Of a stretch of DNA of 64,000 bases, positions 1-64,000 are shown piece by piece (positions within the stretch are counted from its first letter, which is position 1; each line of letters begins with the position of its first letter). The DNA is from a virus. The translations under genes were made by a program, and so were the position numbers. The DNA lies in the IMG/VR virus record IMGVR_UViG_3300046115_000059, positions 1 through 64,000 of that record. One strand, given 5' to 3'. The notes beneath the pieces are model-generated. The model had not been told where the DNA came from, made no database searches, and worked only from the letters and a program-made list of their open reading frames with translations.

Positions 1-1
1 G

Positions 2-133
2 GCTGGGCAAGGTGGGCCGACGATCACGGTGTCGGATGATGAACTGATCCGGCGCGTCGAGGAGCGTAGCGCGCGCATCGTGCAGATCAATCAAAGCGCG
101 CTCGATCGCTGGGTGCTCGAAGCGCTCGAATAG
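2..133 (+). CDS. C-terminal end of an upstream gene (partial, hypothetical)
   Basis: Frame open from the window edge, ends ...SALDRWVLEALE then TAG 131-133. An intrinsic terminator follows directly. Confidence 0.35.
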   Translation, partial: AGQGGPTITVSDDELIRRVEERSARIVQINQSALDRWVLEALE

Positions 134-164
134 TCGTCTCTACCCAGACGTCAGTGTCTAAGGC

Positions 165-198
165 CGGGCTGTCATTTCATGGGCAGCCCGATTTTTTT
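165..198 (+). terminator. Rho-independent terminator
   Basis: 7-bp stem CGGGCTG (165-171) / CAGCCCG (184-190) followed by a T7 run (192-198). Confidence 0.8.
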
Positions 199-236
199 GC
201 CCTAAAATCTGCAAATTCATTCCAGAAATAAGGGAC

Positions 237-264
237 TTGACATCGTTTTGAAACCGACTATACT
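237..264 (+). promoter_or_regulatory. Promoter cassette P1 (TTGACA-N16-TATACT with invariant spacer block TTGAAACCGAC)
   Basis: TTGACA 237-242, TTGAAACCGAC 248-258, TATACT 259-264. One of 11 related copies. Confidence 0.75.
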
Positions 265-319
265 TATTAAGTCAGTCGGGTATGGCAACCGGTAACGGCA
301 ACCACAAAAGGACACGACC

Positions 320-1123
320 ATGAACGCCACGATTTTCAAGACCTTCGAAACCTTCGCCACCACACTGCCGATCGAACAGCTGCGCAGCACGATCGATACC
401 GTTACCAGCACGCTGGACACGCTCACGAAGGAACAGCGGCACGCGGATGCGGCTGGCCTGCCGGAAGCGCTCGAAGCGCTCAGCGCTGAACTGTTCAAGC
501 GGAACGCGCAGAACTTCGCGATCGCTGCACAGGCCGACATTGTGGACAACGGAATCGAACTTGATTACCTCACCGGCCGCGCCGAACACGACGCGTTCGA
601 AGCAGGCGCCGAAGATATGGAACGGCGCGCGATGAAAAACGAAGCGCTGCGCGAAGCGGAAACCGAAGCACAGATGGCCGAGGATCTGAACACGCAAAAG
701 TCATTCGATCCGAAACGGTTCATTCTCGCGGGCAATGCGATTTTCACGTTGTCCAATAATAAGGGTGAACACCTGACGTTCCGCGTGCGTGCGAAGCAGG
801 ACGATCCGAATCGTGCGCCGGTCTACTTTGTGTCGCTGCTTGCCGGTGCGGACAACGTGAACGACTACACGTATCTGGGCATGGTCGATGCGAGCACGGG
901 CGCGGTGCGGCTCACGAAGAAATCCACCGACAACAATTTCACCGATGCGACAAAATCGGTCATGGTGATTCGCTGGTCGCTGGCGCTGATCTTCGCGGGC
1001 AAGTCGTTTCCAGTTGGCTACGACATCCGGCACGCGGGCCGCTGTGGTCGCTGCGGGCGGCTGCTCACGGTGCCCAGCTCGATCGATTCCGGTATCGGTC
1101 CGGAATGCGCGACACGCATGTAG
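320..1123 (+). CDS. Hypothetical early protein with C-terminal CGRCGR...GIGPEC zinc-ribbon-like motif (DUF6011-like)
   Basis: 267-aa ORF downstream of P1. C-terminus is HAGRCGRCGRLLTVPSSIDSGIGPECA. Confidence 0.7.
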   Translation: MNATIFKTFETFATTLPIEQLRSTIDTVTSTLDTLTKEQRHADAAGLPEALEALSAELFKRNAQNFAIAAQADIVDNGIELDYLTGRAEHDAFEAGAEDMERRAMKNEALREAETEAQMAEDLNTQKSFDPKRFILAGNAIFTLSNNKGEHLTFRVRAKQDDPNRAPVYFVSLLAGADNVNDYTYLGMVDASTGAVRLTKKSTDNNFTDATKSVMVIRWSLALIFAGKSFPVGYDIRHAGRCGRCGRLLTVPSSIDSGIGPECATRM

Positions 1124-1175
1124 TTCACCAGCCGGGCGCCTGCGGGTGCCCGGCACTTCACCGGAACAGGAGCCG

Positions 1176-1508
1176 ATGATGAATTTCAGCGAAATGGTTT
1201 CAATCTCGAAGCGGTTATCGGTGGGCAGCTTTACCGCGGCACCAATGGCTGATGTCCGCGGGCGCATTCTCAATCATCCGGATGCCGAATTCGTGAGCAG
1301 CTTCCACTGGCCGAACCGTTACTACTTTCAGATCGAGCACGGGCTCGGCACTGAACGGCGCGCGATTCCAATCGGGATGGAACCGGCCGAATCAGGCTGC
1401 GCAATCCGCAGACTGTGCCACCACGATGGCACGCTGGTCGGTACAGCGGAAAACGGTGTGCTGCGGCTCGTGGTCGACGGTGTGCCGTTCACGGTGACCG
1501 TATCATGA
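1176..1508 (+). CDS. Hypothetical protein
   Basis: ORF-track frame. ATG 1176/1179 preceded by AACAGGAGC (1165-1173). Confidence 0.55.
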   Translation: MMNFSEMVSISKRLSVGSFTAAPMADVRGRILNHPDAEFVSSFHWPNRYYFQIEHGLGTERRAIPIGMEPAESGCAIRRLCHHDGTLVGTAENGVLRLVVDGVPFTVTVS

Positions 1509-1864
1509 TGCGCCGCATTACGTTCGTGGCTGCCTTTCCGAACGTGTTCGTGCTGTTTCCGGTGTGCGGCCACGTGCAGCCGCGGCTGCGGTCCGAAGGG
1601 GAACCACCCGCGCGGATCCATTGCGCGCAGTGCGCGGCGCTATGGGTGCACCACGGGGCACCAGCTGGCACCGCAAAGGCCGATCGGTCGGTGCTGCTGG
1701 CGAAGCCACGGGCGCCAAAGCGGGCTCGTAAAGGGGCGCGTGTGCAGGTGCAGGGGGAAGAGCGGTTAATCGTGCGCGTGCTGCGCGGTGGCGAAGGGGT
1801 GCAGCTCGATCGGCCGGTGAAAGGGTTTGCCAATTGGGAACTGTCGGACGTGAGGGTGCTGTGA
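1505..1864 (+). CDS. Hypothetical protein
   Basis: ATGA overlap with the upstream stop. ORF-track frame 1415..1864. Confidence 0.45.
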   Translation: MMRRITFVAAFPNVFVLFPVCGHVQPRLRSEGEPPARIHCAQCAALWVHHGAPAGTAKADRSVLLAKPRAPKRARKGARVQVQGEERLIVRVLRGGEGVQLDRPVKGFANWELSDVRVL

Positions 1865-2094
1865 TGGCTCAAATCCTAGATGAACACGTGGCGGAACTAC
1901 TCGCTGATATTGACGGGATAGAAGCGGATCTGCGTAGGCTCGAAAACCGGCTGACATATGTGCGCTCGAAGCTACACCGGCTGTCCGGGCTGGGCAAGCG
2001 GTATGGTGATAACGGTCGCAGGCCGGAGCCGGTGCCACCAGCACCGCGGGCACCGGCACTGCCGCGCGATCTGGACGACGATATCCCGTTCTAA
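1864..2094 (+). CDS. Hypothetical coiled-coil protein
   Basis: ATG 1864 overlaps the upstream TGA. Heptad-like AELLADIDGIEADLRRLENRL. Confidence 0.5.
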   Translation: MAQILDEHVAELLADIDGIEADLRRLENRLTYVRSKLHRLSGLGKRYGDNGRRPEPVPPAPRAPALPRDLDDDIPF

Positions 2095-2112
2095 CTTTAT
2101 TTTCTGCAGCTC

Positions 2113-2140
2113 TTGACATCGGATTGAAACCGACTATACT
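2113..2140 (+). promoter_or_regulatory. Promoter cassette P2
   Basis: TTGACA 2113-2118, TTGAAACCGAC, TATACT 2135-2140. Confidence 0.75.
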
Positions 2141-2189
2141 TACTTTGTCGGTCGCAATTCCGCGGCAGACACTCGAAAGGGCCGAACCG

Positions 2190-2459
2190 ATGAACGCCGC
2201 AACCCTCGCCAGCTACTACACGGACGCCAAAGTGGCGGAACTGCAGGCGGCATTCAATCGCGTGGCGCCGAAGCCGAACTGGAAAACGGCGATCGACGCG
2301 ATCGTGATCGTCGTGAACGACGCGGAACTCGCCACGATCGCGGAAGCGGTCACGTTCTACACGGGCAGCATAATCATGGCGACCGTGGTTCGGCAGGATG
2401 GCATGCTGCGCAGCGTGCGCGTGCAGGCCGCTGGTTACTACGTGGCGATCGGAGCGTAA
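2190..2459 (+). CDS. Hypothetical protein
   Basis: ATG 2190 after GAAAGGG. The track start at 2124 lies inside the promoter and is rejected. Confidence 0.6.
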   Translation: MNAATLASYYTDAKVAELQAAFNRVAPKPNWKTAIDAIVIVVNDAELATIAEAVTFYTGSIIMATVVRQDGMLRSVRVQAAGYYVAIGA

Positions 2460-2460
2460 C

Positions 2461-2760
2461 GTGGTCGACAAACTGCTCGGCAAACGCTTCGAACTTCGTG
2501 CCGGTGGGCACGTGTTCGATTTTACGGTGGTAGCGATCGACCGGAAGGCCGATCGCGCCAGCGTGCACCACTACTGTGGCGATCGTGGGACCGTATCCTA
2601 CTCACAGCTGGTGGATTCGTATCGGCTGGGCAACATGCAGGAAGCGGCTGTGCGGCCGGTGGTGCTCGAAGCGCAGCCATGGGTGCGGCTGGGTGGGACT
2701 GGCCGCAAGGTGCTTGTCACGCATCGCGTGCGCGGGCGCACACACGTGCAGGAGTTGTGA
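2461..2760 (+). CDS. Hypothetical protein
   Basis: GTG 2461 six nt after GGAG (2451-2454). Confidence 0.55.
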   Translation: MVDKLLGKRFELRAGGHVFDFTVVAIDRKADRASVHHYCGDRGTVSYSQLVDSYRLGNMQEAAVRPVVLEAQPWVRLGGTGRKVLVTHRVRGRTHVQEL

Positions 2761-2978
2761 TGGCGAAAAAACTGATTCAGACAAATTTCCGCTACAGCTA
2801 TACCGATCCGTGCGGACCGGTGCGCGAGCAGTTCGGTAGCTATCTCGGGCGCACGGCGGCCAGTCGCGCCACGCTGCTGCGGTTTCTTCGTGGCAATTTC
2901 AAGCGCTGCGGGCTCGAAGCACGCGTGAGCAGTCTCACGATCGGCAGCTCGCATGAATCGCAATGGATCGCCAAGTGA
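2760..2978 (+). CDS. Hypothetical protein
   Basis: ATG 2760 overlaps the upstream TGA. GGAG at 2751-2754. Confidence 0.5.
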   Translation: MAKKLIQTNFRYSYTDPCGPVREQFGSYLGRTAASRATLLRFLRGNFKRCGLEARVSSLTIGSSHESQWIAK

Positions 2979-3148
2979 CGCGCCAGCAGAAAGCGATCGC
3001 GGTGCTGGTGCTGTTCGTGCGTATACCGGCCGGGTTGCTGATGCTGCTGGCGTTTCTAAGCAGCTCGTGGGTGTCGTTCACGCTGGCGCTGATCGCATGG
3101 GTGCTGACGCATATCGGGTTACACACTGCATTTAGCGAAGAGGAGTAG
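2963..3148 (+). CDS. Small membrane protein (two hydrophobic helices)
   Basis: 61 aa with AIAVLVLFVRIPAGLLMLLAFL and WVSFTLALIAWVLTHIGL. Confidence 0.45.
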   Translation: MDRQVTRQQKAIAVLVLFVRIPAGLLMLLAFLSSSWVSFTLALIAWVLTHIGLHTAFSEEE

Positions 3149-3152
3149 AACC

Positions 3153-4040
3153 GTGGAACAGGAACCGAAACTAATTAAAGACGATTTGCCGCGATCCACT
3201 GTGGTGCGCGTAGCACTGGACGAAATCGCCACACCGGACGTCAGCGATCACGATGCCATCGAGGATATGGCGGCCAGTATTCGCGCGGTGGGCATGCTGC
3301 AGCCGGTGGTGCTGGTGCGGCACGTCAATAACTCGAAGCGCTTTCGCATCGTGGCGGGCCGCAGGCGCATCGCGGCACTGCTCGCAATCTGTAAGCAGGA
3401 CGAGAACGATCCGGCTGGCGTGCACGTGCATGCGCACGTGTTCGATACGTTATCAAAAGCCGAAGCGGCCGAGCGGTTGCTGCGCGAAAACGCGAATCGG
3501 TCAGACAACTATCTGGCCGAACGCGACGCACTGCTCACGCTGCAGGCGCAGGGGCTCGAACCAAAACAAATCGCGCAGCGGCTGCGCGTCAATCTGACAT
3601 GGGTGAATCGGCGGCTGTCGCTGGCCGCATTACCGGAACCAATTGCACAGGCGCTGCGCCGGGGCGACGTTACGTTCACGACGGCACTGCAGATCGTGCG
3701 GCTACCGGCACAGGCACGTACGAAACTTGCGCGGCAATACGAGAAGCGGCGCGACGAGGATGGATCGGCGCGCATTTCACAGGAAACGGTGCGCGCATCG
3801 CAGGAAACCGGACCGGTGCTGGTGGGACCGTTGTTTCCTGATCTGCGCACGAATACCGTCGTGGCAGCAGCGCACACGCGGCGCGAGCAGGCATGGCGCG
3901 ATGTCACCGAATGGATCGATCAGTCGGTGCAGCTCGGTGGCATTACCAAAAACGGTGCGCAATACATCAAAGCGGCGATCGAATCCTACGGCGCGGCACG
4001 TGAACAGCTGGGCACGATTCAAGCAGGGGAACGGTTATGA
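3153..4040 (+). CDS. ParB-like N-terminal (ParB/Srx) domain protein
   Basis: GMLQPVVLVRH...FRIVAGRRRIAALL matches the ParB N-terminal box. Helical C-terminal half. Confidence 0.8.
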   Translation: MEQEPKLIKDDLPRSTVVRVALDEIATPDVSDHDAIEDMAASIRAVGMLQPVVLVRHVNNSKRFRIVAGRRRIAALLAICKQDENDPAGVHVHAHVFDTLSKAEAAERLLRENANRSDNYLAERDALLTLQAQGLEPKQIAQRLRVNLTWVNRRLSLAALPEPIAQALRRGDVTFTTALQIVRLPAQARTKLARQYEKRRDEDGSARISQETVRASQETGPVLVGPLFPDLRTNTVVAAAHTRREQAWRDVTEWIDQSVQLGGITKNGAQYIKAAIESYGAAREQLGTIQAGERL

Positions 4041-4801
4041 GCACGCTGACGACGGCACGGGGCTGCGGCACACGGACACGCGGTGGTGTCTATATTGAAT
4101 CAGGGCTCAGCGCGAACGGAAGGCCGCTCGAAGAGTTTCTGTTCGATCCGCCGCTCACGTTCGAATTCTATGCGGACGCGGGCGCAGGTGATCCGGCATG
4201 GTTCAAGCCGCACCGCTCACCGATCGTATTCGAACATGCGGGCGCCAAGCATTTAATGTTTTGGGTAGGCGAGGAACACTATCCGGACGTCTGGGATTTC
4301 ATCGAGGAAACGCGCGTGCTGGGTGCGTCGCGCAAGGTATCGCGCACATTCGATTTCTCGCAGCTCACGCCGAGCAGTCGCATGTTTTTTGTGCATCCGA
4401 ATGCACATGTGATCGGTCGCTGTAATGGCGATGATGCGGTGCAGTCATTGCCGCGGTGCTGCACTGAACGACATTCCAATCTGCGCACGGTGGCCGCAGG
4501 ACTTGCGCTGTCGGACTGCTTGTCAAACGCGCTGCTGCTGCCGGTTACGTCGACTGGCGGCTATGACTGGAAAGCTGCTGATGACAGCCATGGCACGCAA
4601 GGCGTGCGTACGTTGCCGTGTGGCCACGCATATAGTCGGTATACTATGAAAGATGCGGTGCTGCTGTCGCAGCCCGGCATATTCATGTGGCTGCCGATCA
4701 CAGGGGTGGCGATGATCAAGCAGCAGGATGGATCTGTGGATCCGATCGTGCGCGATCGTGTGCAGCGGGCCGCGGTGGCAACGTTCGAACGTGAGGAGTA
4801 A
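4037..4801 (+). CDS. Hypothetical protein (N-terminal RGCGTRTRGGVY motif)
   Basis: 254-aa ORF with ATGA overlap to the ParB-like gene. Confidence 0.6.
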   Translation: MSTLTTARGCGTRTRGGVYIESGLSANGRPLEEFLFDPPLTFEFYADAGAGDPAWFKPHRSPIVFEHAGAKHLMFWVGEEHYPDVWDFIEETRVLGASRKVSRTFDFSQLTPSSRMFFVHPNAHVIGRCNGDDAVQSLPRCCTERHSNLRTVAAGLALSDCLSNALLLPVTSTGGYDWKAADDSHGTQGVRTLPCGHAYSRYTMKDAVLLSQPGIFMWLPITGVAMIKQQDGSVDPIVRDRVQRAAVATFEREE

Positions 4802-5217
4802 TGAAACGTCTTAGCGGTGGCGGCCGCGGGGGTGCTCGGGATAATGCCGGGCAGCCCGCGGTGTATCGACCAAAAAATGAAGCGCGCATGTATCTGCCGA
4901 ACGAGAATGCGGATCAGGTGCTGCGGCGCGCGCGCGATCGCACCGGGCGATCGATGTCGGATATTGTCGAGCACCTGCTGCGCAAGCACGGCGCACGGCT
5001 CGATACGGTGACTACGTTCACCGGGCGCACGCGATCCGTCGTGCAGAAACGTGTGCTGCTCACCAGCGAAGCCGCGGGCATTCTAGATGCCTTGATCGTT
5101 CGGTCCGGTGAAGGGCTGAACGACGTGATCGACTATCTTGTTACGGTGCATGCACCGTCGCTGATGCGGTTCGGCGTCACGTCGACGGAACAATCCGCAG
5201 CCCGGCGCACAGCCTAA
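4801..5217 (+). CDS. Hypothetical protein (Gly/Arg-rich N-terminus)
   Basis: 138-aa ORF with TAATG overlap. Confidence 0.55.
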   Translation: MKRLSGGGRGGARDNAGQPAVYRPKNEARMYLPNENADQVLRRARDRTGRSMSDIVEHLLRKHGARLDTVTTFTGRTRSVVQKRVLLTSEAAGILDALIVRSGEGLNDVIDYLVTVHAPSLMRFGVTSTEQSAARRTA

Positions 5218-5249
5218 AAACTTGCAGATTCAGGCCGGATTCGTGGCAC

Positions 5250-5277
5250 TTGACAACCGTTTGAAACCGACTATACT
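5250..5277 (+). promoter_or_regulatory. Promoter cassette P3 (drives a leaderless ORF)
   Basis: TTGACA 5250-5255, TATACT 5272-5277. ATG 5284 is the 7th nt after the -10. Confidence 0.75.
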
Positions 5278-5283
5278 TAGTGC

Positions 5284-5475
5284 ATGGTTATCGGATATCT
5301 CACACCGGTCGAGAGTGCTTCGGGCAAACTGTTTTGGCTCGTGCGAATTGAAGGCAACGGCACACCTTACACAATTGAGCGCACGTTTGAAATCTCACCG
5401 TATGCCGAGAAAGCCGTTTACGACACCGCAAAGGCATGCCGCATGGGCTGCCGGATCGTTTACAACAAGTTGTGA
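5284..5475 (+). CDS. Hypothetical protein (predicted leaderless)
   Basis: 63-aa ORF. ATG sits at the predicted +1 of P3, and no SD is possible. Confidence 0.55.
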   Translation: MVIGYLTPVESASGKLFWLVRIEGNGTPYTIERTFEISPYAEKAVYDTAKACRMGCRIVYNKL

Positions 5476-5489
5476 AAGGAAATCCGATA

Positions 5490-5888
5490 ATGGTTACGCG
5501 CACAAACGGAAACACGACCGATTACTACCTCACAGCTCGCGCGACCGATCCGGTGCTGCGCAAGATCGTCACCGTAGGCGAAGGCACTGAACTAATTTCG
5601 TTCACCGGCCGATCGCTGATCGTGTCAAAAATGCGGTTTGATGCGCACGTGCCGCAGATCGTGATCGATGGTGCGGTGCAAACGATGCAAGCCGAAGCGG
5701 CGAAGCTGCTGCCGCAAGTCGAGCACGTCACCTATGCACAGGAACTGATCGCGGCCGCGCTGCGCGACGATGGTATTAGCGACATCGTGCGCAACGTCGA
5801 GGAATTTCGCAACGGTGATCTGGAGCTGAACCTGCACAATGGCGCGCGGCTGGCGATCACGATCCGCGAAACGAAGGCGGCGCAGTAA
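5490..5888 (+). CDS. Hypothetical protein
   Basis: ATG 5490 after GAAAGGAAA. Confidence 0.6.
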   Translation: MVTRTNGNTTDYYLTARATDPVLRKIVTVGEGTELISFTGRSLIVSKMRFDAHVPQIVIDGAVQTMQAEAAKLLPQVEHVTYAQELIAAALRDDGISDIVRNVEEFRNGDLELNLHNGARLAITIRETKAAQ

Positions 5889-6310
5889 TGCACGCCGAGC
5901 CGCTCATGCTGAATCCGGGCCGTAATGGGTATTGCGGTCCGGGCGCACTCTCGATCCTCGCAGGTGTCGACACTGATACCGCTGCCGCGGTGCTGCGGCG
6001 CATTACCGGCAAGCGCGCTGTGTATGGCGTATGGATGTCCGATATGGTGCGCGCACTGCGGGCGCTGGGGCTCACGCCAACGTGTATCTACCGCAAAGGC
6101 ACGAAGGGCGTTACGCTCGAACGCTGGGCGCCACAGCAGCAGGACGGGCGCTATCTCGTATCCGTCACCGGACATTATTGTGTGGTGCGTGTGCATCACG
6201 GCGCAGGAATTTTCGTCTGCGATAATCACACGTTCCACGAGCTGCCGCTCGCGCGCTACCGGCAGCGTCGAAAGCGCTTAAAGCAAGGCTGGAAAATTAT
6301 TTCGCAATAG
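5888..6310 (+). CDS. Putative papain-fold cysteine peptidase (C39-like)
   Basis: NGYCGPGALSILAG (Cys), TGHYCVV (His) and FVCDNH in C39-like order and spacing. Confidence 0.5.
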   Translation: MHAEPLMLNPGRNGYCGPGALSILAGVDTDTAAAVLRRITGKRAVYGVWMSDMVRALRALGLTPTCIYRKGTKGVTLERWAPQQQDGRYLVSVTGHYCVVRVHHGAGIFVCDNHTFHELPLARYRQRRKRLKQGWKIISQ

Positions 6311-6312
6311 GC

Positions 6313-6340
6313 TTGACATAGGTTTGAAACCGACTATACT
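6313..6340 (+). promoter_or_regulatory. Promoter cassette P4
   Basis: TTGACA 6313-6318, TTGAAACCGAC, TATACT 6335-6340. Confidence 0.75.
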
Positions 6341-6391
6341 TAGTGAGTTGGTTCGCGGTAGTCGCGGGCGACAAGCAAGGGGGTTGGGCAC

Positions 6392-6685
6392 ATGGATTTC
6401 CGCTATCGCTACTCGGTGCAGCTGTTCACGGTGACCGGTCGCCAGACGCCTGCGGGCTGGCAGGTGGGCAAGCGCTTCGGGCACAAGGGGCTCGGTCAGC
6501 CGAATGCCGCGAAGCTGGCGCAGTACGTGGCCGACTATAACGCCAGCGTGCAGCCCGATGGCTGCAATGCGCATCTGGGCGCCGGTGCGGTGGCGATCGG
6601 CGCGGTGGTGAAGGATCACGATAACGATGCGCGCATCGTGGCTGGCTGGGGCACGTATCCGATCGTGTTGGCAGGGGTGCGCTAA
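6392..6685 (+). CDS. Hypothetical protein
   Basis: ATG 6392 after AAGGGGG. Confidence 0.55.
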   Translation: MDFRYRYSVQLFTVTGRQTPAGWQVGKRFGHKGLGQPNAAKLAQYVADYNASVQPDGCNAHLGAGAVAIGAVVKDHDNDARIVAGWGTYPIVLAGVR

Positions 6686-6912
6686 TGGCTGGCGATCGCG
6701 AGGCTCAATTTCGTGCGGTGGCTGCGATAGCCGAAGCCGTACGCATCGCAGGGGAAATCCCAGCCGGGCACCTGTATGCCATGGTGCTCGATCGCATGCC
6801 GCTCGCGGTGTTCGAGGAAATCGTGGCGCTGCTCGTGCGCGCCAAGCTGGTGCGCCGCGAATCGTCGCATTTGCTCGTGTGGATCGGTCAGCTGAAAGGT
6901 GTCACGAAATGA
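6685..6912 (+). CDS. Hypothetical protein (possible winged-helix)
   Basis: 75-aa ORF with TAATG overlap. Confidence 0.5.
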   Translation: MAGDREAQFRAVAAIAEAVRIAGEIPAGHLYAMVLDRMPLAVFEEIVALLVRAKLVRRESSHLLVWIGQLKGVTK

Positions 6913-6962
6913 AACTGGAACTACTGTTGCTGCAATCAAAACCGCAGCGCAAGGAGCTAGTG

Positions 6963-7352
6963 ATGGGAAACTCGCATTACAACGTGGCGCCGCGATGGTC
7001 TAGTGGTTCACCAGCCATGGTGGATCGGCGCACCGCGATCGGCGTAGCTGGTGACGAGCAATCGTCGCACTCGCACGCGCTACAGGGGTTTTACGGCGAG
7101 GATAAGCAGCGTGCGGCGCAGGCGCCCGGCGCGCTATCTGGCATCGTGGAACATCGCCACGAAAGCGGCCGCGGCTGGTTTGTGCGCGATCTGCTCACGG
7201 GCGAATACTTCTACCGCTGGGAACGCGGACACCGGCCGACAGCGGCGCAGCGCGCGGCAGTCCGGCGCAAGATGTTCACGATCTGGGAATCGGCCGATTA
7301 CCGTGAAACCGTGAAAAACGTTCCAGATTTCAGGGGCTTGACATCGGTTTGA
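6963..7352 (+). CDS. Hypothetical protein
   Basis: ATG 6963 seven nt after AAGGAG. ATG 6909 is an alternative start. The 3-prime end runs into P5. Confidence 0.5.
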   Translation: MGNSHYNVAPRWSSGSPAMVDRRTAIGVAGDEQSSHSHALQGFYGEDKQRAAQAPGALSGIVEHRHESGRGWFVRDLLTGEYFYRWERGHRPTAAQRAAVRRKMFTIWESADYRETVKNVPDFRGLTSV

Positions 7353-7365
7353 AACCGACTATACT
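7338..7365 (+). promoter_or_regulatory. Promoter cassette P5 (drives the leaderless SNF2 gene)
   Basis: TTGACA 7338-7343, TATACT 7360-7365. ATG 7372 is the 7th nt after the -10. Confidence 0.75.
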
Positions 7366-7371
7366 TATCAC

Positions 7372-9168
7372 ATGGTTATGACGTTTTCGGCTGGACGGTT
7401 CGTGGCAACACCGCAAGGTGAAACCGATCACGCGGCGATCAAAGCAGCTGGCGCGCGGTTCGTGTGGGACCGCGCCAGCCGCAGCTACTGGACGAAGTTT
7501 GCGGATCAGGCTGTGAAGCTGGCCGCATTCGCTGACGAAACCGCGGCTGCGAAGCTGGCCGGTGTGCCAACCGTGGAACAGCGCGCGACGGCAGTGGTCG
7601 CCAGCCGGGCGCAGGATGCGGCGATCGAAGTGCCTGCACCTGCGGGGCTCAACTATCTGCCGTTCCAGCGTGCGGGCATTGCCTACAGCGAGCAGCGCGC
7701 TGGCGTGCTGATGGCACCGGAGCAAGGGCTCGGGAAAACGATCATCGTGTGCGGCGTGATCAACCGCGACAGCTCAATCCGTCGCGCGCTGGTGCTGTGC
7801 CCAAAAACGCCGCGGGGCAACTGGCGCAACGAGCTGAATAAGTGGCTCACGCGCCGTATGACGATCGGCATCGGTGACGCGAAGCAGTTGCCGCTGCATG
7901 CCGATATCGTGATCATTCATTACGATGTGGCGCACCGCTACACTGAACAGCTGCATTCGGTAGCGTGGGATCTGATCGTGTGCGACGAAGCGCACCTGTT
8001 GAAAAATCCAAAGGCGCAGCGAACGATCCTCGTGTTCGGAAAAAAGGGCAAGCGCGCGAAGGGCAAGGCTGGCGCGGCTGGTTACGTGCCTGCCGTTCCG
8101 CCGATTCCATCGCTCGAAGCACGGCGCAAGATGCTGTTGACTGGCACGCCGATCGTCAATCGCCCGATGGAAGTGTTCCCGCTGCTGCACTACGTTGATT
8201 CAATCAGCTGGCCTGAATTTTTCCCGTTCGCCAAGCGCTACTGCGATGCCAACCGCACACCTTACGGCTGGGATTTCAAAGGCGCCAGCCACCTTGACGA
8301 ACTGCAGCAGAAAATGCGCGAGACGGTTATGTATCGCGTGCGCAAGTCAGAAGTGCTCACCGAGCTGCCGCGGAAGTTCCGGCAAGTGATCGAAATCCCT
8401 GCGAACGGCGCAGGCAAAATCGTGGCCGCCGAACGCGAAGCCTACGATCTCGTGAACACCGACGAGCACAAAGCACGGATCGCGCAGCTACAAGCCGCGG
8501 TGGAAGCGGCGAAGCTGACCGGCAACCGCGAAGAGTATGCCGCGGCGATCAACGCGCTGCAGCAGGGTGTGGCTGCACCGCTCGCGGAAATCAGCGCGAT
8601 GCGTAAGGCACTGGCGATCGAAAAGGCACCTTACGTGATCGAGCACGTGCAAACGGTGCTCGAAGATAACCCGACGCATAAGGTGGTCGTGTTCGCGTGG
8701 CATCACGAAATGGTGAACGCGCTGCGCGCAGCCTTCGCGGACAAGATGGTGGAAATCACCGGCCGCACCACAGGCGATCGCACGGACATCGTGCGCCGGT
8801 TTCAGGAAGATCCCAGCGTGCAGGTGTTCGTGGGCTCGATCACGGCAGCCGGAACGGCGATCACATTGACGGCGGCATCGCATGTCATTTTTGCGGAGCT
8901 GGATTGGGTGCCCGGTAATTTGTCGCAGGCCGAAGATCGCTGCCACCGAATCGGGCAGCACGATAACGTGCTGGTGCAGCATCTCGTGTTCGAAGGTTCA
9001 CTGGATGCCACGATGGTGCACATGATCATTGCTAAGCAAGCTGTGATCGATGCCGCGGTGGACGACGTGCATGTGGCACCAGCACCGGCACCAGTCGCAG
9101 CCGCTCGCGCGATCGCGCGGCCAGTCGTGACCGAACCGGAATGGAATGGAGTAGATGCACCGTGGTAG
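7372..9168 (+). CDS. SNF2/Rad54-family helicase
   Basis: GLGKT, DEAHLLKN, LLTGTPIVNRPMEVFPLL and QAEDRCHRIGQ motifs in canonical order. Confidence 0.9.
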   Translation: MVMTFSAGRFVATPQGETDHAAIKAAGARFVWDRASRSYWTKFADQAVKLAAFADETAAAKLAGVPTVEQRATAVVASRAQDAAIEVPAPAGLNYLPFQRAGIAYSEQRAGVLMAPEQGLGKTIIVCGVINRDSSIRRALVLCPKTPRGNWRNELNKWLTRRMTIGIGDAKQLPLHADIVIIHYDVAHRYTEQLHSVAWDLIVCDEAHLLKNPKAQRTILVFGKKGKRAKGKAGAAGYVPAVPPIPSLEARRKMLLTGTPIVNRPMEVFPLLHYVDSISWPEFFPFAKRYCDANRTPYGWDFKGASHLDELQQKMRETVMYRVRKSEVLTELPRKFRQVIEIPANGAGKIVAAEREAYDLVNTDEHKARIAQLQAAVEAAKLTGNREEYAAAINALQQGVAAPLAEISAMRKALAIEKAPYVIEHVQTVLEDNPTHKVVVFAWHHEMVNALRAAFADKMVEITGRTTGDRTDIVRRFQEDPSVQVFVGSITAAGTAITLTAASHVIFAELDWVPGNLSQAEDRCHRIGQHDNVLVQHLVFEGSLDATMVHMIIAKQAVIDAAVDDVHVAPAPAPVAAARAIARPVVTEPEWNGVDAPW

Positions 9169-9485
9169 CAGCAAAACGGTATTCGAAAGGGCTCACACAA
9201 AAACAGGAACGCGAAATCATCCGGGGTGGTGAGGCACCCGTCCCGGTGATTACGCCGCAGCATTCCGTACTGCTCAGCGACAAACAGCGCGAAGCACTGG
9301 TGCGCCGGTCGTATCAGCTCGCGGTGCGTGTGCAGGTGGCGGTACGCGATGCATGCGGCTATGCCGTTACGCTAGACGAAGCACTGATCGTGGCGCGGCT
9401 GCTTGTGCTCGATCTGGTCGCTGATGGCCGTGGACATTCGCTATTGCAATTACTCGACACCGCAAAACAGGAGCTGAAACCATGA
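9141..9485 (+). CDS. Hypothetical protein (start uncertain; GTG 9162 also possible)
   Basis: ORF-track frame overlapping the end of the SNF2 gene. Confidence 0.45.
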   Translation: MEWSRCTVVAAKRYSKGLTQKQEREIIRGGEAPVPVITPQHSVLLSDKQREALVRRSYQLAVRVQVAVRDACGYAVTLDEALIVARLLVLDLVADGRGHSLLQLLDTAKQELKP

Positions 9486-9712
9486 ACGTGATCCCGATGG
9501 AAATTCAATCCGCACGCTATGTGAAACAGGCGCTCGATTACTTCAACGGCAACAAACGCAAAGCCTGCAGGCGGTTAGATATTTCGTATCACACGATCAA
9601 CCGCTATCTGGCGATCGAGTTGCGCTGGCGCGGGCTCAGCGATCAGGCGATCGCGGTGGAACACGTGCAGCGCGTGGGTGCCGATGATTTTTTGAAAGCG
9701 CTTGCGCAGTAG
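9482..9712 (+). CDS. Fis-type helix-turn-helix DNA-binding protein
   Basis: NKRKACRRLDISYHTINRYL resembles the Fis/NtrC C-terminal HTH. Confidence 0.6.
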   Translation: MNVIPMEIQSARYVKQALDYFNGNKRKACRRLDISYHTINRYLAIELRWRGLSDQAIAVEHVQRVGADDFLKALAQ

Positions 9713-9729
9713 TTGAAATAGACTATACT
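9702..9729 (+). promoter_or_regulatory. Promoter cassette P6 (degenerate: TTGCGC -35, spacer TTGAAATAGAC)
   Basis: TTGCGC 9702-9707, TATACT 9724-9729. Confidence 0.6.
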
Positions 9730-9749
9730 CACACGTGCAGGAGAACCGA

Positions 9750-10964
9750 ATGGCAACAGCAGCAGAAAATAATCTCGGCGCGGCCGGTATGGTTGAAATG
9801 CCGGGCATGCTCAGTAGCGCGATCGGTGGCGACGATCTCATGCTCGATCCGTCGATCTATGTCGGAGTGGGCACGCTCGATCTGACGCCGGATCAGATTG
9901 CCATACTGATACAGGATCCGAACGACAGCGAAATCGATATCCTCGTGACCGGGGAAGTCTATATGAGCCACGTGCATGTGCGTGCGCGGCTGATTCAAGC
10001 GTTCAAGCCTGCGGGCTGGGCAATGCGGCCGCTGTCGCGTGAACGCACCGAAGAGGATAGCGATGGCAAAACGGTGTGCTTCGAGCAAATGTGGGGCATG
10101 TTCGTGCGCGGGATATTCGTGGCGGCTGCGTGGGGCTCGAACGAATGGCGCCGGGACAACGATCGCAGCAACCGAACCGACGCGCTCGAAGCCTGCAAGT
10201 CAAATGCGCTCACGCGCTGCGCGAAGGATCTCGGCATTGCCGCGCAGTGCTGGGACAAGCGCTGGGCGGATGCGTGGCGGGCTGGGAAGTGCTTCCGTGT
10301 GTGGCTGGAAAAGGGCGATCGGGGCGGCAGTAATAAGCCGGTGTGGCGCCGGATGGACGCGCCAGCATTCTGGAACGAAAAAGGGATCGCGGACGACAGC
10401 CCGAACAAAGAGAAATACAACCTGCCGAAGCAAACGCAAGCCGGGCGCCAGCCGCCACCGCAAGGCGCGCAGGCGCCTACAGGAACCACGAACGGCGGCT
10501 ACCGGCAACCACAGGCCGCGGCCAGCTCGCAGGCGCCTACGCAACGACAGGGCAACAATCCGGTGCCAGCCACCGCGAAGCCGGATTTTCAGCCACCGGG
10601 GCAGTCTGCACCGGCTACCGGCACGATCCGCGTAATCGAGCTGCTGCAAACCGCGGATCTGTTCCGCTCAATCGATGATGCCAAGCAGCCGGACGGCAAG
10701 GCACACGTGTATCGGTGTGTTACGGACAAGCGCACCTATGCATGGTTCAGTTACGAAAAAATGGAAAACGGGCAGCTGGGATCGGATGCGTTTACTACGG
10801 CGAAGGAACTCGAAAAATCCGTCGTGGTGATCGATTACGTCACGCAATCGCGCGGCGACGGGCAAGGGGTGAACAATAAACTGCGCGGTGTGCGTGCGCT
10901 CACGTTGGCCGAACAGGCGCATGTGAATCAGCAGACGGTAGCAAACGCGAAGCACGGCAAGTGA
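9750..10964 (+). CDS. Mgm101/Rad52-family single-strand annealing protein with PQ-rich linker and extra C-terminal domain
   Basis: AFKPAGWAMRPLS...EACKSNALTRCAKDLGIAAQCWD parallels the yeast Mgm101 core AFG.GGWGLVPRS...[25 protein letters not shown] GGAGA lies before ATG 9750. Confidence 0.75.
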   Translation: MATAAENNLGAAGMVEMPGMLSSAIGGDDLMLDPSIYVGVGTLDLTPDQIAILIQDPNDSEIDILVTGEVYMSHVHVRARLIQAFKPAGWAMRPLSRERTEEDSDGKTVCFEQMWGMFVRGIFVAAAWGSNEWRRDNDRSNRTDALEACKSNALTRCAKDLGIAAQCWDKRWADAWRAGKCFRVWLEKGDRGGSNKPVWRRMDAPAFWNEKGIADDSPNKEKYNLPKQTQAGRQPPPQGAQAPTGTTNGGYRQPQAAASSQAPTQRQGNNPVPATAKPDFQPPGQSAPATGTIRVIELLQTADLFRSIDDAKQPDGKAHVYRCVTDKRTYAWFSYEKMENGQLGSDAFTTAKELEKSVVVIDYVTQSRGDGQGVNNKLRGVRALTLAEQAHVNQQTVANAKHGK

Positions 10965-11617
10965 GCGATACCGTCACGATCGATACGCGAATGATCACGC
11001 TGGACGACCAGCACCGCTACTGGCATGGCGATCGGCAGTTGGTGGGCACGACGTTCGCGCTGGCGCAAGGTGGTTTCATTGACGAAAACACGCTGCGCTA
11101 TGCGAACGTCGCGCGCGGGCATGCAGTGCACGCGATCGCGGCACTCGAAATGATCGAGCAGCTCGATCACGCCACCGTGGATCCGCTGCTTGTGGGTTAT
11201 CACGAAGCCGTGATGCGCGTGCGCGATGATCTACGGCTCGAAACCTCGCGCGTTGAGCAAGTGGGTGGCATTCCTGAATTGGGCTACGGCAGCACGCTCG
11301 ACTGGCTCGGCACAATTCAACCTCGCGGCCGCTCGCGGCGCCGAACGCTGATCGATTGGAAAACCTACGCCTACACACACTGGCACCGGCTGCAGGTGGG
11401 TGGCGCATATCTACCGGTCGCACACAAATGCTACGACGACAGCGAACCGATCGACACGCTCGTGGTGCAGCTCGAAGCCACGGGCGAATACAAGCTGTTT
11501 CCATTCGTGCCGGATCCCAGCGAACGCATGGTGTTTCTGGGTGCAGTGTCCGGCACGCGCTGGCGCATGAAATACGGAAGGGGTGGACAGCTCTATGGCC
11601 GAAGCAGTAGCAACTGA
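10961..11617 (+). CDS. Putative PD-(D/E)XK (RecB/Cas4-like) exonuclease, partner of the annealing protein
   Basis: GHAVHAIAA, STLDWLG and TLIDWKT motifs. GTGA overlap with the annealing-protein gene. Confidence 0.55.
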   Translation: MSDTVTIDTRMITLDDQHRYWHGDRQLVGTTFALAQGGFIDENTLRYANVARGHAVHAIAALEMIEQLDHATVDPLLVGYHEAVMRVRDDLRLETSRVEQVGGIPELGYGSTLDWLGTIQPRGRSRRRTLIDWKTYAYTHWHRLQVGGAYLPVAHKCYDDSEPIDTLVVQLEATGEYKLFPFVPDPSERMVFLGAVSGTRWRMKYGRGGQLYGRSSSN

Positions 11618-12401
11618 ATCGCTGGTAGCGATCGCAGCCGACGCGGCGACGAAGCCGGGCGACGAAGTCAAAGTGGTGATGGTGTCGCAGGAAATTGCGC
11701 AGCTCGCGCAGCAGGTGCAGGCGCTGCCCGCGATCATCGATACACCGGAACAATTTCAATTCGTGGCTGAACAGCGTGAAGTGTCGCGCGCGTTCGTCTC
11801 GAAAACAGAATCGTTTTTTGAGAAGTCGCGCAAGGCCACCTATGACGCGTGGCAAAGCGTGCTAGGTGATATCGGCACGTTGAAGCAGCCGCATTTGGAT
11901 CGTATCGATCAGGCCGATCGGCTACTGAAAGCGTTTCACCAGCGTGAACGCGATCGCGTGGCTCGACAGGAACGCGAAGAGCAAGCGCTGCTCGATATGG
12001 CTGGTGTGCCGGAAGAGGAACAGATCATCATGCCGCAACCGTCGCGGGCACAATCCGTGATGGCTGCGGCGCCGGTCAGCCTGCACGATAAGCCGGAAGT
12101 GCAGGGTATTGATCTGGCGCAGCTCGTGATCGGCATTGCGCGGCCAGCGATTTATATCGAACTGGCTGCGGTGATCGAGCAGCTGGCGCAGTCGCAGAAA
12201 GGTGTCAGCCGGGCCGCATGGTTAGCCGTGCGCGATTGGCTGCGCAAGGAATGCAACGAGCTGCCGCGCGTGCCGGTGCAAGTGGTCAGCGCGAATGCTG
12301 GGTTTATCCGCACGCAAGTATCACGATCGAAAATGCTGCTCAATTGGCCGGGCGTGAAAGTCGGCACTGGCAGTGGTGTACGCGCGAAGCCGAAACGCTA
12401 G
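11595..12401 (+). CDS. Hypothetical coiled-coil protein of the recombination module
   Basis: ATG 11595 after GGAAGGGG. Helical, charged sequence. Confidence 0.55.
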   Translation: MAEAVATESLVAIAADAATKPGDEVKVVMVSQEIAQLAQQVQALPAIIDTPEQFQFVAEQREVSRAFVSKTESFFEKSRKATYDAWQSVLGDIGTLKQPHLDRIDQADRLLKAFHQRERDRVARQEREEQALLDMAGVPEEEQIIMPQPSRAQSVMAAAPVSLHDKPEVQGIDLAQLVIGIARPAIYIELAAVIEQLAQSQKGVSRAAWLAVRDWLRKECNELPRVPVQVVSANAGFIRTQVSRSKMLLNWPGVKVGTGSGVRAKPKR

Positions 12402-12899
12402 ATTTTGTATGTTGATCTATTTAGTGTGCGGAGTCATACTCCGCGCCTAGAAACGAAAGGCCGCCACCGCGGGAAACGGTAGCGGCCAGATTCGACCGTG
12501 CTGGTAATGACAGCGACGGGCGGTTTCAGCCGTCAATCCTACCATTCCAGCACTCTAAAAATCTAGGTTTCTCAGCCGTGTGTGCAGGGGCTAACTGTAA
12601 CCAGCGGGCATACGGATGAGTTTCCCACAGCGAGCAATCCGGATGGGGCTAATAGCTCGCGCATGCGCCAGTGGCGAAACCACGGGGGCGCCTAGCTAGG
12701 GTTGGATTGGCCGACTCATAAAATTTCCCGTGGAATGCTGGCGCCGTATCGACCAGCATCCGACGATGACGGGCGGGCACCGTGGGGATATCCCTCGAAT
12801 GGCTGCAACGGTTATCGTGTTCGGGTATCCGCCGCTCTAGGGAGTGGCTTGCCCGAACGACTCAGGTGCGGCGCAGCCGTAAGGATTGGAGCTGGGGCA
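12402..12899 (+). ncRNA. Candidate large structured RNA, long structured leader or origin region (unclassified)
   Basis: 498 bp between a stop and the next SD-led ATG. No ORF of 60 aa or more on either strand across 12416-12701. At least six stable hairpins are present; coordinates are in the findings. Confidence 0.4.
12412..12440 (+). promoter_or_regulatory. Candidate promoter TTGATC-N17-CATACT at the start of the ORF-free region
   Basis: TTGATC 12412-12417, CATACT 12435-12440. The -10 resembles the cassette TATACT. Confidence 0.3.
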
Positions 12900-13433
12900 A
12901 TGAGGCTACCGAAAACAGTGTTGGATGCAGTGCGAAAATATAAAGCACTGATCAATGGTCCGGATCCGGACAATCTTTTTCAGAAAGATCCGGGCGAAGA
13001 GGAGATCGCGGAAATTGTTGGCGCCAAAATGAGCGTCGCGGATGCGGTGCTCGCGTGGATCGATGTGCATCCGATCGCGCCAAAACCGGCAAAGGTGGCC
13101 GCGTTGAAAGTTGCAGATCCATCGGTGTCGATCGTGATGAAGCGCTACGAATCGCTATGGCGCGCGAAGCACGGGAATGAACCGTTACCGCCGCAGAATT
13201 GGCCGATGATCGGTCGGCAGACGAAAGCGCTGCTGCTGAACTACGGCGAGCAGCGCGTGCTGCAGATGCTGAAAATCTATGTCGTGGAAGGCGATCTATT
13301 CTGGGCGAAGCAGGGATTTCCGTGGAGCGGTTTCTATAGCAGCGTGCCACGGCTGGCACTCGCCACACGCGGGCCGCTCGCGCAGGGCTCGGCAGCCGAT
13401 CGCGTCGCAGCTAAACTAGTCGGGGGTGCGTAA
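12900..13433 (+). CDS. Hypothetical protein (possible replication-module protein)
   Basis: ATG 12900 eight nt after GGAG (12888-12891). The track TTG start at 12702 is rejected. Confidence 0.6.
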   Translation: MRLPKTVLDAVRKYKALINGPDPDNLFQKDPGEEEIAEIVGAKMSVADAVLAWIDVHPIAPKPAKVAALKVADPSVSIVMKRYESLWRAKHGNEPLPPQNWPMIGRQTKALLLNYGEQRVLQMLKIYVVEGDLFWAKQGFPWSGFYSSVPRLALATRGPLAQGSAADRVAAKLVGGA

Positions 13434-13729
13434 TGTATAGCACACGGGAAGATCGGGAACAGGCCGCAAAGCTGAGTGAATCGCAGCAGCGCAAGCTGAA
13501 CGAACGGCGGGCAATTTTCTATGCAGGCTGGGACGGTCGCAGCGTATCCGTCGTGAAAGCGATGCTGCCGCTCGTGGTCGTGAATGCCATGCTTGGCGCA
13601 TTCCCACACGAGCAGCCGAGCCCGATCAGCGGTGGCAGTTACGAACTCGCGCGCGAGGAAGCCTTTCAGCGATTCGAACGCAAGCGAATCGAAGCGGAAA
13701 CCGCGGTGCTGCGGCAGGTGGCGCCATGA
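13433..13729 (+). CDS. Hypothetical protein
   Basis: 98-aa ORF with TAATG overlap. Confidence 0.5.
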   Translation: MYSTREDREQAAKLSESQQRKLNERRAIFYAGWDGRSVSVVKAMLPLVVVNAMLGAFPHEQPSPISGGSYELAREEAFQRFERKRIEAETAVLRQVAP

Positions 13730-14529
13730 CGCGCGCCGAAGCGGCCGAACTGGTGAAGGAATTCGATCGTGTGGCGCGGTCCGGCGTGCTGAAACTCACG
13801 ACGCAGCCGAACGAAGATTTTTGGACGCTCTATATCAGCGCGCTGGCCGATTACGATCTGATCGTCGCGCGCGCGGCAATGCAGCGTTATATTCGCACCG
13901 CTGGCATGGTGTTTTTCCCGACACCGGGGCAACTGATCGAACTGGTGGAAGGCGCAGGCGACGATCGTGGTCTGCAAGCGTGGCTGATATTCAACGAAGC
14001 TATTCACCTGATCGGCAATTTCAAGTCGCTGATCGTAGAGGATGCTGCGCTCGGGCGCGCGCTCGCGCAGGTGTTCGGCGGTTGGATCGATGCGTGTGAC
14101 ACGCGGGCCATAACCGAAGAGCCGACATGGCAGGCGCGAAAAAAGGAATTCGTGTCGAGCTACCGGTTTCACAGCATGGCCGCACCGTGCGAAGCGGATC
14201 CGATCTGGTTCGACGGTTTCTGTGTGCAGCAGAATCGTGAGAACCTCGGGCGCTGGGATTGGCACCTGCAACAGCTGATCGAGTATGCCGGGGTGATCAC
14301 GCGCAGTTTCGAACTGCAGGAGCGGCGCGTGGAACTGGATGGCAAAACACTGGCGCGGCTGCTGCCACTGCGCGACATCCTCGCATTGCCGCAGCCGATG
14401 CGCACGTCGGTGGCTGCGCTGCCACCGTCTGATCCGGTTGAAGTGTTCACGCCGGAACAGCGTGCGAAAGCGCTGGCGCACCTGCACTCTGAATTTCAGC
14501 GCGTGCTGCAGCAACGGGGCATGCTGTGA
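13726..14529 (+). CDS. Hypothetical protein (possible replication-associated)
   Basis: 267-aa ORF with ATGA overlap, positioned before RusA. Confidence 0.55.
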   Translation: MTRAEAAELVKEFDRVARSGVLKLTTQPNEDFWTLYISALADYDLIVARAAMQRYIRTAGMVFFPTPGQLIELVEGAGDDRGLQAWLIFNEAIHLIGNFKSLIVEDAALGRALAQVFGGWIDACDTRAITEEPTWQARKKEFVSSYRFHSMAAPCEADPIWFDGFCVQQNRENLGRWDWHLQQLIEYAGVITRSFELQERRVELDGKTLARLLPLRDILALPQPMRTSVAALPPSDPVEVFTPEQRAKALAHLHSEFQRVLQQRGML

Positions 14530-15155
14530 ACGATTGGCATTTGGTATTTCGCATACCAGAGCGGCCAGCCACGAAAGGCAGTGTGGCGTTTGTCACGCGC
14601 GTATTTGCAAAGGCGGATAACGCACGGCTGGCGGGCTGGACGTCGGTGGCGCAATTCGAAGCGGCGCGCGCGCTGATTAAGTCAGACCACCGCGGGCGCA
14701 TTACGCGCGAGGACGTGGCGCTCAGCGTGGTGTTTTATCTGCGCCGGTTTCCGAAGGATCAGGATATCGATAAGATGCTGCGCGCACTGCTCGATGCGCT
14801 TACCGGTATTCTGTTCGTGGACGATCGGCAGGTGCGGCACGTCACGATGACGAAGCGGCGGCCGCGTGTCAGCGATGGGGAATGCACGCATGTTTCGATC
14901 TGGGAAATGGGCGACGAGCCACCGGCTACGCTCGCAGAATATCAAGCGGCACAAGCCATTACGGCGCAACCGAAAACCGATCGCGCGAAAAACACCGCTG
15001 CGAAAGCGCAGCGTAAAAAACAGGCTGCGCGGTCCGCTAATTCAAGCAGTGCACGATCTAGTGTGGGCACGCGACGGCGGCAGTCGGCTGAGTGGGCTCG
15101 AATCGCCAACGAACGAAATGCACGAAATCGTGTCGCGCGCAAAGCTAAGGGGTAG
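14526..15155 (+). CDS. rusA: RusA-family Holliday junction resolvase with a long basic low-complexity tail
   Basis: DIDKMLRALLDALTGILFVDDRQV is the RusA core. The tail after about aa 130 overlaps another ORF. Confidence 0.7.
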   Translation: MNDWHLVFRIPERPATKGSVAFVTRVFAKADNARLAGWTSVAQFEAARALIKSDHRGRITREDVALSVVFYLRRFPKDQDIDKMLRALLDALTGILFVDDRQVRHVTMTKRRPRVSDGECTHVSIWEMGDEPPATLAEYQAAQAITAQPKTDRAKNTAAKAQRKKQAARSANSSSARSSVGTRRRQSAEWARIANERNARNRVARKAKG

Positions 15156-15378
15156 GCCGGACGCTGAAATTTTCAATACGCGCAATTGCATTCAGCTCAC
15201 GCGCGATGAGCACGAAGCGGTCACGCATAACCGAATGTGGATCGACGTCGGGGAACAGGGCGCCGATGGCTGCGCGTATTTCTGGGCGGGCTCGGCAAAA
15301 CAAGGGAAGCGTGATCAGCTGCTGGGGTGCAGTGATGTCAGCGCGAACGCGACGAACAGGGCGACGGTGGAACAGTAA
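14890..15378 (+). CDS. HNH-like nuclease-family protein (Cys-poor variant); start uncertain (14866/14890)
   Basis: KPLRRNRKPIARKTPLRKRS...VWARDGGSRLSG...EMHEIVSRA...NTRNCIQLTRDEH follows the pattern of phage HNH proteins. It lies in the +1 frame relative to the RusA tail. Confidence 0.45.
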   Translation: MFRSGKWATSHRLRSQNIKRHKPLRRNRKPIARKTPLRKRSVKNRLRGPLIQAVHDLVWARDGGSRLSGLESPTNEMHEIVSRAKLRGRPDAEIFNTRNCIQLTRDEHEAVTHNRMWIDVGEQGADGCAYFWAGSAKQGKRDQLLGCSDVSANATNRATVEQ

Positions 15379-15775
15379 CGGCGCGCGGCTGTCGCGCGTG
15401 CAGCTGCTGCTGGCCGGTGATTGGGACGCGCTCGAAGCGGAGATGCGTCCGCGCTGGCGTGCGCAGCTGAAACTGGAACCGTGTAACTACTGCGGGGCGC
15501 CGGTGTCTCGGCGGCTCGAAGATCGCACGATCGATCACATTCGGCCGCAGGTGCACGGCGGCAACAATGAACTGGAGAACCTCGCCAGCGCGTGCAAGAC
15601 GTGCAACGGGGAAAAAGGCAGCAACACGCTGCTGCAGTTTCTCGTGCTGCGCGCGATGCCAACGGCACACAGCAGCGACTATTATCGGCGCGTGAATTTC
15701 CGGCCGCAATTCAATCCGCTGTTCCGAGCTGAACATCAAAAAGTGCTGGACGACGCGTGCGATCATGGGCGCTAA
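15335..15775 (+). CDS. HNH endonuclease
   Basis: CNYCGAPV...TIDHIRPQVHGGNNELENLASACKTCNGEKG. Confidence 0.85.
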   Translation: MSARTRRTGRRWNSNGARLSRVQLLLAGDWDALEAEMRPRWRAQLKLEPCNYCGAPVSRRLEDRTIDHIRPQVHGGNNELENLASACKTCNGEKGSNTLLQFLVLRAMPTAHSSDYYRRVNFRPQFNPLFRAEHQKVLDDACDHGR

Positions 15776-16025
15776 AATCAAACCGCCACCGGAACCGCCG
15801 AAGCTTGCCGAAGTCTGGCAGCTGAATGCAGAATGCGACGGTGGTCGAACAGCAGAGGGGCGCGCTGATGTGACTGACGTCTACATTAGTCGAAGGCATA
15901 ATAGCATCATGGTGCGCGCGATCATCGATGGCAGCGGCACGGAGAAAGTATTCCGGCTCGGGAATTTCCGGCGCCTGTATCAGCGTGTGCCGGTCGTGCA
16001 TAATTGCACGTGTTGCGGGGGCTAA
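15765..16025 (+). CDS. Hypothetical protein
   Basis: 86-aa ORF from the track. Confidence 0.45.
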   Translation: MGAKIKPPPEPPKLAEVWQLNAECDGGRTAEGRADVTDVYISRRHNSIMVRAIIDGSGTEKVFRLGNFRRLYQRVPVVHNCTCCGG

Positions 16026-16029
16026 CTCT

Positions 16030-16746
16030 ATGAACGAATTCGGCACGGGGCGACTGCCGTCCGATGATCCGCGCGATCAGAATTATCCGGTGCGACTCGC
16101 GTTGGCCGCGGTGCCGGTGCCACCAAAACGCAAGCGGCCGTATCGGTTGGGACCGACGCAGAATCAGGCGCGCACACCATACTGCACGGGTTATAGCGCG
16201 TGGCACAAGCTGGCCGCGGCGCCGATCATGGCGAAGCCTGCGGATCTCCTGTCACCGGCAGCCTTCTACTTCGGGGCGCAGGATCACGACGAGTGGCCGG
16301 GCCGCGACTACACGGGCAGCAGTGTACGCGGGGCGAACGCGTTTCTGGTGGGCGCGGGCTACATCAAAAGTTATGTGTGGGCGAGCACCACGCGCGAGTG
16401 CATCGATTTCCTGTTGGGCGGCTATGGCACCATGCTGTGGGGCACGAACTGGTATCCGTCGATGTTCGTGCACGACTACACGGGGCGCATTATGGAACCG
16501 GAACCGGGCGCGACGCCGGATAGCGGACACGCGTTCCACGTCTTTTGGTATCACGCGCCAGACGATGAATTTTGGTTTCAAAACTCGTGGCTGCCGTGGG
16601 GTGTGACGCTGAACGGGCAGCCGGGCTGCGGGAAAATCCCGCGGCGCATTGCCGATCGGTTGCTGCACGAAGATGGCGAAGCGTGCGCCGGTATCGAGCG
16701 GAAAGTCATTCCCCTGACCATCGTGCCGAACGTGCCACGTGGCTGA
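16030..16746 (+). CDS. Papain-like (C1-type) cysteine peptidase
   Basis: QNQARTPYCTGYSAWH (Gln/Cys), GHAFHVFWY (His) and FQNSWLPWG (Asn-Ser-Trp) in papain order. Confidence 0.6.
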   Translation: MNEFGTGRLPSDDPRDQNYPVRLALAAVPVPPKRKRPYRLGPTQNQARTPYCTGYSAWHKLAAAPIMAKPADLLSPAAFYFGAQDHDEWPGRDYTGSSVRGANAFLVGAGYIKSYVWASTTRECIDFLLGGYGTMLWGTNWYPSMFVHDYTGRIMEPEPGATPDSGHAFHVFWYHAPDDEFWFQNSWLPWGVTLNGQPGCGKIPRRIADRLLHEDGEACAGIERKVIPLTIVPNVPRG

Positions 16747-17392
16747 TCGTCTGCAGTCGCGGATCGTTGGTGAGGGGCTCGTGGCGCCGGATCAATTGCT
16801 CGCGCATCCGGATAACTGGCGCCTGCATCCGGTGTTTCAGCAGGACGCGCTGCGTGCGGTGCTCGAAGATATCGGCTGGGTGCAGTCGGTGATCGTCAAT
16901 CAAACCACTGGACATGTGGTCGACGGGCACTTGCGCGTGGAGCTGGCGCTCGCGCATCACGAAGTAAAAATCCCGGTGCAATACGTGCGCATCAGCGAAG
17001 AGGAAGAGCGGCTGCTGTTGGCGACGCTCGATCCGATGTCCGCGCTGGCCGGGCGCCACGACGATAAAATCAAAATGCTGCTGGCGCAGCTGGGCGACGA
17101 TCGGCCGGAAGAGTTGCGGCTGTTGCTGGAGTACCAGCTCGATACCGATGCCATGCGTAAGCAGTTGCTCGATCAGCAGCAAGCCGCGCAGCCCGCGGCC
17201 GCGGTTGTGGAACAGGCTGGCGACACGACCGGGCGGCTGGTGCAGCTTTTTTACAGCCCGCAGCAGATGGCCGAATTTCAAGCGCTGGTGACACTCAAGC
17301 GGAACGCTGGTGCGGCTACGCTCGAAGAGGCAGTGCTCAGCGCACTACAGGATGCGGCGAATGGTGCAACAGAAACGGCGACGACCGAATAG
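16739..17392 (+). CDS. ParB-like nuclease-domain protein, paralogue 1
   Basis: HPDNWRLHPVFQQDALRAVLEDIGWVQSVIVNQTTGHVVDGHLRVELA. Confidence 0.7.
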   Translation: MADRLQSRIVGEGLVAPDQLLAHPDNWRLHPVFQQDALRAVLEDIGWVQSVIVNQTTGHVVDGHLRVELALAHHEVKIPVQYVRISEEEERLLLATLDPMSALAGRHDDKIKMLLAQLGDDRPEELRLLLEYQLDTDAMRKQLLDQQQAAQPAAAVVEQAGDTTGRLVQLFYSPQQMAEFQALVTLKRNAGAATLEEAVLSALQDAANGATETATTE

Positions 17393-17468
17393 TATTCCTA
17401 GCGCGCTGGCGATCAGCGATTTTCGAGCGTCGATCGATCGCGTCGTCCGTGAAGATGGGAAATGCTAC

Positions 17469-17798
17469 GTGCGCGACACCGCGATCTGCAGCTCGTGCAC
17501 ATGCGGCGCGTGGTCGCCAGTTCCATCTATCTATCTGCCGAAGGTCGGGCCGAACGGCTCGCAGCCATCGATAAGGAGTTACGTGGTCGTCCCTTGTTCA
17601 GTGTGCGGTAGAAATATCGATGACGAATCGCGGTGGACGATTTGTCCGCATGGGCCATTAGAGGCAGGTGTCAGCGACTACTGCATGCTGCACGATCTGG
17701 TGATTTCGCGGCATCCGGACATCTGCACGCCAGCATGCAAGGCTGCCGCGGTGCGCGCGACGGCTCGCTACGATCGGCTGCGTCATGTCTTTTCGTAA
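17469..17798 (+). CDS. Cys-rich hypothetical protein (start very uncertain)
   Basis: Only long frame between the two ParB paralogues. Contains CSSCTCG, CSVCG and CPHG. The only start candidate past the upstream stop at 17392 is a non-ATG one (GTG 17469). Confidence 0.3.
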   Translation: MRDTAICSSCTCGAWSPVPSIYLPKVGPNGSQPSIRSYVVVPCSVCGRNIDDESRWTICPHGPLEAGVSDYCMLHDLVISRHPDICTPACKAAAVRATARYDRLRHVFS

Positions 17799-18444
17799 TC
17801 GCATCGTCAAGCATGCGGACGTGGATCCATTCCAGCTCGAAATGCACGAGCTGAACTGGCGCAGTCATTCCGTGCACCAGCAGGACGCGGTGCTGTCGGC
17901 GCTCGAAGCCATTGGCTGGGTGCAGCGGGTGATTGTCAGCGTCAAGACGAATCGTGTGCTGGATGGGCACCTGCGTGTGCAGCTCGCGCGTGAACGCGGG
18001 GAAACCTCGCTGCCGGTGCGCTACGTGAAAGTCTCAGAAGATGAGGAGCGGTTGATCCTCGCCACGTTCGATCCGATTGCGGCGCTTGCGGGCCGCGATA
18101 AGGCGAAGGTGAAAGACCTGATCGATCGGCTGCCTGAATCCGTGCCAGATGGGTTGCTGCCTTTGATCGAGCATGGCTTGGATCCGCGCGCGGTCGAGCG
18201 GGCACTCGCGCAGAATCAGGACGTGGCACCGGCGACGGATCCGCAGGATGTGGCGGCCGATGAATCGGCGCCGGAATCGGGCAGTTCGCGCGCACCGTCC
18301 GATCAGGATATTCGCACGGTGCAAATGTATTTCAATCCGGCACAGCGCACCGCGTTTGATGCGGCCGTTTCGGTGCTGTCTGTGGCCTACGCGATCGACA
18401 ACGAAAGCGATCTGGTGCTCGAAGCGCTGCGCCGCAGTGTATAG
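17785..18444 (+). CDS. ParB-like nuclease-domain protein, paralogue 2
   Basis: HELNWRSHSVHQQDAVLSALEAIGWVQRVIVSVKTNRVLDGHLRVQLA aligns along its length with 16739..17392. Confidence 0.7.
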   Translation: MSFRNRIVKHADVDPFQLEMHELNWRSHSVHQQDAVLSALEAIGWVQRVIVSVKTNRVLDGHLRVQLARERGETSLPVRYVKVSEDEERLILATFDPIAALAGRDKAKVKDLIDRLPESVPDGLLPLIEHGLDPRAVERALAQNQDVAPATDPQDVAADESAPESGSSRAPSDQDIRTVQMYFNPAQRTAFDAAVSVLSVAYAIDNESDLVLEALRRSV

Positions 18445-18454
18445 TCGATTTCGT

Positions 18455-18483
18455 TTGCAACCATTCCCGTGCTGCAGTAGACT
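18455..18483 (+). promoter_or_regulatory. Candidate promoter TTGCAA-N17-TAGACT (not of the cassette family)
   Basis: TTGCAA 18455-18460, TAGACT 18478-18483. Confidence 0.35.
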
Positions 18484-18599
18484 GTTCACGTTTGCCGCTC
18501 GCGCTACGAAACGGATACGTGCTGCTAAATCATGAATTTGGCGGTTGTTCCGGTGGACGGCGCGGGCGGCAGAAGCATGAAAGGCAGGTGTATGGAGTA

Positions 18600-18848
18600 A
18601 TGGCGAAAGCGAAGGCACGCTCAGCGGCATCGTATCGGCGCGAAAATGCGCTGCTGCGGGCGCAGCTGAAAAAGATCAAAAAGCCGAAGGCCGCCAAGCG
18701 CGCACGCGGCCAGAAACATCAAGGCAAGGCGCGCGAAAAATATACCGCGACCACGCGTGCGAGGTTACTTGGGAAGGTGAGCAAGGAACGGCGCGTGATC
18801 GGTAAAACCGGCACACCGGCGCGCGGGCAATACGACGATTCGATCTAG
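18600..18848 (+). CDS. Small, very basic Lys/Arg-rich protein
   Basis: 82 aa, starting MAKAKARSAASYRRENALLRAQLKKIKKPKAAKRARG. Confidence 0.45.
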   Translation: MAKAKARSAASYRRENALLRAQLKKIKKPKAAKRARGQKHQGKAREKYTATTRARLLGKVSKERRVIGKTGTPARGQYDDSI

Positions 18849-18878
18849 TCAACCTCGAAAGGCACAGGTAACACGCAC

Positions 18879-19073
18879 ATGACCGATCACGTAAACAAAC
18901 CACCGGCCGACGATGGTGCAGGCGCCGAGCACTCGAAGCCGGGCACCACGCAGCCCGCGACCGAACCGAAGTCGGAAACGGAAGCAATAAAGCGCACCGA
19001 TCGCACCGAAACCGAACATACGGAAACGACCGAGAAGCACCGCGACGCCGGTGACGAAGATTCGAAGCGGTAA
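18879..19073 (+). CDS. Small acidic Thr/Glu-rich low-complexity protein
   Basis: 64-aa ORF with composition typical of disorder. Confidence 0.35.
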   Translation: MTDHVNKPPADDGAGAEHSKPGTTQPATEPKSETEAIKRTDRTETEHTETTEKHRDAGDEDSKR

Positions 19074-19179
19074 GGTGTTTCGCGCGCGGGCTCGGCATCT
19101 CTCGCGTGCGGAGAACGGGCGGCTGGCTGCATCTCGTGGGGAGGGGTAGTCAGCCGATTCGTTTCACAGGAGCACAGGA

Positions 19180-19404
19180 ATGGCGACAACCGATCGGCAA
19201 GTCAAAGCGCAGATCGCCGGGCGCATCTACACGCACACGCGCAGCACCGCGCGCGAAGCGGCAAAAACGGCGGATCTGATTTTTCGAGAAGTAATCGCGA
19301 CCGAATTCACGCAGGCTAGTGGTGCACGGGCTCAGGCAGTGACACGCGCGGGCGCCGACCGTAAAAGGTCCGCGGCGGCTCGATCGGCACGTCGGCGCTC
19401 GTAG
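19180..19404 (+). CDS. Hypothetical small basic protein
   Basis: ATG 19180 after CACAGGAGCACAGGA. Confidence 0.5.
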   Translation: MATTDRQVKAQIAGRIYTHTRSTAREAAKTADLIFREVIATEFTQASGARAQAVTRAGADRKRSAAARSARRRS

Positions 19405-19519
19405 CTTCCATCGGTGCGCCGCACTGAGGGCATTCCACGGTGCCATGCAGCTGTAGGAAGCGCAGCGGTGTGATCGCGGTGGCAGACGCGCGGCAGGCGC
19501 GGCAAAAGAATTTCAACAT
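19316..19519 (-). CDS. Possible FmdB-like zinc-ribbon protein (the only minus-strand candidate)
   Basis: MLKFFCRACRAS...TVECPQCGAP has two CxxC pairs at FmdB-like spacing. It fills a + strand gap but has no SD, and its tail overlaps 19180..19404. Confidence 0.3.
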   Translation of the reverse strand: MLKFFCRACRASATAITPLRFLQLHGTVECPQCGAPMEATSADVPIEPPRTFYGRRPRVSLPEPVHH

Positions 19520-19558
19520 GGGACACGAATGCGAAGAGTGTAGCGGAAGGATCTGGAA

Positions 19559-20434
19559 ATGACAACCGGTTTTCCCGAACAAACGTTTACGCACGACGGG
19601 CAGAATTTCGTGCTCGTGAATGGGGATGTGTATGTCGTGGAATCTGACGGCTCGCGCACGTTCGCAGAGCATTTGTTCGATCCGGATTTCTACGCCAAAA
19701 ATTTCGAGATCGCGCAAATCGATCAGGAATCAGGCGAACGGTATCCGGTGACACGTCGGTTCCGAGAAGATTTCGAGCAGGCCTATGGTCTGATGTCGTT
19801 TGAGCGGTGGCACACCGACAACACCGATCCGGCGCGCGCGGGGCAGCCTGCGAACTACTATCATCTGGGCAACCGTGTGACGCGTGTTACCGATCGGCAG
19901 CATCGCGGACAGGCGTCGATGCGGTTTCTGGCGAAGCCTGCGGAGGTTGTCTCGAAAGCCGCACTAGAAAAAAATATTCTGTACTTCGCCAAGGGCGACC
20001 ACCTGTATTTCTCGGCATGGTTCTATCTGGAACCGACGCCGGACATTTACGACGTGGGCGGCTTTACGCTGTGCGATTTTGAATCCACGTTCATGCAGTC
20101 CGTGGGGTTGCGCATTATCGTGCGGCCGGGCGATGCGCTGGCGTTCGAATTAAAGCTACCCAAAACGGAATTCAATCAGGGAGAGGATTCCGTCGCGTTT
20201 CCCGCAGGTCAATGGGTGAACGTCAAGACGCACACGTTCTTGTCTGATAAAGATGGGCGCGTGCAACTCTGGCAGGACGGCCGCAAAGTGCTTGATCAAC
20301 GCGGGCGCACGCTGCCGTTTGCGAACACGATTTACGATCGGCTGGAAATCGGGATCACGGCCATCGGTGCCGGGTCGCATTACGAAAAGATTCTTTACGT
20401 CGACGATCTCGAAATTTCGAATACGTCGTGGTAG
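19559..20434 (+). CDS. Concanavalin-A-like jelly-roll protein (polysaccharide-lyase/LamG-type pattern)
   Basis: YFSAWFYLEP...GQWVNVKTHTFLSDKDGRVQLWQDGRKVLDQRG...ILYVDDLEI. Confidence 0.45.
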   Translation: MTTGFPEQTFTHDGQNFVLVNGDVYVVESDGSRTFAEHLFDPDFYAKNFEIAQIDQESGERYPVTRRFREDFEQAYGLMSFERWHTDNTDPARAGQPANYYHLGNRVTRVTDRQHRGQASMRFLAKPAEVVSKAALEKNILYFAKGDHLYFSAWFYLEPTPDIYDVGGFTLCDFESTFMQSVGLRIIVRPGDALAFELKLPKTEFNQGEDSVAFPAGQWVNVKTHTFLSDKDGRVQLWQDGRKVLDQRGRTLPFANTIYDRLEIGITAIGAGSHYEKILYVDDLEISNTSW

Positions 20435-20440
20435 CTGATC

Positions 20441-21061
20441 ATGCACACTGATATTTGCGGCGCGCGCGGTCCGAATGGGCGGATCTGTCGGCTGTCGCTG
20501 TTTCACGACAGCAGCATGAACGCGACACCGCATATCTACACACAGGAACCGCGCGAGCCGTCGATTGTGATCAGCGTGCTCACGCCAGCGGATCGCGTGC
20601 GCATGCTGGGTGAACGCGCGCGCTGGTATAGCGATGGCTGCGCGGGCATCGTGGTGGATGGGGAACCATTCGAGCCGGGCTCACCGGCCGAACGTGTAGC
20701 GATCGAACATTACGAAGGCACGCGGTTAGCCGACGATGCCGGGCGCGATCTGGCCGAAGCACTGGACCTCGTGCGCATCGAAGCCGAGCGGGCGTTTCGT
20801 GCAGGCTGGCTGGCGCTGGGCAAGGCTACGCATTACGGCTCACAGCTCACACTGGATCAAGCGTGGCAGCAGTATCTGCAGCAACCGGATCCGCTCGCGC
20901 AGCTCGTGGCCGACAAGCGCGCGGAAATTGAAGCGAATCTGCCCGGTGTGGCGCAGTGGGGTTATCAGACGGCGCAGTGCATACCGCACGAAGGCATTCA
21001 CGTGCGGCCGGTGCTCGGCAGCGATCGTGAGCGGCAGCCGTGCCAGTGTGGGCAAACATAA
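20441..21061 (+). CDS. Hypothetical protein
   Basis: 206-aa ORF from the track. Confidence 0.5.
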   Translation: MHTDICGARGPNGRICRLSLFHDSSMNATPHIYTQEPREPSIVISVLTPADRVRMLGERARWYSDGCAGIVVDGEPFEPGSPAERVAIEHYEGTRLADDAGRDLAEALDLVRIEAERAFRAGWLALGKATHYGSQLTLDQAWQQYLQQPDPLAQLVADKRAEIEANLPGVAQWGYQTAQCIPHEGIHVRPVLGSDRERQPCQCGQT

Positions 21062-21330
21062 TGCGCCACAGCTGGTTGAAACTCCGCGCGCATACCTACA
21101 TCTGCCGCAAGTGCGGGATGGGCAAGGTGAATCAGGAACGCGGGCCGAACGATTGGGTGCAGCTGTGGTCGTTCCCGACCGTGCCGAAGCCGGAACAGCA
21201 ACAGCTAGAGAAAACGCCACCGTGCGAACCGGGACCGGATACCGCTCGCAGGCTGCAGGCGGTATCGGAACTCGAAGCGCGGCTGGCCGCGAATTCCCAA
21301 CAGCCGATGCTGCCGGTGCCACATGCCTAA
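21061..21330 (+). CDS. Hypothetical protein with CRKCG motif
   Basis: TAATG overlap at ATG 21061. Confidence 0.5.
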   Translation: MRHSWLKLRAHTYICRKCGMGKVNQERGPNDWVQLWSFPTVPKPEQQQLEKTPPCEPGPDTARRLQAVSELEARLAANSQQPMLPVPHA

Positions 21331-21514
21331 TCAATCGCGCCAACAGCATTACGGTGAATGGATCCGGCAGGTGAACGAAGAGGCTACCAAAGAGCTGACA
21401 CCGTTCGAAGTGCAGTTTATGGAATCGATCACGGAACAGTGGGAAGATCGGCGCTGGTTATCGGATCGGCAGGCCGAAATCCTCGAACGGATTTACGCGC
21501 GCGTGACGGACTAA
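21323..21514 (+). CDS. Hypothetical protein
   Basis: 63-aa ORF from the track. Confidence 0.5.
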   Translation: MPNQSRQQHYGEWIRQVNEEATKELTPFEVQFMESITEQWEDRRWLSDRQAEILERIYARVTD

Positions 21515-21724
21515 ATGCCACGGCGCAAGGGTCCGGATCTGAAACGGCGCGAAGAAACGGCTAAGCGGTATCGTGTTCGGCACAAATGGGAAATGGCGGC
21601 TCGGCAACGTCGCTGGCTCTATGGAATTTCAGATGAAGATTTCAAGCGCTTACTGGTCGAGCAGGCCGATCGGTGTGCAGCATGTTTGAAACCAATGGGC
21701 GACGGCGATCATGGTCGCTATTGA
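21515..21724 (+). CDS. Endonuclease-VII-like N-terminal fragment (basic region, YGISDEDF, CAAC)
   Basis: RRWLYGISDEDFKRLLVEQADRCAAC matches the front half of recombination endonuclease VII proteins. The ORF stops before the His-rich core. Confidence 0.4.
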   Translation: MPRRKGPDLKRREETAKRYRVRHKWEMAARQRRWLYGISDEDFKRLLVEQADRCAACLKPMGDGDHGRY

Positions 21725-21959
21725 TAGTGCCGGGCGGAACGCGGGCACCGCGGCCGCGGTCGTCTATGCCGAAGAGCAGCGGCGCGCGGAACGGGATCCC
21801 GGTGGCGCCTATGCGGTGAAGCTCGCAGAATCACGCGGCGAGCTGGACGTGTGGCGCGTCGGTGGCACCTGCATCGCGGTGATCTGCAAGCAGTGCGATC
21901 AGCTGCGCGGTGTGGCGATCACGTCACAGATCGTCACGTGTCCGGCTCGGTTGAAATAG
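21711..21959 (+). CDS. Hypothetical protein overlapping the previous ORF in another frame (ICKQCDQLRG)
   Basis: 82-aa ORF from the track. Confidence 0.35.
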   Translation: MVAIDSAGRNAGTAAAVVYAEEQRRAERDPGGAYAVKLAESRGELDVWRVGGTCIAVICKQCDQLRGVAITSQIVTCPARLK

Positions 21960-21961
21960 TC

Positions 21962-22138
21962 GTGGAAGGTTTCGATCCATTCGAAGAGGACCATCGTGTT
22001 CACAGGAACATCAAAGCGATCAGCGAAGAGTATCGGTGGCAGCTGGTGAAGGATCTGGAAGCGATCGCCAGTGCCACGCACGACATGCCAGCGAAAACGA
22101 AACTGCTGGCGGTGATCGAGCAGCTGCGCACGGTATGA
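21962..22138 (+). CDS. Hypothetical protein
   Basis: GTG 21962 directly after the upstream TAG. Helical sequence. Confidence 0.4.
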   Translation: MEGFDPFEEDHRVHRNIKAISEEYRWQLVKDLEAIASATHDMPAKTKLLAVIEQLRTV

Positions 22139-22545
22139 CGGTATGGATCACGCGCGACGGTCAACCGTTTCTGACGATGTTCGGCGTGCATGAATTCGTG
22201 GCGCCGAGCTGGAACATGCTGTGCGTGGTAAACGAGCACGAAGCGCATGCGTTCGAACGTGATCAGTTTGTGCCATCCGGACACCGCTACGGATTCACGA
22301 TCGAGCCGGACGCACCGGCGCCTGTGCTCGTGCGATCGGCGCAGGTGTTTATCAGCTCGGCGGTGCGGGTGCAACCGCATGGCTGGCGACTCGATTCGGC
22401 GTTCGACGTTACACTCTGGACGACCGAAGGCTATATGGAAAATACCTATCGCGTGCGCGGCACGGTGGCCGACGCACTCGATTTCGTTGCGCGTCAGCTT
22501 AGCGAACGCACCGCCACGATCAGTATCAACAGGGTGCCGGAATGA
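22135..22545 (+). CDS. Hypothetical protein
   Basis: ATGA overlap, 136 aa. Confidence 0.5.
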   Translation: MTVWITRDGQPFLTMFGVHEFVAPSWNMLCVVNEHEAHAFERDQFVPSGHRYGFTIEPDAPAPVLVRSAQVFISSAVRVQPHGWRLDSAFDVTLWTTEGYMENTYRVRGTVADALDFVARQLSERTATISINRVPE

Positions 22546-22694
22546 GGAAAATCAAACGGCGGCCAGTGCCACATGGTTACTGGTTAGCGGGCAAGGATCG
22601 ACGGTGGCGCGGCGTGCTGTATGCCGAACGTGTGCAGCGCTGGCGCAGTCGACACCGTAATCCAACACACGGCAACATTCGGAAACGACCATGA
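22542..22694 (+). CDS. Small Arg-rich protein (50 aa)
   Basis: ATGA overlap at both ends. Translated by hand. Confidence 0.35.
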   Translation: MRKIKRRPVPHGYWLAGKDRRWRGVLYAERVQRWRSRHRNPTHGNIRKRP

Positions 22695-22789
22695 TGCGCT
22701 GGTGTTACGGCTGTGTGCGCAACACGTGGCACCGGCTGGTGCGGCAATCCAATGGCGTCGACGGCTGGCGCTGCAGCCGGTGCAGCTGA
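22691..22789 (+). CDS. 32-aa zinc-ribbon micro-protein
   Basis: MMRWCYGCVRNTWHRLVRQSNGVDGWRCSRCS. Overlapping start and stop codons with both neighbours. Confidence 0.35.
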   Translation: MMRWCYGCVRNTWHRLVRQSNGVDGWRCSRCS

Positions 22790-23100
22790 TGGGCGCGAAT
22801 AACGGCACCGGTCAACCGAACTGGCTGCGCTGCGCGAAGCTGCGCCGTTCACCGATCGCGCGGTTCTATACGATCTTCGATCTGGAACGGCACGAGCTGA
22901 CCGCCACCGGACGCGTGCGCAAGCTACCGGCACGATCACACGGCTACGGCGGCGCTCGGGTGACGAACCGGCTGATTCAGGTCGCCTGCACCTGCGGGCA
23001 CGTGGGCTGGACGCGGCACAAGGATGCCGAGCGGCTACTGGCGCAGCTCGATCGGCCGCAGCGGCGGGCAGGGAACGACTATGAAATACCTCGCAGCTAA
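22789..23100 (+). CDS. Hypothetical protein
   Basis: TGATG overlap at ATG 22789. Confidence 0.45.
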   Translation: MGANNGTGQPNWLRCAKLRRSPIARFYTIFDLERHELTATGRVRKLPARSHGYGGARVTNRLIQVACTCGHVGWTRHKDAERLLAQLDRPQRRAGNDYEIPRS

Positions 23101-23485
23101 ACGCGCGCGCGTGAAAGCCGCTCGCGCGCGGCGCCGGGCTCGTGTCGACGCGGCACGCGAGCAAGCCTTTCGGGCATGGCTCGATCGCATGGTGCCCGCA
23201 GCACAGGCGGCCGCGGATTCATTTACTGAGCTGGGCAAGGCGGCCGCGAAGCTGGCACCGGCGCTGCTCGGCATGCTGGCGCCGGTCAGCGGTGCGGTGC
23301 AGCAGATGGCGCACACCGCTACGGAACTCGAAGTGCAGCGCGTGCAGGTGCGGCAGCTGCAACGGATGTTTGGCTATACCGCCGATCAGTGTCCGGCCTG
23401 CGGGGAACCGCTCGGCGGCAGCTTTCCGTATTGCAGCCGGTGCCAGCTGATCGCAGCACTGAAAGGCACGGACGCACCGTGGTAG
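23081..23485 (+). CDS. Hypothetical protein with C-terminal CPACG...CSRC zinc ribbon
   Basis: ATG 23081 in the ORF-track frame. Confidence 0.5.
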   Translation: MKYLAAKRARVKAARARRRARVDAAREQAFRAWLDRMVPAAQAAADSFTELGKAAAKLAPALLGMLAPVSGAVQQMAHTATELEVQRVQVRQLQRMFGYTADQCPACGEPLGGSFPYCSRCQLIAALKGTDAPW

Positions 23486-23505
23486 CGACAAAAAACCTCT
23501 ACCGC

Positions 23506-23718
23506 ATGACGAGCGTGTTCGGCATGTGTGAAATGGAACAGGCCGCGATCCTGATCCTCGATACACAGTGGGAGCGGCCGTTCGATCCAATCGATCCGGC
23601 GATTTTCACAGGTAACGATCTGGCGCGTGTGGGCTACTTTGAGTTGCAGGCGCACGGCTGGATCGATAAGTATGGCGTGGCAACGCGGTCATTCTGGGAG
23701 CGGGTGCACGGTCGATAA
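23506..23718 (+). CDS. Hypothetical protein (start uncertain: 23479, 23506, 23524 or 23533)
   Basis: ORF-track frame 23389..23718. Confidence 0.4.
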   Translation: MTSVFGMCEMEQAAILILDTQWERPFDPIDPAIFTGNDLARVGYFELQAHGWIDKYGVATRSFWERVHGR

Positions 23719-23960
23719 TGGGAACCAAAAATCAGCCGGGGCAATTCGATTGCTATCACAAAGCGGAACCGGACGAGCCGCTGTTCGTGCTGCTCGCGCG
23801 CGATCCGCTGGCGCCGATTCTCGTGGAGCTGTGGGCCATGCTGCGCGCGCAGTCCGCAGGCAATCCGTCGAAGGTGCAGGAAGCGCGTCAATGCGCCGTA
23901 GCTATGCGCCAGTGGAAGCTGCGCGAAGACGAGCGGGCACTTGCCAACCGTGAAGGTTAG
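23718..23960 (+). CDS. Conserved-looking phage protein (EPDEPLFVLLARDPLAP motif)
   Basis: 80-aa ORF with TAATG overlap. Confidence 0.55.
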   Translation: MGTKNQPGQFDCYHKAEPDEPLFVLLARDPLAPILVELWAMLRAQSAGNPSKVQEARQCAVAMRQWKLREDERALANREG

Positions 23961-23977
23961 CCGTGGTAGTTTAGGGC

Positions 23978-24754
23978 ATGCCGGAACCGCAGGCGCCGCA
24001 GCCGGGCGCACCTAACGCACCGATACGCAAGGGCCGCGGGCACGTCGAGAAACACCGGGCGGAAGTCGAAGCGCGGCGCGAAAAGGTGCTGCAGCTCCGG
24101 TTGATGAAAAAGACCACGCGCCAGATCGCGGAGATTCTGGGCGTGGAACGCACGACAATCAGTCGGGATCTCACGCACATGCAGGCCGCGTTTCGCGTGC
24201 AGTATGGCGTGGAGAATTTCGATCCGGCTGTTGCGGTGGCCGAAGCGATCGAGACGTTCAATTTTTGCGAAGCGCGGGCGATTACGGAATTTCTCTCGCT
24301 CGATCGCGCGCAGGAATCTGGCGCCGAGCACATTCGCAAAGCGATCGCGGTGGCGATGCCGCAACTGCTGGCTGAGGCTCGTGTCGGCATCGGCAGTGCG
24401 ATTAAGGATCGGTTGGACGCGCTGGCCGAACAGGTGTCGAACATCGCGCGCGCGGACAAGTCGCGCACACGGGCGCTCACGTATGCGAAGCTGCGCTGCC
24501 TGCAGCAGGCGCGCGGGGCAGTGCAGGCGCGGATGGATCTGCTGCAGGATGTGGGGCTGGTGGATCGTCAGGTGGGCAGTGCAGGCGAAGTGCGCGGCGA
24601 TGCGCGGAGGATCAAAGCATGGCTGGACACGGTGCAAGTGATGGACGCGGAACTGGTCAGCAGCGCGGAACAGAAGTATCTGACGGGCGACACGGAAACA
24701 ACGGCAGCGGCGTTGGATTCCGTGGTGAAGGACCGCCCGTTCGAACCATCGTAG
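23978..24754 (+). CDS. HTH-domain protein (transcription regulator or displaced small terminase candidate)
   Basis: KKTTRQIAEILGVERTTISRDL is a sigma region-4/LuxR-like HTH, followed by a long helical region. Confidence 0.5.
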   Translation: MPEPQAPQPGAPNAPIRKGRGHVEKHRAEVEARREKVLQLRLMKKTTRQIAEILGVERTTISRDLTHMQAAFRVQYGVENFDPAVAVAEAIETFNFCEARAITEFLSLDRAQESGAEHIRKAIAVAMPQLLAEARVGIGSAIKDRLDALAEQVSNIARADKSRTRALTYAKLRCLQQARGAVQARMDLLQDVGLVDRQVGSAGEVRGDARRIKAWLDTVQVMDAELVSSAEQKYLTGDTETTAAALDSVVKDRPFEPS

Positions 24755-24846
24755 ACAACGAAGGCGAAGCACGCACGATCTGGGAAGGTGGGCACGTTCC
24801 GTCGACGGAAGATACCACCGACGATCTGCAGGTACAGCGCGCCAAG

Positions 24847-25077
24847 TTGCGCCAGTCGTTCAACCGTGCGGCCGATGCGCATCGGAATATTGCCAATCAG
24901 CTACGCAGCGAACCACCGCACGAGTCGGCGCTCGGTCCGGATACCGATGACACGCTGGACGCGGTGCGCAGGGCTGGCTATGTGCTGCTCGGTGCGTTTC
25001 TAATCATCGTCGGGAGTGCGATGGTGATCGCGCTCGCGTTCGCGTGGAAGGCGCTGCAGTGGGCGATCGGCTGGTAG
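24847..25077 (+). CDS. Small protein with C-terminal transmembrane helix (start uncertain; ATG 24619 would overlap upstream by 136 nt)
   Basis: YVLLGAFLIIVGSAMVIALAFAW. Confidence 0.35.
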   Translation: MRQSFNRAADAHRNIANQLRSEPPHESALGPDTDDTLDAVRRAGYVLLGAFLIIVGSAMVIALAFAWKALQWAIGW

Positions 25078-25085
25078 ATGTATTC

Positions 25086-25187
25086 ATGCGCACGGCGCAA
25101 GCGCTGGCCGCGGCCGCGGTGCTGGGTGCGCTGGCGTTTGGGGCAGTTGGGATCTGGAGGCTTATGTGGTGGCTGATCCACTGGTAA
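25086..25187 (+). CDS. 33-aa single-pass membrane peptide
   Basis: MRTAQALAAAAVLGALAFGAVGIWRLMWWLIHW, translated by hand. Confidence 0.35.
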   Translation: MRTAQALAAAAVLGALAFGAVGIWRLMWWLIHW

Positions 25188-25387
25188 CGGTGATCATCTA
25201 TTTCAAGCAGGCGATCGATCGGAAGACCGGTAGCAATGTGCGTCGTTACGATCGCGTGCGCAGCTGCACCACGACCGCAGATGGGATCGTGCTGCAGATC
25301 CTCACGGCGGCCGGTCAGTCGTATCCGGTCAATCATCCGTCCGAACTCATCGATCACGTGCAGCAGCGCTGGGGCTCGGTGGAATAA
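25166..25387 (+). CDS. Hypothetical protein
   Basis: GTG start from the ORF track. Confidence 0.4.
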   Translation: MVADPLVTVIIYFKQAIDRKTGSNVRRYDRVRSCTTTADGIVLQILTAAGQSYPVNHPSELIDHVQQRWGSVE

Positions 25388-25572
25388 TGCGCTGGCGTAT
25401 TGTGCGGTTTCTTAGCGGCGTGTGGCTTGAATGTCGAGCCGATCGGCAGATCGAATCCGATACTGTTTACTGCGGTGATCGCGCAGTGGCGATCGTGCAG
25501 GTGGATGGGGTGGAGCAGCCGGTGTGCTTGCATCATCTAATGCGCTTACCGGGTAAAGCGGCAATACCATGA
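25387..25572 (+). CDS. Hypothetical protein
   Basis: TAATG overlap. Confidence 0.4.
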   Translation: MRWRIVRFLSGVWLECRADRQIESDTVYCGDRAVAIVQVDGVEQPVCLHHLMRLPGKAAIP

Positions 25573-25877
25573 TCGTTGCCATCGATCGCACCGAACCGCA
25601 GGACGACGGGATGGCGTGCTGGCTGCAGGATGGCCGTAGCGTCGTGCTGGGCTCGGCGCGGCATCACACAAAAGGCACCGTGCGCACATCGGCCGGGCAC
25701 GTGCGCATCGGTGACAGTCTGTCATGGGATGGGCGCACGATCGCGGTGTGGTGGCCGCTGGATCGCGGTCCGTGCACGATGCCGGTGCTCGGCATCATGC
25801 CAGCGGTGATCGCGCCACCAGCGGCCACGTATGCGGTGACGAAGCTGCGTAAGCACGCGCAGCCGTCGCTGTTCTAG
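25569..25877 (+). CDS. Hypothetical protein
   Basis: ATGA overlap. Confidence 0.45.
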   Translation: MIVAIDRTEPQDDGMACWLQDGRSVVLGSARHHTKGTVRTSAGHVRIGDSLSWDGRTIAVWWPLDRGPCTMPVLGIMPAVIAPPAATYAVTKLRKHAQPSLF

Positions 25878-25921
25878 TCGTCCCAGATGATCAGTATGGA
25901 ACGCGACGGCTGGATCGACGC

Positions 25922-26110
25922 GTGGGAAGGGCTCGGGTTGTCGTGAAGCACGTTTGTTGCGAATGCCATCGCAAACAGGCGCAGACGCAACCGGTGATCC
26001 AGTTTCAATCTGCGGAAGTCGCGCGCGTGTGTAAAGCGTGCTGGTATCGGCTCGGTTACGACGATCACATGCAGCCGTGGTCGCAGCCACCAGACAACCA
26101 CACTATCTAG
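25922..26110 (+). CDS. Small zinc-ribbon protein (CCEC...CKAC)
   Basis: ORF track. GTG 25943 is an alternative start. Confidence 0.45.
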   Translation: MGRARVVVKHVCCECHRKQAQTQPVIQFQSAEVARVCKACWYRLGYDDHMQPWSQPPDNHTI

Positions 26111-26154
26111 CGGGCTCGATAATGTCGGGTCAAAACAGGCCGGATTCTGCAGGC

Positions 26155-26182
26155 TTGACAACGGTTTGAAACAGACTATACT
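26155..26182 (+). promoter_or_regulatory. Promoter cassette P7 (leaderless; spacer TTGAAACAGAC)
   Basis: TTGACA 26155-26160, TATACT 26177-26182. ATG 26189 is the 7th nt after the -10. Confidence 0.75.
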
Positions 26183-26188
26183 TATTCC

Positions 26189-26470
26189 ATGATGAATCAC
26201 ACGGTTGGCACGGCGCAGGTGGGCGACACGATCCAAGTAACGGATCGGAAGTCGGGATTCAGCGGCTGCGTGCTGACGCTGCTCGCGATCGAGCGTGGCT
26301 GGTATCTGTGCGAAAACTCCTACGGGCGTGAATCGCGCGCGTTCGACGGCAAGTATCGGACATTCATCCGCGTGCGGTCGGTGGCGTTCTACCGTAAAGC
26401 GTGGAACGTGGCCGAGCAGGGTTTGCCCGGCGATCTCGGCACCATGACGCACCTGCGCGGAGGCATTTAA
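26189..26470 (+). CDS. Hypothetical protein (predicted leaderless)
   Basis: 93-aa ORF starting at the predicted +1 of P7. Confidence 0.55.
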   Translation: MMNHTVGTAQVGDTIQVTDRKSGFSGCVLTLLAIERGWYLCENSYGRESRAFDGKYRTFIRVRSVAFYRKAWNVAEQGLPGDLGTMTHLRGGI

Positions 26471-26472
26471 TC

Positions 26473-26589
26473 ATGTATTTCTGCACACGCTGCAATCGAC
26501 CGATGTCGCGCGGCCGCTGGGGCTGGTTCGTGCACGTGATCGTGCGCGCCTGCGAGAATCAATTCGCGTATTGGGCGGAAGTGGACTAA
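26473..26589 (+). CDS. 38-aa hypothetical protein (CTRC motif)
   Basis: ATG 26473 in the track frame. Confidence 0.35.
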   Translation: MYFCTRCNRPMSRGRWGWFVHVIVRACENQFAYWAEVD

Positions 26590-26593
26590 AGCT

Positions 26594-26836
26594 ATGAACG
26601 CGCGCAACACGCGCCAGCCCTTCGCGCAGCGTCGACGCCGGTTCACCGATGCGCTGCAGGGTGAACGCTGCAGCTACGACATCACGCTGGGCGACGGTTC
26701 GCAGGCGCAATGCGGCCGCACGCAATCGACGGGCTGTGCCGGGTATTGTCGGCAGCACTGGCGCATGATCCAGCGCGAAGGGCTGCCGATTTCGGTAAAA
26801 ACAGGCCGGGAAATTAGGGACTTGACAACCGTTTGA
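26594..26836 (+). CDS. Hypothetical Cys-rich protein
   Basis: 80-aa ORF that ends inside P8. Confidence 0.45.
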   Translation: MNARNTRQPFAQRRRRFTDALQGERCSYDITLGDGSQAQCGRTQSTGCAGYCRQHWRMIQREGLPISVKTGREIRDLTTV

Positions 26837-26849
26837 AACCGACTATACT
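26822..26849 (+). promoter_or_regulatory. Promoter cassette P8 (leaderless)
   Basis: TTGACA 26822-26827, TATACT 26844-26849. ATG 26856 is the 7th nt after the -10. Confidence 0.75.
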
Positions 26850-26855
26850 TATCTC

Positions 26856-27485
26856 ATGTCAACCAAAGCTACGCACAGCGGCCACTGCCAAGCCTGTGGA
26901 CACCTGCAGAAGATGCCCGGTGGGCTCATGAGCCTGCACGGCTACACCACGAAGTGGGGATTTTTCAGCGGCACCTGCGACGGTGCCCGCGCACTGCCGT
27001 TCGAGCTGTCCTGTGATCTGGTCAAGGGCTACATCGTGCGCGCGCAGTCCGCGCTGGCCGGTGTGGAAGCGGAACAGGCTGCGCTGCGCACACCAGCGAC
27101 CGAGCCGTTCACGTGGGTGGTTCGCTGGCAGGAAGGCGATCGCTATACCAAAGGCGGCCACAAGTGGAGTCGCGTGCCGGTCACAGCCGAAACCGTGAAC
27201 TACGACGGCGGCTCGTATCAGCGCTTCTACTTCGAACGTGAACGCAGCACCGGCAACACGCGCGAAGAGATTCACGGCTCGGCACGCTACGGCGACGATA
27301 CGCTGCTGAACGTGTGCACGTTCCATAACAGCAAGCGCGCGGATTATCTGGAACGCGATGCGCGCAATCTCCGCAATTACATCGCGTGGCAGACCGAGCG
27401 GGTGAACACGTGGAAGCCTGCACCGCTGCTGCCGGTGTCGCACAAGGACAAGTTGGGATTCACGCCGGAAGAGGCACCGTATTGA
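26856..27485 (+). CDS. Hypothetical protein (N-terminal HCQACGH motif; predicted leaderless)
   Basis: 209-aa ORF starting at the predicted +1 of P8. Confidence 0.55.
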   Translation: MSTKATHSGHCQACGHLQKMPGGLMSLHGYTTKWGFFSGTCDGARALPFELSCDLVKGYIVRAQSALAGVEAEQAALRTPATEPFTWVVRWQEGDRYTKGGHKWSRVPVTAETVNYDGGSYQRFYFERERSTGNTREEIHGSARYGDDTLLNVCTFHNSKRADYLERDARNLRNYIAWQTERVNTWKPAPLLPVSHKDKLGFTPEEAPY

Positions 27486-27694
27486 GCGGCGTATTCTGCA
27501 CGGCTGCGAAGCTGCACCGCGGGCGCTGGCTTGTGGTGCAGCGGAACTGCAACCATTCCGCATTTAGCGGCTACCGGCTCACGTGGTCGGCATGGAGTGC
27601 TGTCTGGTGCCCGGTGTGCCGCAGCATCTGGCGCACGAAGGCGGGCTATGTGGCCAGCCTGCCGGATGCGCCAGCAAATTGGTTCGAGAAATAA
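27482..27694 (+). CDS. Hypothetical protein (NHSAFSGY...CPVCRSIWRT motif)
   Basis: TTG 27482 overlaps the upstream TGA. Confidence 0.45.
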   Translation: MSGVFCTAAKLHRGRWLVVQRNCNHSAFSGYRLTWSAWSAVWCPVCRSIWRTKAGYVASLPDAPANWFEK

Positions 27695-27698
27695 GCGC

Positions 27699-27726
27699 TT
27701 GACAAGCACTTGAAACCGACTATACT
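27699..27726 (+). promoter_or_regulatory. Promoter cassette P9 (near-leaderless)
   Basis: TTGACA 27699-27704, TATACT 27721-27726. ATG 27736 is 10 nt after the -10. Confidence 0.75.
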
Positions 27727-27735
27727 TAGTGAATT

Positions 27736-28044
27736 ATGGTCAATCACACAGCGGCAACGATTCTCGAACAGCTCGGCGGGCGCCGGTTCGCATTCATGAC
27801 GGGCGCGCGCAATTTCATCGGCTCGGAGAATGCGCTCAGCTTCCGGCTGCCGGGCGCGGGCGGTTTCTGCAAGGATGGGATCAACGCGGTGCGTGTGGTG
27901 CTCGATCCGTCAGATACCTACACCGTCACATTCTCGCGCGTGCGCGGCACAAAGGTGACGACGGTCGCCGAGCATGCGGACATCTACTGTGAGCAGCTAG
28001 CGGATCTGGTGAGCCGGACAACCGGTCTGGTGGTGCGGTTGTGA
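27736..28044 (+). CDS. Hypothetical protein
   Basis: 102-aa ORF from the track. Confidence 0.6.
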   Translation: MVNHTAATILEQLGGRRFAFMTGARNFIGSENALSFRLPGAGGFCKDGINAVRVVLDPSDTYTVTFSRVRGTKVTTVAEHADIYCEQLADLVSRTTGLVVRL

Positions 28045-28316
28045 TGGTGGCATCTGGGAATACCTGCAGTGTCTGGATCGTCGTGGCGTGGCTGACCGAG
28101 GAAACGACAGCCACGCGCGGGCGCGAACTGCAGACTGTAAAGGTGGCGCATGCCGCGGTGTGGAAGCGCCGCGGCTGGGCGCAGGACGTAGAGATTGCCG
28201 AGCGGTATGCAGCCGGGCCGCACGCGCTGCCGGGCACGAAGGTGTTCACGTTCGATCCGCGCGAACCGGATCCGCTGGGCGCGGCGCGGCGGCTCATTCT
28301 GGAAAGGGCATCATGA
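28041..28316 (+). CDS. Hypothetical protein
   Basis: GTGATG overlap with the upstream stop. Confidence 0.45.
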   Translation: MMVASGNTCSVWIVVAWLTEETTATRGRELQTVKVAHAAVWKRRGWAQDVEIAERYAAGPHALPGTKVFTFDPREPDPLGAARRLILERAS

Positions 28317-28528
28317 AAACACGAAGGCCGAAACGCTATCAAGTGCTGCGCGGTGACGGGTACGTGCAACGCGAAACCAATAACAGGCGCGACGCATTCA
28401 GCGCTGCGGTGGTGGCCGATACCTGCGGGCCGCGGGCTCGTGTGCTCGAACGGCGCTATCGGGGCGACGGGCACGTGATGCAGCGTGAATGCTGGCCGCG
28501 CATCGGCCAGTGGGCACCAGTCGGATAA
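28313..28528 (+). CDS. Hypothetical protein
   Basis: ATGA overlap. Confidence 0.5.
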   Translation: MKTRRPKRYQVLRGDGYVQRETNNRRDAFSAAVVADTCGPRARVLERRYRGDGHVMQRECWPRIGQWAPVG

Positions 28529-28556
28529 ACCCTCGAAACGAACAGGAGCGTTTCTC

Positions 28557-29150
28557 ATGGCATACGGACAGGATCTCAGCGGACCGAAGGTCAAAACCGA
28601 AACGATCGACGGGCGCACGTTTGACATTCACGTGAACGGCATCGGCCAATTCTGGACGCTGGATGATGGGGATTCCATCATGGCCGAATCGCTTGATCTG
28701 CTGCTCACGAAGTTACGGCGCATGCTACGCACCGAACGCACGCGGATCAACATTCCAATCACGATGTTGTACGAAAGCCGCGCAGCAGCAGGCCGAGATG
28801 TGCCGGTGTATCGGCATGCCGTTATTACGGGCGTGCACTCGCGCAGCGGTAACACGCTGGTGCGGTTCGAAGATACCGGCAAGTCGGATCAGCTCAGCGG
28901 CTTTAGCAGTGATGGCATCATGTGCAAACGGCTCACGCCAGCGCAGGTGAAGGAATTCGAGCAGCTGGCGAAAGCAGTCACGTTGGCTGATAAGGCTTAC
29001 GACACGTTTAAGTTAGACGTGCAACTGGCAACTGGTCGGCGCGGTGTGACTGAACTCATTCAGGTGGAATTAGAAAAGGCGCAGGCCGCGGAACCGGACG
29101 CACCGTCCGGCGATCCTCGCGTCGACGCACCGGCGAAACGGAAACGGTAA
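28557..29150 (+). CDS. Hypothetical protein
   Basis: ATG 28557 two nt after the hairpin GAAACG-AACAGGAG-CGTTTC, which displays the SD in its loop. Confidence 0.55.
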   Translation: MAYGQDLSGPKVKTETIDGRTFDIHVNGIGQFWTLDDGDSIMAESLDLLLTKLRRMLRTERTRINIPITMLYESRAAAGRDVPVYRHAVITGVHSRSGNTLVRFEDTGKSDQLSGFSSDGIMCKRLTPAQVKEFEQLAKAVTLADKAYDTFKLDVQLATGRRGVTELIQVELEKAQAAEPDAPSGDPRVDAPAKRKR

Positions 29151-29180
29151 AACCCTCGAACGAACAGGAGCGTTCGGATC

Positions 29181-29339
29181 ATGAAACGATTACTACTCAT
29201 CGGGTTGCTGGCGTTTTCGCCAGCGTGTTATTTCGAACTGCGCACGGATGGCTACATCTACGCGTGCGACAATGCCATTCCGTTCAATGGGGCAACGATC
29301 ACAGGCTGCCAAAGCACCGGCGTCAAGGTGACGTTTTAA
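29181..29339 (+). CDS. 52-aa exported or lipoprotein-like peptide
   Basis: MKRLLLIGLLAFSPAC plus three more Cys. The same SD hairpin lies upstream. Translated by hand. Confidence 0.45.
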   Translation: MKRLLLIGLLAFSPACYFELRTDGYIYACDNAIPFNGATITGCQSTGVKVTF

Positions 29340-29878
29340 TGGCGATGCCATTCAAACCGATCCGCAATGCGCGGGGCGACTCGTGGGACGGTGTCGCGTG
29401 GACACCGTTCAAACGGGTGGATGTACTGAACGATGATCCACTGACTACGGCCGCACACGCGGATCCGCAAGCCGTGTTTGTCAACAGCCGGTATCAGGTG
29501 GCGATCTGGCACGGGCACGCCGAACCCTTCGGCGTCTATCGGCACTTGTCGATCAAGACGCACGATCGATCGGCGCGGCACGATTTTCGTGATCTTCAGC
29601 GCATCAAAAACGAATTGGTCGGACCGGAATGCGATGCGATCGAAATCTATCCGGCTGAATCCAAACTGGTCGACGGTGCGAATCAATACCATCTCTGGGT
29701 GTTCGAAGCGTTCAAGTTGCCGATCGGATTTCCCGTGCGGTGCGTGAGCGATGGCGACTGGCGCAATAGTAAGCAACGGCCGTTTGCCCACGGGGAACGT
29801 CCGGCCGACTGCTTGGATCCGGAACAATTCGAGGCACTGTATCAGCAGCAGCTGGCGCAGGTGGAAGGGACATCATGA
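29339..29878 (+). CDS. Hypothetical protein
   Basis: TAATG overlap at ATG 29339. Confidence 0.55.
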   Translation: MAMPFKPIRNARGDSWDGVAWTPFKRVDVLNDDPLTTAAHADPQAVFVNSRYQVAIWHGHAEPFGVYRHLSIKTHDRSARHDFRDLQRIKNELVGPECDAIEIYPAESKLVDGANQYHLWVFEAFKLPIGFPVRCVSDGDWRNSKQRPFAHGERPADCLDPEQFEALYQQQLAQVEGTS

Positions 29879-30852
29879 AAATGAAATCGTTCGTGCTACT
29901 CGTGGCGATCATCGTGTCGGCGCACGCGCAGGCGCAGGGGCTGCCGGTCTGGACGTCGCATACCACACTGGCCGCATTCACAGCGGATGAGAAAACGCGC
30001 ATCGTGAATCTGGCCGATAACGTGTTCGTGCCGCTGACCGATGACGAAGTGGTGCAGGCAGGCATTGCGCTGGGGCAGCTCTACGCCAACGACGCGGCTG
30101 GTGCGGCGTATCTGCAGGCGCTGGGCTATCTCGTCTACACGTTCAATCCTGCGGGCAAGTCGTATTACCTCGTGCGCGAGCCGAGTGGCGCAGCGTTTCG
30201 CGGGCTTGGCACACACGTGATCAACCGGGCGCCGGTGACGAACACCGTCGTGCATGGTAAGCACATTGCCACCGATACCAAATCGCACTTGTCGACGCTG
30301 CGCTTTTTCGAGGAACTGGGTGCGGTCGCCATGGCATGGACGGGTGTGACGCGCTGCAGTAGTTCAACGCTGTCACCGTGTATCAGTCCGTCAGTCTTTT
30401 GCAACGGTGGCGATCGGATCAGTGATGCAAACCGGTTTCACCAGAATATGATCACGGCTAGTACGCTGGCCGCGCAGGCGCGCGGGGCGATCACGTTCGA
30501 CGTGCACTCGAACAGCACCGAAGTGAAATCAATCGTGCTGGGCGCCGGTGGCACACTGTCTGGTGAACCGCTGGCGTTTCTCACGAACCGGATCCGCGAT
30601 CGGCTGGTGGCAACGTCGGCGCTGTCGACGGGCGCGTGCGAACATCCGGGCGATTCGGGGCTGGTGTTTTGCGGAGAATACTTGCAGATGAAAATCTGCA
30701 ACGGGCTCACGCCGGGCGAAGCCTGCGCCGGGCTCGATCCCGCGAGCAGCACCGAAACCTATGTGCAAGTGGAACTGCGCAGCGTGATCGTGGATTCCCT
30801 GACGAACACGCGCACGCTGGTGAATGCGATCAAAGCAGAACTGCCACAATAA
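29875..30852 (+). CDS. Secreted protein (Sec signal peptide)
   Basis: MKMKSFVLLVAIIVSAHAQAQG, then a Cys-rich mature region. Confidence 0.6.
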   Translation: MKMKSFVLLVAIIVSAHAQAQGLPVWTSHTTLAAFTADEKTRIVNLADNVFVPLTDDEVVQAGIALGQLYANDAAGAAYLQALGYLVYTFNPAGKSYYLVREPSGAAFRGLGTHVINRAPVTNTVVHGKHIATDTKSHLSTLRFFEELGAVAMAWTGVTRCSSSTLSPCISPSVFCNGGDRISDANRFHQNMITASTLAAQARGAITFDVHSNSTEVKSIVLGAGGTLSGEPLAFLTNRIRDRLVATSALSTGACEHPGDSGLVFCGEYLQMKICNGLTPGEACAGLDPASSTETYVQVELRSVIVDSLTNTRTLVNAIKAELPQ

Positions 30853-30861
30853 CGCGCGGAC

Positions 30862-30878
30862 GTGAAATCGACTATACT
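30862..30878 (+). promoter_or_regulatory. Cassette-type element P10 lacking a -35 (GTGAAATCGAC-TATACT)
   Basis: TATACT 30873-30878. The -35 position reads AACGCG. ATG 30889 is 11 nt after the -10. Confidence 0.5.
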
Positions 30879-30888
30879 AGGTGGGCTC

Positions 30889-31374
30889 ATGGGCTACCGT
30901 GAACGTCAATACGAAAAGCGCGACATGTATGCGCGCATGTCGAAAGAGGATGATGCGGCCGCATTCCAGCGCTGGCGGGCACAAGTGACGTTTACCGACG
31001 AGCAGATCGCGGTGGTGCTCGAACAAGCGGCCGCTGATACGGAACACGTGAATCCGTTTCTGGCGAGTATCTATCGTCGGCAATCGATGAAGATTCGGCA
31101 GAGCGGGCGACTGACCAAAGCGATGCTTCGGATCGCACTGCCGCGGCTCGTGACCACGTGCGGTCTGTGTGGCGCGAAAGCGATCTATCTGTATGGTTGT
31201 GACGGACGCTGCAGCAAGCACCGCGATCAGCGTCCTGATTTTACGGTCAGAAAATTTCAGCAGTACGATGCCAAAGGTGCGTTTATGGAGGCTATGCGCA
31301 AGCAGTCTGATTACATCGATCTAGACAGGCGTTCATTGAAAGCGAGTCTCAGAAGCCGCAAGGGCAAAGCATGA
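30889..31374 (+). CDS. Hypothetical protein (CGLCG...CDGRC motif)
   Basis: ATG 30889. The track start at 30862 lies inside the promoter element. Confidence 0.55.
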   Translation: MGYRERQYEKRDMYARMSKEDDAAAFQRWRAQVTFTDEQIAVVLEQAAADTEHVNPFLASIYRRQSMKIRQSGRLTKAMLRIALPRLVTTCGLCGAKAIYLYGCDGRCSKHRDQRPDFTVRKFQQYDAKGAFMEAMRKQSDYIDLDRRSLKASLRSRKGKA

Positions 31375-31553
31375 ACAATAAGAAAACGCCAGCGGTCACG
31401 CTGGTGACTGGGCCGCGCGGGCTCAGCGAGATTTCACAGAACGCGCGAAAGAACTCTGCGAAGTCTAAGCGTGCGACATCCGCGGCGCAAAAAATTCTGA
31501 CGCGCGGTTCACTGCTCGGCGTTTCGTTTGCGCCGGGAAAGGATGGCAAGTAA
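31371..31553 (+). CDS. Small basic hypothetical protein
   Basis: ATGA overlap, 60 aa. Confidence 0.4.
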   Translation: MNNKKTPAVTLVTGPRGLSEISQNARKNSAKSKRATSAAQKILTRGSLLGVSFAPGKDGK

Positions 31554-31891
31554 TGGAGATGGGGCGCCGCGGTTTCCTGCAAGGGCTGGTGACGAGTGTC
31601 GCGTCGACGTCGCTGGTGGTGCAGGCTACCGCTCAGGATATTCAAAAATTCGGGAAGGGTGAACCGGTGGCGCTCGGTAGTGCGGCGCGCGACGTGCCGT
31701 ATGTGCCGTTCAATCTCAGCGATCCGGTGCTGTTCAATCGACAGGGTGTGCCAGTCGCGGTGGTGTCTGATTTTCGTATGCGCGAAGCGATGCCGGGCGC
31801 ACCGGGCACTGCGCAGCGGCTCGTGTTGATCGCCGAACAGATTTCACCGTTCACGATCAATACGCGCACAATGGGATCTCTCGGCAGGTGA
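31553..31891 (+). CDS. Small exported protein with twin-arginine (Tat) signal
   Basis: MEMGRRGFLQGLVTSVASTSLVVQATAQD. Confidence 0.55.
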   Translation: MEMGRRGFLQGLVTSVASTSLVVQATAQDIQKFGKGEPVALGSAARDVPYVPFNLSDPVLFNRQGVPVAVVSDFRMREAMPGAPGTAQRLVLIAEQISPFTINTRTMGSLGR

Positions 31892-31921
31892 CACCGTGTT
31901 GATGGATGTTGTGAATCGATC

Positions 31922-32107
31922 GTGGAACTATACGACCGGTGTGGCAGCGATCCATCGCGGACAATTCCTGCGATGGTGATGGCGGAAAGCACGCGAGACG
32001 ATTACATCGCGCAACAGCTCGCGCGTGGGAATTTCGATCACGAGCAGCAGCAGTCGTGGTCGGTATTGAATACCGCTAAATTTTTCTACGTGGTGAGCGT
32101 TGACTAG
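31922..32107 (+). CDS. Hypothetical protein (start uncertain; ATG 31973 possible)
   Basis: ORF track. Confidence 0.35.
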   Translation: MELYDRCGSDPSRTIPAMVMAESTRDDYIAQQLARGNFDHEQQQSWSVLNTAKFFYVVSVD

Positions 32108-32109
32108 CA

Positions 32110-32577
32110 ATGGCGATTGAAACCGTCACGCGTGAACAACTGCGCCAGTCGTCGCGGCTACAGCTCGTGCTGCACGTCGAGCACCGCAAGCAAGCCAAGA
32201 TGGTCGGCAAGGTGTTTCCGGTCGATCTGCCGGATCGCGGGCTCGTGCCGATCTTCTATCACGCGGAATCGGGCACGCAGGAACACCATGCGCTCGATTC
32301 ACCGGGCGGGCTCGATTGGGCGGTGCTCGAATTCCTGCAGGGCAACGGCATCGACACGATTCATCATTTCGACAATAAAATTTTGTCGTTATGGATTACC
32401 ACGGTGCAGGACGTGCTGGACTGCGGCATCGAGCAGACGTGGGATGCGCGCACGCGGCTGTTTCTGCCGCGACGCTACTGGTCGCAGTCGGTGCGCTGGT
32501 ATTCGGTGCCATGGATCACGGCGATTACGACGGTGCGCGGGGCGATCCGGGCACGTCAGAATCCGACCATGTTTTAG
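32110..32577 (+). CDS. Hypothetical protein
   Basis: 155-aa ORF from the track. Confidence 0.55.
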   Translation: MAIETVTREQLRQSSRLQLVLHVEHRKQAKMVGKVFPVDLPDRGLVPIFYHAESGTQEHHALDSPGGLDWAVLEFLQGNGIDTIHHFDNKILSLWITTVQDVLDCGIEQTWDARTRLFLPRRYWSQSVRWYSVPWITAITTVRGAIRARQNPTMF

Positions 32578-32597
32578 GGATAGAATCCGGCCTATGG

Positions 32598-32825
32598 ATG
32601 TCTCGCTTGCTGGGTGAAGCCGCGGCCGCACTGGCAGTGCTGGGGCTGCCGCGGGCCGTTCGGGCTACGCGGCTACCGGAAACGTCTGAAATCGCGCCAC
32701 CGGTCACGCAGGAAGCGCGGGCGCAGGCGTTGGACCGCGATCGGGCACACCAGCAGGCGATGCGCGTCACCGAAGCCACCGCACCCAAACCACAGCACTG
32801 GCCTGCGGATGGGGTAACGCGGTGA
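32598..32825 (+). CDS. Hypothetical protein
   Basis: ATG 32598 in the track frame. Confidence 0.4.
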   Translation: MSRLLGEAAAALAVLGLPRAVRATRLPETSEIAPPVTQEARAQALDRDRAHQQAMRVTEATAPKPQHWPADGVTR

Positions 32826-33112
32826 ATCCGATCGAACCGCAGTTGCCGGTGCACGCGGGTGCCAAGCTGCAGCAGATCGCGGAAACGCAGGATGAATACC
32901 AAACGCTACCGGCGTATGTCGACGCGGCCGGGTTGGTGCTCACCGAATGGGAACCAACCGCCGCGGAATTACACCAGCTCTTAACAGGCGGCCGCATTCG
33001 GATCTGGATTCATACGTTCGGGCAGGATCTGCAGCCGTTGTCGGTGGAAGCGATTGGCGGGGAACCACCAAAGGACGAGCACGAATCGGTGCTGAACAAA
33101 TGGAACCTGTGA
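32822..33112 (+). CDS. Hypothetical protein
   Basis: GTGA overlap, 96 aa. Confidence 0.5.
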   Translation: MNPIEPQLPVHAGAKLQQIAETQDEYQTLPAYVDAAGLVLTEWEPTAAELHQLLTGGRIRIWIHTFGQDLQPLSVEAIGGEPPKDEHESVLNKWNL

Positions 33113-33729
33113 TCGAAGGCGAACTGATCGAAGTCGACGTGCAGGCGGGTAGTTCGATCGCGCACGTGGTGCTGCTACGTGAACAGCTCGCGCGCGTGAA
33201 ATCGATCGCGTTTTTCAACCGCATCGGTAAGCCGGTACGCGCGGAAACGATCGCAGATATCGGCTCAGACGGCTCGCATTGTGTCGCACGCATTCCACGC
33301 AACTTGTTGCCACCGCGGCCAGATTGGGACGCCACGCACGCGGAACGCGAGCAGTATAAGCAGGCGTTACAGCGCGTGCGCCAGCAATTTCAGATCGTCA
33401 CGCACGAAAGCGCGGACAGTCCGGTCTACGCGCGGCTGGTGCCGGGCACACCAGTGAAGCGTATCGCGGTGGTGCAGGCGCGGCCGCTGGGCACGAGCGG
33501 CCAGCACTGGCAAGCCGATCTCATTCCAGACGAAGATGAATTGGTGACGCATTTCGTGCTGGGTACCGAAGCGGGCGGCATTGAATACGCCGGGGTGTTC
33601 GACAAGCCGATCGTGCTGTGGGCTGGGCATCAAATGCGGATTGGTGTCGGTCCGAAGCCGGAACGCGTACCGGTACGCACGGCGCTACCGGCGCCAGTGA
33701 AGCAACTACCGGAACCGGTGACCGAATGA
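33100..33729 (+). CDS. Hypothetical protein
   Basis: ATG 33100 in the track frame. Confidence 0.55.
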   Translation: MEPVIEGELIEVDVQAGSSIAHVVLLREQLARVKSIAFFNRIGKPVRAETIADIGSDGSHCVARIPRNLLPPRPDWDATHAEREQYKQALQRVRQQFQIVTHESADSPVYARLVPGTPVKRIAVVQARPLGTSGQHWQADLIPDEDELVTHFVLGTEAGGIEYAGVFDKPIVLWAGHQMRIGVGPKPERVPVRTALPAPVKQLPEPVTE

Positions 33730-34211
33730 ACGCGCTCGATCGGCTGTGCGGTGTGGTGCTCGGGCTCGTAGATCAGCAGGCTATGTCAGATGATTCGTGG
33801 CGCGAGCCGTATCGCACCAGCAGCATGGCGATTGCGCAGGCGCTGCAACTGCTCATTACGCTCGAATGGGAAGGTGAAATCATTCACCATACGTGCCCGG
33901 TCTGCCACAATTGGCGGGCACACGGGCACACGCGCACGTGCAACATGGCGGCTGTGTTACAACTTATTCAACAGGAGCAACCGAATGCCAGCGCAAGTAA
34001 TGCCGAAAGCATTGCAGTGGAAACTGGAAACGTGCCCGCGATGCCAATCGCCGGTGAAGATGCTAGCCGACAGTCCGATGCAGCTGCCGGAGGAATGTCC
34101 GAATTGCATCGAGAACAGCAATCGGGTCGCAACGGCGCTGGGCCAGCAGCCGACACCGATCGTCAATCCAAAGCTGATTCACAATCTACTAAACGCGCAG
34201 GCCAACGATAG
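33726..34211 (+). CDS. Hypothetical protein (HHTCPVCHNW motif); low-complexity tail overlaps the next gene
   Basis: ATGA overlap. No stop until 34211. Confidence 0.45.
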   Translation: MNALDRLCGVVLGLVDQQAMSDDSWREPYRTSSMAIAQALQLLITLEWEGEIIHHTCPVCHNWRAHGHTRTCNMAAVLQLIQQEQPNASASNAESIAVETGNVPAMPIAGEDASRQSDAAAGGMSELHREQQSGRNGAGPAADTDRQSKADSQSTKRAGQR

Positions 34212-34326
34212 TGCGCGTATTACCGCGCTGCAGGCCGAAGTCACGGTGCTGACCGCGACCGTCAAAGCACTGCTCTCGCAGCTCGGCGTGAAACCTGCCG
34301 ATGTCGGCGCGCAAACGCTCGTCTGA
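33985..34326 (+). CDS. Zinc-ribbon plus coiled-coil protein
   Basis: AACAGGAGC SD then ATG 33985. Contains CPRC...CPNC. Confidence 0.5.
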   Translation: MPAQVMPKALQWKLETCPRCQSPVKMLADSPMQLPEECPNCIENSNRVATALGQQPTPIVNPKLIHNLLNAQANDSARITALQAEVTVLTATVKALLSQLGVKPADVGAQTLV

Positions 34327-34519
34327 TCCGGCGCAGCTCGCGCTAGATGACGCGTGCGCACCTGTGGTGCCGGTCGTGTATCCGGTACTGTCTGAGCCCA
34401 GCGTGCGCGCGCGGACAACGGTGATCATGTATCGCGATCGCGTGATCAGCGGGCAGTGGACGATGGAGCAATACGCGCGGGCGCTCGAACGCCACGATCA
34501 CGGCTATCAGGGCTCATGA
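34301..34519 (+). CDS. Hypothetical protein
   Basis: 72-aa ORF from the track. Confidence 0.5.
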   Translation: MSARKRSSDPAQLALDDACAPVVPVVYPVLSEPSVRARTTVIMYRDRVISGQWTMEQYARALERHDHGYQGS

Positions 34520-36387
34520 GCCGCGGTGCGTGGCAGCGGCTCGGTAGTCGCAAGCCTACTGACGGGCGCCCGTGGTCGCCACCGGGCGGCTGGATCGAAA
34601 CCTCACGCGGCATCTGGGTGCCACCAGATTACAAACCACTCGCGTGGGAACTGCAGCCACCGACGATCGTCACGCTCGAAGATGAACGCCGCGAATACGT
34701 GCGCTGCTCGCAGTCGGCGCCGTATGCGATCTTTCATTACTTCTGGTCGGTCGACGTCGACACGGATCCCGAACAGCCGGTGTTTCGTCGCATTCCCGCA
34801 TTGCCACACTTGCGACGATTCTTGCGCGCGTGGCAGCGTCCGAAAAATATTCACGTCGAGAAGACGCGGCAGATGCTGGTCAGCTGGGCCTGCATGGCGC
34901 TGTTCCTGTGGGACATTCTGTTTCAGGACGACTGGCAGAATCTCGTAGTCAGTAAAAAAGCGCTCGACGTGGATGATGGTGGTGCGCAGTCGACGTACAA
35001 CTCACTGCTTGGCAAGGTGCGCATGATCTACGAACACCTGCCACCGTTCTTGTACATGCCGCTCGACATTGTGAAATACCGCATTCACAATGAAACACGC
35101 AAGAGCGGGATCCGCGGGGAAACTGGCAACCGGGATGCCGGTCGGTCGGGTGCATTCAAACGGGCGCTGCTGGACGAAGCGGCGCGCATTCCGGCGAGCG
35201 AATCATCCTTCAAAGCGGCGCGGCAAGCCTGTAAAAACGGGCTGGGGCTTGTGTCCACACCGGAAGGCAAGGGCAACGTGTTCGCGCGTATCCGGTTCAC
35301 GCCGGTGACCACCTTCGAAAAGCTGTCATTTCACTGGACAGAAAATCCGCTGAAAAATGCCGGGCTGCGCTGCGAGCATTGCACATGGGTGGCGCATCCG
35401 GGCACCGGGCTGGATCCGCGCGAGCAGTTTCTCGCGCACGTGTGCCCACATCCGGAAGGCAAGCGGGCCACCAACAATTGGTATCGGCGTGAAAGCATGG
35501 ATCTGCGGCCGGATCAAATCGCCAGCGAACTCGATATCAATTACGAGCAGTCGGTGCGCGGCCGCGTGTTTCCCACATTCAACAGCGCGCGCCACGTGCG
35601 CGAGATGTCCACCTACCGGCCGCACTCGTTGATCGGCGTGAATCAATGGGGTGCACCGCTCGGGCCGCGGTTCGATCTCGAACACGTCGACAGCTATCGC
35701 GAGCGGTATTTACGCTGTGCGCTCGATCCACTCTTACCGATTTTCACGTGTTGGGATTTCGGTGTGGGCGATCCGACGAGCATTCTACTGGCGCAGGAAC
35801 TCTCACCGGATGGGCCGCTGATCCGGTTCGTGGATGAAATCGAACTGGCCGACAAGAGCTACGATTTTTTCCACACCTTCTGGCGCGATCTCTGGTTGCG
35901 TTTATGGATCGATCTCGGCGGCAATGCGATTCATTCGTTCCAGCACTACGGGGATCCAGCGGGCAAGAATCGGGAGAGCGATCTCAAAAGCTGGATTCAA
36001 AATTTAGCGAATGCGAATCCGCCGATCATGATTCAGCACCTTGTGCCGCAGGATATGAAACAGCGCGCGCTGCAGGGCAGCTTGCTCGACTGGCTCGATT
36101 TCATTCGCGCGCAGTATGCAAAAGACCGTATTGAAATCAGCAGCTGGTGCAGTCACCTGATCGACGCGACGTCGCAGTACCACTTTCCGGTGGACGAGGA
36201 AGGCAATCCACTACCGGGCCAGCACGAACCGGTGCATGATCAATGGTCGCATGCGTGCGCGGCCAAACGATACATGTATAAGTATCGGTATCTGCACCTG
36301 TTGCAGTCGCGCACCGGTGGCAACACCGCGAGCGATGTGCTGATGATGGGCCGCAACACGAAGCCGAAAGCACAGGTGGAATTCTAA
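34516..36387 (+). CDS. terL: Terminase large subunit
   Basis: EKTRQMLVSW (Walker A-like), ALLDEAARIP (Walker B), CWDFGVGDPTS and HYGDPAGKNRES (RNase-H-like nuclease). ATGA overlap start. Confidence 0.85.
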   Translation: MSRGAWQRLGSRKPTDGRPWSPPGGWIETSRGIWVPPDYKPLAWELQPPTIVTLEDERREYVRCSQSAPYAIFHYFWSVDVDTDPEQPVFRRIPALPHLRRFLRAWQRPKNIHVEKTRQMLVSWACMALFLWDILFQDDWQNLVVSKKALDVDDGGAQSTYNSLLGKVRMIYEHLPPFLYMPLDIVKYRIHNETRKSGIRGETGNRDAGRSGAFKRALLDEAARIPASESSFKAARQACKNGLGLVSTPEGKGNVFARIRFTPVTTFEKLSFHWTENPLKNAGLRCEHCTWVAHPGTGLDPREQFLAHVCPHPEGKRATNNWYRRESMDLRPDQIASELDINYEQSVRGRVFPTFNSARHVREMSTYRPHSLIGVNQWGAPLGPRFDLEHVDSYRERYLRCALDPLLPIFTCWDFGVGDPTSILLAQELSPDGPLIRFVDEIELADKSYDFFHTFWRDLWLRLWIDLGGNAIHSFQHYGDPAGKNRESDLKSWIQNLANANPPIMIQHLVPQDMKQRALQGSLLDWLDFIRAQYAKDRIEISSWCSHLIDATSQYHFPVDEEGNPLPGQHEPVHDQWSHACAAKRYMYKYRYLHLLQSRTGGNTASDVLMMGRNTKPKAQVEF

Positions 36388-36599
36388 TGCCAACTTTCAA
36401 AGTTCCGGATGAAGCGCACTATCGATTCGCGGCGAGGTTGCTTCGTGGTGAACGTATCGATCTAAACGAAGTGATCGAGTATGGTCGGAATTGTTTCACG
36501 GCTGGTCATTTGCAAGGATTGGAACATCCGGTCGTGAGAAGCAGTCACGTGATCGCATCATTACGCGACGCCGTGGGTCGCTCGCAGCGGGTGCTGTGA
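36387..36599 (+). CDS. Hypothetical protein
   Basis: TAATG overlap. Confidence 0.45.
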   Translation: MPTFKVPDEAHYRFAARLLRGERIDLNEVIEYGRNCFTAGHLQGLEHPVVRSSHVIASLRDAVGRSQRVL

Positions 36600-36901
36600 T
36601 GGTTTACGTGGACGACATGCAGGCGGAATTTCGTGGGATGATCATGTGCCACATGGTGGCGGATTCTCATGCTGAATTGATTGCGATGGCTGATCGTATC
36701 GGTGTGCAGCGCAAGTGGATTCAGCAACCGGGCACGACGCGCGAGCATTTCGATATCTGTCTCACGAAACGAAAGGCAGCGATCAAAGCTGGTGCGGTTG
36801 CGGTCACATGGCGCTGGATCGGTCTGCGCGATCAGGCATTGCGGCGTGGCGAGTCTGTTCCTGAAATCGAATACGAGCTGGTCGGCACATTGGAGCTGTA
36901 A
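36599..36901 (+). CDS. DUF4031-family protein
   Basis: MVYVDDMQ...MCHMVADSHAELIAMADRIGV...REHFDI...KAGA. Confidence 0.7.
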   Translation: MVYVDDMQAEFRGMIMCHMVADSHAELIAMADRIGVQRKWIQQPGTTREHFDICLTKRKAAIKAGAVAVTWRWIGLRDQALRRGESVPEIEYELVGTLEL

Positions 36902-36904
36902 ACA

Positions 36905-37291
36905 ATGAACATCACACGACGGGCGTGGTTGGGAATGATCGGCGCGCTGGCCACGGTGGCAAGCACCGGGCGCATGGCACTGCACGCAACACCGCAGGTT
37001 CGACAGGTGCGCATGTGGACGTGTCCGCAGGCGCCTGATTATGCGTTCCGATTCTACATCGATCCTGAAAATCCTGATTCGATTGTTTATCGCGTGCACA
37101 CGGTGGTGGCCGATCAGGAATACGGATTAGAACGCGTGATATCGGTCGATCAAATTTTTTCAAAGCCGGTGGCATGGGCTGAGGAAACGCTGGTGCAGTG
37201 GCTGAACGAATACGCGAAACATAACGGCCAGCGTGTGCTGGTTGGCGTGCGTGCGCTGCAGGTGAAGCACTATATTCCGATCGAGCTGTAG
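36905..37291 (+). CDS. Exported protein with Tat-type signal
   Basis: MNITRRAWLGMIGALATVASTGRMALHA. Confidence 0.5.
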   Translation: MNITRRAWLGMIGALATVASTGRMALHATPQVRQVRMWTCPQAPDYAFRFYIDPENPDSIVYRVHTVVADQEYGLERVISVDQIFSKPVAWAEETLVQWLNEYAKHNGQRVLVGVRALQVKHYIPIEL

Positions 37292-37452
37292 TGCCGTTCA
37301 AAAGTGAAGCCGAGCGACGGATCTACGCGGCCAATATTATGAACCGACTATACTGGCAGCGACGGAACGCAAAGCAGTGCATCAAATGCGGCAAGCCATC
37401 ACGCACGGTGTATTGTGCATCGTGCGGTGCTGGGCGGAAACGGAAATCATGA
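37291..37452 (+). CDS. 53-aa zinc-ribbon protein (CIKCG...CASCG)
   Basis: GTG 37291 overlaps the upstream TAG. Translated by hand. Contains the P11 element. Confidence 0.4.
   Translation: MPFKSEAERRIYAANIMNRLYWQRRNAKQCIKCGKPSRTVYCASCGAGRKRKS
37338..37354 (+). promoter_or_regulatory. Cassette-type element P11 (TATGAACCGAC-TATACT), no -35, inside a coding ORF
   Basis: AACCGACTATACT is a 13-nt exact match to the cassette consensus. Confidence 0.4.
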
Positions 37453-37652
37453 CCACGAATCACACATGCGAATGCGGCGGCAATCTGTTCACCGAAGTGC
37501 TGGAAATGCGGCCGGACGGTGGCCGCGAAAAACTCAATATGCTGCAGTGTTGCGGCTGCAGCACGGTGCACCGGCGCGATCCGGTTACGCGTGACTGGAC
37601 GCGGCTCGAATTTGCAGGTGCCGAAGGTTCGTGGCAACCGGCGCGCGGGTAA
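37449..37652 (+). CDS. Small zinc-ribbon protein (CECGG...CCGC)
   Basis: ATGA overlap at ATG 37449. Confidence 0.45.
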   Translation: MTTNHTCECGGNLFTEVLEMRPDGGREKLNMLQCCGCSTVHRRDPVTRDWTRLEFAGAEGSWQPARG

Positions 37653-37655
37653 GCC

Positions 37656-38624
37656 GTGGCGCAGCGCTCGCGCATCATTACGGGCGACTGCCTGCAGGTC
37701 ATGCGATCGTTTGACGCCGATAGTATCGATGCGATCGTCACCGATCCGCCCTACGGGCTCACCTTTGCCGGTGAAGAGTGGGACAAACTGGGCACCGGTC
37801 AGCAGATGCAGCGGTGGGCCGCGGAGTGGGCCGCGGAAGCGCTGCGCGTGGCAAAGCCGGGTGCCTACATGCTGTCGTTCGGTGGTGCCACCAAATGGCA
37901 CCGGGCGGCCGCAGGGATCGAGGATGGCGGCTGGGCGATCTACGACAATCTGTTTTGGTTCTACGGGCAAGGCAAGCCGAAATCGATCGACGTCGGCAAG
38001 GAACTCGATCGGCTGGCTGGTGCCGATCGGGAAGTGTTGGGCTATATCGTCAAGGGGAAGCGGCCGGGATTCAACGGTGGGCGCTACACACGGCAGCCGA
38101 AAGGCGCGGTGCCGGTGACCGGGGCGCCCGTCACGCGCGCGGCGCAGGAATGGGACGGCTGGGGCACCGCGCTGAAACCGGCCTACGAAGGCATTGTGCT
38201 GGCGCGCAAGCCGGTGCAGTTCCGGATCGCGGACAATCTGCAGCGCTACGGCACCGGCGCGATCAATGTGCAGGCCGCGCGCGGCGATACCGGTCGCTGG
38301 CCGACCAATGTGCTGATCGATGAACAGGTGGCGCAGCAGCTAGGGCCGCTCGCGCGTTACTTCTATTGTGTGAAGGCTAGCGCGCGTGAACGGCATTCCG
38401 ATCATGCGGGCGAGGCGATCGAAGGCAATGCGCATGTGACGGTGAAGCCGCTGGCGCTCATGCGCTGGTGCGTCCGGCTGGTGGCACCGGCGCGCGGGGT
38501 GATCCTCGATCCGTTCGGTGGATCGGGCTCGACAGGTGTGGCAGCGAAGCAGGAAGGCCGCACGTGCATTCTGATCGAGCAGGAAGCGGCATCGGCGACC
38601 ACGGCAAAGGCGCGGATGCTGTGA
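37656..38624 (+). CDS. DNA methyltransferase (N6-adenine or N4-cytosine, beta class)
   Basis: DAIVTDPPYG (motif IV) precedes ILDPFGGSGSTG (motif I). Confidence 0.85.
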   Translation: MAQRSRIITGDCLQVMRSFDADSIDAIVTDPPYGLTFAGEEWDKLGTGQQMQRWAAEWAAEALRVAKPGAYMLSFGGATKWHRAAAGIEDGGWAIYDNLFWFYGQGKPKSIDVGKELDRLAGADREVLGYIVKGKRPGFNGGRYTRQPKGAVPVTGAPVTRAAQEWDGWGTALKPAYEGIVLARKPVQFRIADNLQRYGTGAINVQAARGDTGRWPTNVLIDEQVAQQLGPLARYFYCVKASARERHSDHAGEAIEGNAHVTVKPLALMRWCVRLVAPARGVILDPFGGSGSTGVAAKQEGRTCILIEQEAASATTAKARML

Positions 38625-38848
38625 GTAAAAAGCGGCCACCAGTCGAGGATGGTGAATGGTTTGCGCCGGTGCGTGGCGGCTACAAACTCGAATGCTGTGA
38701 CTGCGGGCTCGTGCACTGCATGCAGTTCCGCGTGCACAAGGGACAGCTGCAGGTGCGCGGGTGGCGCGATAATCGAGCGACCGGGCAGGTTCGGCGCTGG
38801 GCTCGAAACCGTGCGAGAATAACCGGGCGCAGACAACGGCACAGATAG
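38621..38848 (+). CDS. Hypothetical protein (YKLECCDCGLVH motif)
   Basis: GTGA overlap. Confidence 0.5.
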   Translation: MSKKRPPVEDGEWFAPVRGGYKLECCDCGLVHCMQFRVHKGQLQVRGWRDNRATGQVRRWARNRARITGRRQRHR

Positions 38849-38852
38849 CAAC

Positions 38853-41108
38853 ATGGCAGGATCCGCACTCCGCTGGTTTGAAGGCTGGATGCCGCGACGG
38901 TTTTCCCGCGAACCGGAAATGTCGCTGCCGATGGCGCTCGCGCACCTGACGGCGGTGCGACAGAAACCAAAGCTGTCGAGCACGCACAGTGAATACGGCG
39001 GCAGCGGCACGCCGATGGCTGGGCTCACCGTGGCCGCCGAAGATTACAACCGGCAACTGCAAGGCGCCGAAGCCGTCAAAACCTACGACAAGATGCGGCG
39101 CGGCGACGCGCAGGTATCCGCCACGCTGAAAGTACTGAAACTCCCGCTACTCAAAGCGGATTGGGTGTACGTGCCACCGGAAAAAGGTGATGCGACCGAT
39201 CAGCAGATCGCGGATTTCTGTAATGCCATGGTGCTGGACGACGATGCGATGCTGCATCCGTGGTCGTTCACGCTACGCCACATTCTCCTGAAACTCGATT
39301 TCGGATTCTCACCATTGGAGTTGGTGTGGGAGGTGGGGCTCGAAGGTGCCTACAAGTATTACCGGTTGGCACCGCGGCTGCCGGTCAGCGTGACGGAATG
39401 GCATCTTGATGACAACGGCCAGCTTGTGGAGATGCTGCAAAAAGTGATGAAAGGCGGCCGCGAGCAAACGGTTGCCATTCCGGCCGAGTATCTTGCGGTG
39501 TTCGTGCACGAACGGGAAGGCGACAATTTCAACGGGATCAGCGCGCTGCGGCCAGCGTTCAAGCACTGGCATTACAAAGATCAGCTCTATTCGATCGACG
39601 GGATCAAGCACATGCGATTCGGCGCGGGCACGCCGAAGGCGCAAAATAATGGCGGGCCAACAGATCCGAAAACGATGGCCGCCATTCAAACCGTGCTCGA
39701 AGGCGTGCAGTCGCACGAGCGGGCCTACATTATTTCACCGAATGGCTGGGACGTGTCGATCATGGTGCCGCAGGCGCAAAGCGGAACTGACATCATGAAA
39801 TCGGTCGAGCATCACGACGTGATGATCGCGCGCAACATCCTCGCACCGTTCATGAATGTGGGGCAGGCGCCGAATGGCACGCGCAGCAGCACGGTGGAAT
39901 TGATCGACGTGTTTTTTACTGCGCTCGAAGGGGTGGCACAGGAAATCAGCAGCGATGCCAAGCGGCAGATCACGGCGCCGATCTGTGATCTGAATTTCGA
40001 TATGACCGGGCGCAGTTATCCGACGTTGCAGGCACGCAACATCACGCGCGTGGACATGAAAGAGCTGGGCGCCACGCTCGAACCGCTCGTGAAAGCCGGG
40101 CTGCTCACGCCGGACGACACGATCGAAGATGCGCTGCGAAAAATTATCGGCTGGCCGCCACTAGCGGCTGCGTTGCGTCGTGGCGATCGGGCGCGTCCGG
40201 AACAGCAAGGCGGTGCGACAGGTGGGCGCACAGCGACAACCGACGCGGTTGAAGAGGAGTTGGCGGCCGCGCAGGCACGGCAGCAGCCGAACGATGCGGC
40301 GCTGCGAGAGCCAACGGATTTCGAGCGGCAAGTGCTCAGCCTCACGGATGTGCCGATGCAGCTCGATAACGCGATCGCGCATCTGGTGCGCGAACTCACG
40401 CGCGTGCGCGAGCAGCAGGTGCGCCGGGCCGCGCGCTACATTCGTAATATCGACGCCGAACAGGGCATTGCCGGAATCAACGACGACATTCCGCTGGGTT
40501 ACGAAGCGGAAATCGAACGGCTGATCCGTGCATCACAAAAGGCAGTGGCGCGCTATGGCGCTGAACAGGTGCGGCTGGAATTGAAGCGGCAGGGCGCACC
40601 GGTGGACCTGCGGTTCAGCGAATCAGAAATACTCGCCATGGATGCGACACCGCTCGGGCGCCGCGACGCGGCCAGCCTGATGGCAACTTCGGCCACGAAT
40701 ACGACCGCACAGCTCAATGCACAGATGCGCGCGGTCATCAGCGAGCAGGCGCTACGCTTGCGCCGTTCGGGTTTACGTGGCGACGATCTGGAGCAGCGCA
40801 TCATTCAAGAAACGTTGCCCAGCGCGAGACGGAACATCCTGCAGCCGGTGCGTGGTGAAGTACACGAAGCGTTCGGCGTAAGCCGCACCGCGGAAGCGCT
40901 GCGGAATAGGCACATGATTCTGTATGCCATGCAGTCAACCATTTTTGATAGCAAGCGGTGCGCGAACTGCGCAGGCGTCGACGGCGAAACGTTCGTGATG
41001 GGTAGCGAGCGGCAGTTGTCGCTGCAGCCGCCGTATGTGGATTGTCAGGGTCGGGAAAATTGCCGGTGCGTGCAGCTGTATATCTACAGCGAGCCCAGCC
41101 GGAACTAA
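38853..41108 (+). CDS. Portal protein fused to a Mu gpF/SPP1 gp7-like head-morphogenesis domain
   Basis: 751 aa. The N-terminal roughly 450 aa are portal-like (AVKTYDKMRRGDAQVSATL...). The C-terminus has CANCAGVDGETF...QPPYVDCQGRENCRC. Confidence 0.75.
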   Translation: MAGSALRWFEGWMPRRFSREPEMSLPMALAHLTAVRQKPKLSSTHSEYGGSGTPMAGLTVAAEDYNRQLQGAEAVKTYDKMRRGDAQVSATLKVLKLPLLKADWVYVPPEKGDATDQQIADFCNAMVLDDDAMLHPWSFTLRHILLKLDFGFSPLELVWEVGLEGAYKYYRLAPRLPVSVTEWHLDDNGQLVEMLQKVMKGGREQTVAIPAEYLAVFVHEREGDNFNGISALRPAFKHWHYKDQLYSIDGIKHMRFGAGTPKAQNNGGPTDPKTMAAIQTVLEGVQSHERAYIISPNGWDVSIMVPQAQSGTDIMKSVEHHDVMIARNILAPFMNVGQAPNGTRSSTVELIDVFFTALEGVAQEISSDAKRQITAPICDLNFDMTGRSYPTLQARNITRVDMKELGATLEPLVKAGLLTPDDTIEDALRKIIGWPPLAAALRRGDRARPEQQGGATGGRTATTDAVEEELAAAQARQQPNDAALREPTDFERQVLSLTDVPMQLDNAIAHLVRELTRVREQQVRRAARYIRNIDAEQGIAGINDDIPLGYEAEIERLIRASQKAVARYGAEQVRLELKRQGAPVDLRFSESEILAMDATPLGRRDAASLMATSATNTTAQLNAQMRAVISEQALRLRRSGLRGDDLEQRIIQETLPSARRNILQPVRGEVHEAFGVSRTAEALRNRHMILYAMQSTIFDSKRCANCAGVDGETFVMGSERQLSLQPPYVDCQGRENCRCVQLYIYSEPSRN

Positions 41109-41117
41109 GGAGCAGGC

Positions 41118-41501
41118 ATGCCGACAGCAGTTGCACCGAAATTGAATCGCGCCGAGCGGCTAGCCGCGCTCGTGGCGAGGGTGAATCCGTCCGCGGCCGC
41201 GGCGATCACGAAGAGGGCGGGCAAGTGGCCGTATCGGGATCCACAGGATCAGGCGGCAATCGAATCACAGCACGATAACTGGCTGCGTGGTCAGGGCAAG
41301 CGATCGCAGGCCGAAAACGCCAGTGTCGAGCAGGCGATCGATCAACAGGAACGCGCGAAGCGCGGGGCACCGTATGAACTACAGCAGCTGCCCGATGGCC
41401 GGTGGCGCATTCGCGTGTTCGGCGACGAAGGCGATTCGTTTGGCGCTGTGGGTACCACGGTCGAGGACGCGCTGTCGAAGCTGGAGGTAAAAGTCAAATG
41501 A
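41118..41501 (+). CDS. Hypothetical protein
   Basis: SD AAGGAG precedes ATG 41118. Confidence 0.5.
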   Translation: MPTAVAPKLNRAERLAALVARVNPSAAAAITKRAGKWPYRDPQDQAAIESQHDNWLRGQGKRSQAENASVEQAIDQQERAKRGAPYELQQLPDGRWRIRVFGDEGDSFGAVGTTVEDALSKLEVKVK

Positions 41502-42271
41502 TCAATCAGTCCGAACAGCACGATCGGGAATTCGGCCGCTCGAATCATCCGCATGGTTCGCGCCTGCGGGTGGTGACACGCGATCTCGGCGATCTGCGCG
41601 GGCGCAAACCGTCGTGGCGCTGGCGCTGGCGCAATGCACTCGAACGGCTGCGCGGGCGACCGTTCGATTTGGCGCTGCGGTTTGTGGCACACGTGCCCGG
41701 TATGCTGGTGCTCTGCAGCGAGCTACAGGTGCGCGTCTATCAATCGGTGCCCACGTTGCTGCCGTGGCAGCGCGAAGGCTTGCGGAAATATCTATCGACT
41801 GGTGTGGATCTGCGACAGGTGCCAGCGTATTACGGTGGCCACGTGATCAATTATGGCGTGGTGTCGACGCGGATTGTCACCGATGCCGGGGTGAATTTCA
41901 TTGTCGACGCGTTCCAAAATCTCACCGAAGTCGAGAACTTCAAATTCCACGGCTACGGCACGGGCGCGGGTGCGGAAGCAGTGGGCAATACCGCACTGAC
42001 CACGGAACTGACAACCGAATACGCGGCCGACAATACGCGGCCGACCGGTTCGCAGGGTGAAGGGGCGACAGCTAACGTGTATCGCACGACGGCCACGCTC
42101 AGCCCGGATGGTGCGGGCACACTGGCGATCACGGAGCATGGCATATTCAGTCAAGCGGGCACCGGTGGTGGTTCGTTGCTGGATCGATCGTTTTTCACTG
42201 CGGTGAATCTCACGCGATCGGCGGATTCCCTGCAAACGCAATACGATTTGACGTTCACGTCTGGCGGCTAA
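41498..42271 (+). CDS. Hypothetical virion-module protein
   Basis: ATGA overlap. The C-terminal half is Gly/Thr/Ala-rich and beta-like. Confidence 0.5.
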   Translation: MINQSEQHDREFGRSNHPHGSRLRVVTRDLGDLRGRKPSWRWRWRNALERLRGRPFDLALRFVAHVPGMLVLCSELQVRVYQSVPTLLPWQREGLRKYLSTGVDLRQVPAYYGGHVINYGVVSTRIVTDAGVNFIVDAFQNLTEVENFKFHGYGTGAGAEAVGNTALTTELTTEYAADNTRPTGSQGEGATANVYRTTATLSPDGAGTLAITEHGIFSQAGTGGGSLLDRSFFTAVNLTRSADSLQTQYDLTFTSGG

Positions 42272-42277
42272 AACCGG

Positions 42278-42757
42278 ATGCCGAAAACGGATCCGGCGCA
42301 TCTCGCGCGCGGCCGCCAGCGGTATCTGCGGCTCAGGGCTGAGAGCCTGTGCACAAAATGCGCGACGCGCAAAGTCAAAGCCGGATCGATCTGCTCGCGC
42401 TGCAAGCGCAGAAAAAAGCCGCCGAACCGATCGGCGACATCGATCGAACAGCGGAAGCAGTATAACGTTCGGCTGCGCCATAGTGGTGAGTGCCGGTGCG
42501 GTGCGCCATCGGCGCCGTTTCGGGACTGTTTGAAATGTCGGCTGGCGAAAGCGGTGCGACGGAAACTTACGCGAGGGAAGGGGCGACAAGGTGCGAAAAT
42601 TTATCTGCGCGCTATCGGTTCTGCTCACACTATCGGCCTGTGCAGCGAAAACACAGCCGACCGTGGATCCGGAAGATCCTACGAAGGCCGATCGCATCGA
42701 GGATCAGCTGCGCGAGATGCGCGTCACGATGCTGGGGTTGCAGGACGATCTGATTAA
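42278..42757 (+). CDS. Basic Cys-rich protein; tail overlaps the next gene
   Basis: CTKC...CSRC...CRCG...CLKC. The last 55 aa are low complexity and lie out of frame over 42591..43340. Confidence 0.4.
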   Translation: MPKTDPAHLARGRQRYLRLRAESLCTKCATRKVKAGSICSRCKRRKKPPNRSATSIEQRKQYNVRLRHSGECRCGAPSAPFRDCLKCRLAKAVRRKLTRGKGRQGAKIYLRAIGSAHTIGLCSENTADRGSGRSYEGRSHRGSAARDARHDAGVAGRSD

Positions 42758-43340
42758 ACTAGCGAACGAACGGAACGCGCTGCGATCGACGCTGTGGGCG
42801 AGCGTGGGTGTTCCTGCCGTAGCGCCTGACAACAAACTACGGATTGCCGGGCAGCCACTGGTTGATGAACCGGTTGCGCGCGCGGGCTCGATGCTGCTGT
42901 GGAGTACTCCAACGATCAATCCAACCGTGCTGCCGAACCGCTACGAAATCAGTTACGACGGGGTGCCGTTCCAGTCGATCGGGCTAGTGTTGACGGTTGC
43001 CATTCCGACAATGCCGTCCGGTCTGCATACGGCGCGCGTGCGTGCGTGCAACGTCGACGGCTGCAGCAACGACGTGGATGTTACGCAGGTGGCATCGCTC
43101 ACGTTCAAGTTTGTGAACGCGCTGCCGGGACCGCCGACAGGGCTGACCATTACACCACCGCAGCTGGTGCTATCGCTGCCGCAGGCCGCACAGCTCGCGC
43201 AGTGCACGGTGTATGGTGCATACCTGCGCTGGCCGACCGAGTCTGAATTCAAGCACATTGTGGACACGTATCCGGGTCCGATTCCCCCAACGTATGGATC
43301 GGTGACGTTTCATCTCGATTCGTTTCTGGTTCAACGGTGA
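42591..43340 (+). CDS. Lipoprotein with FN3-like domain
   Basis: MRKFICALSVLLTLSAC lipobox. GTG 42591 follows GGGAAGGGG. Confidence 0.6.
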   Translation: MRKFICALSVLLTLSACAAKTQPTVDPEDPTKADRIEDQLREMRVTMLGLQDDLIKLANERNALRSTLWASVGVPAVAPDNKLRIAGQPLVDEPVARAGSMLLWSTPTINPTVLPNRYEISYDGVPFQSIGLVLTVAIPTMPSGLHTARVRACNVDGCSNDVDVTQVASLTFKFVNALPGPPTGLTITPPQLVLSLPQAAQLAQCTVYGAYLRWPTESEFKHIVDTYPGPIPPTYGSVTFHLDSFLVQR

Positions 43341-43681
43341 TCCTCACGCTCGTGAATCGCGGCCAGCGCGAAGGGGTGTTTGATACGCCGAGTGCTGTGG
43401 TCGATTCGACGATTGAAACGATCGTGGTGTATTTCGACGTGCATCCGAACGAAATGGCAAGCACGAAATCCGTGCGCTTCGAAGCCTTTACCAGCGCTGA
43501 CAACGGGCAAACGTGGCAGCCACGGTATGCGGCAACCTCTCAGGGGCCATGGTCGGGGCGCCCGTGGTTCTCGTTTGATCCAGCGGAGATTCACGGACTG
43601 CGCGTGCGGGCGCGGGTGACGTTGTCTGAACGTATGCAGTGCGGTGTGCTGCTCTACGTGAACGAAGATCCACCGGATTAA
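43337..43681 (+). CDS. Hypothetical protein
   Basis: GTGA overlap. Confidence 0.5.
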   Translation: MILTLVNRGQREGVFDTPSAVVDSTIETIVVYFDVHPNEMASTKSVRFEAFTSADNGQTWQPRYAATSQGPWSGRPWFSFDPAEIHGLRVRARVTLSERMQCGVLLYVNEDPPD

Positions 43682-43684
43682 CCC

Positions 43685-45025
43685 GTGGCGGATGCGTCCT
43701 TTGTCAATGCGTCCGGCGTGCTGGGCTCGAACGTGTCGAGTCTCAGTGCAACGTTTTCCGGTGCCGTGGCAATTGGCGATTTAATCTGGGTGGGCTACGG
43801 TTACAACCCAGATGCTACCGAGCCTGCTGTTTCCGATAACAGTGGTGGCGGGCATACCTACGCGCTGGGTACGCTCGAAATTCATTCGGCGATCGCGATG
43901 CGCATGCGCGGCGCCTACGTGATCAACACGGTGAATGCGGCGCATCAAATTACCGTGTCGTCCGGCGTGTCGCAAACTCGCCTTTCCCTTCGCATTGCCG
44001 AAGCCGCCGACGTGGATACCACGACGCCACTGGAAGATCAGGATACCAGCGAAAGTGGTAGCGGCACGGTGACGGCCGGACCGGTGGTCGCGGCTGGGAC
44101 CGGGATCATTTTTTCACACGCACACTGTAACGTGAATGCCACATGGGGGCTGCCGTCCGGTTTCACGGGGGCTGGTGCGTCGACCAATCGTAGCCATAGC
44201 GCGTATCGAGTCGTGGCCGCTGGCAGTTATAGCGCGGCGTGGGTGAGCACGGGCGCGTCCTCGATGGCGACCATTATGCTGTTTCGGTCCGCAACGGGCG
44301 GGCTGCAGACGCAGAATCTCAGCGGCACCGTTGCATCCTCCGGTGTGGCGGTGCGCAATGCGACAAAAAACGTTGGCGCGATTTTCGGACCGAACGGTGT
44401 CATTACGCGCACGACGACAAAAAAAGTCAGTGCGATTTTCGGACCGAACGGGTTTGTGACGCGTGTCACCACCAAAAAACCCTTTGGCGCAATCACGCCG
44501 AGTGGCGTGCCCACATCAGTGAAATTGATTCTCCGTTCGTTTACTGGTGCGATCGCATCGGCGGCTGCAATCAAACACGCGGCTGCGCGCGTGCTGGCTG
44601 GTGTGCTCGTGCCGATCGGGACAATGGTGCAGGTAGCGACGCTCACGTTGCAGGGATCGATCGCATCGGCTGGCGTCATGACGATCGTTGGGGTGCTGCT
44701 GCAAACGTTCACTGCGGTGATTGCATCCGCTGGGGTGCTGCAGCCAACACCGATTATTGGGCTGGTGGCTGTGGTTGGCATGGCCGGGCAGCGCGTGCAC
44801 AGTGTGGTGCAGGTGCTGGGCGCGCTGGTGTTGGCACTCGGGGCGCGCGCGTGGATCATCTCTCAAGTGCTCACCAGTGCGGTCGTGTCCACCGGCGATC
44901 TGCTCGTGCAAATTGCCGATGAGTTTATCGATTATGACGCGGTAGAATGGCGTGCGCGCATTGTGCGCGCGAAGGAATTTTTTGCGCGGGTGAGCCGGTT
45001 CGTGGAGCGGAAGGTGCGCCGATGA
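43685..45025 (+). CDS. Hypothetical protein with about ten 18-19-residue hydrophobic repeats in the C-terminal half
   Basis: 446 aa with repeats of the form xxxLxGAIxxxGxxxxV. Confidence 0.55.
   Translation: MADASFVNASGVLGSNVSSLSATFSGAVAIGDLIWVGYGYNPDATEPAVSDNSGGGHTYALGTLEIHSAIAMRMRGAYVINTVNAAHQITVSSGVSQTRLSLRIAEAADVDTTTPLEDQDTSESGSGTVTAGPVVAAGTGIIFSHAHCNVNATWGLPSGFTGAGASTNRSHSAYRVVAAGSYSAAWVSTGASSMATIMLFRSATGGLQTQNLSGTVASSGVAVRNATKNVGAIFGPNGVITRTTTKKVSAIFGPNGFVTRVTTKKPFGAITPSGVPTSVKLILRSFTGAIASAAAIKHAAARVLAGVLVPIGTMVQVATLTLQGSIASAGVMTIVGVLLQTFTAVIASAGVLQPTPIIGLVAVVGMAGQRVHSVVQVLGALVLALGARAWIISQVLTSAVVSTGDLLVQIADEFIDYDAVEWRARIVRAKEFFARVSRFVERKVRR
44378..44485 (+). repeat. 54-nt tandem duplication inside the repeat protein
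   Basis: GCGATTTTCGGACCGAACGG occurs at 44378 and 44432. Each unit carries an A6-A7 run. Confidence 0.8.
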
Positions 45026-45363
45026 AAGTCACCGAATCACGCGTGCATGTGGGCGACGTGGGCACTGAATTGCGTGCGCAGGTGTTCGATGCTGACGGAG
45101 TGTCGGTCGTGGATCTCACCGGTGCGCAAGTGCTGCAATTCAAGTTGCGCAAGCCCGATGGTTCGGTGATCGCGCGTAGTGCAGAACCGGGTAGCACGCG
45201 CAAGCCGGAACTGACAGCCGCGCAGGGTTGGATGCATTATCTCGTGCTCGAAGACGATCTTGATCAGGACGGCACGTGGTATATCACGCCGTATGTGCAG
45301 CTCGATCCAAGTGCGAAATGGCACGCGACCGGGTTTGATCTGCTGGTGTGGCCGCACGATTAG
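45022..45363 (+). CDS. Ig-like (BppU-N-like) domain protein
   Basis: GTELRAQVFDADGVSVVDLTGAQVLQFKLRKPDGSVI. Confidence 0.45.
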   Translation: MKVTESRVHVGDVGTELRAQVFDADGVSVVDLTGAQVLQFKLRKPDGSVIARSAEPGSTRKPELTAAQGWMHYLVLEDDLDQDGTWYITPYVQLDPSAKWHATGFDLLVWPHD

Positions 45364-45377
45364 AACAGGAGCTAACC

Positions 45378-45704
45378 GTGGATCGTAATTTCAAATTGAT
45401 GGGGAAAAACGGCGACCGTAATCCGCTTGGCACTTCGAATCCGCCACCGCAGTTGATCGTGCCGTTTCTGCAGCTCGATCCAACTGCGGTGATTATCTGT
45501 GGCTGTCAGCCGCCGGGACACTTGCTCGTGTTGCGCTCGCTGACGGCGCCGGTGCAGTGCCCGAACTGCCAGCGTCGTTACGGTATCGATAAAATCGCCT
45601 TCGACGCGCAGGAATCCTATCGTAAGACTGGTACACCGGGCGATGCGAAACCAACGGTGAATTTCACTATGATGGAACCGCTGATCATGCGGCCAACGTC
45701 GTAA
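45378..45704 (+). CDS. Hypothetical protein (CGC...CPNC)
   Basis: GTG 45378 directly after the hairpin GATTAG-AACAGGAG-CTAACC. Confidence 0.5.
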   Translation: MDRNFKLMGKNGDRNPLGTSNPPPQLIVPFLQLDPTAVIICGCQPPGHLLVLRSLTAPVQCPNCQRRYGIDKIAFDAQESYRKTGTPGDAKPTVNFTMMEPLIMRPTS

Positions 45705-45705
45705 T

Positions 45706-45933
45706 ATGCCGGATATCTGTTTTGTGAAGATCCACGATCTCAGCACGCATCCGGAACCGCACGTGACGCCGATGGAGCTGGCTGAATACTGGCGCGTGTC
45801 AGAGGATTCGGTGTATCGCCTGATCGACAAGGGTGCGCTACCGGTGAAACGGATCGGCCGGTCGATTCGGGTGGCGACCGAAGTCGCGCGCGAATACGAG
45901 CGGCCAGATGGGCAGGACACTGGCCGCGGATAG
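45706..45933 (+). CDS. Excisionase/MerR-type HTH (HTH_17-like) DNA-binding protein
   Basis: MELAEYWRVSEDSVYRLIDKGALPVKRIGRSIRV. Confidence 0.6.
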   Translation: MPDICFVKIHDLSTHPEPHVTPMELAEYWRVSEDSVYRLIDKGALPVKRIGRSIRVATEVAREYERPDGQDTGRG

Positions 45934-46194
45934 GCTCGGCGTGTTGCGGCGTGTCACCAGTTTGCAGCACGATCCGATCGGTGCCGATCGACACGATGCC
46001 GTGGTGTGTTCCATTCGGTTTCCTGATTACGTGGCGCACCGGAGGCACCGCTGGTGCCAGCTCGAAGCACCACACCATATCGATCGCTGTGGCATGTTCC
46101 TTCCAATCCGCAAGACACCGCACACGCCGCAACAGCCGCGCTAGACGGCATCCGAGCAAATAGCCACTGTTTCCGGCAACGGCGCACGCGCACA

Positions 46195-47406
46195 ATGCTT
46201 CGCGTGGCGCGAACTCTGCCGATCGACAACGTGCGGCTGTCGTTTGATCCGTTTGTGTTTGCGGATGAATTCGCGCAGCTTGCAGCTGATGCCGATGCTG
46301 CGGCGCGCACGCGCGATGTGCAGGTGTGCGTAACTGGTACCTTCCAATCCGCGCGCTACGGCAAGATTGAAATTTCTGAAAGCGATCTGGATTCAATGAT
46401 CGCGAATTTCAATCAGCACTATCCGATTCCCCCGACCGAGTTGTCCACCGATTACGATCATCTGTCACTCGATCCAAAGCAGCACGGCGATGGCCGCGCA
46501 TCCGGCTGGTATCGCAAGCTATTCAAAAAGCGCGCGGCCGCGGGCAAGGTGGAACTGTGGGGCACGATCGAATGGACACCGATCGCAGCGCAAGCCATCA
46601 AAAATAAAGAGTATCGATTTTTCAGTCCAACGTTTGTCAAGCAACACGTGACGAACTTGGGCAAAAAAATCGGCGCGACGCTGCTCGGCGGCGCACTGAC
46701 AAACCGTCCGTTTCTGCAGGGCATGGCTGCGGTCACGCTGTCGCAGAGCGGCGAAGTGGCAAGTAGTTCAACCGGGAGATCATCGATGGGCAAAACGATC
46801 AGGGTAAAAGATGCGCAGGGCAACGATGTTGATATCGAGCTGTCCGATGTCATTGCGCATACCGATGTGAAATCCGCGCTGACACCGGCGCCGGGTGCAG
46901 GTGCTACCGTCGTCGATCCGAATATCAAAGCACTCACTGATCAAATGTCAGCACTGACCGGTGTGGTGACGACGCTCAGCACCGCGATGTCCGACGATCG
47001 CAAAACGCGCAACAAGGAACGGGCGGAAGCGCGCGTGCTCGATCTGATCAAGGCGGGCAAGCTGGCGCCGAAGGACAAGGCCACATGGATCAGCATGGCC
47101 GAATCCAATTTCGACATGTTCACGGCGCTATCGGCCACGCTGCAGACGGTGATCAAGCTGCGCCACAATCACGGTGGCGACGGCGGCGGTTCACAGTCGG
47201 CTGGTGCGGGTGATGGTGGCGACGGCGGCGGCGACGAGGGGCAGTTGCCCGAAGCCGGACCGGCAGCGATCAAGCTGTTCGAGGATCGTATCGACGCGGC
47301 ACGCGCGAAGGACGCGAAACTCTCCTACGACAGTGCGATCCAGATGGTGGCCGCAGCCGATCCGAAGTTGGCGAAGCTGTATCAGGAAAGCTACCGGCAG
47401 GCGTAA
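46195..47406 (+). CDS. Mu gpI-like prohead protease fused to a scaffold region
   Basis: DYDH...ASGWYRKL...LWGTIEWTPIAAQAIKNKEYRFFSPTF matches the Mu-like protease pattern. Helical C-terminal half. Confidence 0.75.
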   Translation: MLRVARTLPIDNVRLSFDPFVFADEFAQLAADADAAARTRDVQVCVTGTFQSARYGKIEISESDLDSMIANFNQHYPIPPTELSTDYDHLSLDPKQHGDGRASGWYRKLFKKRAAAGKVELWGTIEWTPIAAQAIKNKEYRFFSPTFVKQHVTNLGKKIGATLLGGALTNRPFLQGMAAVTLSQSGEVASSSTGRSSMGKTIRVKDAQGNDVDIELSDVIAHTDVKSALTPAPGAGATVVDPNIKALTDQMSALTGVVTTLSTAMSDDRKTRNKERAEARVLDLIKAGKLAPKDKATWISMAESNFDMFTALSATLQTVIKLRHNHGGDGGGSQSAGAGDGGDGGGDEGQLPEAGPAAIKLFEDRIDAARAKDAKLSYDSAIQMVAAADPKLAKLYQESYRQA

Positions 47407-47450
47407 CGCGCCACGTTCAACCGATTCGATTTTTCTAAGGGAGTGATCGT

Positions 47451-47822
47451 ATGGCGCAGTCGACGCCGGTGCTCGATAAAACCTATCTCGCGGCTGGTGA
47501 TCTGAGCACGAAGCAGTTCACAGCGGTGAAGTTCAGCGCGGATTACACGGTCAATACGTGCGGCGCGGCGCAGCCGAGTATCGGCATTCAGCAGGACATT
47601 CCCGCGGCGGCTGGTCGCGGGTGTCGCGTGCGGCATCTGGGCACGAGCAAGGCGGTGGCCGGTGCAGCCTTCGCAGCGAATGCGAAGCTGGGCACCGATG
47701 CAAACGGAAAGCTGGTCACGGCGGCCACGGGCACGGATTGTATCGCCATCGCGTGCCAAGCGGCGCTGGCACTGAACGACATTGTCGAAGTGCTGGTGAT
47801 TCCGGGTGGGCTCGTCGCGTAA
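47451..47822 (+). CDS. DUF2190-family head protein
   Basis: GDLSTKQFTAVKF...IGIQQD...GTSKAVAGAAFAANAKLGTDANGKLV. Confidence 0.65.
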   Translation: MAQSTPVLDKTYLAAGDLSTKQFTAVKFSADYTVNTCGAAQPSIGIQQDIPAAAGRGCRVRHLGTSKAVAGAAFAANAKLGTDANGKLVTAATGTDCIAIACQAALALNDIVEVLVIPGGLVA

Positions 47823-47932
47823 TCGATTTGCGTTTCAGGTATGGCGATCGGCGCAGCAGCTGCCATCGGGCAGAGCGGGCCAGCATAACCGATCGTCAAT
47901 CTCTCACGTTGGTTTCAGGCTAGGGCAAGCAC

Positions 47933-48859
47933 ATGCCGCTGATTGGGCAAATTCGCCAGAATCGGGTGCTGACGAATCTCACTGTGGAATATCGGCCGGG
48001 ACCGTATATTTCCACTGAGGTGGCACCGCGCGTGCCGGTCGCACAGGAAAGTGACATCTACTACATCTACGATTTCTCGGGATTCGAAATTCCGGAAACG
48101 TTGCGCGAACCGCGGTCGCGTTACAACCAAGTCGATTGGTCGGTGAGCACCGATACATACTTTGCGCAGGAGTATGGGCTCGAACAACCGATCGATGATC
48201 GTGAGCGGCGCAATGCGGTGGGTGTGCTCGATCTCGAACGCGACAGCACGCGCAACCTGACCGCGCAGCTGCTCAATGCGCGCGAGCGGCGCGTCGCCAA
48301 CCTCGCCACCGCAACGGCCAGCTATCCGGCCGGACACACGATCACGCTGGCCGGTGCGGCGCAGTGGTCGGATCCGGTCAATAGCGATCCGGTTGGTGAC
48401 GTTGCGGTCGCACGCAAGAAAATTCAATCGGCGACCGGGCTGCTGCCGAACACGATGGTAATGGGTTACGCCGTGTTCGAAGCGCTATTGGCGCACGAAC
48501 AGATTCGCGGTTATCTCGCGGAAGGCGGGCTGGTCACCGAGGAAGTGCTTGCCAAAATTTTCAGACTGGAGCGGGTGGTTGTGGGCTCAGTGCTCTACAA
48601 CACCGCGAAGGAAGGGCAGGCGACGACGCTGGGCGATCTGTGGGGATTTGACGTGGTGATCTTCCACCGCGCGAATACGTCACCGGCGCTGCGGACGCCG
48701 TCATTCATGTATCAATTCGTCGCGGCCGATTTCCGCGTGTTCCAGTATCGGAACGAGGAGATCACAAGCGATATCATCCGCGTGAACGAAATCACGGCGG
48801 AAAAGATGGTCGCACCGAAGCTGGGATTTTTGTACAAGGCTGCGGCGGCCGCGGCGTAA
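47933..48859 (+). CDS. Major capsid protein (HK97 fold, lambda E / Mu T-like)
   Basis: 308 aa, positioned after the protease and DUF2190. LTVEYRPGPYISTEVAPRVPV. Confidence 0.8.
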   Translation: MPLIGQIRQNRVLTNLTVEYRPGPYISTEVAPRVPVAQESDIYYIYDFSGFEIPETLREPRSRYNQVDWSVSTDTYFAQEYGLEQPIDDRERRNAVGVLDLERDSTRNLTAQLLNARERRVANLATATASYPAGHTITLAGAAQWSDPVNSDPVGDVAVARKKIQSATGLLPNTMVMGYAVFEALLAHEQIRGYLAEGGLVTEEVLAKIFRLERVVVGSVLYNTAKEGQATTLGDLWGFDVVIFHRANTSPALRTPSFMYQFVAADFRVFQYRNEEITSDIIRVNEITAEKMVAPKLGFLYKAAAAAA

Positions 48860-48904
48860 AAGCCGACGTCGCAAAGGGGCGCCAGCTGCGCGCGGCGCAA
48901 ACAG

Positions 48905-48963
48905 CCCGGCGACGTCGCTGCGAGCCTCCTGTCTCGTGGCAGGCGGCGCCGGGTGTTGTTTTT
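48905..48963 (+). terminator. Probable intrinsic terminator or attenuator after the capsid gene
   Basis: CCCGGCG (48905-48911) / CGCCGGG (48947-48953) enclose an inner stem, followed by TGTTGTTTTT. Confidence 0.5.
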
Positions 48964-48976
48964 CTAGGAGTAGACG

Positions 48977-49399
48977 ATGAAGCGTTTCAATCTCAATTCC
49001 GCCATTGCTGTAATCGGGCTGTTGATCTTTGCGTTTCTCGCGATCGGCCGCGTGCCAGTCGACGCGCAGCAAGGGATTCAGCAGGTGCGGCAGCTCGGGC
49101 GATATGCGGTGTTCACGGCACATACCGCCACTGGTGCGACAACGTCAGCCGTGGTCAATGGCACGATGACGCACAATTCACAGCTCATCGTGACCGGGGC
49201 GCCAGCTACCTGCACCTATCGTCTGCAGGGATCGAACGACGGCACGAACTGGTTCAACATCAGCGCAGCTGATATTACGTGCACGACAACGATCAACAGT
49301 GTGACCGTCGACGTGCCCACGCGTCTAATCAGGGGCAATCTGCTCACGATAACTGGTGGCACGGCGCCGACAGTGCGCTTGTATTACATAGGCCGCTAA
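48977..49399 (+). CDS. Hypothetical protein with N-terminal signal or anchor sequence
   Basis: MKRFNLNSAIAVIGLLIFAFLAIGRVPVDAQQG. Confidence 0.5.
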   Translation: MKRFNLNSAIAVIGLLIFAFLAIGRVPVDAQQGIQQVRQLGRYAVFTAHTATGATTSAVVNGTMTHNSQLIVTGAPATCTYRLQGSNDGTNWFNISAADITCTTTINSVTVDVPTRLIRGNLLTITGGTAPTVRLYYIGR

Positions 49400-49427
49400 C
49401 GGCAAACACGTTTTTAGGGGAGCTGTC

Positions 49428-49820
49428 ATGTCTAAGGCACGCACGGCGATCAAGCACGGCAAGGCGCCGAAGCCGGAAAAGGAAAAGGCCGAATTCAAAA
49501 CGATTCAGCCGGGCGAATCCGTGCCCGCGGAACTGGCTAAGGATCTGCCGGTCGGGAGCCTGCACGCGGATGGCAAGCGTAAAAAGTCTGCGATCGACGT
49601 GGACGATAACGAATCCTATGCGGGCGAGGATGCCGCGCAGGAATCGATTCTCATGCGTCCCGACAATCCGAACCGGCCTGCCAACGTGGAAGGCGAGGAT
49701 CAGTTCAAGGTGGCGCAGGGTGGTGCATTCGGCCGCGGCAAACAAACGGATGCGACCGGCAAAGAGCAGGTGCAGGAACCGAGCGGCGGGAGCGGCGGCA
49801 CCAGCACCGATACGCAGTAG
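49428..49820 (+). CDS. Charged low-complexity protein
   Basis: 130-aa ORF from the track. Confidence 0.5.
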   Translation: MSKARTAIKHGKAPKPEKEKAEFKTIQPGESVPAELAKDLPVGSLHADGKRKKSAIDVDDNESYAGEDAAQESILMRPDNPNRPANVEGEDQFKVAQGGAFGRGKQTDATGKEQVQEPSGGSGGTSTDTQ

Positions 49821-49825
49821 GGGCG

Positions 49826-50296
49826 ATGGCCTACGCCACACTGGACGACATCAAAGGGGAAATGCCGCAGTTCCGGCTTTCCCCGAACAGCACGCCAACG
49901 GATACGCAGGCGCAGGAATTTCTTACTGAGCTGCATGCGGAGTTGGATGCCGTCCTGAAAGCGCTGGGCTATACGCTGCCCATTACGAAGCTGCTGCATC
50001 CGTTGTCGTTTGCCATCCTGAAATCGATGGTGCAGCAAGGCACGATCGCGCGGATCCTGCGCTCGCGGAATTACGGGGTTGATTCGCCGGAAGCGATCGG
50101 CGCACGCGATGCGCAAAACGTGTTCCGCGACATGATCAAGCGGCTCACCGATCCGGACGATCCGTTGAATCTGCCCGATGCCGAGGGGGCGCCGGTGTTC
50201 GCAAAATTCGGGCTCGGGATTGCCGAGTCACATGTCGCGGGGCGCAGTTTGGATCCGGAAGCTGAACCGGCGTTCACGCGCGAAAAGGTGTATTGA
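49826..50296 (+). CDS. Head-tail connector candidate (DUF1320/Mu gp36-like)
   Basis: MAYATLDDIKGEMPQ opening plus position in the module. Confidence 0.55.
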   Translation: MAYATLDDIKGEMPQFRLSPNSTPTDTQAQEFLTELHAELDAVLKALGYTLPITKLLHPLSFAILKSMVQQGTIARILRSRNYGVDSPEAIGARDAQNVFRDMIKRLTDPDDPLNLPDAEGAPVFAKFGLGIAESHVAGRSLDPEAEPAFTREKVY

Positions 50297-50322
50297 TGGC
50301 GGCGATCGTGGGCTGGTGGTAA

Positions 50323-51045
50323 GTGGCAGGCGTCACACAAAGCGGTGCCCGGTTGCAGCTCAGGATGGAGCTGTATGGGCAGGAAGCGATGGACGTGGCG
50401 CTGTCACGGTTCGGTGGGATCGTGAATGATTTTCGGCCGTTTTTTTCTGCGCATCTGGCGCCGAAGTTTTTTGGTGACGTGCAGCAGAATTTTGATACCG
50501 AAGGCCGCACCGGCGAAGGCTCGAAGTGGCCGCCACTGTCGCCACCATATAAGCGCTGGAAGGATCGGCATTTTCCGGGGCGACGCATCCTCGAACGCAC
50601 CTATGCGCTGCGCCGATCGATGATGTGGTATCCGTCACGGTTCGGTCCGGGCGCGAATCGCGGCAACGTCGGGCCGCAGGGTGTGTATCGCACCAGTGCC
50701 ACGGTAGCCGAGATGGGCACCGCGATTACCTACGCGCACTGGCACCAGACCGGCGCGGCGGCGAGTCAGCGCGGGCTGGTGGGTGGTCGGTTGCGCAGCC
50801 GGGTGACCGGTCGCTACGTGCGGATCCCCGCGCGGCCGCGCAGTGTGGTGAGTGGCCGGTTTCTGGGCGGATTGCCACAACGGCGGTTTTTGTTTCTCCG
50901 CGCGGCGCAAACGTATGGACGCCTGCTGCACCGGTGGTCGGTGGAAGCACGCGCGCTGGCCGGACTCGGCGGTAATCAGTGGGGCACCGGCGTAAGTGGC
51001 AGCGGACAGCCCTTCACGCGGCCAGCCACTGGAGGAGTGGTGTAG
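50323..51045 (+). CDS. Virion morphogenesis protein (Mu gpG-like pattern)
   Basis: QQNFDTEGRTGEGSKWPPLSPPYKRWK...ILERTYALRRS. Confidence 0.55.
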   Translation: MAGVTQSGARLQLRMELYGQEAMDVALSRFGGIVNDFRPFFSAHLAPKFFGDVQQNFDTEGRTGEGSKWPPLSPPYKRWKDRHFPGRRILERTYALRRSMMWYPSRFGPGANRGNVGPQGVYRTSATVAEMGTAITYAHWHQTGAAASQRGLVGGRLRSRVTGRYVRIPARPRSVVSGRFLGGLPQRRFLFLRAAQTYGRLLHRWSVEARALAGLGGNQWGTGVSGSGQPFTRPATGGVV

Positions 51046-51048
51046 TGC

Positions 51049-51546
51049 GTGGTCGCTGGGGTGAACCGATTCGATTGGTCGGACGAAATCATCGAGCAGG
51101 TGAAAGCGATATTGGTGCGGGATCTACCCGCCATGTTGGCACTGATTCAAGCCGATCGCGCCGACGATCTCGAACTCGACGCACCGGCGCCGGACAACAT
51201 TTGGACAGCCGACAAGGTGGTGCCCCCGAGTTTTCCGTCGATCGAAATTTGGGGACCGGACAGTGCGCGGATCCATCCGGATATTCTGCACTTTCAGCAT
51301 CGCATGGCCGCGGTGTTGACGGTTGTGGGATCGGACGAGGAAGTGATCGACAAACAGTTGCGGCGCACGCTGCTTGGGATTTTGTTGGTGCTGGACAATC
51401 AACCGCTCGCAGCCGATGGTGTGGCGGCCGTGATTCGGTGTGGCATCGTAAATTACACGACGGTCGGCACGCGCCAGCAGGACGCCGGGGCGCCGTGGGT
51501 GCGTAGTGGATCCGTCGAATTTGTTGCGGACACGATCAACGATTGA
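51049..51546 (+). CDS. Head-tail joining or tail completion candidate
   Basis: Called from position and the ORF track. Confidence 0.45.
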   Translation: MVAGVNRFDWSDEIIEQVKAILVRDLPAMLALIQADRADDLELDAPAPDNIWTADKVVPPSFPSIEIWGPDSARIHPDILHFQHRMAAVLTVVGSDEEVIDKQLRRTLLGILLVLDNQPLAADGVAAVIRCGIVNYTTVGTRQQDAGAPWVRSGSVEFVADTIND

Positions 51547-51556
51547 GGATTAGGCG

Positions 51557-51895
51557 ATGGCAATTCTCGCAGTACAACGACCGTTGATTACCGGCACCGT
51601 GATTTCGATGGCGGCGGCTGGCGCCGGTGGCGACTCGTTTCAGAACGATGGCAGCACGTGGCTGCGCGTGACGAATGGCGCTGGGTCACCGATTAACGTG
51701 ACGTTTGATTCGCCGAACACCTGCGATTTCGGATTGGGTGCGGCGGCGGCACACGATTCGGTGGTGGCGGTTGCCAACGGCACGACGGTGGAAATCGGAC
51801 CGTTCCGGAAGAATCGATTCAACGACGCAAACGAACGCGTGCAAGTCACTTACTCATCGGTGACCACCATCACAGTGGCGGCGATTACGCGGTAG
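51557..51895 (+). CDS. Hypothetical virion protein
   Basis: ORF track. Confidence 0.5.
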   Translation: MAILAVQRPLITGTVISMAAAGAGGDSFQNDGSTWLRVTNGAGSPINVTFDSPNTCDFGLGAAAAHDSVVAVANGTTVEIGPFRKNRFNDANERVQVTYSSVTTITVAAITR

Positions 51896-51908
51896 CAGGA
51901 GCACGGTT

Positions 51909-52442
51909 ATGAAATTCATCGTGAATCAAGGACAGCGCATTCCGTATCGGCCAGAAGGGCACGGCGGTGGCACGCTGTTTTACACGGGCGGCGAAATCGT
52001 GGAAGGGCCGACGTGGTGGGCGCGCGAATTCAACGGGCGCATGACACCGCTGGATGATCAGGGCAACAAAATCGATCTGGCGCATATCGAAGCCATGCAG
52101 GCCGATCTGGAAAGTGCCAAGGCGCACGAGCGGGTGACGCTGCTCGAAGACATCATCTCACGTTCGCAGGGCATGATCCGCGATGCGCTCATGCCGGAAC
52201 TCGAAAAAGCCAAAGCCGAAGCGGCTGCGTCGCAGGAGGAGTTTGCGAAAAAGCAAAAACTGCGGCGCACCGGCGAATCGTCCAACGACGATCGTGGCGT
52301 GGATCTCGGCGGGCCGAATGTGGCGACCTTGACCGAAGGCGCGCAGATGCCGGAAGGGTTTGCGGGTGCACCGGCGATGGATCCGGGGATCGATTTGTCG
52401 GGCGCTCGGATCACTCCGGTGCAGTCGCGCGACAAAAAGTAA
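51909..52442 (+). CDS. Hypothetical virion protein
   Basis: SD CAGGAGC upstream. Confidence 0.5.
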   Translation: MKFIVNQGQRIPYRPEGHGGGTLFYTGGEIVEGPTWWAREFNGRMTPLDDQGNKIDLAHIEAMQADLESAKAHERVTLLEDIISRSQGMIRDALMPELEKAKAEAAASQEEFAKKQKLRRTGESSNDDRGVDLGGPNVATLTEGAQMPEGFAGAPAMDPGIDLSGARITPVQSRDKK

Positions 52443-52472
52443 CGGCGTTCGTTTCTCGAAGGGGAGATTACA

Positions 52473-53042
52473 GTGGCGCAGAATGCAGCAAACATTCATG
52501 TCGGACCGGCACGGTTTTTCTTCGGTGTGACGGCACCGGCAACCGGTGCGCCACCGACGCTAATGGCCCATACCGCGGGCGTGCCCGCGTCGGGCACCGA
52601 AGTGGGTCACACGTCTGGTAACAGCGTCGTGACGTTCCAAAACGCCAAGAGCGATATCAATTCCGAGCAAACCTTCGGCGTGATCGCCACGTATGTGACG
52701 GCGCAAACGCTGGAGATTACGCTCACCTTGCAGGAGCGGGTCTATACGATTCTGCAGAAGTTGTTCGAGGGAGTGGGATCGGCCACCGCGGGCGGCTACG
52801 ATCTCTTCTATGGTGGCGGGCCAGTCAGCGTGCCATCGTTTGCGGTGATGCTCAGTTCACCGTTGCGCACCGACAACACAAAATATGAGGTGTTCGTCGG
52901 TTACAAAATGGAACTGGTGTCACCAGTTACGCTCACATATTCGCGCACGGATGTGAGCCTGATCCCGGTCACGCTGCGCGGTGTGCACGATACGACGCGC
53001 ACGGTGGGCGATCAGTTGTTCCAATTCTATCGCGAGAAGTAA
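52473..53042 (+). CDS. Major tail (tube) protein candidate
   Basis: 189 aa, positioned two genes before the tape measure. Confidence 0.55.
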   Translation: MAQNAANIHVGPARFFFGVTAPATGAPPTLMAHTAGVPASGTEVGHTSGNSVVTFQNAKSDINSEQTFGVIATYVTAQTLEITLTLQERVYTILQKLFEGVGSATAGGYDLFYGGGPVSVPSFAVMLSSPLRTDNTKYEVFVGYKMELVSPVTLTYSRTDVSLIPVTLRGVHDTTRTVGDQLFQFYREK

Positions 53043-53141
53043 TCAGCCACGTGCAGGGGCTGCGGGCCAACTGTCTACAGCCCGCTGGGAGCAGTCCCTG
53101 CACATTCGTTCGTCTACGCCGTGCACAGGAGAACGGCGCAC

Positions 53142-53714
53142 ATGGATCTCAAACCAACAACCACTGCTCACGAATTCAAAATGCGGCTGACCGGGTTTCC
53201 GATCACGCTGCCAACCGGGGCGATTGTGCAAAAGCGCGCCGTCGATCTCGTCACGCTCGTGTTGTCGAATGCCTTGCCGTCGAATCTACTGCGCGCGGCC
53301 AGTGATATGGAAACGGTGTTTCTGAACGCGCAGGACAACAAACAGGCGTTCGACGCGATCATGGGAATGTCCGATCAGCAGCGCGACGAAATTCTCTACA
53401 TGCTGCGCCGGTTCGCGGTGGAATGCATCGTTGATCCGCGGTTCTGCATGACCGAGAAGGACGCGCGCACCACGGATCTGGTGCCGGTCAAGGTGCTGAC
53501 GCTCGAAGAGCTGCTGGTGATCTTCAATACCCCATTGCCACGCAATGCGCCGATCGCGATTCCGGATCCGCCTGTGATGGAGGCACAGGAACTCGCCGAG
53601 TTTCGTGCGCCTGACACGACCGACGTTGATTCGGCTGCACGGGATGGCGAAGTGCTACGGGCAGCGGCCGAGCAGCTTACTGACGGCGGGGTGGCCGAAT
53701 TCTCGTTTGGTTAG
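53142..53714 (+). CDS. Tail assembly chaperone candidate
   Basis: Immediately upstream of the tape measure. ATG 53142 follows CACAGGAG, which sits in a hairpin loop. Confidence 0.55.
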   Translation: MDLKPTTTAHEFKMRLTGFPITLPTGAIVQKRAVDLVTLVLSNALPSNLLRAASDMETVFLNAQDNKQAFDAIMGMSDQQRDEILYMLRRFAVECIVDPRFCMTEKDARTTDLVPVKVLTLEELLVIFNTPLPRNAPIAIPDPPVMEAQELAEFRAPDTTDVDSAARDGEVLRAAAEQLTDGGVAEFSFG

Positions 53715-53821
53715 CTGGGGATCCTTTCTACTCGATTTTGATTTCGCGGTGCACGCGATCGGCCTCGACGCAGAGCATAAGACTGTGGCGCCAACGGATC
53801 AGGGGCGTGTGAGTTTCAACG

Positions 53822-56800
53822 ATGGCCGATGAAGTTGTCCTGCGGTTTCGCGGCGACTCGACGGAAGTTGTCAAAGCGGCTAAAGCTGCGGCCGATGCGG
53901 TGCGTGGCTTTGGTGTGCAGGTTCGCCAAACCTCCAAAGATGTTGATCGATCGGTGGATCTGTCCAAGCAACTTGGACAGATGGGCACCGGTTTGAAAAC
54001 CGTCGGTACGACGCTCACAGCATCCGTCACATTGCCGATCGCAGCCGCGTTCGGCATGGCAACCAAAGCGGCGATGAGTTTTGAAACCGCGTTTGCCAAC
54101 GTCAAGAAAACCGTGGGCCGCGACGATCCGACGCTGCCTGCACTCGCCAAAACGTTGCGCGCGCTCGCGCAGGAAATTCCGCAAAGCGTCGAAGCGCTGA
54201 GTCATATCGCTGCGCTGGGCGGCCAGTTTGGTATTGCAGGAAAAGACCTTGCCGGATTCACGCGCACGATCGCGGATCTGGGTGTAGCCGTCGACGGGAT
54301 TTCCACCGAACAGGCGGCGACCGGACTGGCGCAGCTGCGCAACGTCACAGGGGAAACCACCGCAGAAATTTCGAACATGGCGGCCACGCTGGTGGAACTG
54401 GGCAACAAAGGCGCCAGTACCGAAGGACAGATCCTCGATTTTGCGCAGCGCATCGCGGGCAGCGCAAAAATGATCGGGCTCAGCACGCCGGAAATCATGG
54501 GGCTCGGCGCGGCGCTTGCCAACGTCGGGCTGAACGCGGAAGCGGGCGGCACGGCGATGAGCCGCACGATCAGTCAGATGTCCGTTGCCGTCGATAGCGG
54601 TGGCGAAAAACTGGCGGCCTTCGCGCGCATCGCACAAATGAGCGGCGAGGAATTTGCGCGCACGTTCCGCGAGAAACCGATCGACGCGATCAATGCGTTC
54701 ATTGTCGGGTTAGGGAATGCGAAGTCTGCGGGTGAAAATCTCACGCTGCTGCTCGGCGATATTGGGATCGAAGGTGTGCGCCAGATGGACACGTTGAAGC
54801 GCGCGGCGCTCAGCGCAGATCAGCTGACGAACACGATCAAGCTGGCCGGGGCGGCATGGGTGCAAAACACCGCGCATACCGAGGAAGCGCGCGCGAAGTA
54901 TGAAACCACCGCGAACCAATTGAAACTGTTTTGGCAGCGGCTGAATGAAATCGGCATCCTCATGGGTGGGCCGATTATTAAGTCGCTGAACATGATGCTG
55001 CAGTCGCTGGATCCGGTGATCGATGCGCTGAAAAGCATGGCCGAGCAGTTCACACGGTTGCCCGGTGGTGTGCAGGCGACGTTTTTCGGTGCGTTCGGTC
55101 TATTGGCGGTGGCCGGACCGGTGGCGTTCCTAGCGGGCCAGCTGGCGCTGTCAGCGAAGGCGCTGATCGACGTCAAGCGCGCGATGGATGGGGTGCGTGC
55201 GGCGCAGCTCGCGGGCGACGTGTCGCTGCTCGGTGGGGCGTTGACAAAGCTGCCGCTGGTCGGGGTGATCGGGCTGGTGATTGGGCTGGCGGCTGCGGTG
55301 CGCGGGCTGACGAAGGATTGGGGCGAGTGGACGCGTGTGATGGCAGCACCGTCGCTGCATCTGCTCACAGAAGGGCTCGCCGAAGCCCGCAAGATGATCG
55401 GGTGGATCGGGAAATCCACCGCGGACATTGAACGTGAATCCGAAGCGGAAGGCCGCGGCGGGCGGGCGCCACGCACCGCGGCACCGGCAGCGAAGCGCAC
55501 GTGGTCGGAGATTTTTGCCGGTGCGCTGGGCGCCAAGCCGGGCGGCCGGGCGACCGTCTCGACATCGATCGATGTCAATGAATTTGCCACACAGCAAGCC
55601 ATCATTGAGGCACAGCTCGATCACACGCGCGTAGCGGCAACGAAGACCGGACACGCGCTGTCGCTGTTGAAGCAAGCGCAGCAGGCGTATGCCGAGGATC
55701 TGAAAAAGATCGGGGCATCCGGCTTCCGTGAAATCCAGCAGGCGCACGACGTCTACGGCAAGTCGATCGAGGATCTCGCGGTGACCTATGGTGTCAGCGA
55801 ATCATCGATCCATCGCTGGCTGGATCAGGCGAAAGCGGCGGGTAAAACCGCCGAGGAGATTGCAGCCGGGCCGATGAAAAAGCTGGGCGTGCGCATCATT
55901 GAATTGAATGCGCAACTGGCGGCCGCAGAAAAGGAAGGGCCAGCCGCCATGAAAGTGGCACTGGCCGAACTCGACACCGAACTGCGCGACGTCGACGCGC
56001 GCGCGAAAATGTTCGGCACGACGGTGCAGACAAACAGCCCGCTCGGCCGCGGGCTCGTGGCGCTGGGGAAACTCACGCGCGACACGTTCCACGATATTTC
56101 CAAAGACCTCGAACATCTGCCGGGGTTTGCCAAGCCGGGATCCGATCCGGGGATTAAGGAGTTTGAACGCCAACAGGAGAACGCGAATCGACGGATCGAT
56201 CTCGAACGAAAGATTGCCGAACAGGTGCGCGGCATGCAGCAGGATTCGCTGGAGAAACGGCTGCGCGATATCGATCTGGAACGCGACAAGATGGTGCAGT
56301 CGGCGCACGAGCAGGGTGATTTTACGGCCGAAACGCTCGGTATGATCGACGCCTTGCATCGCACGGCCGCGCAGCGCATCACACAGGAATGGATCAAGGC
56401 ACACAAGCGCGCGTTTGATTTGTCGGACACGCTATCGAATCTCTCGAATGCGTTTAGTCAGCTCGCGCAGATCGGTGGACATGGGCTGGACGGACTGCTC
56501 GGTAAAATTTCCGAAATGATTGGCTTGATGAATGTGGCCGCGCAGGCGGGCGCAGCGCTGGCGCAGGTGTTCCGGAAAAAAGATGCCGAAGGCAACGTGA
56601 TTCCGATGGGACAGTCGGGCAGTGGCTTCGATCTGTCCGCGTTTCAGAGTGGCGGCAAGTATACGGCGCTGTCAATTGGCGCCGGAGCAGCACAAGCGGC
56701 GCCGGGCATCGTGTCGGGTATCGGCGCACTGGCATCGGCGACCGACGTGGCAGGCCGAGGCAACCGGATTGGCCGCGGGGCGGTCGCTGGTGCCGCGCTG

Positions 56801-58498
56801 GGTGGTCAATTGGCCGGACCGTATGGGGCGCTGGCCGGGCTCGTGGTCGGGGCGCTGGTGGGCGCACTGCGCAATCCGGCGTTCGAAGATGTGATGAAAC
56901 GGGTCGGGCGGAATCTGGGTGTCACGATCAGCGAAGAGCTGGGGCGCTCGATTGCCGATCGTGCCAAAAAGGAATTCAAAGGCAGCCGCCAAGCGGCGGA
57001 AATCGCCAGCACCGCACAAATCATCGGTGAAGCGGGAGGATTGGACGAAAAAAATATCGAACGATTTTCAGCGCAGCTGCGATCGACGTTCAGCATGATC
57101 GAAACGCACCAGATGACGATCGCGCAGGGCACGAAGGTGCTGGATGAAAACTGGCAAGCCTTTGTGGCCGCTGGCACCAGTGCCAACGGACGGCTGTCGG
57201 CCAGCTTGCGCGAAATCATTACGCTCAATGATCGGTTCGGCACGCAATCGAAAGAGATTGCGTCGTATGTGAAGGAGCAGACCGGGCTGGCGCAGGAATC
57301 CTTCAATGCGGTGATGGCCGCGGTGCCGGACGTGTGGCACACGATCGGCGCGGAAATCAAAGCGGCACAGGATGACATCGATAAGCTGATTAAAGATCGC
57401 ATTGCGAAGGTGGCCGCAGGCGAAGCATTCAACGAGGATCTGCTCGTGGCCGCGCACAAGCGGCTGGCCGACGCGCAGGGGCTACAGGCCAGCGAAGCGG
57501 CGCGCAATAAACAGGAGTTGGAGGATCTCGGGTTTGTCGCGCTCGCCACTTACGGCGCAATGATCGAACGCGGGCACACGCATGCCGAAGCGCTGCGCGC
57601 GGCGGCACCGGGGCTGCAACTGTTGCGCGAAGCCTACGAAAATCTGGGGCTGACGGTCGAGGACGTCGGGTTGAAAGACTTGATGATCCAGCAGCAGATG
57701 CTGGCCGGTGCGCCGCAGTTGATCAACGGTGTGGGGGCGCTCGCGTCCGCGTTTATCGCGCTCGACAATGCAGGCCAGTTGAACGCGGACACGTTCGCGC
57801 GCGTGCAGCGGATTGGCACGACGATGTATACGCGGCTACAGGCGGAAAGCGCCAAGTATGGCGGCACCGCGGAAGAGATGACACGGCGTGCGCTGCTGCC
57901 GATGCAGGACTATCTGCACGAAGCGGCGGAACAGGCGAAGCTGCTGCAGGTGCCGCTGGATGAAAACACGCAAATGCTGATCGATCAGTCGCAGGCGCTG
58001 GGGATCTGGAAGGAAAAAGGCAAGTCTGATACCCAGCAAATGATCGACGTCATGCGTGAACTTACGGGCGAGCTGAAAGAGTTTCTCAGCACGCTGCGCG
58101 GAATTCCCCCGAAGGTGGATACCACGATTACCACACATTATAAAACCGATGGCGAGCCGCAACTAGACGAGGATGGCAATCCGATTCACAGCACCGGGCA
58201 ACCGCTCACAACGATGCCGATCCAAGTGGCGGGGCTGTCGAGCACGGCGGCCGCGGTGGCGAATCTGCCGCGCATGAACACGGTGCCACCGGGCGCACCG
58301 ATGGATCTGCGCACGTCGCAGGCGCCTGCCAATCTCACGTTCGGGAATATCACGTTTCACACCAGTGGCGACGTCGACGGTCCGGGGCTCGTGGATTCAT
58401 TCATTGATACACTGCGTATGGATCCCAATCGGCGCGGCACGATTGAAGTGATCGTGACGGGCAGCAACCGGGCCGACACCTATGGCACTGACCACTGA
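53822..58498 (+). CDS. Tail tape measure protein
   Basis: 1558 aa, helical, with Gly/Ala-rich hydrophobic segments. Canonical position. Confidence 0.9.
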   Translation: MADEVVLRFRGDSTEVVKAAKAAADAVRGFGVQVRQTSKDVDRSVDLSKQLGQMGTGLKTVGTTLTASVTLPIAAAFGMATKAAMSFETAFANVKKTVGRDDPTLPALAKTLRALAQEIPQSVEALSHIAALGGQFGIAGKDLAGFTRTIADLGVAVDGISTEQAATGLAQLRNVTGETTAEISNMAATLVELGNKGASTEGQILDFAQRIAGSAKMIGLSTPEIMGLGAALANVGLNAEAGGTAMSRTISQMSVAVDSGGEKLAAFARIAQMSGEEFARTFREKPIDAINAFIVGLGNAKSAGENLTLLLGDIGIEGVRQMDTLKRAALSADQLTNTIKLAGAAWVQNTAHTEEARAKYETTANQLKLFWQRLNEIGILMGGPIIKSLNMMLQSLDPVIDALKSMAEQFTRLPGGVQATFFGAFGLLAVAGPVAFLAGQLALSAKALIDVKRAMDGVRAAQLAGDVSLLGGALTKLPLVGVIGLVIGLAAAVRGLTKDWGEWTRVMAAPSLHLLTEGLAEARKMIGWIGKSTADIERESEAEGRGGRAPRTAAPAAKRTWSEIFAGALGAKPGGRATVSTSIDVNEFATQQAIIEAQLDHTRVAATKTGHALSLLKQAQQAYAEDLKKIGASGFREIQQAHDVYGKSIEDLAVTYGVSESSIHRWLDQAKAAGKTAEEIAAGPMKKLGVRIIELNAQLAAAEKEGPAAMKVALAELDTELRDVDARAKMFGTTVQTNSPLGRGLVALGKLTRDTFHDISKDLEHLPGFAKPGSDPGIKEFERQQENANRRIDLERKIAEQVRGMQQDSLEKRLRDIDLERDKMVQSAHEQGDFTAETLGMIDALHRTAAQRITQEWIKAHKRAFDLSDTLSNLSNAFSQLAQIGGHGLDGLLGKISEMIGLMNVAAQAGAALAQVFRKKDAEGNVIPMGQSGSGFDLSAFQSGGKYTALSIGAGAAQAAPGIVSGIGALASATDVAGRGNRIGRGAVAGAALGGQLAGPYGALAGLVVGALVGALRNPAFEDVMKRVGRNLGVTISEELGRSIADRAKKEFKGSRQAAEIASTAQIIGEAGGLDEKNIERFSAQLRSTFSMIETHQMTIAQGTKVLDENWQAFVAAGTSANGRLSASLREIITLNDRFGTQSKEIASYVKEQTGLAQESFNAVMAAVPDVWHTIGAEIKAAQDDIDKLIKDRIAKVAAGEAFNEDLLVAAHKRLADAQGLQASEAARNKQELEDLGFVALATYGAMIERGHTHAEALRAAAPGLQLLREAYENLGLTVEDVGLKDLMIQQQMLAGAPQLINGVGALASAFIALDNAGQLNADTFARVQRIGTTMYTRLQAESAKYGGTAEEMTRRALLPMQDYLHEAAEQAKLLQVPLDENTQMLIDQSQALGIWKEKGKSDTQQMIDVMRELTGELKEFLSTLRGIPPKVDTTITTHYKTDGEPQLDEDGNPIHSTGQPLTTMPIQVAGLSSTAAAVANLPRMNTVPPGAPMDLRTSQAPANLTFGNITFHTSGDVDGPGLVDSFIDTLRMDPNRRGTIEVIVTGSNRADTYGTDH

Positions 58499-59315
58499 TA
58501 TCGCGTATGCGCGGCCGAGTGACAACATTGCGAATCTCGGCACGCCGTCTGTGTCGGGCTTGTCGGCCGCGACGCCGATCGGTAATGCCTACGATCTCGA
58601 TCCGGGCTCGGCGGTGGTGTTTACCGGTGCATCACCGTGGTGGATCAAATGGAATTTTGGCGCGCTGGGTGCGTCCTATGCACCGATTCAGTGGCTCGTG
58701 TTTAGCGCCTTTAATTACACGGCGGCCACCGGGCGCACACTGCGCTTTCAGGCGCACGCGACCGATGCGTTCACGACACCGACGATCAATTACCTCGTGC
58801 CTGCGCTACCGGTCGCAACGGCCAGTCCGTTCTTGCAGAATTTTGCCGTGGATCTGACCGGCTTGGCGGGGATTTCGTATCTGGCGACGCACGTGTGGGT
58901 GCGCCTGCTGTTCACGGATTCGGGTGGCAATCCTGTGCCGGTGTTTGGCGATGTGTTTCTAGCGAAGACGCGGCGCCTGCTGCTGAATGTCGAGAATGGT
59001 GTCGAATACGGATCGGCGTATCCGAAGGTGCAGCGTCCGACACCAGCCGGGCGCAAGTTTTCTTATTCGCAAGGCATCCGCGAGCGGTGGATCGAAGGTG
59101 GGCAGCAGTGGTCGGCCGCAGAATGGATCGACGTGGAACTACTCTACGACGATGCGCTGGGCGGGGTGAAACCGTTTCCGATGCAGCGCGTGCAAACCGA
59201 AGAGCCGATGCTCGTGCAATTCGGGCGCGACTCGATCCACACGCGCAGCTATGTGGGCACGCGCAGGCGCGGGCGCGTGCGCTTTGAGGAACTTGTCAAC
59301 GATCGAGTAGCGTAA
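58482..59315 (+). CDS. Distal tail protein candidate (by position)
   Basis: 277-aa ORF directly after the tape measure. Confidence 0.5.
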   Translation: MALTTDIAYARPSDNIANLGTPSVSGLSAATPIGNAYDLDPGSAVVFTGASPWWIKWNFGALGASYAPIQWLVFSAFNYTAATGRTLRFQAHATDAFTTPTINYLVPALPVATASPFLQNFAVDLTGLAGISYLATHVWVRLLFTDSGGNPVPVFGDVFLAKTRRLLLNVENGVEYGSAYPKVQRPTPAGRKFSYSQGIRERWIEGGQQWSAAEWIDVELLYDDALGGVKPFPMQRVQTEEPMLVQFGRDSIHTRSYVGTRRRGRVRFEELVNDRVA

Positions 59316-59319
59316 CGCG

Positions 59320-61512
59320 ATGGCAGTTGCCACGTTCACACGAGCGGCCGCGCGCGCGGGCACGACGACACCGCTGGTCTGGTTGCAATGGGTGGACAGC
59401 GGCGGCACGACGCACTACTGGTCTGATCGTCCTATTGGTGACAATCCTGAAAAGCGGCGCAAAGTGTTGTCGTGGCGCAGCGTGCGTCATTTGCTCAGCA
59501 GCGATAACGGGCAGTTGTCGGGCAATCAGCTCGCAGTGCAGATCGATGACAGCTTGCGCGAGCTGCGCGTGATTGTCGCCACCGAAGCCACGCGCTACGT
59601 GCTCGGCCAGCCGGTGGATCTCTGGGTAACGACGCGCGACGATCGGGCGATCGGCAATACGGCGATGCGCGTGTTCCGTGGCCGCTGGAAACATCCGCAG
59701 CTGAATCCGTCGCGCCTGATCACGCTCACGGCCGAGGATTACATCACGCAATTTTCGGATCCTGCGGTGATGGCGAAGGACATGCCAAAGCGGCGGCTGG
59801 CGTTTGGCGCGCAGTCGAAGCTGGCCGGATTTGGGGAACCGATCATTTATGGCGACGTGAACGCGGTCGGGCTCGGTTCGAATGGCGCCGTGGGTGGAAT
59901 CTACATTGCCGACATCGTGGTGAGCACGCAACTGTATCGGGTGCTCATGATTGCCGGGCATGCGTGCAAAGCGATCACGGAAATTTATTACAACGGCACC
60001 GCGGTGCCACCGAGTTTCTATGGCACCGGTGCCGGGGCATCGATCCTCGCGCCGGGCAAAGCCAATTGGCCGTTTGGCGCTAACAGCTACTTCGATTACA
60101 ACGGGCGACGCTATACCGCGATCGGCGTGCTGGCTGCAGCGTTGAATCCGGATGATGTGCACCGGTTCACCTTCGACGTGCAGGGTATTGAAACGGTGGG
60201 CGATGGAACCGGTGCGCTCATCACCAATTATTTCGATGCGTATCTGCACTTCCTGAAAAATTTCGGGCTGGGCGACTGGCAGACCGGTGCGTGGCTGGCG
60301 GCGCCAACATGGCCGGATGCGTCACCGATGATCGACACGGCATCCTTTGCTGCGGCGCAAGCCGTCACGGTGGTGCGGATGGGCGGCGCAGGCTATCAGG
60401 TGCGCACGGTGATTGGCGCCGATGGCGGGGTGTCGACGCTGCAGGATGTGCTGTCAAGCTGGAATCTGAGCGGTGATTGCCGATCGTATATGTGGGATGG
60501 ACAATTCGGTGTGGTGGTGCCCAATCGCGCGGCCGCGGCCACGCTCACTATCACCGAAGACGAGGATCTACTCGAAGATCCGCCAACATTCACAGCGGAC
60601 GAATCGCAGCACTTCACACACGTGCACGGCTACGGCTGGCCGCATTTTGCGCGGCACGAGCTGCGCGAGAACAAATGGGAAAAGGCCGCGCAGTCGATCA
60701 CGCCTGCGGTGTATCAGCTGGGCACCACGGGCAAACCGTATGCGATCAAGCGCTGGGGCTCGCGGACGTATTGGATGTCGCACGTCGACAGCGCGGCGAA
60801 TGCGTTTGATGAGTGGCTGTGGCGACATCGGCATCCGCCGATCAAGGCAACGTTTCAGATGGCGCTGCCGGGGCTGCACGTGCGGCCGGGCATGTATCTG
60901 AATCTCACGCACCGCGAAGGATCGGCCACATTGATCACGGACATGATCTTTGTCGAAGAGGTAATTTTCGATTTCGATCGCTTGTCCGTGACGGTCAACG
61001 GGCTCGTGCATCTCACCGGATCCATGCTTGATCCGATCACGCGCACCAGCGGCACGATGCCTGCCACCGATACCAGCGTCACGGCGTCGAGCGGTGCTGG
61101 GCTGCCGACTGTGGTTTATATACCGGGACCGAGCGGGCTGTCGCCCGATGTGCGCGATCTGGGCGGCACGCTCACGCAAGGCTTGCGATCGGCGGCCGCG
61201 GTGGCGGTGCCGCAGCGGAAACGCCCGGTCTTGACGGCGGGCGATCGGGTGAATCGATCCAGCGCGATCGTGCGGGCCGAAGTGCGCACCGACAATGTGG
61301 CAACCACGGTGACGCCGGAAGTTTGGAACTCTGTCACGGGCACTTTGATAAAATCAGGGGCAGCGTCCAACAGTCTGACGGGTGCCACGCAGGCGATCGA
61401 TGTCTCCGTGGAGTTTGCCGGGCTGGTTGGCGACATCGTTCCAGAACTTCGGATCAAAGGAAGCAATGCGATCCACGCAATCTATGGGCAAGGTGATTTG
61501 GAGATTCGTTAG
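59320..61512 (+). CDS. Tail tip or hub protein candidate (by position)
   Basis: 730-aa ORF after the distal tail protein position. Confidence 0.5.
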   Translation: MAVATFTRAAARAGTTTPLVWLQWVDSGGTTHYWSDRPIGDNPEKRRKVLSWRSVRHLLSSDNGQLSGNQLAVQIDDSLRELRVIVATEATRYVLGQPVDLWVTTRDDRAIGNTAMRVFRGRWKHPQLNPSRLITLTAEDYITQFSDPAVMAKDMPKRRLAFGAQSKLAGFGEPIIYGDVNAVGLGSNGAVGGIYIADIVVSTQLYRVLMIAGHACKAITEIYYNGTAVPPSFYGTGAGASILAPGKANWPFGANSYFDYNGRRYTAIGVLAAALNPDDVHRFTFDVQGIETVGDGTGALITNYFDAYLHFLKNFGLGDWQTGAWLAAPTWPDASPMIDTASFAAAQAVTVVRMGGAGYQVRTVIGADGGVSTLQDVLSSWNLSGDCRSYMWDGQFGVVVPNRAAAATLTITEDEDLLEDPPTFTADESQHFTHVHGYGWPHFARHELRENKWEKAAQSITPAVYQLGTTGKPYAIKRWGSRTYWMSHVDSAANAFDEWLWRHRHPPIKATFQMALPGLHVRPGMYLNLTHREGSATLITDMIFVEEVIFDFDRLSVTVNGLVHLTGSMLDPITRTSGTMPATDTSVTASSGAGLPTVVYIPGPSGLSPDVRDLGGTLTQGLRSAAAVAVPQRKRPVLTAGDRVNRSSAIVRAEVRTDNVATTVTPEVWNSVTGTLIKSGAASNSLTGATQAIDVSVEFAGLVGDIVPELRIKGSNAIHAIYGQGDLEIR

Positions 61513-64000
61513 TCTGCTACTGCTCGCGCTGTTCTGCGCGCAGCCTGCCTTTGCACAAGTGACCGGTTCGGAACTCTCGACGGGGCAGTGCCGGATCAGT
61601 GAAGGCGCTGGATCGCCCGAGGGGCTCGTGAACGGGCACGTGTGCGATATCTATCGCGACAAAAATACGGGCGGGCTCGTGTGGCACAAACTGACCGGTG
61701 CGGATACGACGACCGGATGGGTGACGCTCGGCACTCCGGTCGGTGAAGCGCTTACGCGCACGAACGACGCGAATGTGCTGCTCACACTGACCGGAACGCC
61801 AGCCACAGCACTACTTGAAGCAGTCAACATTGAGGCAGGCTGGTCGGGACAGTTGTCGCTGGCGCGCGGTGGCACCAATGCGGCGCTGACGGCCGCGCTG
61901 GGGCAAACGGTCGTGTCGAGTGCCACAGCGCTGCAGCTCACGACGGGTGGCACCACAGGGCAGCTGCTGCGCTATAACGGCACCGGTGCGGTGGCGGGCT
62001 GGACGACGCCGGTCTATCCGAATGCTGCGGGCACCGCGGGCACGTTCATTCGCTCGAATCCACCAAATTTTGAAACCAGCACGCTGGTGCTGCCGAACGC
62101 GTCCAGCGTGAACCGGATCCCGTTTGCCACTGCAGCAAATGTGTGGGGCGATAACGCGAATCTGATTTTTACGCCGGGCACCGCGCTGCTGGGTGTGACC
62201 GGGCAAGTGGAAGCAAGCGGCTATATGGGCACGCCGGGATTCGTGTCGCGCACGATCGGCTGGCGCTGCGACAGTCTGGGCGCGTGCGACATGCGTTATC
62301 TGTTCGTGGATGAAATGCACGCGGAAATTTTTATTGCGGATCTCGAGCAGGCGCTCGCGGGCGGACAGATTATTGCGAAGTCTGTGACGGCGCTGCAGTC
62401 GACCTTTACGGCGCCAGCGGCCGGTGCGTTCAGCACGATCACGGTGAAAGATTTGCCCAGCGCGCCGGATATGCAGGTGTTTCAGTCTGGCGATATCGTG
62501 CTGGTAAAAACCTTCAACCGATCGGCTGGCAGTCTCACGATTTCAATGGCGTGCGGCACCGTGACGCTACCAGATACGACGGGTGCTGGGTTTCAAACGT
62601 GGCGCTTTACGCGGCTTAGTCCGATCGGTCCAACCAGTGACGGTGGTGCCATGACAGCAGGCGCCACGGTGGAAGCGGATTCGATCGTGTTGGATTTCGG
62701 CGTGAGCGGCAACGGCTATTACGAAGTCAGCGCGATCGATGGCATCTACGGTATCAACTCGCCCTACGCGCAGATCGTGACGTGGATCGATTCGCCATGC
62801 AATCCGGGCAAGCGCACGCTGCGTACGCGGTTCGGCAACGAACGTGGTGTGACGGCAGTAGCGAATGAATTCGGGATCATCGCAGGCACCTATGCCGCAA
62901 CCAACGGGCAGTATCTGCGCGCGACCAATGTGGCGTTCGAGCTGCACGGCATTGATATTTCGCTGTGGGATAACACGGCCAAAGTGTTCGAAGTGGCGCG
63001 CGGCACGGATGCACCTCGGCTCGGCATTGGCAATCCGCCACCGACCGCGATCAGTCAGGCCGGTATTTTCTTAGGCTGGAACACCACGAGCAATCTCGCG
63101 CAGCTGTCAGCTTACAGCAATGCGAATAATTTTCTGCTGTTCGATGGCACCAGTCTCTCGTGGAAGGGTGCGAATACCGAGCTGACGGCCGCGGGCAATT
63201 TCATCGCGGTGAATGCCACGCTGAGTGGCAACGTGACGGCGTTCACCGGCAACATTGCGAATTTCGCGCTGGCGACGAACACGATCAGCGCGACGAATCT
63301 CGTGCTGACGTCTGGTGCGGCCAACGTGGCGAATATCGCGGTGGGCACCGGGGTGAACACGTGCGGATTGAATTCGCCAGCATCCGCAAGTGATATTGGT
63401 TTCTGGTGCGGTGCCACGTTTGCGAATCGTGTCACGGCGCCGACGTGGATTACGGCGGCTGGTGTCGTGAAGTTCTCTAGTGGCACGATTGCTGGTTTCG
63501 CGATCGAGAACAATCAACTGGCGTCGCACCGTGAGCAGCCGGTTGGCGTGGACAATATCACGCTGGTTATGCGCGGCGATGTGCCCGGCAGCTCATTTGT
63601 GCAAATGACGGGCGGCACCAGTGGCACCACGAATCGAATGGGATCGTCGACGGTAACGTCAGGGGTTGCGTATTCCGCGGGCAATACGGATCCGACGCTG
63701 TCACCGTTTCGCGTGCTGTTCAATGGCAGCATGTTTGTGCAAAATCTCACGGTGGTATCCGGTGTCACGTTCAGCGGATTCACTGACGGATTTCTTACGG
63801 TCACGAGCGGCACGGTGGGTGTAGCGTCCGGTACGCCGGGCTCGGGCAGCACTAGTATTACGACGGTCGGCACGATTACGACGGGCACGTGGCATGCGGC
63901 CGTGATTCAGCCGCAATGGGGCGGCACCGGGATTTCATCGACAAGTATCGGGAGCATTCTCTCGTGGAATACCGGCACGGCCATGGCAATCACGCCACCG
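61466..64000 (+). CDS. Tail fibre or receptor-binding protein (partial; runs off the window) with signal-peptide-like N-terminus
   Basis: Frame open by hand translation from ATG 61466 (after AAGGAAG) to the window end. Recurrent GGT(N/G)...G..L...W fibre-like motifs. Confidence 0.6.
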   Translation, partial: MRSTQSMGKVIWRFVSLLLLALFCAQPAFAQVTGSELSTGQCRISEGAGSPEGLVNGHVCDIYRDKNTGGLVWHKLTGADTTTGWVTLGTPVGEALTRTNDANVLLTLTGTPATALLEAVNIEAGWSGQLSLARGGTNAALTAALGQTVVSSATALQLTTGGTTGQLLRYNGTGAVAGWTTPVYPNAAGTAGTFIRSNPPNFETSTLVLPNASSVNRIPFATAANVWGDNANLIFTPGTALLGVTGQVEASGYMGTPGFVSRTIGWRCDSLGACDMRYLFVDEMHAEIFIADLEQALAGGQIIAKSVTALQSTFTAPAAGAFSTITVKDLPSAPDMQVFQSGDIVLVKTFNRSAGSLTISMACGTVTLPDTTGAGFQTWRFTRLSPIGPTSDGGAMTAGATVEADSIVLDFGVSGNGYYEVSAIDGIYGINSPYAQIVTWIDSPCNPGKRTLRTRFGNERGVTAVANEFGIIAGTYAATNGQYLRATNVAFELHGIDISLWDNTAKVFEVARGTDAPRLGIGNPPPTAISQAGIFLGWNTTSNLAQLSAYSNANNFLLFDGTSLSWKGANTELTAAGNFIAVNATLSGNVTAFTGNIANFALATNTISATNLVLTSGAANVANIAVGTGVNTCGLNSPASASDIGFWCGATFANRVTAPTWITAAGVVKFSSGTIAGFAIENNQLASHREQPVGVDNITLVMRGDVPGSSFVQMTGGTSGTTNRMGSSTVTSGVAYSAGNTDPTLSPFRVLFNGSMFVQNLTVVSGVTFSGFTDGFLTVTSGTVGVASGTPGSGSTSITTVGTITTGTWHAAVIQPQWGGTGISSTSIGSILSWNTGTAMAITPP

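Follow-up and report, generated by a model that had tools for sequence, protein, structure and literature searches.

Mycobacteriophage stoperators (the gp71 sites of phage L5) mostly occur on their own, at a distance from promoters, and require the immunity repressor of a temperate phage. Middle and late promoters that do not require a -35 element are found in Thermus phage P23-45, and the extended -10 element has the sequence TGn. The early promoters of T4 have been described as 'uber' promoters in which UP, -35, TGn and -10 elements are combined with additional consensus positions (Hinton 2010, PMC2988021). The PeSL cassettes of T4-type phages are repeated sigma70-like early promoters (Arbiol et al. 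2010, PMC2839356), and the Pseudomonas phages YuA and 14-1 carry motifs that do not look like bacterial promoters and seem to depend on phage factors (PMC10914365).

The window studied here (the whole stretch of DNA that was analysed, 64,000 nt) belongs to a 72-kb uncultured phage, which is known from metagenome contigs only. Its best relatives are about 70% identical in DNA, and the best hits to GenBank phages show less than 35% protein identity; the clade has no cultured relative. A scan with TTGAAACCGACTATACT, allowing up to three mismatches, recovered all eleven sites of the cassette listed in the first-pass annotation, all on the + strand. The combination TTGAAACCGAC-TATACT gave 11 matches, exclusively on the + strand and intergenic, against a chance expectation of 0.01, and 23–84 nt separate the cassettes from the next gene. 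With a position weight matrix of the 19-nt core, the 11 sites score at least 22 bits and the runner-up 9.5 bits, which is the level of shuffled sequence. The full cassette (n=8) consists of an A/T-rich tract, C-TTGACA, five variable nucleotides, the block TTGAAACCGAC, TATACT and TA; the C preceding TTGACA and the TA following TATACT are also invariant (8/8). Upstream of the cassettes the A/T content is 40–64%, versus 39.6% for the window.

The first-pass annotation had assigned a TTGACA to nine copies, which is correct for eight of them, as the copy at 9702 reads TTGCGC. Its 16-nt spacer was confirmed in all nine copies with a -35 region, as were the identity of the block in seven copies and the lack of a -35 at 30862 and 37338. 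The block is more conserved than the -35 when sites are counted (block in 11, TTGACA in 8), but not among the nine copies that have a -35 region, where the -35 is perfect in eight and the block in seven. All 11 sites share GAC-TATACT (positions -15 to -7) without change, and conservation fades with distance from the -10, the TTGAAAC part being degenerate in three weak copies. No occurrence of the block without TATACT was found; other near matches (32117 and 52896) are only at chance level.

Cassette 1 (236..266; this and all following coordinates are on the + strand) is complete and lies just downstream of a terminator-like hairpin with a T-run that closes the preceding unit (165..198; 9-bp stem with seven G-C pairs, then ATTTTTTTGC), the only separate upstream terminator observed at a cassette. 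It leads to the gene at 320, whose leader of ~49 nt includes a Shine-Dalgarno sequence. The complete cassettes 2 (2112..2142) and 4 (6312..6342) precede the genes at 2190 and 6392, with leaders of about 43 and 45 nt, respectively. In four other complete cassettes, i.e. cassettes 3 (5249..5279), 5 (7337..7367), 7 (26154..26184; one block change, C to A) and 8 (26821..26851), an ATG is located exactly 6 nt past TATACT (5284, 7372, 26189 and 26856; 4/11 sites, P ~1.5e-5). The start at 5284 is called independently in L055, and the block of cassette 5 contains the stop codon of the upstream gene. Cassette 9 (27698..27728), also complete, has its ATG (27736) 9 nt past TATACT and hence a leader of about 3 nt. 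Cassette 6 (9701..9731; 30.7 bits) is weakened, with TTGCGC as its -35 and two changes in the block (TTGAAATAGAC); it overlaps the 3' end of a gene for a protein with a Fis-type HTH, and its own gene, Mgm101/Rad52-like (ATG 9750), has a leader of about 14 nt with GGAG. The two half cassettes without a -35 are GTGAAATCGAC-TATACT (30862..30878; 26.5 bits), within a 36-nt gap ahead of the gene at 30889, with the ATG 10 nt past TATACT, and TATGAACCGAC-TATACT (37338..37354; 22.0 bits), within a 130-nt gap followed by the genes that lead up to the portal gene.

The eight full copies contain one substitution in the 26 core columns, compared to at least eight in the five gap columns (P ~4e-17), and pairwise differences amount to 0.01 in the core, 0.50 in the 5-nt gap and 0.62–0.65 in the flanks. 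Since the core is frozen while gap and flanks are 50–65% divergent, the block is under strong selection and not merely the product of recent copying, which supports the functional constraint proposed at first. Recent duplication or gene-conversion homogenisation of copies that have no special function would account for the repeat families of 60–71 nt, for the relatedness of most copies over 25–45 nt upstream (40–60% identity, as had been noticed before) and for two copies being identical across 30 nt. Such tracts would not, however, skip five internal bases and leave a core that is 99% identical amid 50–65% divergence, and the block is kept in a distant relative as well; we consider this explanation very improbable.

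The initial reading of the sites as promoter cassettes is supported by their hexamers: TATACT in all 11 copies (TATAAT in none) with a spacer of 16 bp, and a sigma70/sigmaA-type -35 that is a perfect TTGACA in 8/11, TTGCGC in 1/11 and absent in 2/11. The cassettes are the sole 11/12 sigma70 matches in the 60 kb scanned. We propose, with a probability of roughly 0.45, that the eleven sites constitute one promoter family for the host primary-sigma (sigma70/sigmaA-type) RNA polymerase, in which the holoenzyme itself reads the block as a long 'extended -10' specific to the lineage. This reading is ranked first, and was absent from the possibilities raised in the first-pass annotation. The full copies combine an A/T-rich UP-like tract, C-TTGACA, the 16-bp spacer, TATACT and an A/T discriminator start, and would head early transcription units, on the + strand throughout. 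Block and TATACT would form a single recognition module of 17–19 bp, with its register fixed to the -10 and not to the -35, and with the universal GAC at -15 to -13 placed where an extended -10 element would lie. At 30862 and 37338 such a module could thereby dispense with a -35, and we infer that it would make the full cassettes very strong immediate-early promoters. Against this reading, the 11 invariant bases exceed every described extended -10, the motif is GAC and not TGn, the partly palindromic spacer consensus is more typical of an operator, and four phage DNA-binding proteins could read the block instead. Sigma70 holoenzymes are not known to read bases -23 to -18, contacts being established only from about -18 to -13.

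Transcription would start about 7 nt past TATACT, which corresponds to the A of the ATG in four units and to a leader of 3–4 nt in two more. Given the ATG at 6 nt past TATACT, the mRNAs of cassettes 3, 5, 7 and 8 are predicted to be leaderless. For the starts at 7372, 26856 and 27736, homologue alignments begin at or a few residues from residue 1: the SNF2 helicase encoded from 7372 aligns with its homologue P0069 from residue 1, the product of the 26856 gene with a PHROG family likewise from residue 1, and residues 5–102 of the 27736 product with profile positions 3–98 of phrog_9437. The ATG positions and these three homologue-backed starts indirectly bear out the start about 7 nt after TATACT that had been predicted earlier. 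Judged from the sequence, the cassettes are most probably real sigma70-type promoters that make leaderless mRNAs. Heavy reliance on such mRNAs would narrow the possible hosts to lineages that translate them well.

A relative, L051 (portal 59% and terminase 68% identical), carries tCGAAACCGAC-TAGACT before a non-homologous gene, with TTTACA at 18 nt. Here the -35 differs and is wrongly spaced, and the block travels with the -10 and not with the -35. The exact 17-mer gave 45 single hits in 596 Gb, which we estimate to be about the chance number, and it is multi-copy in none of 185,579 reference genomes; this is a weak test against the idea that the motif is a host consensus.

Like the early promoters of T4, the cassettes occur in many copies per phage, head immediate-early units, have an A/T-rich upstream tract, and couple an excellent -35 and -10 for unmodified host polymerase to extra conserved positions outside the hexamers. 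Unlike in T4, the extra element is GAC plus TTGAAAC and not TGn, and is invariant where T4 shows a preference. In addition, the spacer measures 16 nt, leaderless mRNAs are predicted for several units, and both phage and host are unrelated and uncultured. With extended -10 promoters and those of P23-45 the cassettes share a conserved element immediately 5' of the -10, which could render a -35 unnecessary, as well as the coexistence of full and -35-less copies in one phage. They differ in the length of the conserved stretch (11 bp), in that -35-less function is a prediction here, and in the element itself: TGn would place T at -15 and G at -14, whereas GAC occupies -15 to -13 in 11/11 sites. With stoperators they have in common a short asymmetric motif in many copies and in one orientation relative to transcription, but every copy is fused to a -10. 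The stoperator analogy initially drawn thus fails, as the block never occurs apart from a -10 and neither an integrase nor a CI-type repressor was found among the ~80 proteins scanned in the window (8 kb of the contig lie outside it). The cassettes are a clean but ordinary case of a phage promoter family of a known kind, with no new mechanism. They allow early transcription units to be mapped in an uncultured phage clade, and represent a compact, apparently very strong promoter with a directly testable spacer. Should base-by-base reading of the block, by polymerase or a phage protein, be demonstrated, the result would be a defined new promoter element or early-gene switch.

A reader specified by the phage itself (a sigma factor, a sigma appropriator or an RNA polymerase, encoded in the 8 kb of contig outside the window) seems a rather remote prospect. 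The contiguous 19-bp invariant core is similar in length to phage-polymerase promoters, copies without a -35 exist, and a region-4-like HTH is present in a 258-aa phage protein. The presence of a highly conserved motif in nine to eleven copies at (here predicted) transcription starts is also reminiscent of YuA and 14-1, whose conserved phage-specific motifs appear to need phage factors (PMC10914365); unlike theirs, the hexamers here are textbook ones. The perfect TTGACA at 16 nt (8 copies) and the ATG at +7 from TATACT fit host sigma70 geometry exactly, and the invariant core extends only to -5 and does not reach the start site. No Sigma70_r2 or Sigma70_r4 domain passing threshold and no RNA polymerase was detected in the ~80 window proteins scanned, which gives no support to the non-standard sigma or polymerase specificity suggested by the first-pass annotation. 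A promoter for a single-subunit (T7-like) phage polymerase was rejected, as no polymerase domain was found in the window and the core stops at -5, short of the start.

The main rival reading, which the first-pass annotation had also listed, deserves serious though tentative consideration: a phage DNA-binding protein would use the block, alone or with TATACT, as its operator, and host polymerase would read only the -35 and the -10. A protein bound at every early promoter could switch the early regulon off or retune it as infection proceeds, and the copies without a -35 would be extra binding sites or roadblocks at the late-gene border. Precedents are the C1 operators of P1, the gp71 sites of L5, the KorA/KorB regulon of RK2 and TF1 of SPO1. 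Invariance at -23 to -18, beyond known polymerase contacts, fits an operator, as does the use of TATACT and never TATAAT, which is expected for a hexamer within a longer protein site. The spacer consensus contains a partial dyad, TCGGTTT-G-AAACCGA, and this 15-bp palindrome is perfect in cassette 5 (TCGGTTTGAAACCGA) and has one or two mismatches in six copies; its left arm, however, is the variable N5, so that the symmetry is weak. Cassette 2 alone has a good inverted block downstream (GTCGGTCGCAA, 9/11), but over all copies the sum for a downstream dyad (66) does not differ significantly from the null (64 +/- 2.8), and there are no stand-alone sites.

Candidate readers of such an operator include an Xis-like HTH protein, a 76-aa protein with a Fis-type HTH (9482..9712; PF02954, E 3e-6) and a ParB/Noc/RepB-family DNA-binding protein encoded by an early gene in the cassette 2 unit (3153..4040; a match to TIGR00180 with E 2e-14 that stays below the curated cut-off). 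For the latter, no ParA partner was detected, and the parS-like 16-bp palindrome TGTTTCACGTGAAACA was not found with up to three mismatches. The 258-aa protein (23978..24754) has an N-terminal HTH resembling sigma-70/ECF region 4, and is 62% identical in L051, where the block is kept, and 35% in L052, where TGAAACC appears in reverse complement within that relative's own cassette. All relatives keep the protein, near the gene for the large terminase, and it may for this reason be a small terminase subunit instead. No CI/Cro-type repressor was detected among the window proteins scanned. Two more novel readings are unlikely, though worth stating. In one, the block would be the operator of a phage-wide early regulon in a lytic phage, bound by the stand-alone ParB/KorB-like protein or by the one with the sigma region-4-like HTH. 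In the other, spacer bases from -23 to -13 would be contacted specifically by the primary-sigma holoenzyme in a way not recognised so far, and the uncultured host lineage would be efficient at translating leaderless mRNAs. Either would define a promoter element, or a class of phage transcription switch, that is new.

Finally, the main reason for keeping the cassette might be its use as a portable linker for recombination, by analogy with PeSLs: identical patches of 30–60 nt would enable the phage recombinase to shuffle, delete or import small gene modules with their own promoter (PeSL precedent, PMC2839356). The copies at 5250 and 26822, 21.6 kb apart, share 30 identical nucleotides, and an independent assembly broke at 5250, its other end lying, by arithmetic, in the 26822 copy. 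No exchange event between copies was seen, only this break in an assembly. Cassette genes are mostly small ORFs without homologues in L051 and L052, and genes for a Rad52/Mgm101-like annealing protein and for RusA are present in the phage. Recombination needs homology but no particular sequence, which leaves five free bases amid 26 frozen ones unexplained; we hold this linker role to be improbable as the main function and prefer to regard it as a by-product of the promoter family. As in PeSLs, a sigma70-like promoter, predicted to be strong, follows an A/T-rich region and lies between small ORFan genes, with homology long enough for recombination. The analogy made in the first-pass annotation nevertheless breaks down at the defining stem-loop: the cassettes have no conserved or stable one, and folding of nine cassettes gave no shared hairpin (z-scores -1.25 to +1.02). 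In the relative L052, G/C hairpins are found around the -35, much as in PeSLs.

The eleven copies of the promoter cassette located by the first-pass annotation were all recovered: a search of the window with TTGAAACCGACTATACT, allowing at most three mismatches, gives 11 sites, exclusively on the plus strand, against 0.01 expected. A weight matrix of the 19-nt core scores 11 sites at 22–37 bits, and the next best sequence reaches 9.5 bits, a level also attained in shuffled DNA. All eleven cassettes are intergenic or lie at a gene edge, with the next start 23–84 nt downstream. Eight are complete (-35 elements starting at 237, 2113, 5250, 6313, 7338, 26155, 26822 and 27699) and have the consensus C-TTGACA, N5, TTGAAACCGAC, TATACT, TA, in which the 11-nt block directly precedes the -10. 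A ninth, at 9702, had likewise been credited with TTGACA and in fact reads TTGCGC; the remaining two (30862–30878 and 37338–37354) have no -35. All 11 sites keep GAC-TATACT (-15 to -7) unchanged, the TTGAAAC part is degenerate in the weak three (9702 and the two lacking a -35), and the TA following the -10 is missing in the latter two. The block never occurs without TATACT, and there are no stand-alone copies. As annotated, the upstream sequence is also related between copies, over 25–45 nt at 40–60% identity; this stretch is A/T-rich (40–64% A+T, versus 39.6% across the window). The spacer consensus forms a partial palindrome, TCGGTTT-G-AAACCGA, which is perfect in one copy and whose left arm is the variable part. 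Past the -10, a good inverted block is seen in copy 2124 only, and overall this feature is not significant. No stable hairpin common to the cassettes and no parS-like site was found, and a literature search for the cassette sequence returned no paper.

Within the eight complete copies just one substitution falls in the 26 core columns, against eight or more in the five columns that separate the -35 from the block. Pairs of copies differ on average at a fraction of 0.01 of core positions, 0.50 of positions in this gap and 0.62–0.65 of flanking positions; at the gap rate about 42 core changes would be expected (Poisson P ~4e-17). The block is thus selected and not merely the product of recent copying. 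Gene conversion tracts would have covered the five internal bases too, which implies that the block is constrained as tightly as both hexamers. The annotated view that the block is more conserved than the -35 holds when sites are counted (11 versus 8) and fails within the complete copies. Recombination between cassettes is a plausible side effect: copies 5250 and 26822 have 30 identical nucleotides in common, and an independent assembly of the same phage, a 21,600-bp Logan contig (SRR35441057) corresponding to window positions 5250–26849, starts exactly at cassette 5250 and, by arithmetic, has its other end inside cassette 26822. The assembler broke at this repeat because of the 30 shared nucleotides, and in vivo this shared stretch could likewise support a 21.6-kb deletion or an inversion-free exchange. 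Recombination cannot, however, account for the pattern of selection.

Across the 60 kb scanned, only the cassettes match the sigma70 consensus at 11 of 12 positions, and a good intrinsic terminator (165–190, followed by a T-run) lies directly before the first. At four of them the ATG opening the downstream ORF (5284, 7372, 26189 and 26856) is located exactly 6 nt past TATACT, the canonical start position (P ~1.5e-5). Several starts next to cassettes have further backing: the ORF starting at 7372 aligns from its residue 1 with a helicase homologue (P0069), the ORFs at 26856 and 27736 align from their first residues with PHROG families, and a second assembly independently gave the same start at 5284. 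Predicted leaders are 3–4 nt for starts 27736 and 30889 and 14 nt for one copy; in three copies they are 43–49 nt and include a Shine-Dalgarno sequence. As the start codons sit in register, they serve to calibrate both the -10 and the start site. We conclude with high confidence that the host's primary-sigma polymerase uses the cassettes as early promoters; transcription is predicted to start about 7 nt past TATACT, and the phage is predicted to make much use of leaderless mRNAs. Such mRNAs are translated well in, for example, Actinobacteria, Deinococcus-Thermus and some Alphaproteobacteria, and their use points to a host lineage good at translating them. No convincing TAnnnT-N5-8-ATG arrangement was found outside the cassettes. 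At 15874–15911 a CTGACG-N17-CATAAT sequence outside the cassette family is followed 6 nt on by the ATG of a 38-codon ORF, and this may be another leaderless unit lacking the block.

It had also been considered that the motif might simply be the housekeeping promoter consensus of the host. This is only partly answered by 596 Gb of reference genomes, in which the 17-mer gives 45 single matches and is nowhere multi-copy; this is about the chance number (~70 estimated for a uniform 17-mer), and no match has TTGACA in register. Two loci from proteobacterial genera, Trinickia (L026, 2713–2729) and Dyella (L042, 5053–5069), have the exact 17-mer preceded by 5 similar nucleotides; it lies in a divergent promoter region, conserved in both genera, that separates an SDR dehydrogenase gene from that of an HxlR-type regulator. 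They lack TTGACA in register and were judged unrelated to the phage.

Two metagenomic relatives were informative. The first (L051; portal 59% and terminase 68% identical, ~70% DNA identity in shared genes) has tCGAAACCGAC-TAGACT before a gene without homologue in the window, with TTTACA as -35 at 18 nt, so the block travels with the -10 and not with the -35. The second (L052; portal 50% identical, 69.5% G+C) has a four-copy cassette of its own (540–620, 1000–1075, 14060–14140 and 15600–15660), in which a poly-G/poly-C hairpin surrounds or precedes TTGCCA, followed by N17, TACAAT and GGTTTCAGTTCGGACG. Bases immediately flanking its -10 on both sides are conserved, and the reverse complement of TGAAACC lies within this cassette.

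We favour the interpretation that the holoenzyme recognises the block as a -10-proximal module, a long counterpart of the extended -10 that would be specific to the lineage. This is favoured because the block keeps a fixed register with the -10 and is conserved increasingly towards it, the block persists before genes lacking a -35 both here and in L051, and it has no stand-alone copies. The weak point of this interpretation is the stretch from -23 to -18, which no holoenzyme is known to read base by base. Its main rival invokes an asymmetric operator, by which a phage protein would shut off or retune all early promoters; it explains the -23 to -18 stretch, and also the never-varying TATACT, at least as well as holoenzyme recognition. 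Among the ~80 proteins scanned, no sigma factor, RNA polymerase, integrase or CI/Cro-type repressor was found. Candidate readers are a ParB/Noc/RepB-family protein without ParA partner (3153–4040), a 76-residue Fis-type HTH protein (9482–9712), an Xis-like HTH protein from the late region, and a 258-residue protein with an N-terminal HTH resembling sigma region 4 (23978–24754). Relatives conserve the last of these adjoining their terminase gene, and it may be a small terminase subunit. An ECF-type reading (TGAAAC-N16-GTC) was dropped, as it fits the three long-leader copies only, and a T7-like promoter was rejected on geometry and because the scanned proteins include no polymerase.

In mode of action, the closest known counterparts of the cassettes are the T4 early promoters, 'uber' promoters for the host polymerase with a consensus extending beyond UP, -35, TGn and -10 elements (PMC2988021). 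The suggested analogy with PeSLs extends to a repeated strong promoter, an A/T-rich tract and an ORFan neighbourhood; PeSLs are, however, defined by a stem-loop (PMC2839356), which the window's cassettes lack, and those of L052 with their G/C hairpins are more PeSL-like. Nor does the proposed likeness to stoperators hold, given that neither stand-alone blocks nor a repressor were found. Conserved phage-specific promoter motifs in 9–11 copies are common, as in YuA and 14-1 (PMC10914365). In this new phage clade the cassettes form a genuine promoter family that is sharply bounded and under selection, marked by an unusually rigid spacer and, as predicted from sequence, leaderless early transcripts. 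Their significance would be higher if the block proves to be a novel contact of the polymerase or a novel switch for early genes; otherwise they are a promoter family of known type.

The window is 64 kb out of a 71,970-bp JGI metagenome contig, has 60% G+C and contains ~97 called genes, all on the plus strand. These include genes for an SNF2 helicase, a Mgm101/Rad52-like annealing protein, a ParB-family protein, RusA, DNA methylases, an HNH endonuclease and a Mu-like portal, protease and capsid. A plus-strand ORF of 1,558 residues (53822–58498) is the putative tape-measure gene, assigned by length and location only. No tRNA genes or Rfam families were found in the window. The source is a tailed phage without cultured relative, representing a new clade: megablast against GenBank phages gave no match, and portal, terminase and capsid are at best 25–34% identical to those of cultured phages. 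About ten metagenomic relatives have capsid proteins 72–81% identical. Searches with the annealing protein, and with the 17-mer in IMG/VR, revealed no close relative, and the 17-mer gave 42 single matches in JGI metagenomes, none a close relative; the DNA collections searched do not include the window's own contig. Two portal relatives (L100, L101) have no cassette near the portal gene, and two loci found through SNF2 helicase homologues in pursuit of early regions (L098, L099) belong to different phages. Homologues of portal, helicase and capsid named one organism, a Phycisphaerae MAG (helicase homologue), which was rejected; there is no useful host lead, since the helicase homologues belong to unrelated phages.

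Several further features were observed. Adjacent paralogous genes at 16739–17392 and 17785–18444 (217 and 219 residues) include an 85-nt stretch of 78% identity, and a 54-nt unit is tandemly duplicated (78% identical) at 44353–44460, inside a gene for 446 residues (43685–45025). In L051 a 1,065-residue protein (15267–18464) has ~20 degenerate repeats of 60–69 nt (20–23 residues); it is a long repetitive structural protein without counterpart at that position in the window. Six gaps left uncalled by the codon-usage gene caller (22546–23023, 25878–26188, 26471–26835, 27486–27690, 33730–34053 and 38625–38852) contain, by eye, short reading frames with apparent paired CxxC motifs, which suggests many small putative zinc-ribbon proteins in cassette-rich regions. 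Finally, ~0.5 kb without ORF (12402–12900), amid the promoter-less 10–26 kb block, has no iterons and no Rfam match even at E <= 1; its predicted RNA fold reaches -222 kcal/mol, a stability that no shuffle out of 100 attains (z = -4.6), and the stretch is a candidate for a large structured RNA or possibly a replication origin.

Follow-up and report, generated by a model that had tools for sequence, protein, structure and literature searches.

A conserved hairpin and invariant 9-mer ahead of an initiator-like phage gene as a candidate cis-antisense RNA gene

The closest described counterparts of the locus reported here are plasmid countertranscripts and small antisense RNAs of phages. Among the plasmid systems, the countertranscripts and their partners include ColE1 RNA I and RNA II, CopA and the repA leader of R1, and the Inc RNA and repZ leader of IncI; ColE1 RNA I ends near the RNA II start. 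In phage P22, the small antisense RNA sar covers the ribosome-binding site of ant. The oop RNA of phage lambda is 77 nt long and is made from the promoter pO (PMC5869508, PMC3985674). Here, we describe an intergenic spacer at positions 12402 to 12899 of a 64,000-nt stretch of viral DNA (the window; IMG/VR record IMGVR_UViG_3300046115_000059, positions 1 to 64,000). We propose that its conserved core may be an ∼80-nt cis-antisense RNA gene of the lambda oop and plasmid countertranscript type, located in the leader of an initiator-like gene, a reading to which we assign slightly less than an even chance.

As predicted, the unit would share with lambda oop a short transcript running against the early-gene direction, placed between two rightward genes and adjoining a replication initiator gene. 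The terminator would adjoin the upstream gene at its 3′ end, and the promoter would adjoin the downstream gene, a geometry that is clearest in the distant phage contig L019; the two RNAs would be of similar size, with ∼65 to 90 nt predicted for the present one. However, the phage unit has no sequence similarity to oop and no Rfam match, the hosts and phage lineage are unrelated, and transcription of the unit is a prediction. Furthermore, oop targets the 3′ end of a cII-like gene, whereas the present unit would be directed against an intercistronic region or a leader. With P22 sar, the unit would have in common a promoter in the intercistronic region of two codirectional phage genes and transcription in the opposite direction; unlike sar, the predicted RNA is transcribed away from the start codon of the downstream gene, which it would leave uncovered. 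In comparison with plasmid countertranscripts, if a weak promoter at 12412 to 12440 is real, the antisense RNA would cover the first ∼80 nt of a ∼450-nt structured leader into the replication gene, and a possible pairing of a 5′ box with the ribosome-binding region recalls the pseudoknot control of IncI/IncB. The present system belongs to a phage, however, and a copy-number role would be an analogy only; the leader structure is not conserved, and we identified no kissing-loop motif.

The spacer separates two plus-strand genes and is itself assigned to neither strand. The upstream gene (11583 to 12401) encodes a 272-aa protein of a family ending in a ..WPGV.. motif (the w272 family) and stops at a TAG codon at 12399 to 12401, while the downstream gene (12900 to 13433) encodes the 177-aa initiator-like protein. 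An identical copy of the spacer is present in Logan contig L001. A sequence-only reading of the window had presented this region as the largest gap of the genome, free of ORFs and located within the replication module. Its size ranking holds within the 18 kb having public gene calls, to which the claim extends. The proposed start of the next gene, a Shine-Dalgarno (SD)-led ATG at 12900, agrees with the JGI call of 177 aa, and the ORF listing confirms that ORFs of ≥60 aa are absent from 12416 to 12701; however, the downstream gene has an open frame reaching back to a TTG at 12702, and the strictly ORF-free part is therefore 300 nt. Codon-position GC periodicity drops from 0.3 in both flanking genes to 0.04 to 0.12 over 12300 to 12900, and six-frame translations of the gap gave no Pfam domain matches. 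The features that would mark a protein-coding gene, pseudogene, or recoded gene (an open frame, codon periodicity, and homology in at least one frame) are thus all missing, and the region is non-coding, as had been supposed.

The gap is in frame with both of its neighbors and contains four in-frame stops, all of them TAG. Recoding or a pseudogene, as suggested by one shared frame with TAG-only stops, was ruled out, as neither periodicity nor homology accompanies the frame and the translation is implausible. One specific version of this idea is that the spacer derives by decay from the N-terminal half of an initiator gene, the HTH_36 DNA-binding part, which is intact here in contigs L002 and L004. 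The positions correspond, the 498-nt gap and the 177-aa gene together are about as long as needed for the 306-aa HTH_36 protein found in L004, and only TAG codons break the shared frame. We nevertheless consider decay of this kind very improbable: tblastn and Pfam detect no residual similarity in any frame, codon periodicity is absent, and a non-coding unit conserved in contigs L003, L005, and L006 is not expected of a decaying pseudogene. An intact gene at this place in homologues, raised beforehand as a possible objection, does exist in the closest relative, L002, in the form of the HTH_36 half, but no trace of it is found in the window. A group I or group II intron was also rejected; the w272-family gene ends as its homologues do (13 to 14 aa past WPGV), and there were no intron-model matches. 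The gap is genuinely non-coding and presumably a control region ahead of a phage replication gene, and its functional membership in the replication module is borne out. A pac site, one of the other functions suggested earlier, is unlikely, with packaging genes ∼20 kb away.

The source phage is an orphan, and both flanking proteins lack homologues beyond themselves in protein databases. Searches of the flanking proteins against 5.8 billion proteins returned self matches only, as did a full HMMER search of the 177-aa protein against 1.84 billion representatives, and BLAST searches with the region as the query found no matches among INPHARED phages or PLSDB plasmids. Protein-guided IMG/VR scans with three neighboring proteins retrieved nothing, the source contig itself being missed as well, and DUF6475-like alignment scans of IMG/VR, JGI metagenomes, and GTDB genomes were likewise empty. 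Residues 93 to 155 of the otherwise orphan 177-aa protein do resemble the C-terminal part of the initiator-like protein of L002 (41% over 63 aa; E value, 6e−12), and there is a weak similarity to a 192-aa protein of L005 (22%; E value, 0.001).

In distant relatives, the only part of the gap held in common is a unit of ∼100 bases. It consists of a GC hairpin with a covarying inner stem (12459 to 12487 in the window), 36 to 54 variable bases, and an invariant 9-mer, ATCCTACCA (12536 to 12544). The unit is found at the corresponding place in three very distant Mgm101-type phage contigs (L003, L005, and L006), and in a fourth contig, L019, it adjoins the Mgm101 gene and makes up the entire 95-nt intergenic space from a gene stop to the Mgm101 start. 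These phages share the unit despite having proteins only 21 to 40% identical to those of the window. In every member, the hairpin starts 7 to 70 nt after the preceding stop codon; in the window and L006, the w272-family gene ends ∼45 to 70 nt before the unit starts, and the 9-mer lies 135 and 134 nt past its stop, respectively. In addition, the gene order of L005 (gap, 192 aa, 88 aa, and DUF6475-like) mirrors that of the window (gap, 177 aa, 98 aa, and 267 aa).

The hairpin, GGCCGCCACCG/CGGTAGCGGCC, is kept in all four of these contigs, with compensatory changes at stem levels 6 to 11 (9 of 12 pairs). Independent members of the unit number only five, and L019, like a further contig, L022, was retrieved with the pattern itself as the query. 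When these two contigs are left out of the model, it scores them at 17 and 23 bits, compared with 10 to 23.5 bits for chance. As their scores are at chance level, L019 is included on the strength of its Mgm101 context, and L022 counts only as a possible member. Searching metagenomes and genomes for the hairpin with the 9-mer gave at least 240 loci, which we attribute to chance; among the matches listed, none had related proteins and model scores reached at most 28 bits. A DUF87-guided scan yielded seven loci, none of which has the unit.

The 9-mer occurs in a single copy in the window and is exact at the homologous place in L003, L005, L006, and L019; the chance of an exact match within ∼150 nt is roughly 6e−4 per locus. 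On the minus strand, it reads TGGTAGGAT, a putative extended −10 element. In all members, this sequence fits the pattern TGnTAnnnT (TG at −15/−14, T at −12, A at −11, and T at −7), with promoter activity remaining putative. The sequence TGNTANNNT occurs once in the gap, at the 12536 to 12544 site, and this is the sole occurrence of the TAGGAT type in the window. The strong actinobacterial promoter ermEp1 has an extended −10 element composed of TGG and TAGGAT (PMC12809767, PMC9262613), to which TGGTAGGAT is identical. The match to this strong constitutive promoter (ermEp1/ermE*) of Saccharopolyspora erythraea comprises nine bases only, and its −35 region and surroundings differ from the phage site. 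A TTGC box resembling a −35 element lies 18 nt upstream on the minus strand in L003 and L005, while the window has no −35 element for the minus-strand promoter. Since the nearest cultured relatives, according to the portal, include many actinobacteriophages, a promoter of actinobacterial type would fit. TGGTAGGAT may thus be a site for an actinobacterial principal sigma factor.

Other functions for the 9-mer were also considered. A leader peptide was ruled out, as the frames differ between L019 and L006, and so was a tRNA-like 3′ end or attP core, there being no tRNA-like context and no integrase nearby; no tRNA or tmRNA was found. The 9-mer does not fit the DnaA box, TTATCCACA. Full invariance over nine bases exceeds the usual need of a −10 element, and contact with a sequence-specific protein or RNA is therefore also possible. 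Such a protein site is part of a DNA-level explanation, in which the spacer, especially 12545 to 12899, is an origin or operator bound by the initiator-like protein and the hairpin is the terminator of the upstream operon. The spacer directly precedes the initiator-like gene, and strict invariance of the 9-mer suits a protein site. L002, the nearest relative, has four AACCGTCA iterons in the corresponding position, immediately ahead of the segment with homology to the 177-aa gene, and L003 and L005 have two or three tandem repeats of 10 to 11 nt ∼100 nt before their gene. The gap also contains three short AT-rich patches and four copies of CAATCC/GGATTG (at 12534, 12635, 12704, and 12883), compared with 0.35 expected. 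However, iteron origins have at least three direct repeats of the initiator site, usually beside an AT-rich stretch, and we found no iterons and no tandem or multicopy direct repeats in the window's gap, no copies of gap sequences elsewhere in the window, and a single 9-mer. GC content falls no lower than 52% (minimum of 52.5% in 200-nt windows), and there is no GC-skew inflection. Neither the constrained spacing and orientation of hairpin and 9-mer nor the unit before the L019 recombinase gene is explained at the DNA level, and we regard this explanation as unlikely.

The opposite strand provides a terminator-like element to accompany the putative promoter. Read in the minus direction, the hairpin (12487 to 12459) is a putative intrinsic terminator, directly followed by a U-rich tail, TTTCGTTTCT (12449 to 12458), as indicated by T-rich tail comparison and a terminator scan. 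Antisense tails in the window, L003, L005, and L019 have 5 to 7 T residues in 10 nt (6 in L003 and 5 in L005), compared with 0 to 3 on the sense side, while L006 has a poor tail with 2 or 3. The scanner made an antisense-strand call in the window and L019 and no call in L003, L005, or L006; on the sense strand, a GC stem-loop followed by a U tract never occurs. An internal stem mismatch in the window and L005 is C·A on the sense strand and G·U on the antisense strand. Folding energy summed over six units is −202.8 kcal/mol on either strand and is therefore uninformative with regard to strand choice. A hairpin kept in shape while its sequence changes, 36 to 54 freely varying nucleotides, and an invariant 9-mer are the pattern expected of a terminator, a body, and a promoter, and the order and orientation of these promoter-like, body, and terminator-like parts are identical in the window, L003, L005, L006, and L019, from which transcription as a cis-antisense RNA may be inferred.

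The resulting RNA would be ∼81 nt (12449 to 12529, minus strand), with its start placed 7 nt past the −10 element and its end at the U-rich tail. The predicted RNA folds at −39.2 kcal/mol (z = −5.65) into a sharply defined minimum free energy (MFE) structure accounting for 64% of the ensemble, and the equivalent units in relatives are 63 to 88 nt. The 5′ part of a nested hairpin (12498 to 12553) would form the body of this RNA, and the 9-mer lies in the 3′ side of the same hairpin.

A simpler account is an ordinary operon boundary, at which a U-tract-poor or bidirectional terminator ends the recombination operon and is followed by the promoters of the next operon, the 9-mer being kept for a reason unrelated to RNA and the extra stability having no function. 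Terminators without a U tract are common in high-GC bacteria, the short distance from stop codon to hairpin in every member is as expected of a terminator, and the hairpin density is ordinary, with coding windows reaching similar z-scores. It does not explain why five diverged phages share an invariant 9-mer whose side and distance are fixed or why this 9-mer is identical to a known extended −10 element on the opposite strand. We consider this account improbable, if somewhat less so than an origin or operator.

The sequence-only reading had instead emphasized a hairpin-dense region resembling a single folded plus-strand RNA of ∼450 to 500 nt. All seven helices that it listed are present at the positions given, with MFE values of −2.5 to −26 kcal/mol; the first, a 9-bp stem with a triloop (12426 to 12446, no strand assigned), is specific to the window and is not seen in relatives. 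The gap is not hairpin dense, however: counting perfect stems of ≥6 bp with loops of 3 to 12, it has two simple hairpins (mean across windows, 1.6), a number equaled or exceeded in 304 of the 636 windows. The plus strand of the whole gap does fold strongly (−222 kcal/mol; z = −5.2), ranking 2nd among 636 GC-adjusted 498-nt windows, compared with 39th for the minus strand. This signal sits mainly in 12402 to 12601, the only outlier among the 200-nt windows of the gap (z of +4.1 and −5.2 in magnitude on the two strands). Folding is ordinary in 12602 to 12801 (z = −0.7), and several coding windows of the stretch reach z values of −4 to −5.4. As had been anticipated, no cataloged RNA family is involved: Rfam 15, covering riboswitches, leaders, group I/II introns, GOLLD/ROOL/HEARO-type large RNAs, and phage sRNAs, gave no matches across the whole window, and at a permissive threshold, 12200 to 13100 gave only two matches (E values of 1.4 and 2.4), far below the gathering threshold.

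These data bear on a sense-strand alternative, in which a promoter at ∼12412 to 12440 starts a ∼450-nt structured 5′ leader or noncoding RNA. The complement of the 12459 to 12487 hairpin would be the 5′ hairpin of any such leader, and AUCCUACCA would be a single-stranded or long-range pairing motif; the leader would control translation of the initiator-like gene or prime replication as does ColE1 RNA II. The promoter-like site named earlier, TTGATC-N17-CATACT, is indeed present at 12412 to 12440 on the plus strand and ends 18 nt before the conserved hairpin, but it matches at only 8 of 12 positions, below the scanner threshold, and its −10 box (CATACT) is poor. It aligns with TTGACT-16-TATGAT in L006 (10 of 12 positions, called by the scanner), TATGAT in L003, and TACAGT in L005, with these −10-like boxes each 18 to 20 nt ahead of the hairpin. 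Given this good sense promoter just upstream of the unit in L006, a sense leader beginning with the hairpin is an alternative. In the window and L005, boxes of the CAAUCC type beside the 9-mer can base pair with GGAUUG-type counterparts close to the ribosome-binding site. For L003 and L005, a corresponding invariant long-range helix is predicted, and these two contigs have long identical blocks in common across the whole gap.

Conservation argues against a single RNA of this size. Stability is inconsistent across homologous gaps; that of L003 folds well (z = −3.9), whereas that of L005 folds no better than shuffled sequences (z = −0.8). Only ∼100 nt (12444 to 12544) are conserved in distant relatives, and outside the unit, the window's gap aligns unconvincingly with L003 or L005. 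Over the whole 498 nt, only the 11-bp hairpin covaries; between L003 and L005, with which the window cannot be aligned, both bases differ in 12 of the 63 predicted pairs, and the long-range helices are invariant and hence without covariation support. In L019, the unit stands alone in its intergenic space, without room for a long leader. With stability concentrated in the first 200 nt and the conserved unit reading better on the opposite strand as promoter and terminator, we judge the sense-strand leader or noncoding RNA unlikely, to the same degree as an origin or operator. A regulatory leader for the replication genes, also suggested earlier, is retained as part of the present explanation, while one folded RNA of ∼450 nt is not supported. 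The rest of the spacer (12545 to 12899, plus strand; z = −2.5 only) contains a hairpin at 12665 to 12691 followed by CTAG, a hairpin at 12819 to 12858, and the SD sequence (GGAG) at 12889 to 12892; L003 and L005 likewise have a hairpin with CTAGG after it. These remaining 350 bases are taken as leader, operator, or origin sequence, conserved only within sublineages. For genome scanning, the locus carries a caution: most of a high folding score for the entire region was due to a single small unit, which is better read on the other strand.

Under the cis-antisense explanation, the spacer would be the control region of an operon opening with the initiator-like gene, and its core (about 12449 to 12544) would be a small minus-strand transcription unit. 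Its parts would be the extended −10 element TGGTAGGAT, a variable body of ∼45 nt, and the terminator hairpin with UUUCGUUUCU. The ∼80-nt RNA would be perfectly complementary to any plus-strand RNA crossing the region, whether read-through from the recombination operon or a leader begun at the weak promoter. If the analogy to lambda oop, P22 sar, and plasmid countertranscripts holds, the paired sense message would be less strongly expressed or less stable, and the replication genes could thereby be tuned. A broader proposal, which we consider doubtful, is that the units represent an undescribed family of phage cis-antisense RNAs spread across divergent uncultured Mgm101-type phages at the boundary of the recombination and replication operons. 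A countertranscript acting on a long leader would then set the level of a new type of initiator, amounting to plasmid-style control in a lytic-module context, and the promoter may be invariant by serving also as a pairing box of the sense RNA.

Transcription of the unit as predicted would make it a new phage antisense RNA family, with a signature consisting of a GC hairpin, 36 to 54 nt, and, on the transcribed strand, TGGTAGGAT. Cultured members are lacking in the lineage concerned, and its genes are mostly orphans. In such phages, the unit would mark an operon boundary and a regulatory node beside an unrecognized replication initiator, and the identity of the 9-mer to a promoter element of actinobacteria would offer a first hint of the host.

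The window is a phage genome whose genes lie almost entirely on the + strand. A ParB-like gene, an SNF2 helicase gene (7372-9168), and the gene for an Mgm101/Rad52-like annealing protein (9735-10964; Pfam PF06420, E 2e-28) precede two unannotated genes and then the gap at 12402-12899; behind the gap stand three genes, the last of which is DUF6475-like (13726-14529), followed by RusA and HNH genes and, further on, a Mu-like portal and a protease. No homologue of either gap-flanking protein was retrieved from 5.8 billion sequences beyond the source contig's own proteins, and a full HMMER search of 1.84 billion representatives matched the downstream 177-aa protein (12900-13433) only to itself. 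Another assembly (Logan SRR35441057) contains the identical gap. Among cultured phages there is no close relative; those whose portals resemble the window's, at 27-29% identity, include Arthrobacter, Mycobacterium, and Gordonia phages. For the Mgm101-like protein, the 5.8-billion-protein collection yielded 11 homologue clusters (best, 40% identity) and 50,697 deposited phage genomes gave no match; this phage-borne Mgm101/Rad52-like family is very rare. Because the window's own JGI contig was never recovered from the metagenome contig collection, by protein-guided scan or otherwise, empty scans there cannot be read as absence from JGI data.

The gap is non-coding. The upstream ORF (11583-12401) ends in a TAG at 12399-12401, and GGAG precedes the ATG at 12900, the publicly called start of the next gene, as the sequence-only reading had proposed; no ORF of at least 60 aa lies between these points, and that reading's claim of none within 12416-12701 thus held. 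The difference in GC content between codon positions, ∼0.3 in both neighbors, falls to 0.04 to 0.12 over 12300-12900, and six-frame translations of the gap gave no Pfam match up to E = 10. From a TTG at 12702 onward, the downstream gene's frame is already open. Upstream gene, gap, and downstream gene share one frame, interrupted by four stops that are all TAG (12399-12701); translation through them was considered and judged implausible, and the stretch shows no periodicity. Six of the window's 42 CTAG copies cluster at 12398-12840, although this tetramer is ∼5-fold depleted window-wide. The TAG-only frame and the local CTAG excess are unexplained curiosities.

As RNA, the + strand of the gap folds at -222 kcal/mol (z = -5.2) and the - strand at -192 kcal/mol (z = -3.6), ranking 2nd and 39th, respectively, among 636 overlapping 498-nt windows after GC regression. 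All seven helices drawn in the earlier reading are present at their coordinates, and the folding signal behind its "hairpin-dense" label is real. The label itself is overstated, since the count of perfect hairpins is ordinary (2 versus a mean of 1.6), several coding windows have z-scores similar to the gap's, and the sole outlier inside the gap, on both strands, is 12402-12601. Such ordinariness would fit a plain operon boundary, a rival reading that leaves the invariant 9-mer described below unexplained. The 3' part of the upstream gene (12002-12201) also folds unusually stably, on the + strand only (z -4.4 versus -1.3), and 12002-12499 and the gap tie for the best fold among 498-nt windows.

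The gap does not bear out the earlier suggestion of a large, novel, ribozyme-like RNA. A single folded RNA spanning all 498 nt is the least supported RNA reading: 12602-12801 has z = -0.7, 12545-12899 taken whole reaches z = -2.5, and the corresponding gap of L005, a contig of a distant Mgm101 phage, folds no better than shuffles (that of a second such contig, L003, does, with z -3.9). Rfam 15 at gathering thresholds gave no match in the whole window, and the two matches obtained within the gap were both at chance level, so the proposed check for family membership yielded nothing. No tRNA or tmRNA gene was found.

Gene content at this locus in related contigs points to a replication-initiator-like gene. 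In the best relative, L002, which is syntenic with the window, 211-, 252-, and 291-aa genes correspond to the window's 218-, 272-, and 267-aa genes (38%, 27%, and 39%). Between the 252- and 291-aa genes lie an HTH_36 ORF, four AACCGTCA direct repeats (12918-12966), and, in another frame, an uncalled segment that matches residues 93-155 of the 177-aa protein at 41% identity (E 6e-12). A further contig, L004, carries a 306-aa HTH_36 protein at the gap position, followed by an IstB-like loader. From this match and this gene content, the window's 177-aa gene is related to the C-terminal part of an initiator-like protein. The gap thus sits where L002 has the initiator-like protein's DNA-binding half and iterons, a position that would suit a decayed gene, but no remnant of the HTH_36 half is detectable in the window. 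The L002 initiator-like gene is itself spread over three frames (12540-13330: HTH_36 ORF, middle part, and C-terminal part), reflecting either assembly indel errors or a genuinely split gene whose iteron origin is internal, as in lambda O.

An origin or operator is a rival reading that the iterons of L002 would favor. L003 and L005 likewise carry two to three tandem 10- to 11-nt repeats (GTAC.TACCG at L003:18400-18433; GTACTCCAAAC twice at L005:17466-17487) ∼100 nt upstream of the initiator-like gene, which could be operators or iterons. The window's gap lacks tandem repeats, has no part copied elsewhere in the window, and shows neither an AT-rich dip (minimum, 52.5% GC) nor a GC-skew turn.

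What is kept across phages is a hairpin and a 9-mer. The 9-mer ATCCTACCA, at 12536-12544 in the window, recurs exactly on the gene strand of three far more distant Mgm101-phage contigs (L003, L005, and L006), and in each case a GC hairpin of the form GGCCG-N17-20-CGGCC (12459-12487 in the window) lies 36 to 54 nt upstream of it. The 9-mer lies 135 nt past the stop of the upstream 272-aa gene in the window and 134 nt past that of the same family in L006. In L005, a 525-nt gap with the unit precedes 192-aa, 88-aa, and DUF6475-like genes, the order seen in the window, and the 192-aa protein shows weak similarity (22%, E 0.001) to that same C-terminal part of the 177-aa protein; in L003, a 546-nt gap with the unit precedes a gene truncated at the contig end. 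The outer five hairpin pairs are constant, and the inner six vary between phages yet stay paired, with RNAalifold reporting double changes in 9 of 12 pairs. The stretch from hairpin to 9-mer is unalignable.

A variable paired hairpin, a free spacer, and an invariant box form the sequence signature of terminator, transcript body, and promoter. On the minus strand, the 9-mer is TGGTAGGAT and conforms to the extended -10 consensus TGnTAnnnT; the gaps of the window, L003, and L005 contain no other such motif, the scanned stretch of L006 contains one more, and TGGTAGGAT is the only TAGGAT-type extended -10 in the 64-kb window. In sequence, it is identical to a characterized promoter element, the TGG motif plus TAGGAT hexamer of ermEp1 (PMC12809767; ermE* promoter primer sequences, PMC9262613), a classic strong Saccharopolyspora promoter used throughout Streptomyces genetics. 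In L003 and L005, TTGC stands 18 nt upstream of the box on this strand. Directly after the hairpin, the minus strand reads TTTCGTTTCT in the window, GTTTCTATGT in L003, TTCTTACGTC in L005, and TTGTGTTTCT in L019 (a pattern-scan locus), whereas the gene strand has 0 to 3 T in the ten bases after the hairpin. A promoter/terminator scanner called the antisense terminator in the window and L019 and not in L003, L005, or L006. In the window and L005, the hairpin has a lone internal mismatch, C.A when read from the gene strand and G.U when read from the minus strand. The predicted product (12529 to 12449, minus strand) is 81 nt long and folds at -39.2 kcal/mol with z = -5.65, one structure making up 64% of the ensemble; predicted products in the relatives measure 63 to 88 nt. 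Some points temper this reading: the two strands have the same summed folding energy, the L006 tail is poor, the window lacks a -35, and nine invariant bases exceed the need of a -10 element.

In IMG/VR, a pattern scan for the hairpin together with the 9-mer produced 40 matches. In L019, the unit occupies all 95 nt separating a stop codon from the start of an Mgm101-like gene; in L022, it lies between convergent genes, ∼480 nt from Phage_rep_O and DnaB genes. A model trained on the four members known independently of the pattern (window, L003, L005, and L006) scored these at 17 and 23 bits, within the range of strong-hairpin chance matches, so L019 was accepted by context alone and L022 is a possible member. 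Applied to the window and to the other Mgm101 and DUF87 loci, the model detected no additional copy. Scanning metagenomes and genomes for the hairpin-plus-9-mer pattern gave at least 240 loci, which we take as chance because, among the matches listed, there was no related protein and no model score >28 bits. Separately, L022:6420-6500 holds a TTGCAAGTTGCAA repeat and a TGGTAGTCT extended -10-like box (+ strand) 33 nt before the Phage_rep_O gene, after which comes DnaB; between this stretch and the unit, the opposite strand carries a ribbon-helix-helix-like gene.

A structured leader on the sense strand is a further rival, favored by the + strand's folding rank and by putative promoters. Upstream of the L006 hairpin, the scanner called TTGACT-16-TATGAT (10/12), and TATGAT in L003 and TACAGT in L005 stand at the same 18- to 20-nt distance; CATACT in the window (12435-12440), which has TTGATC 17 nt upstream, aligns with these sites but is weak. 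Over the remainder of the spacer, L003 and L005 share long conserved blocks, some of whose features also appear in the window, among them a hairpin followed by CTAGG (12665-12699). CAATCC/GGATTG occurs four times in the window's gap (12534, 12635, 12704, and 12883) versus 0.35 expected, with CAATCC-type boxes beside the 9-mer and inverted GGATTG-type boxes nearer the ribosome-binding site. One copy overlaps the 9-mer and another the stretch immediately ahead of the ribosome-binding site; similar GCAATCC boxes adjoin the 9-mer in L003 and L005. The predicted long-range helices are invariant in the L003/L005 pair and so show no covariation. Both a sense leader and an origin or operator may well coexist with the antisense unit. 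If the sense sites are active, transcription in the sense direction would begin ∼12 nt before the hairpin, and the antisense RNA would be complementary to the first ∼80 nt of the sense transcript. In ColE1 RNA I/RNA II and CopA/repA leader, an antisense RNA is complementary to the start of the sense transcript, the same arrangement as proposed here.

The best-supported reading makes the spacer a control region for the initiator-like operon, with a conserved core that would be a small transcription unit on the minus strand giving an antisense RNA of ∼80 nt. The analysis shows that the region is non-coding, how it is conserved, and that the 9-mer equals a characterized promoter element; transcription of the unit, its strand, RNA ends, and effect are what we infer. 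The geometry of the proposed unit is comparable to those of lambda oop (PMC5869508, PMC3985674) and plasmid countertranscripts, and cis-antisense RNAs beside phage replication genes are an already known kind of element. The unit merits modest follow-up; if the reading is true, it would be a new RNA family, absent from Rfam, in an uncultured lineage.
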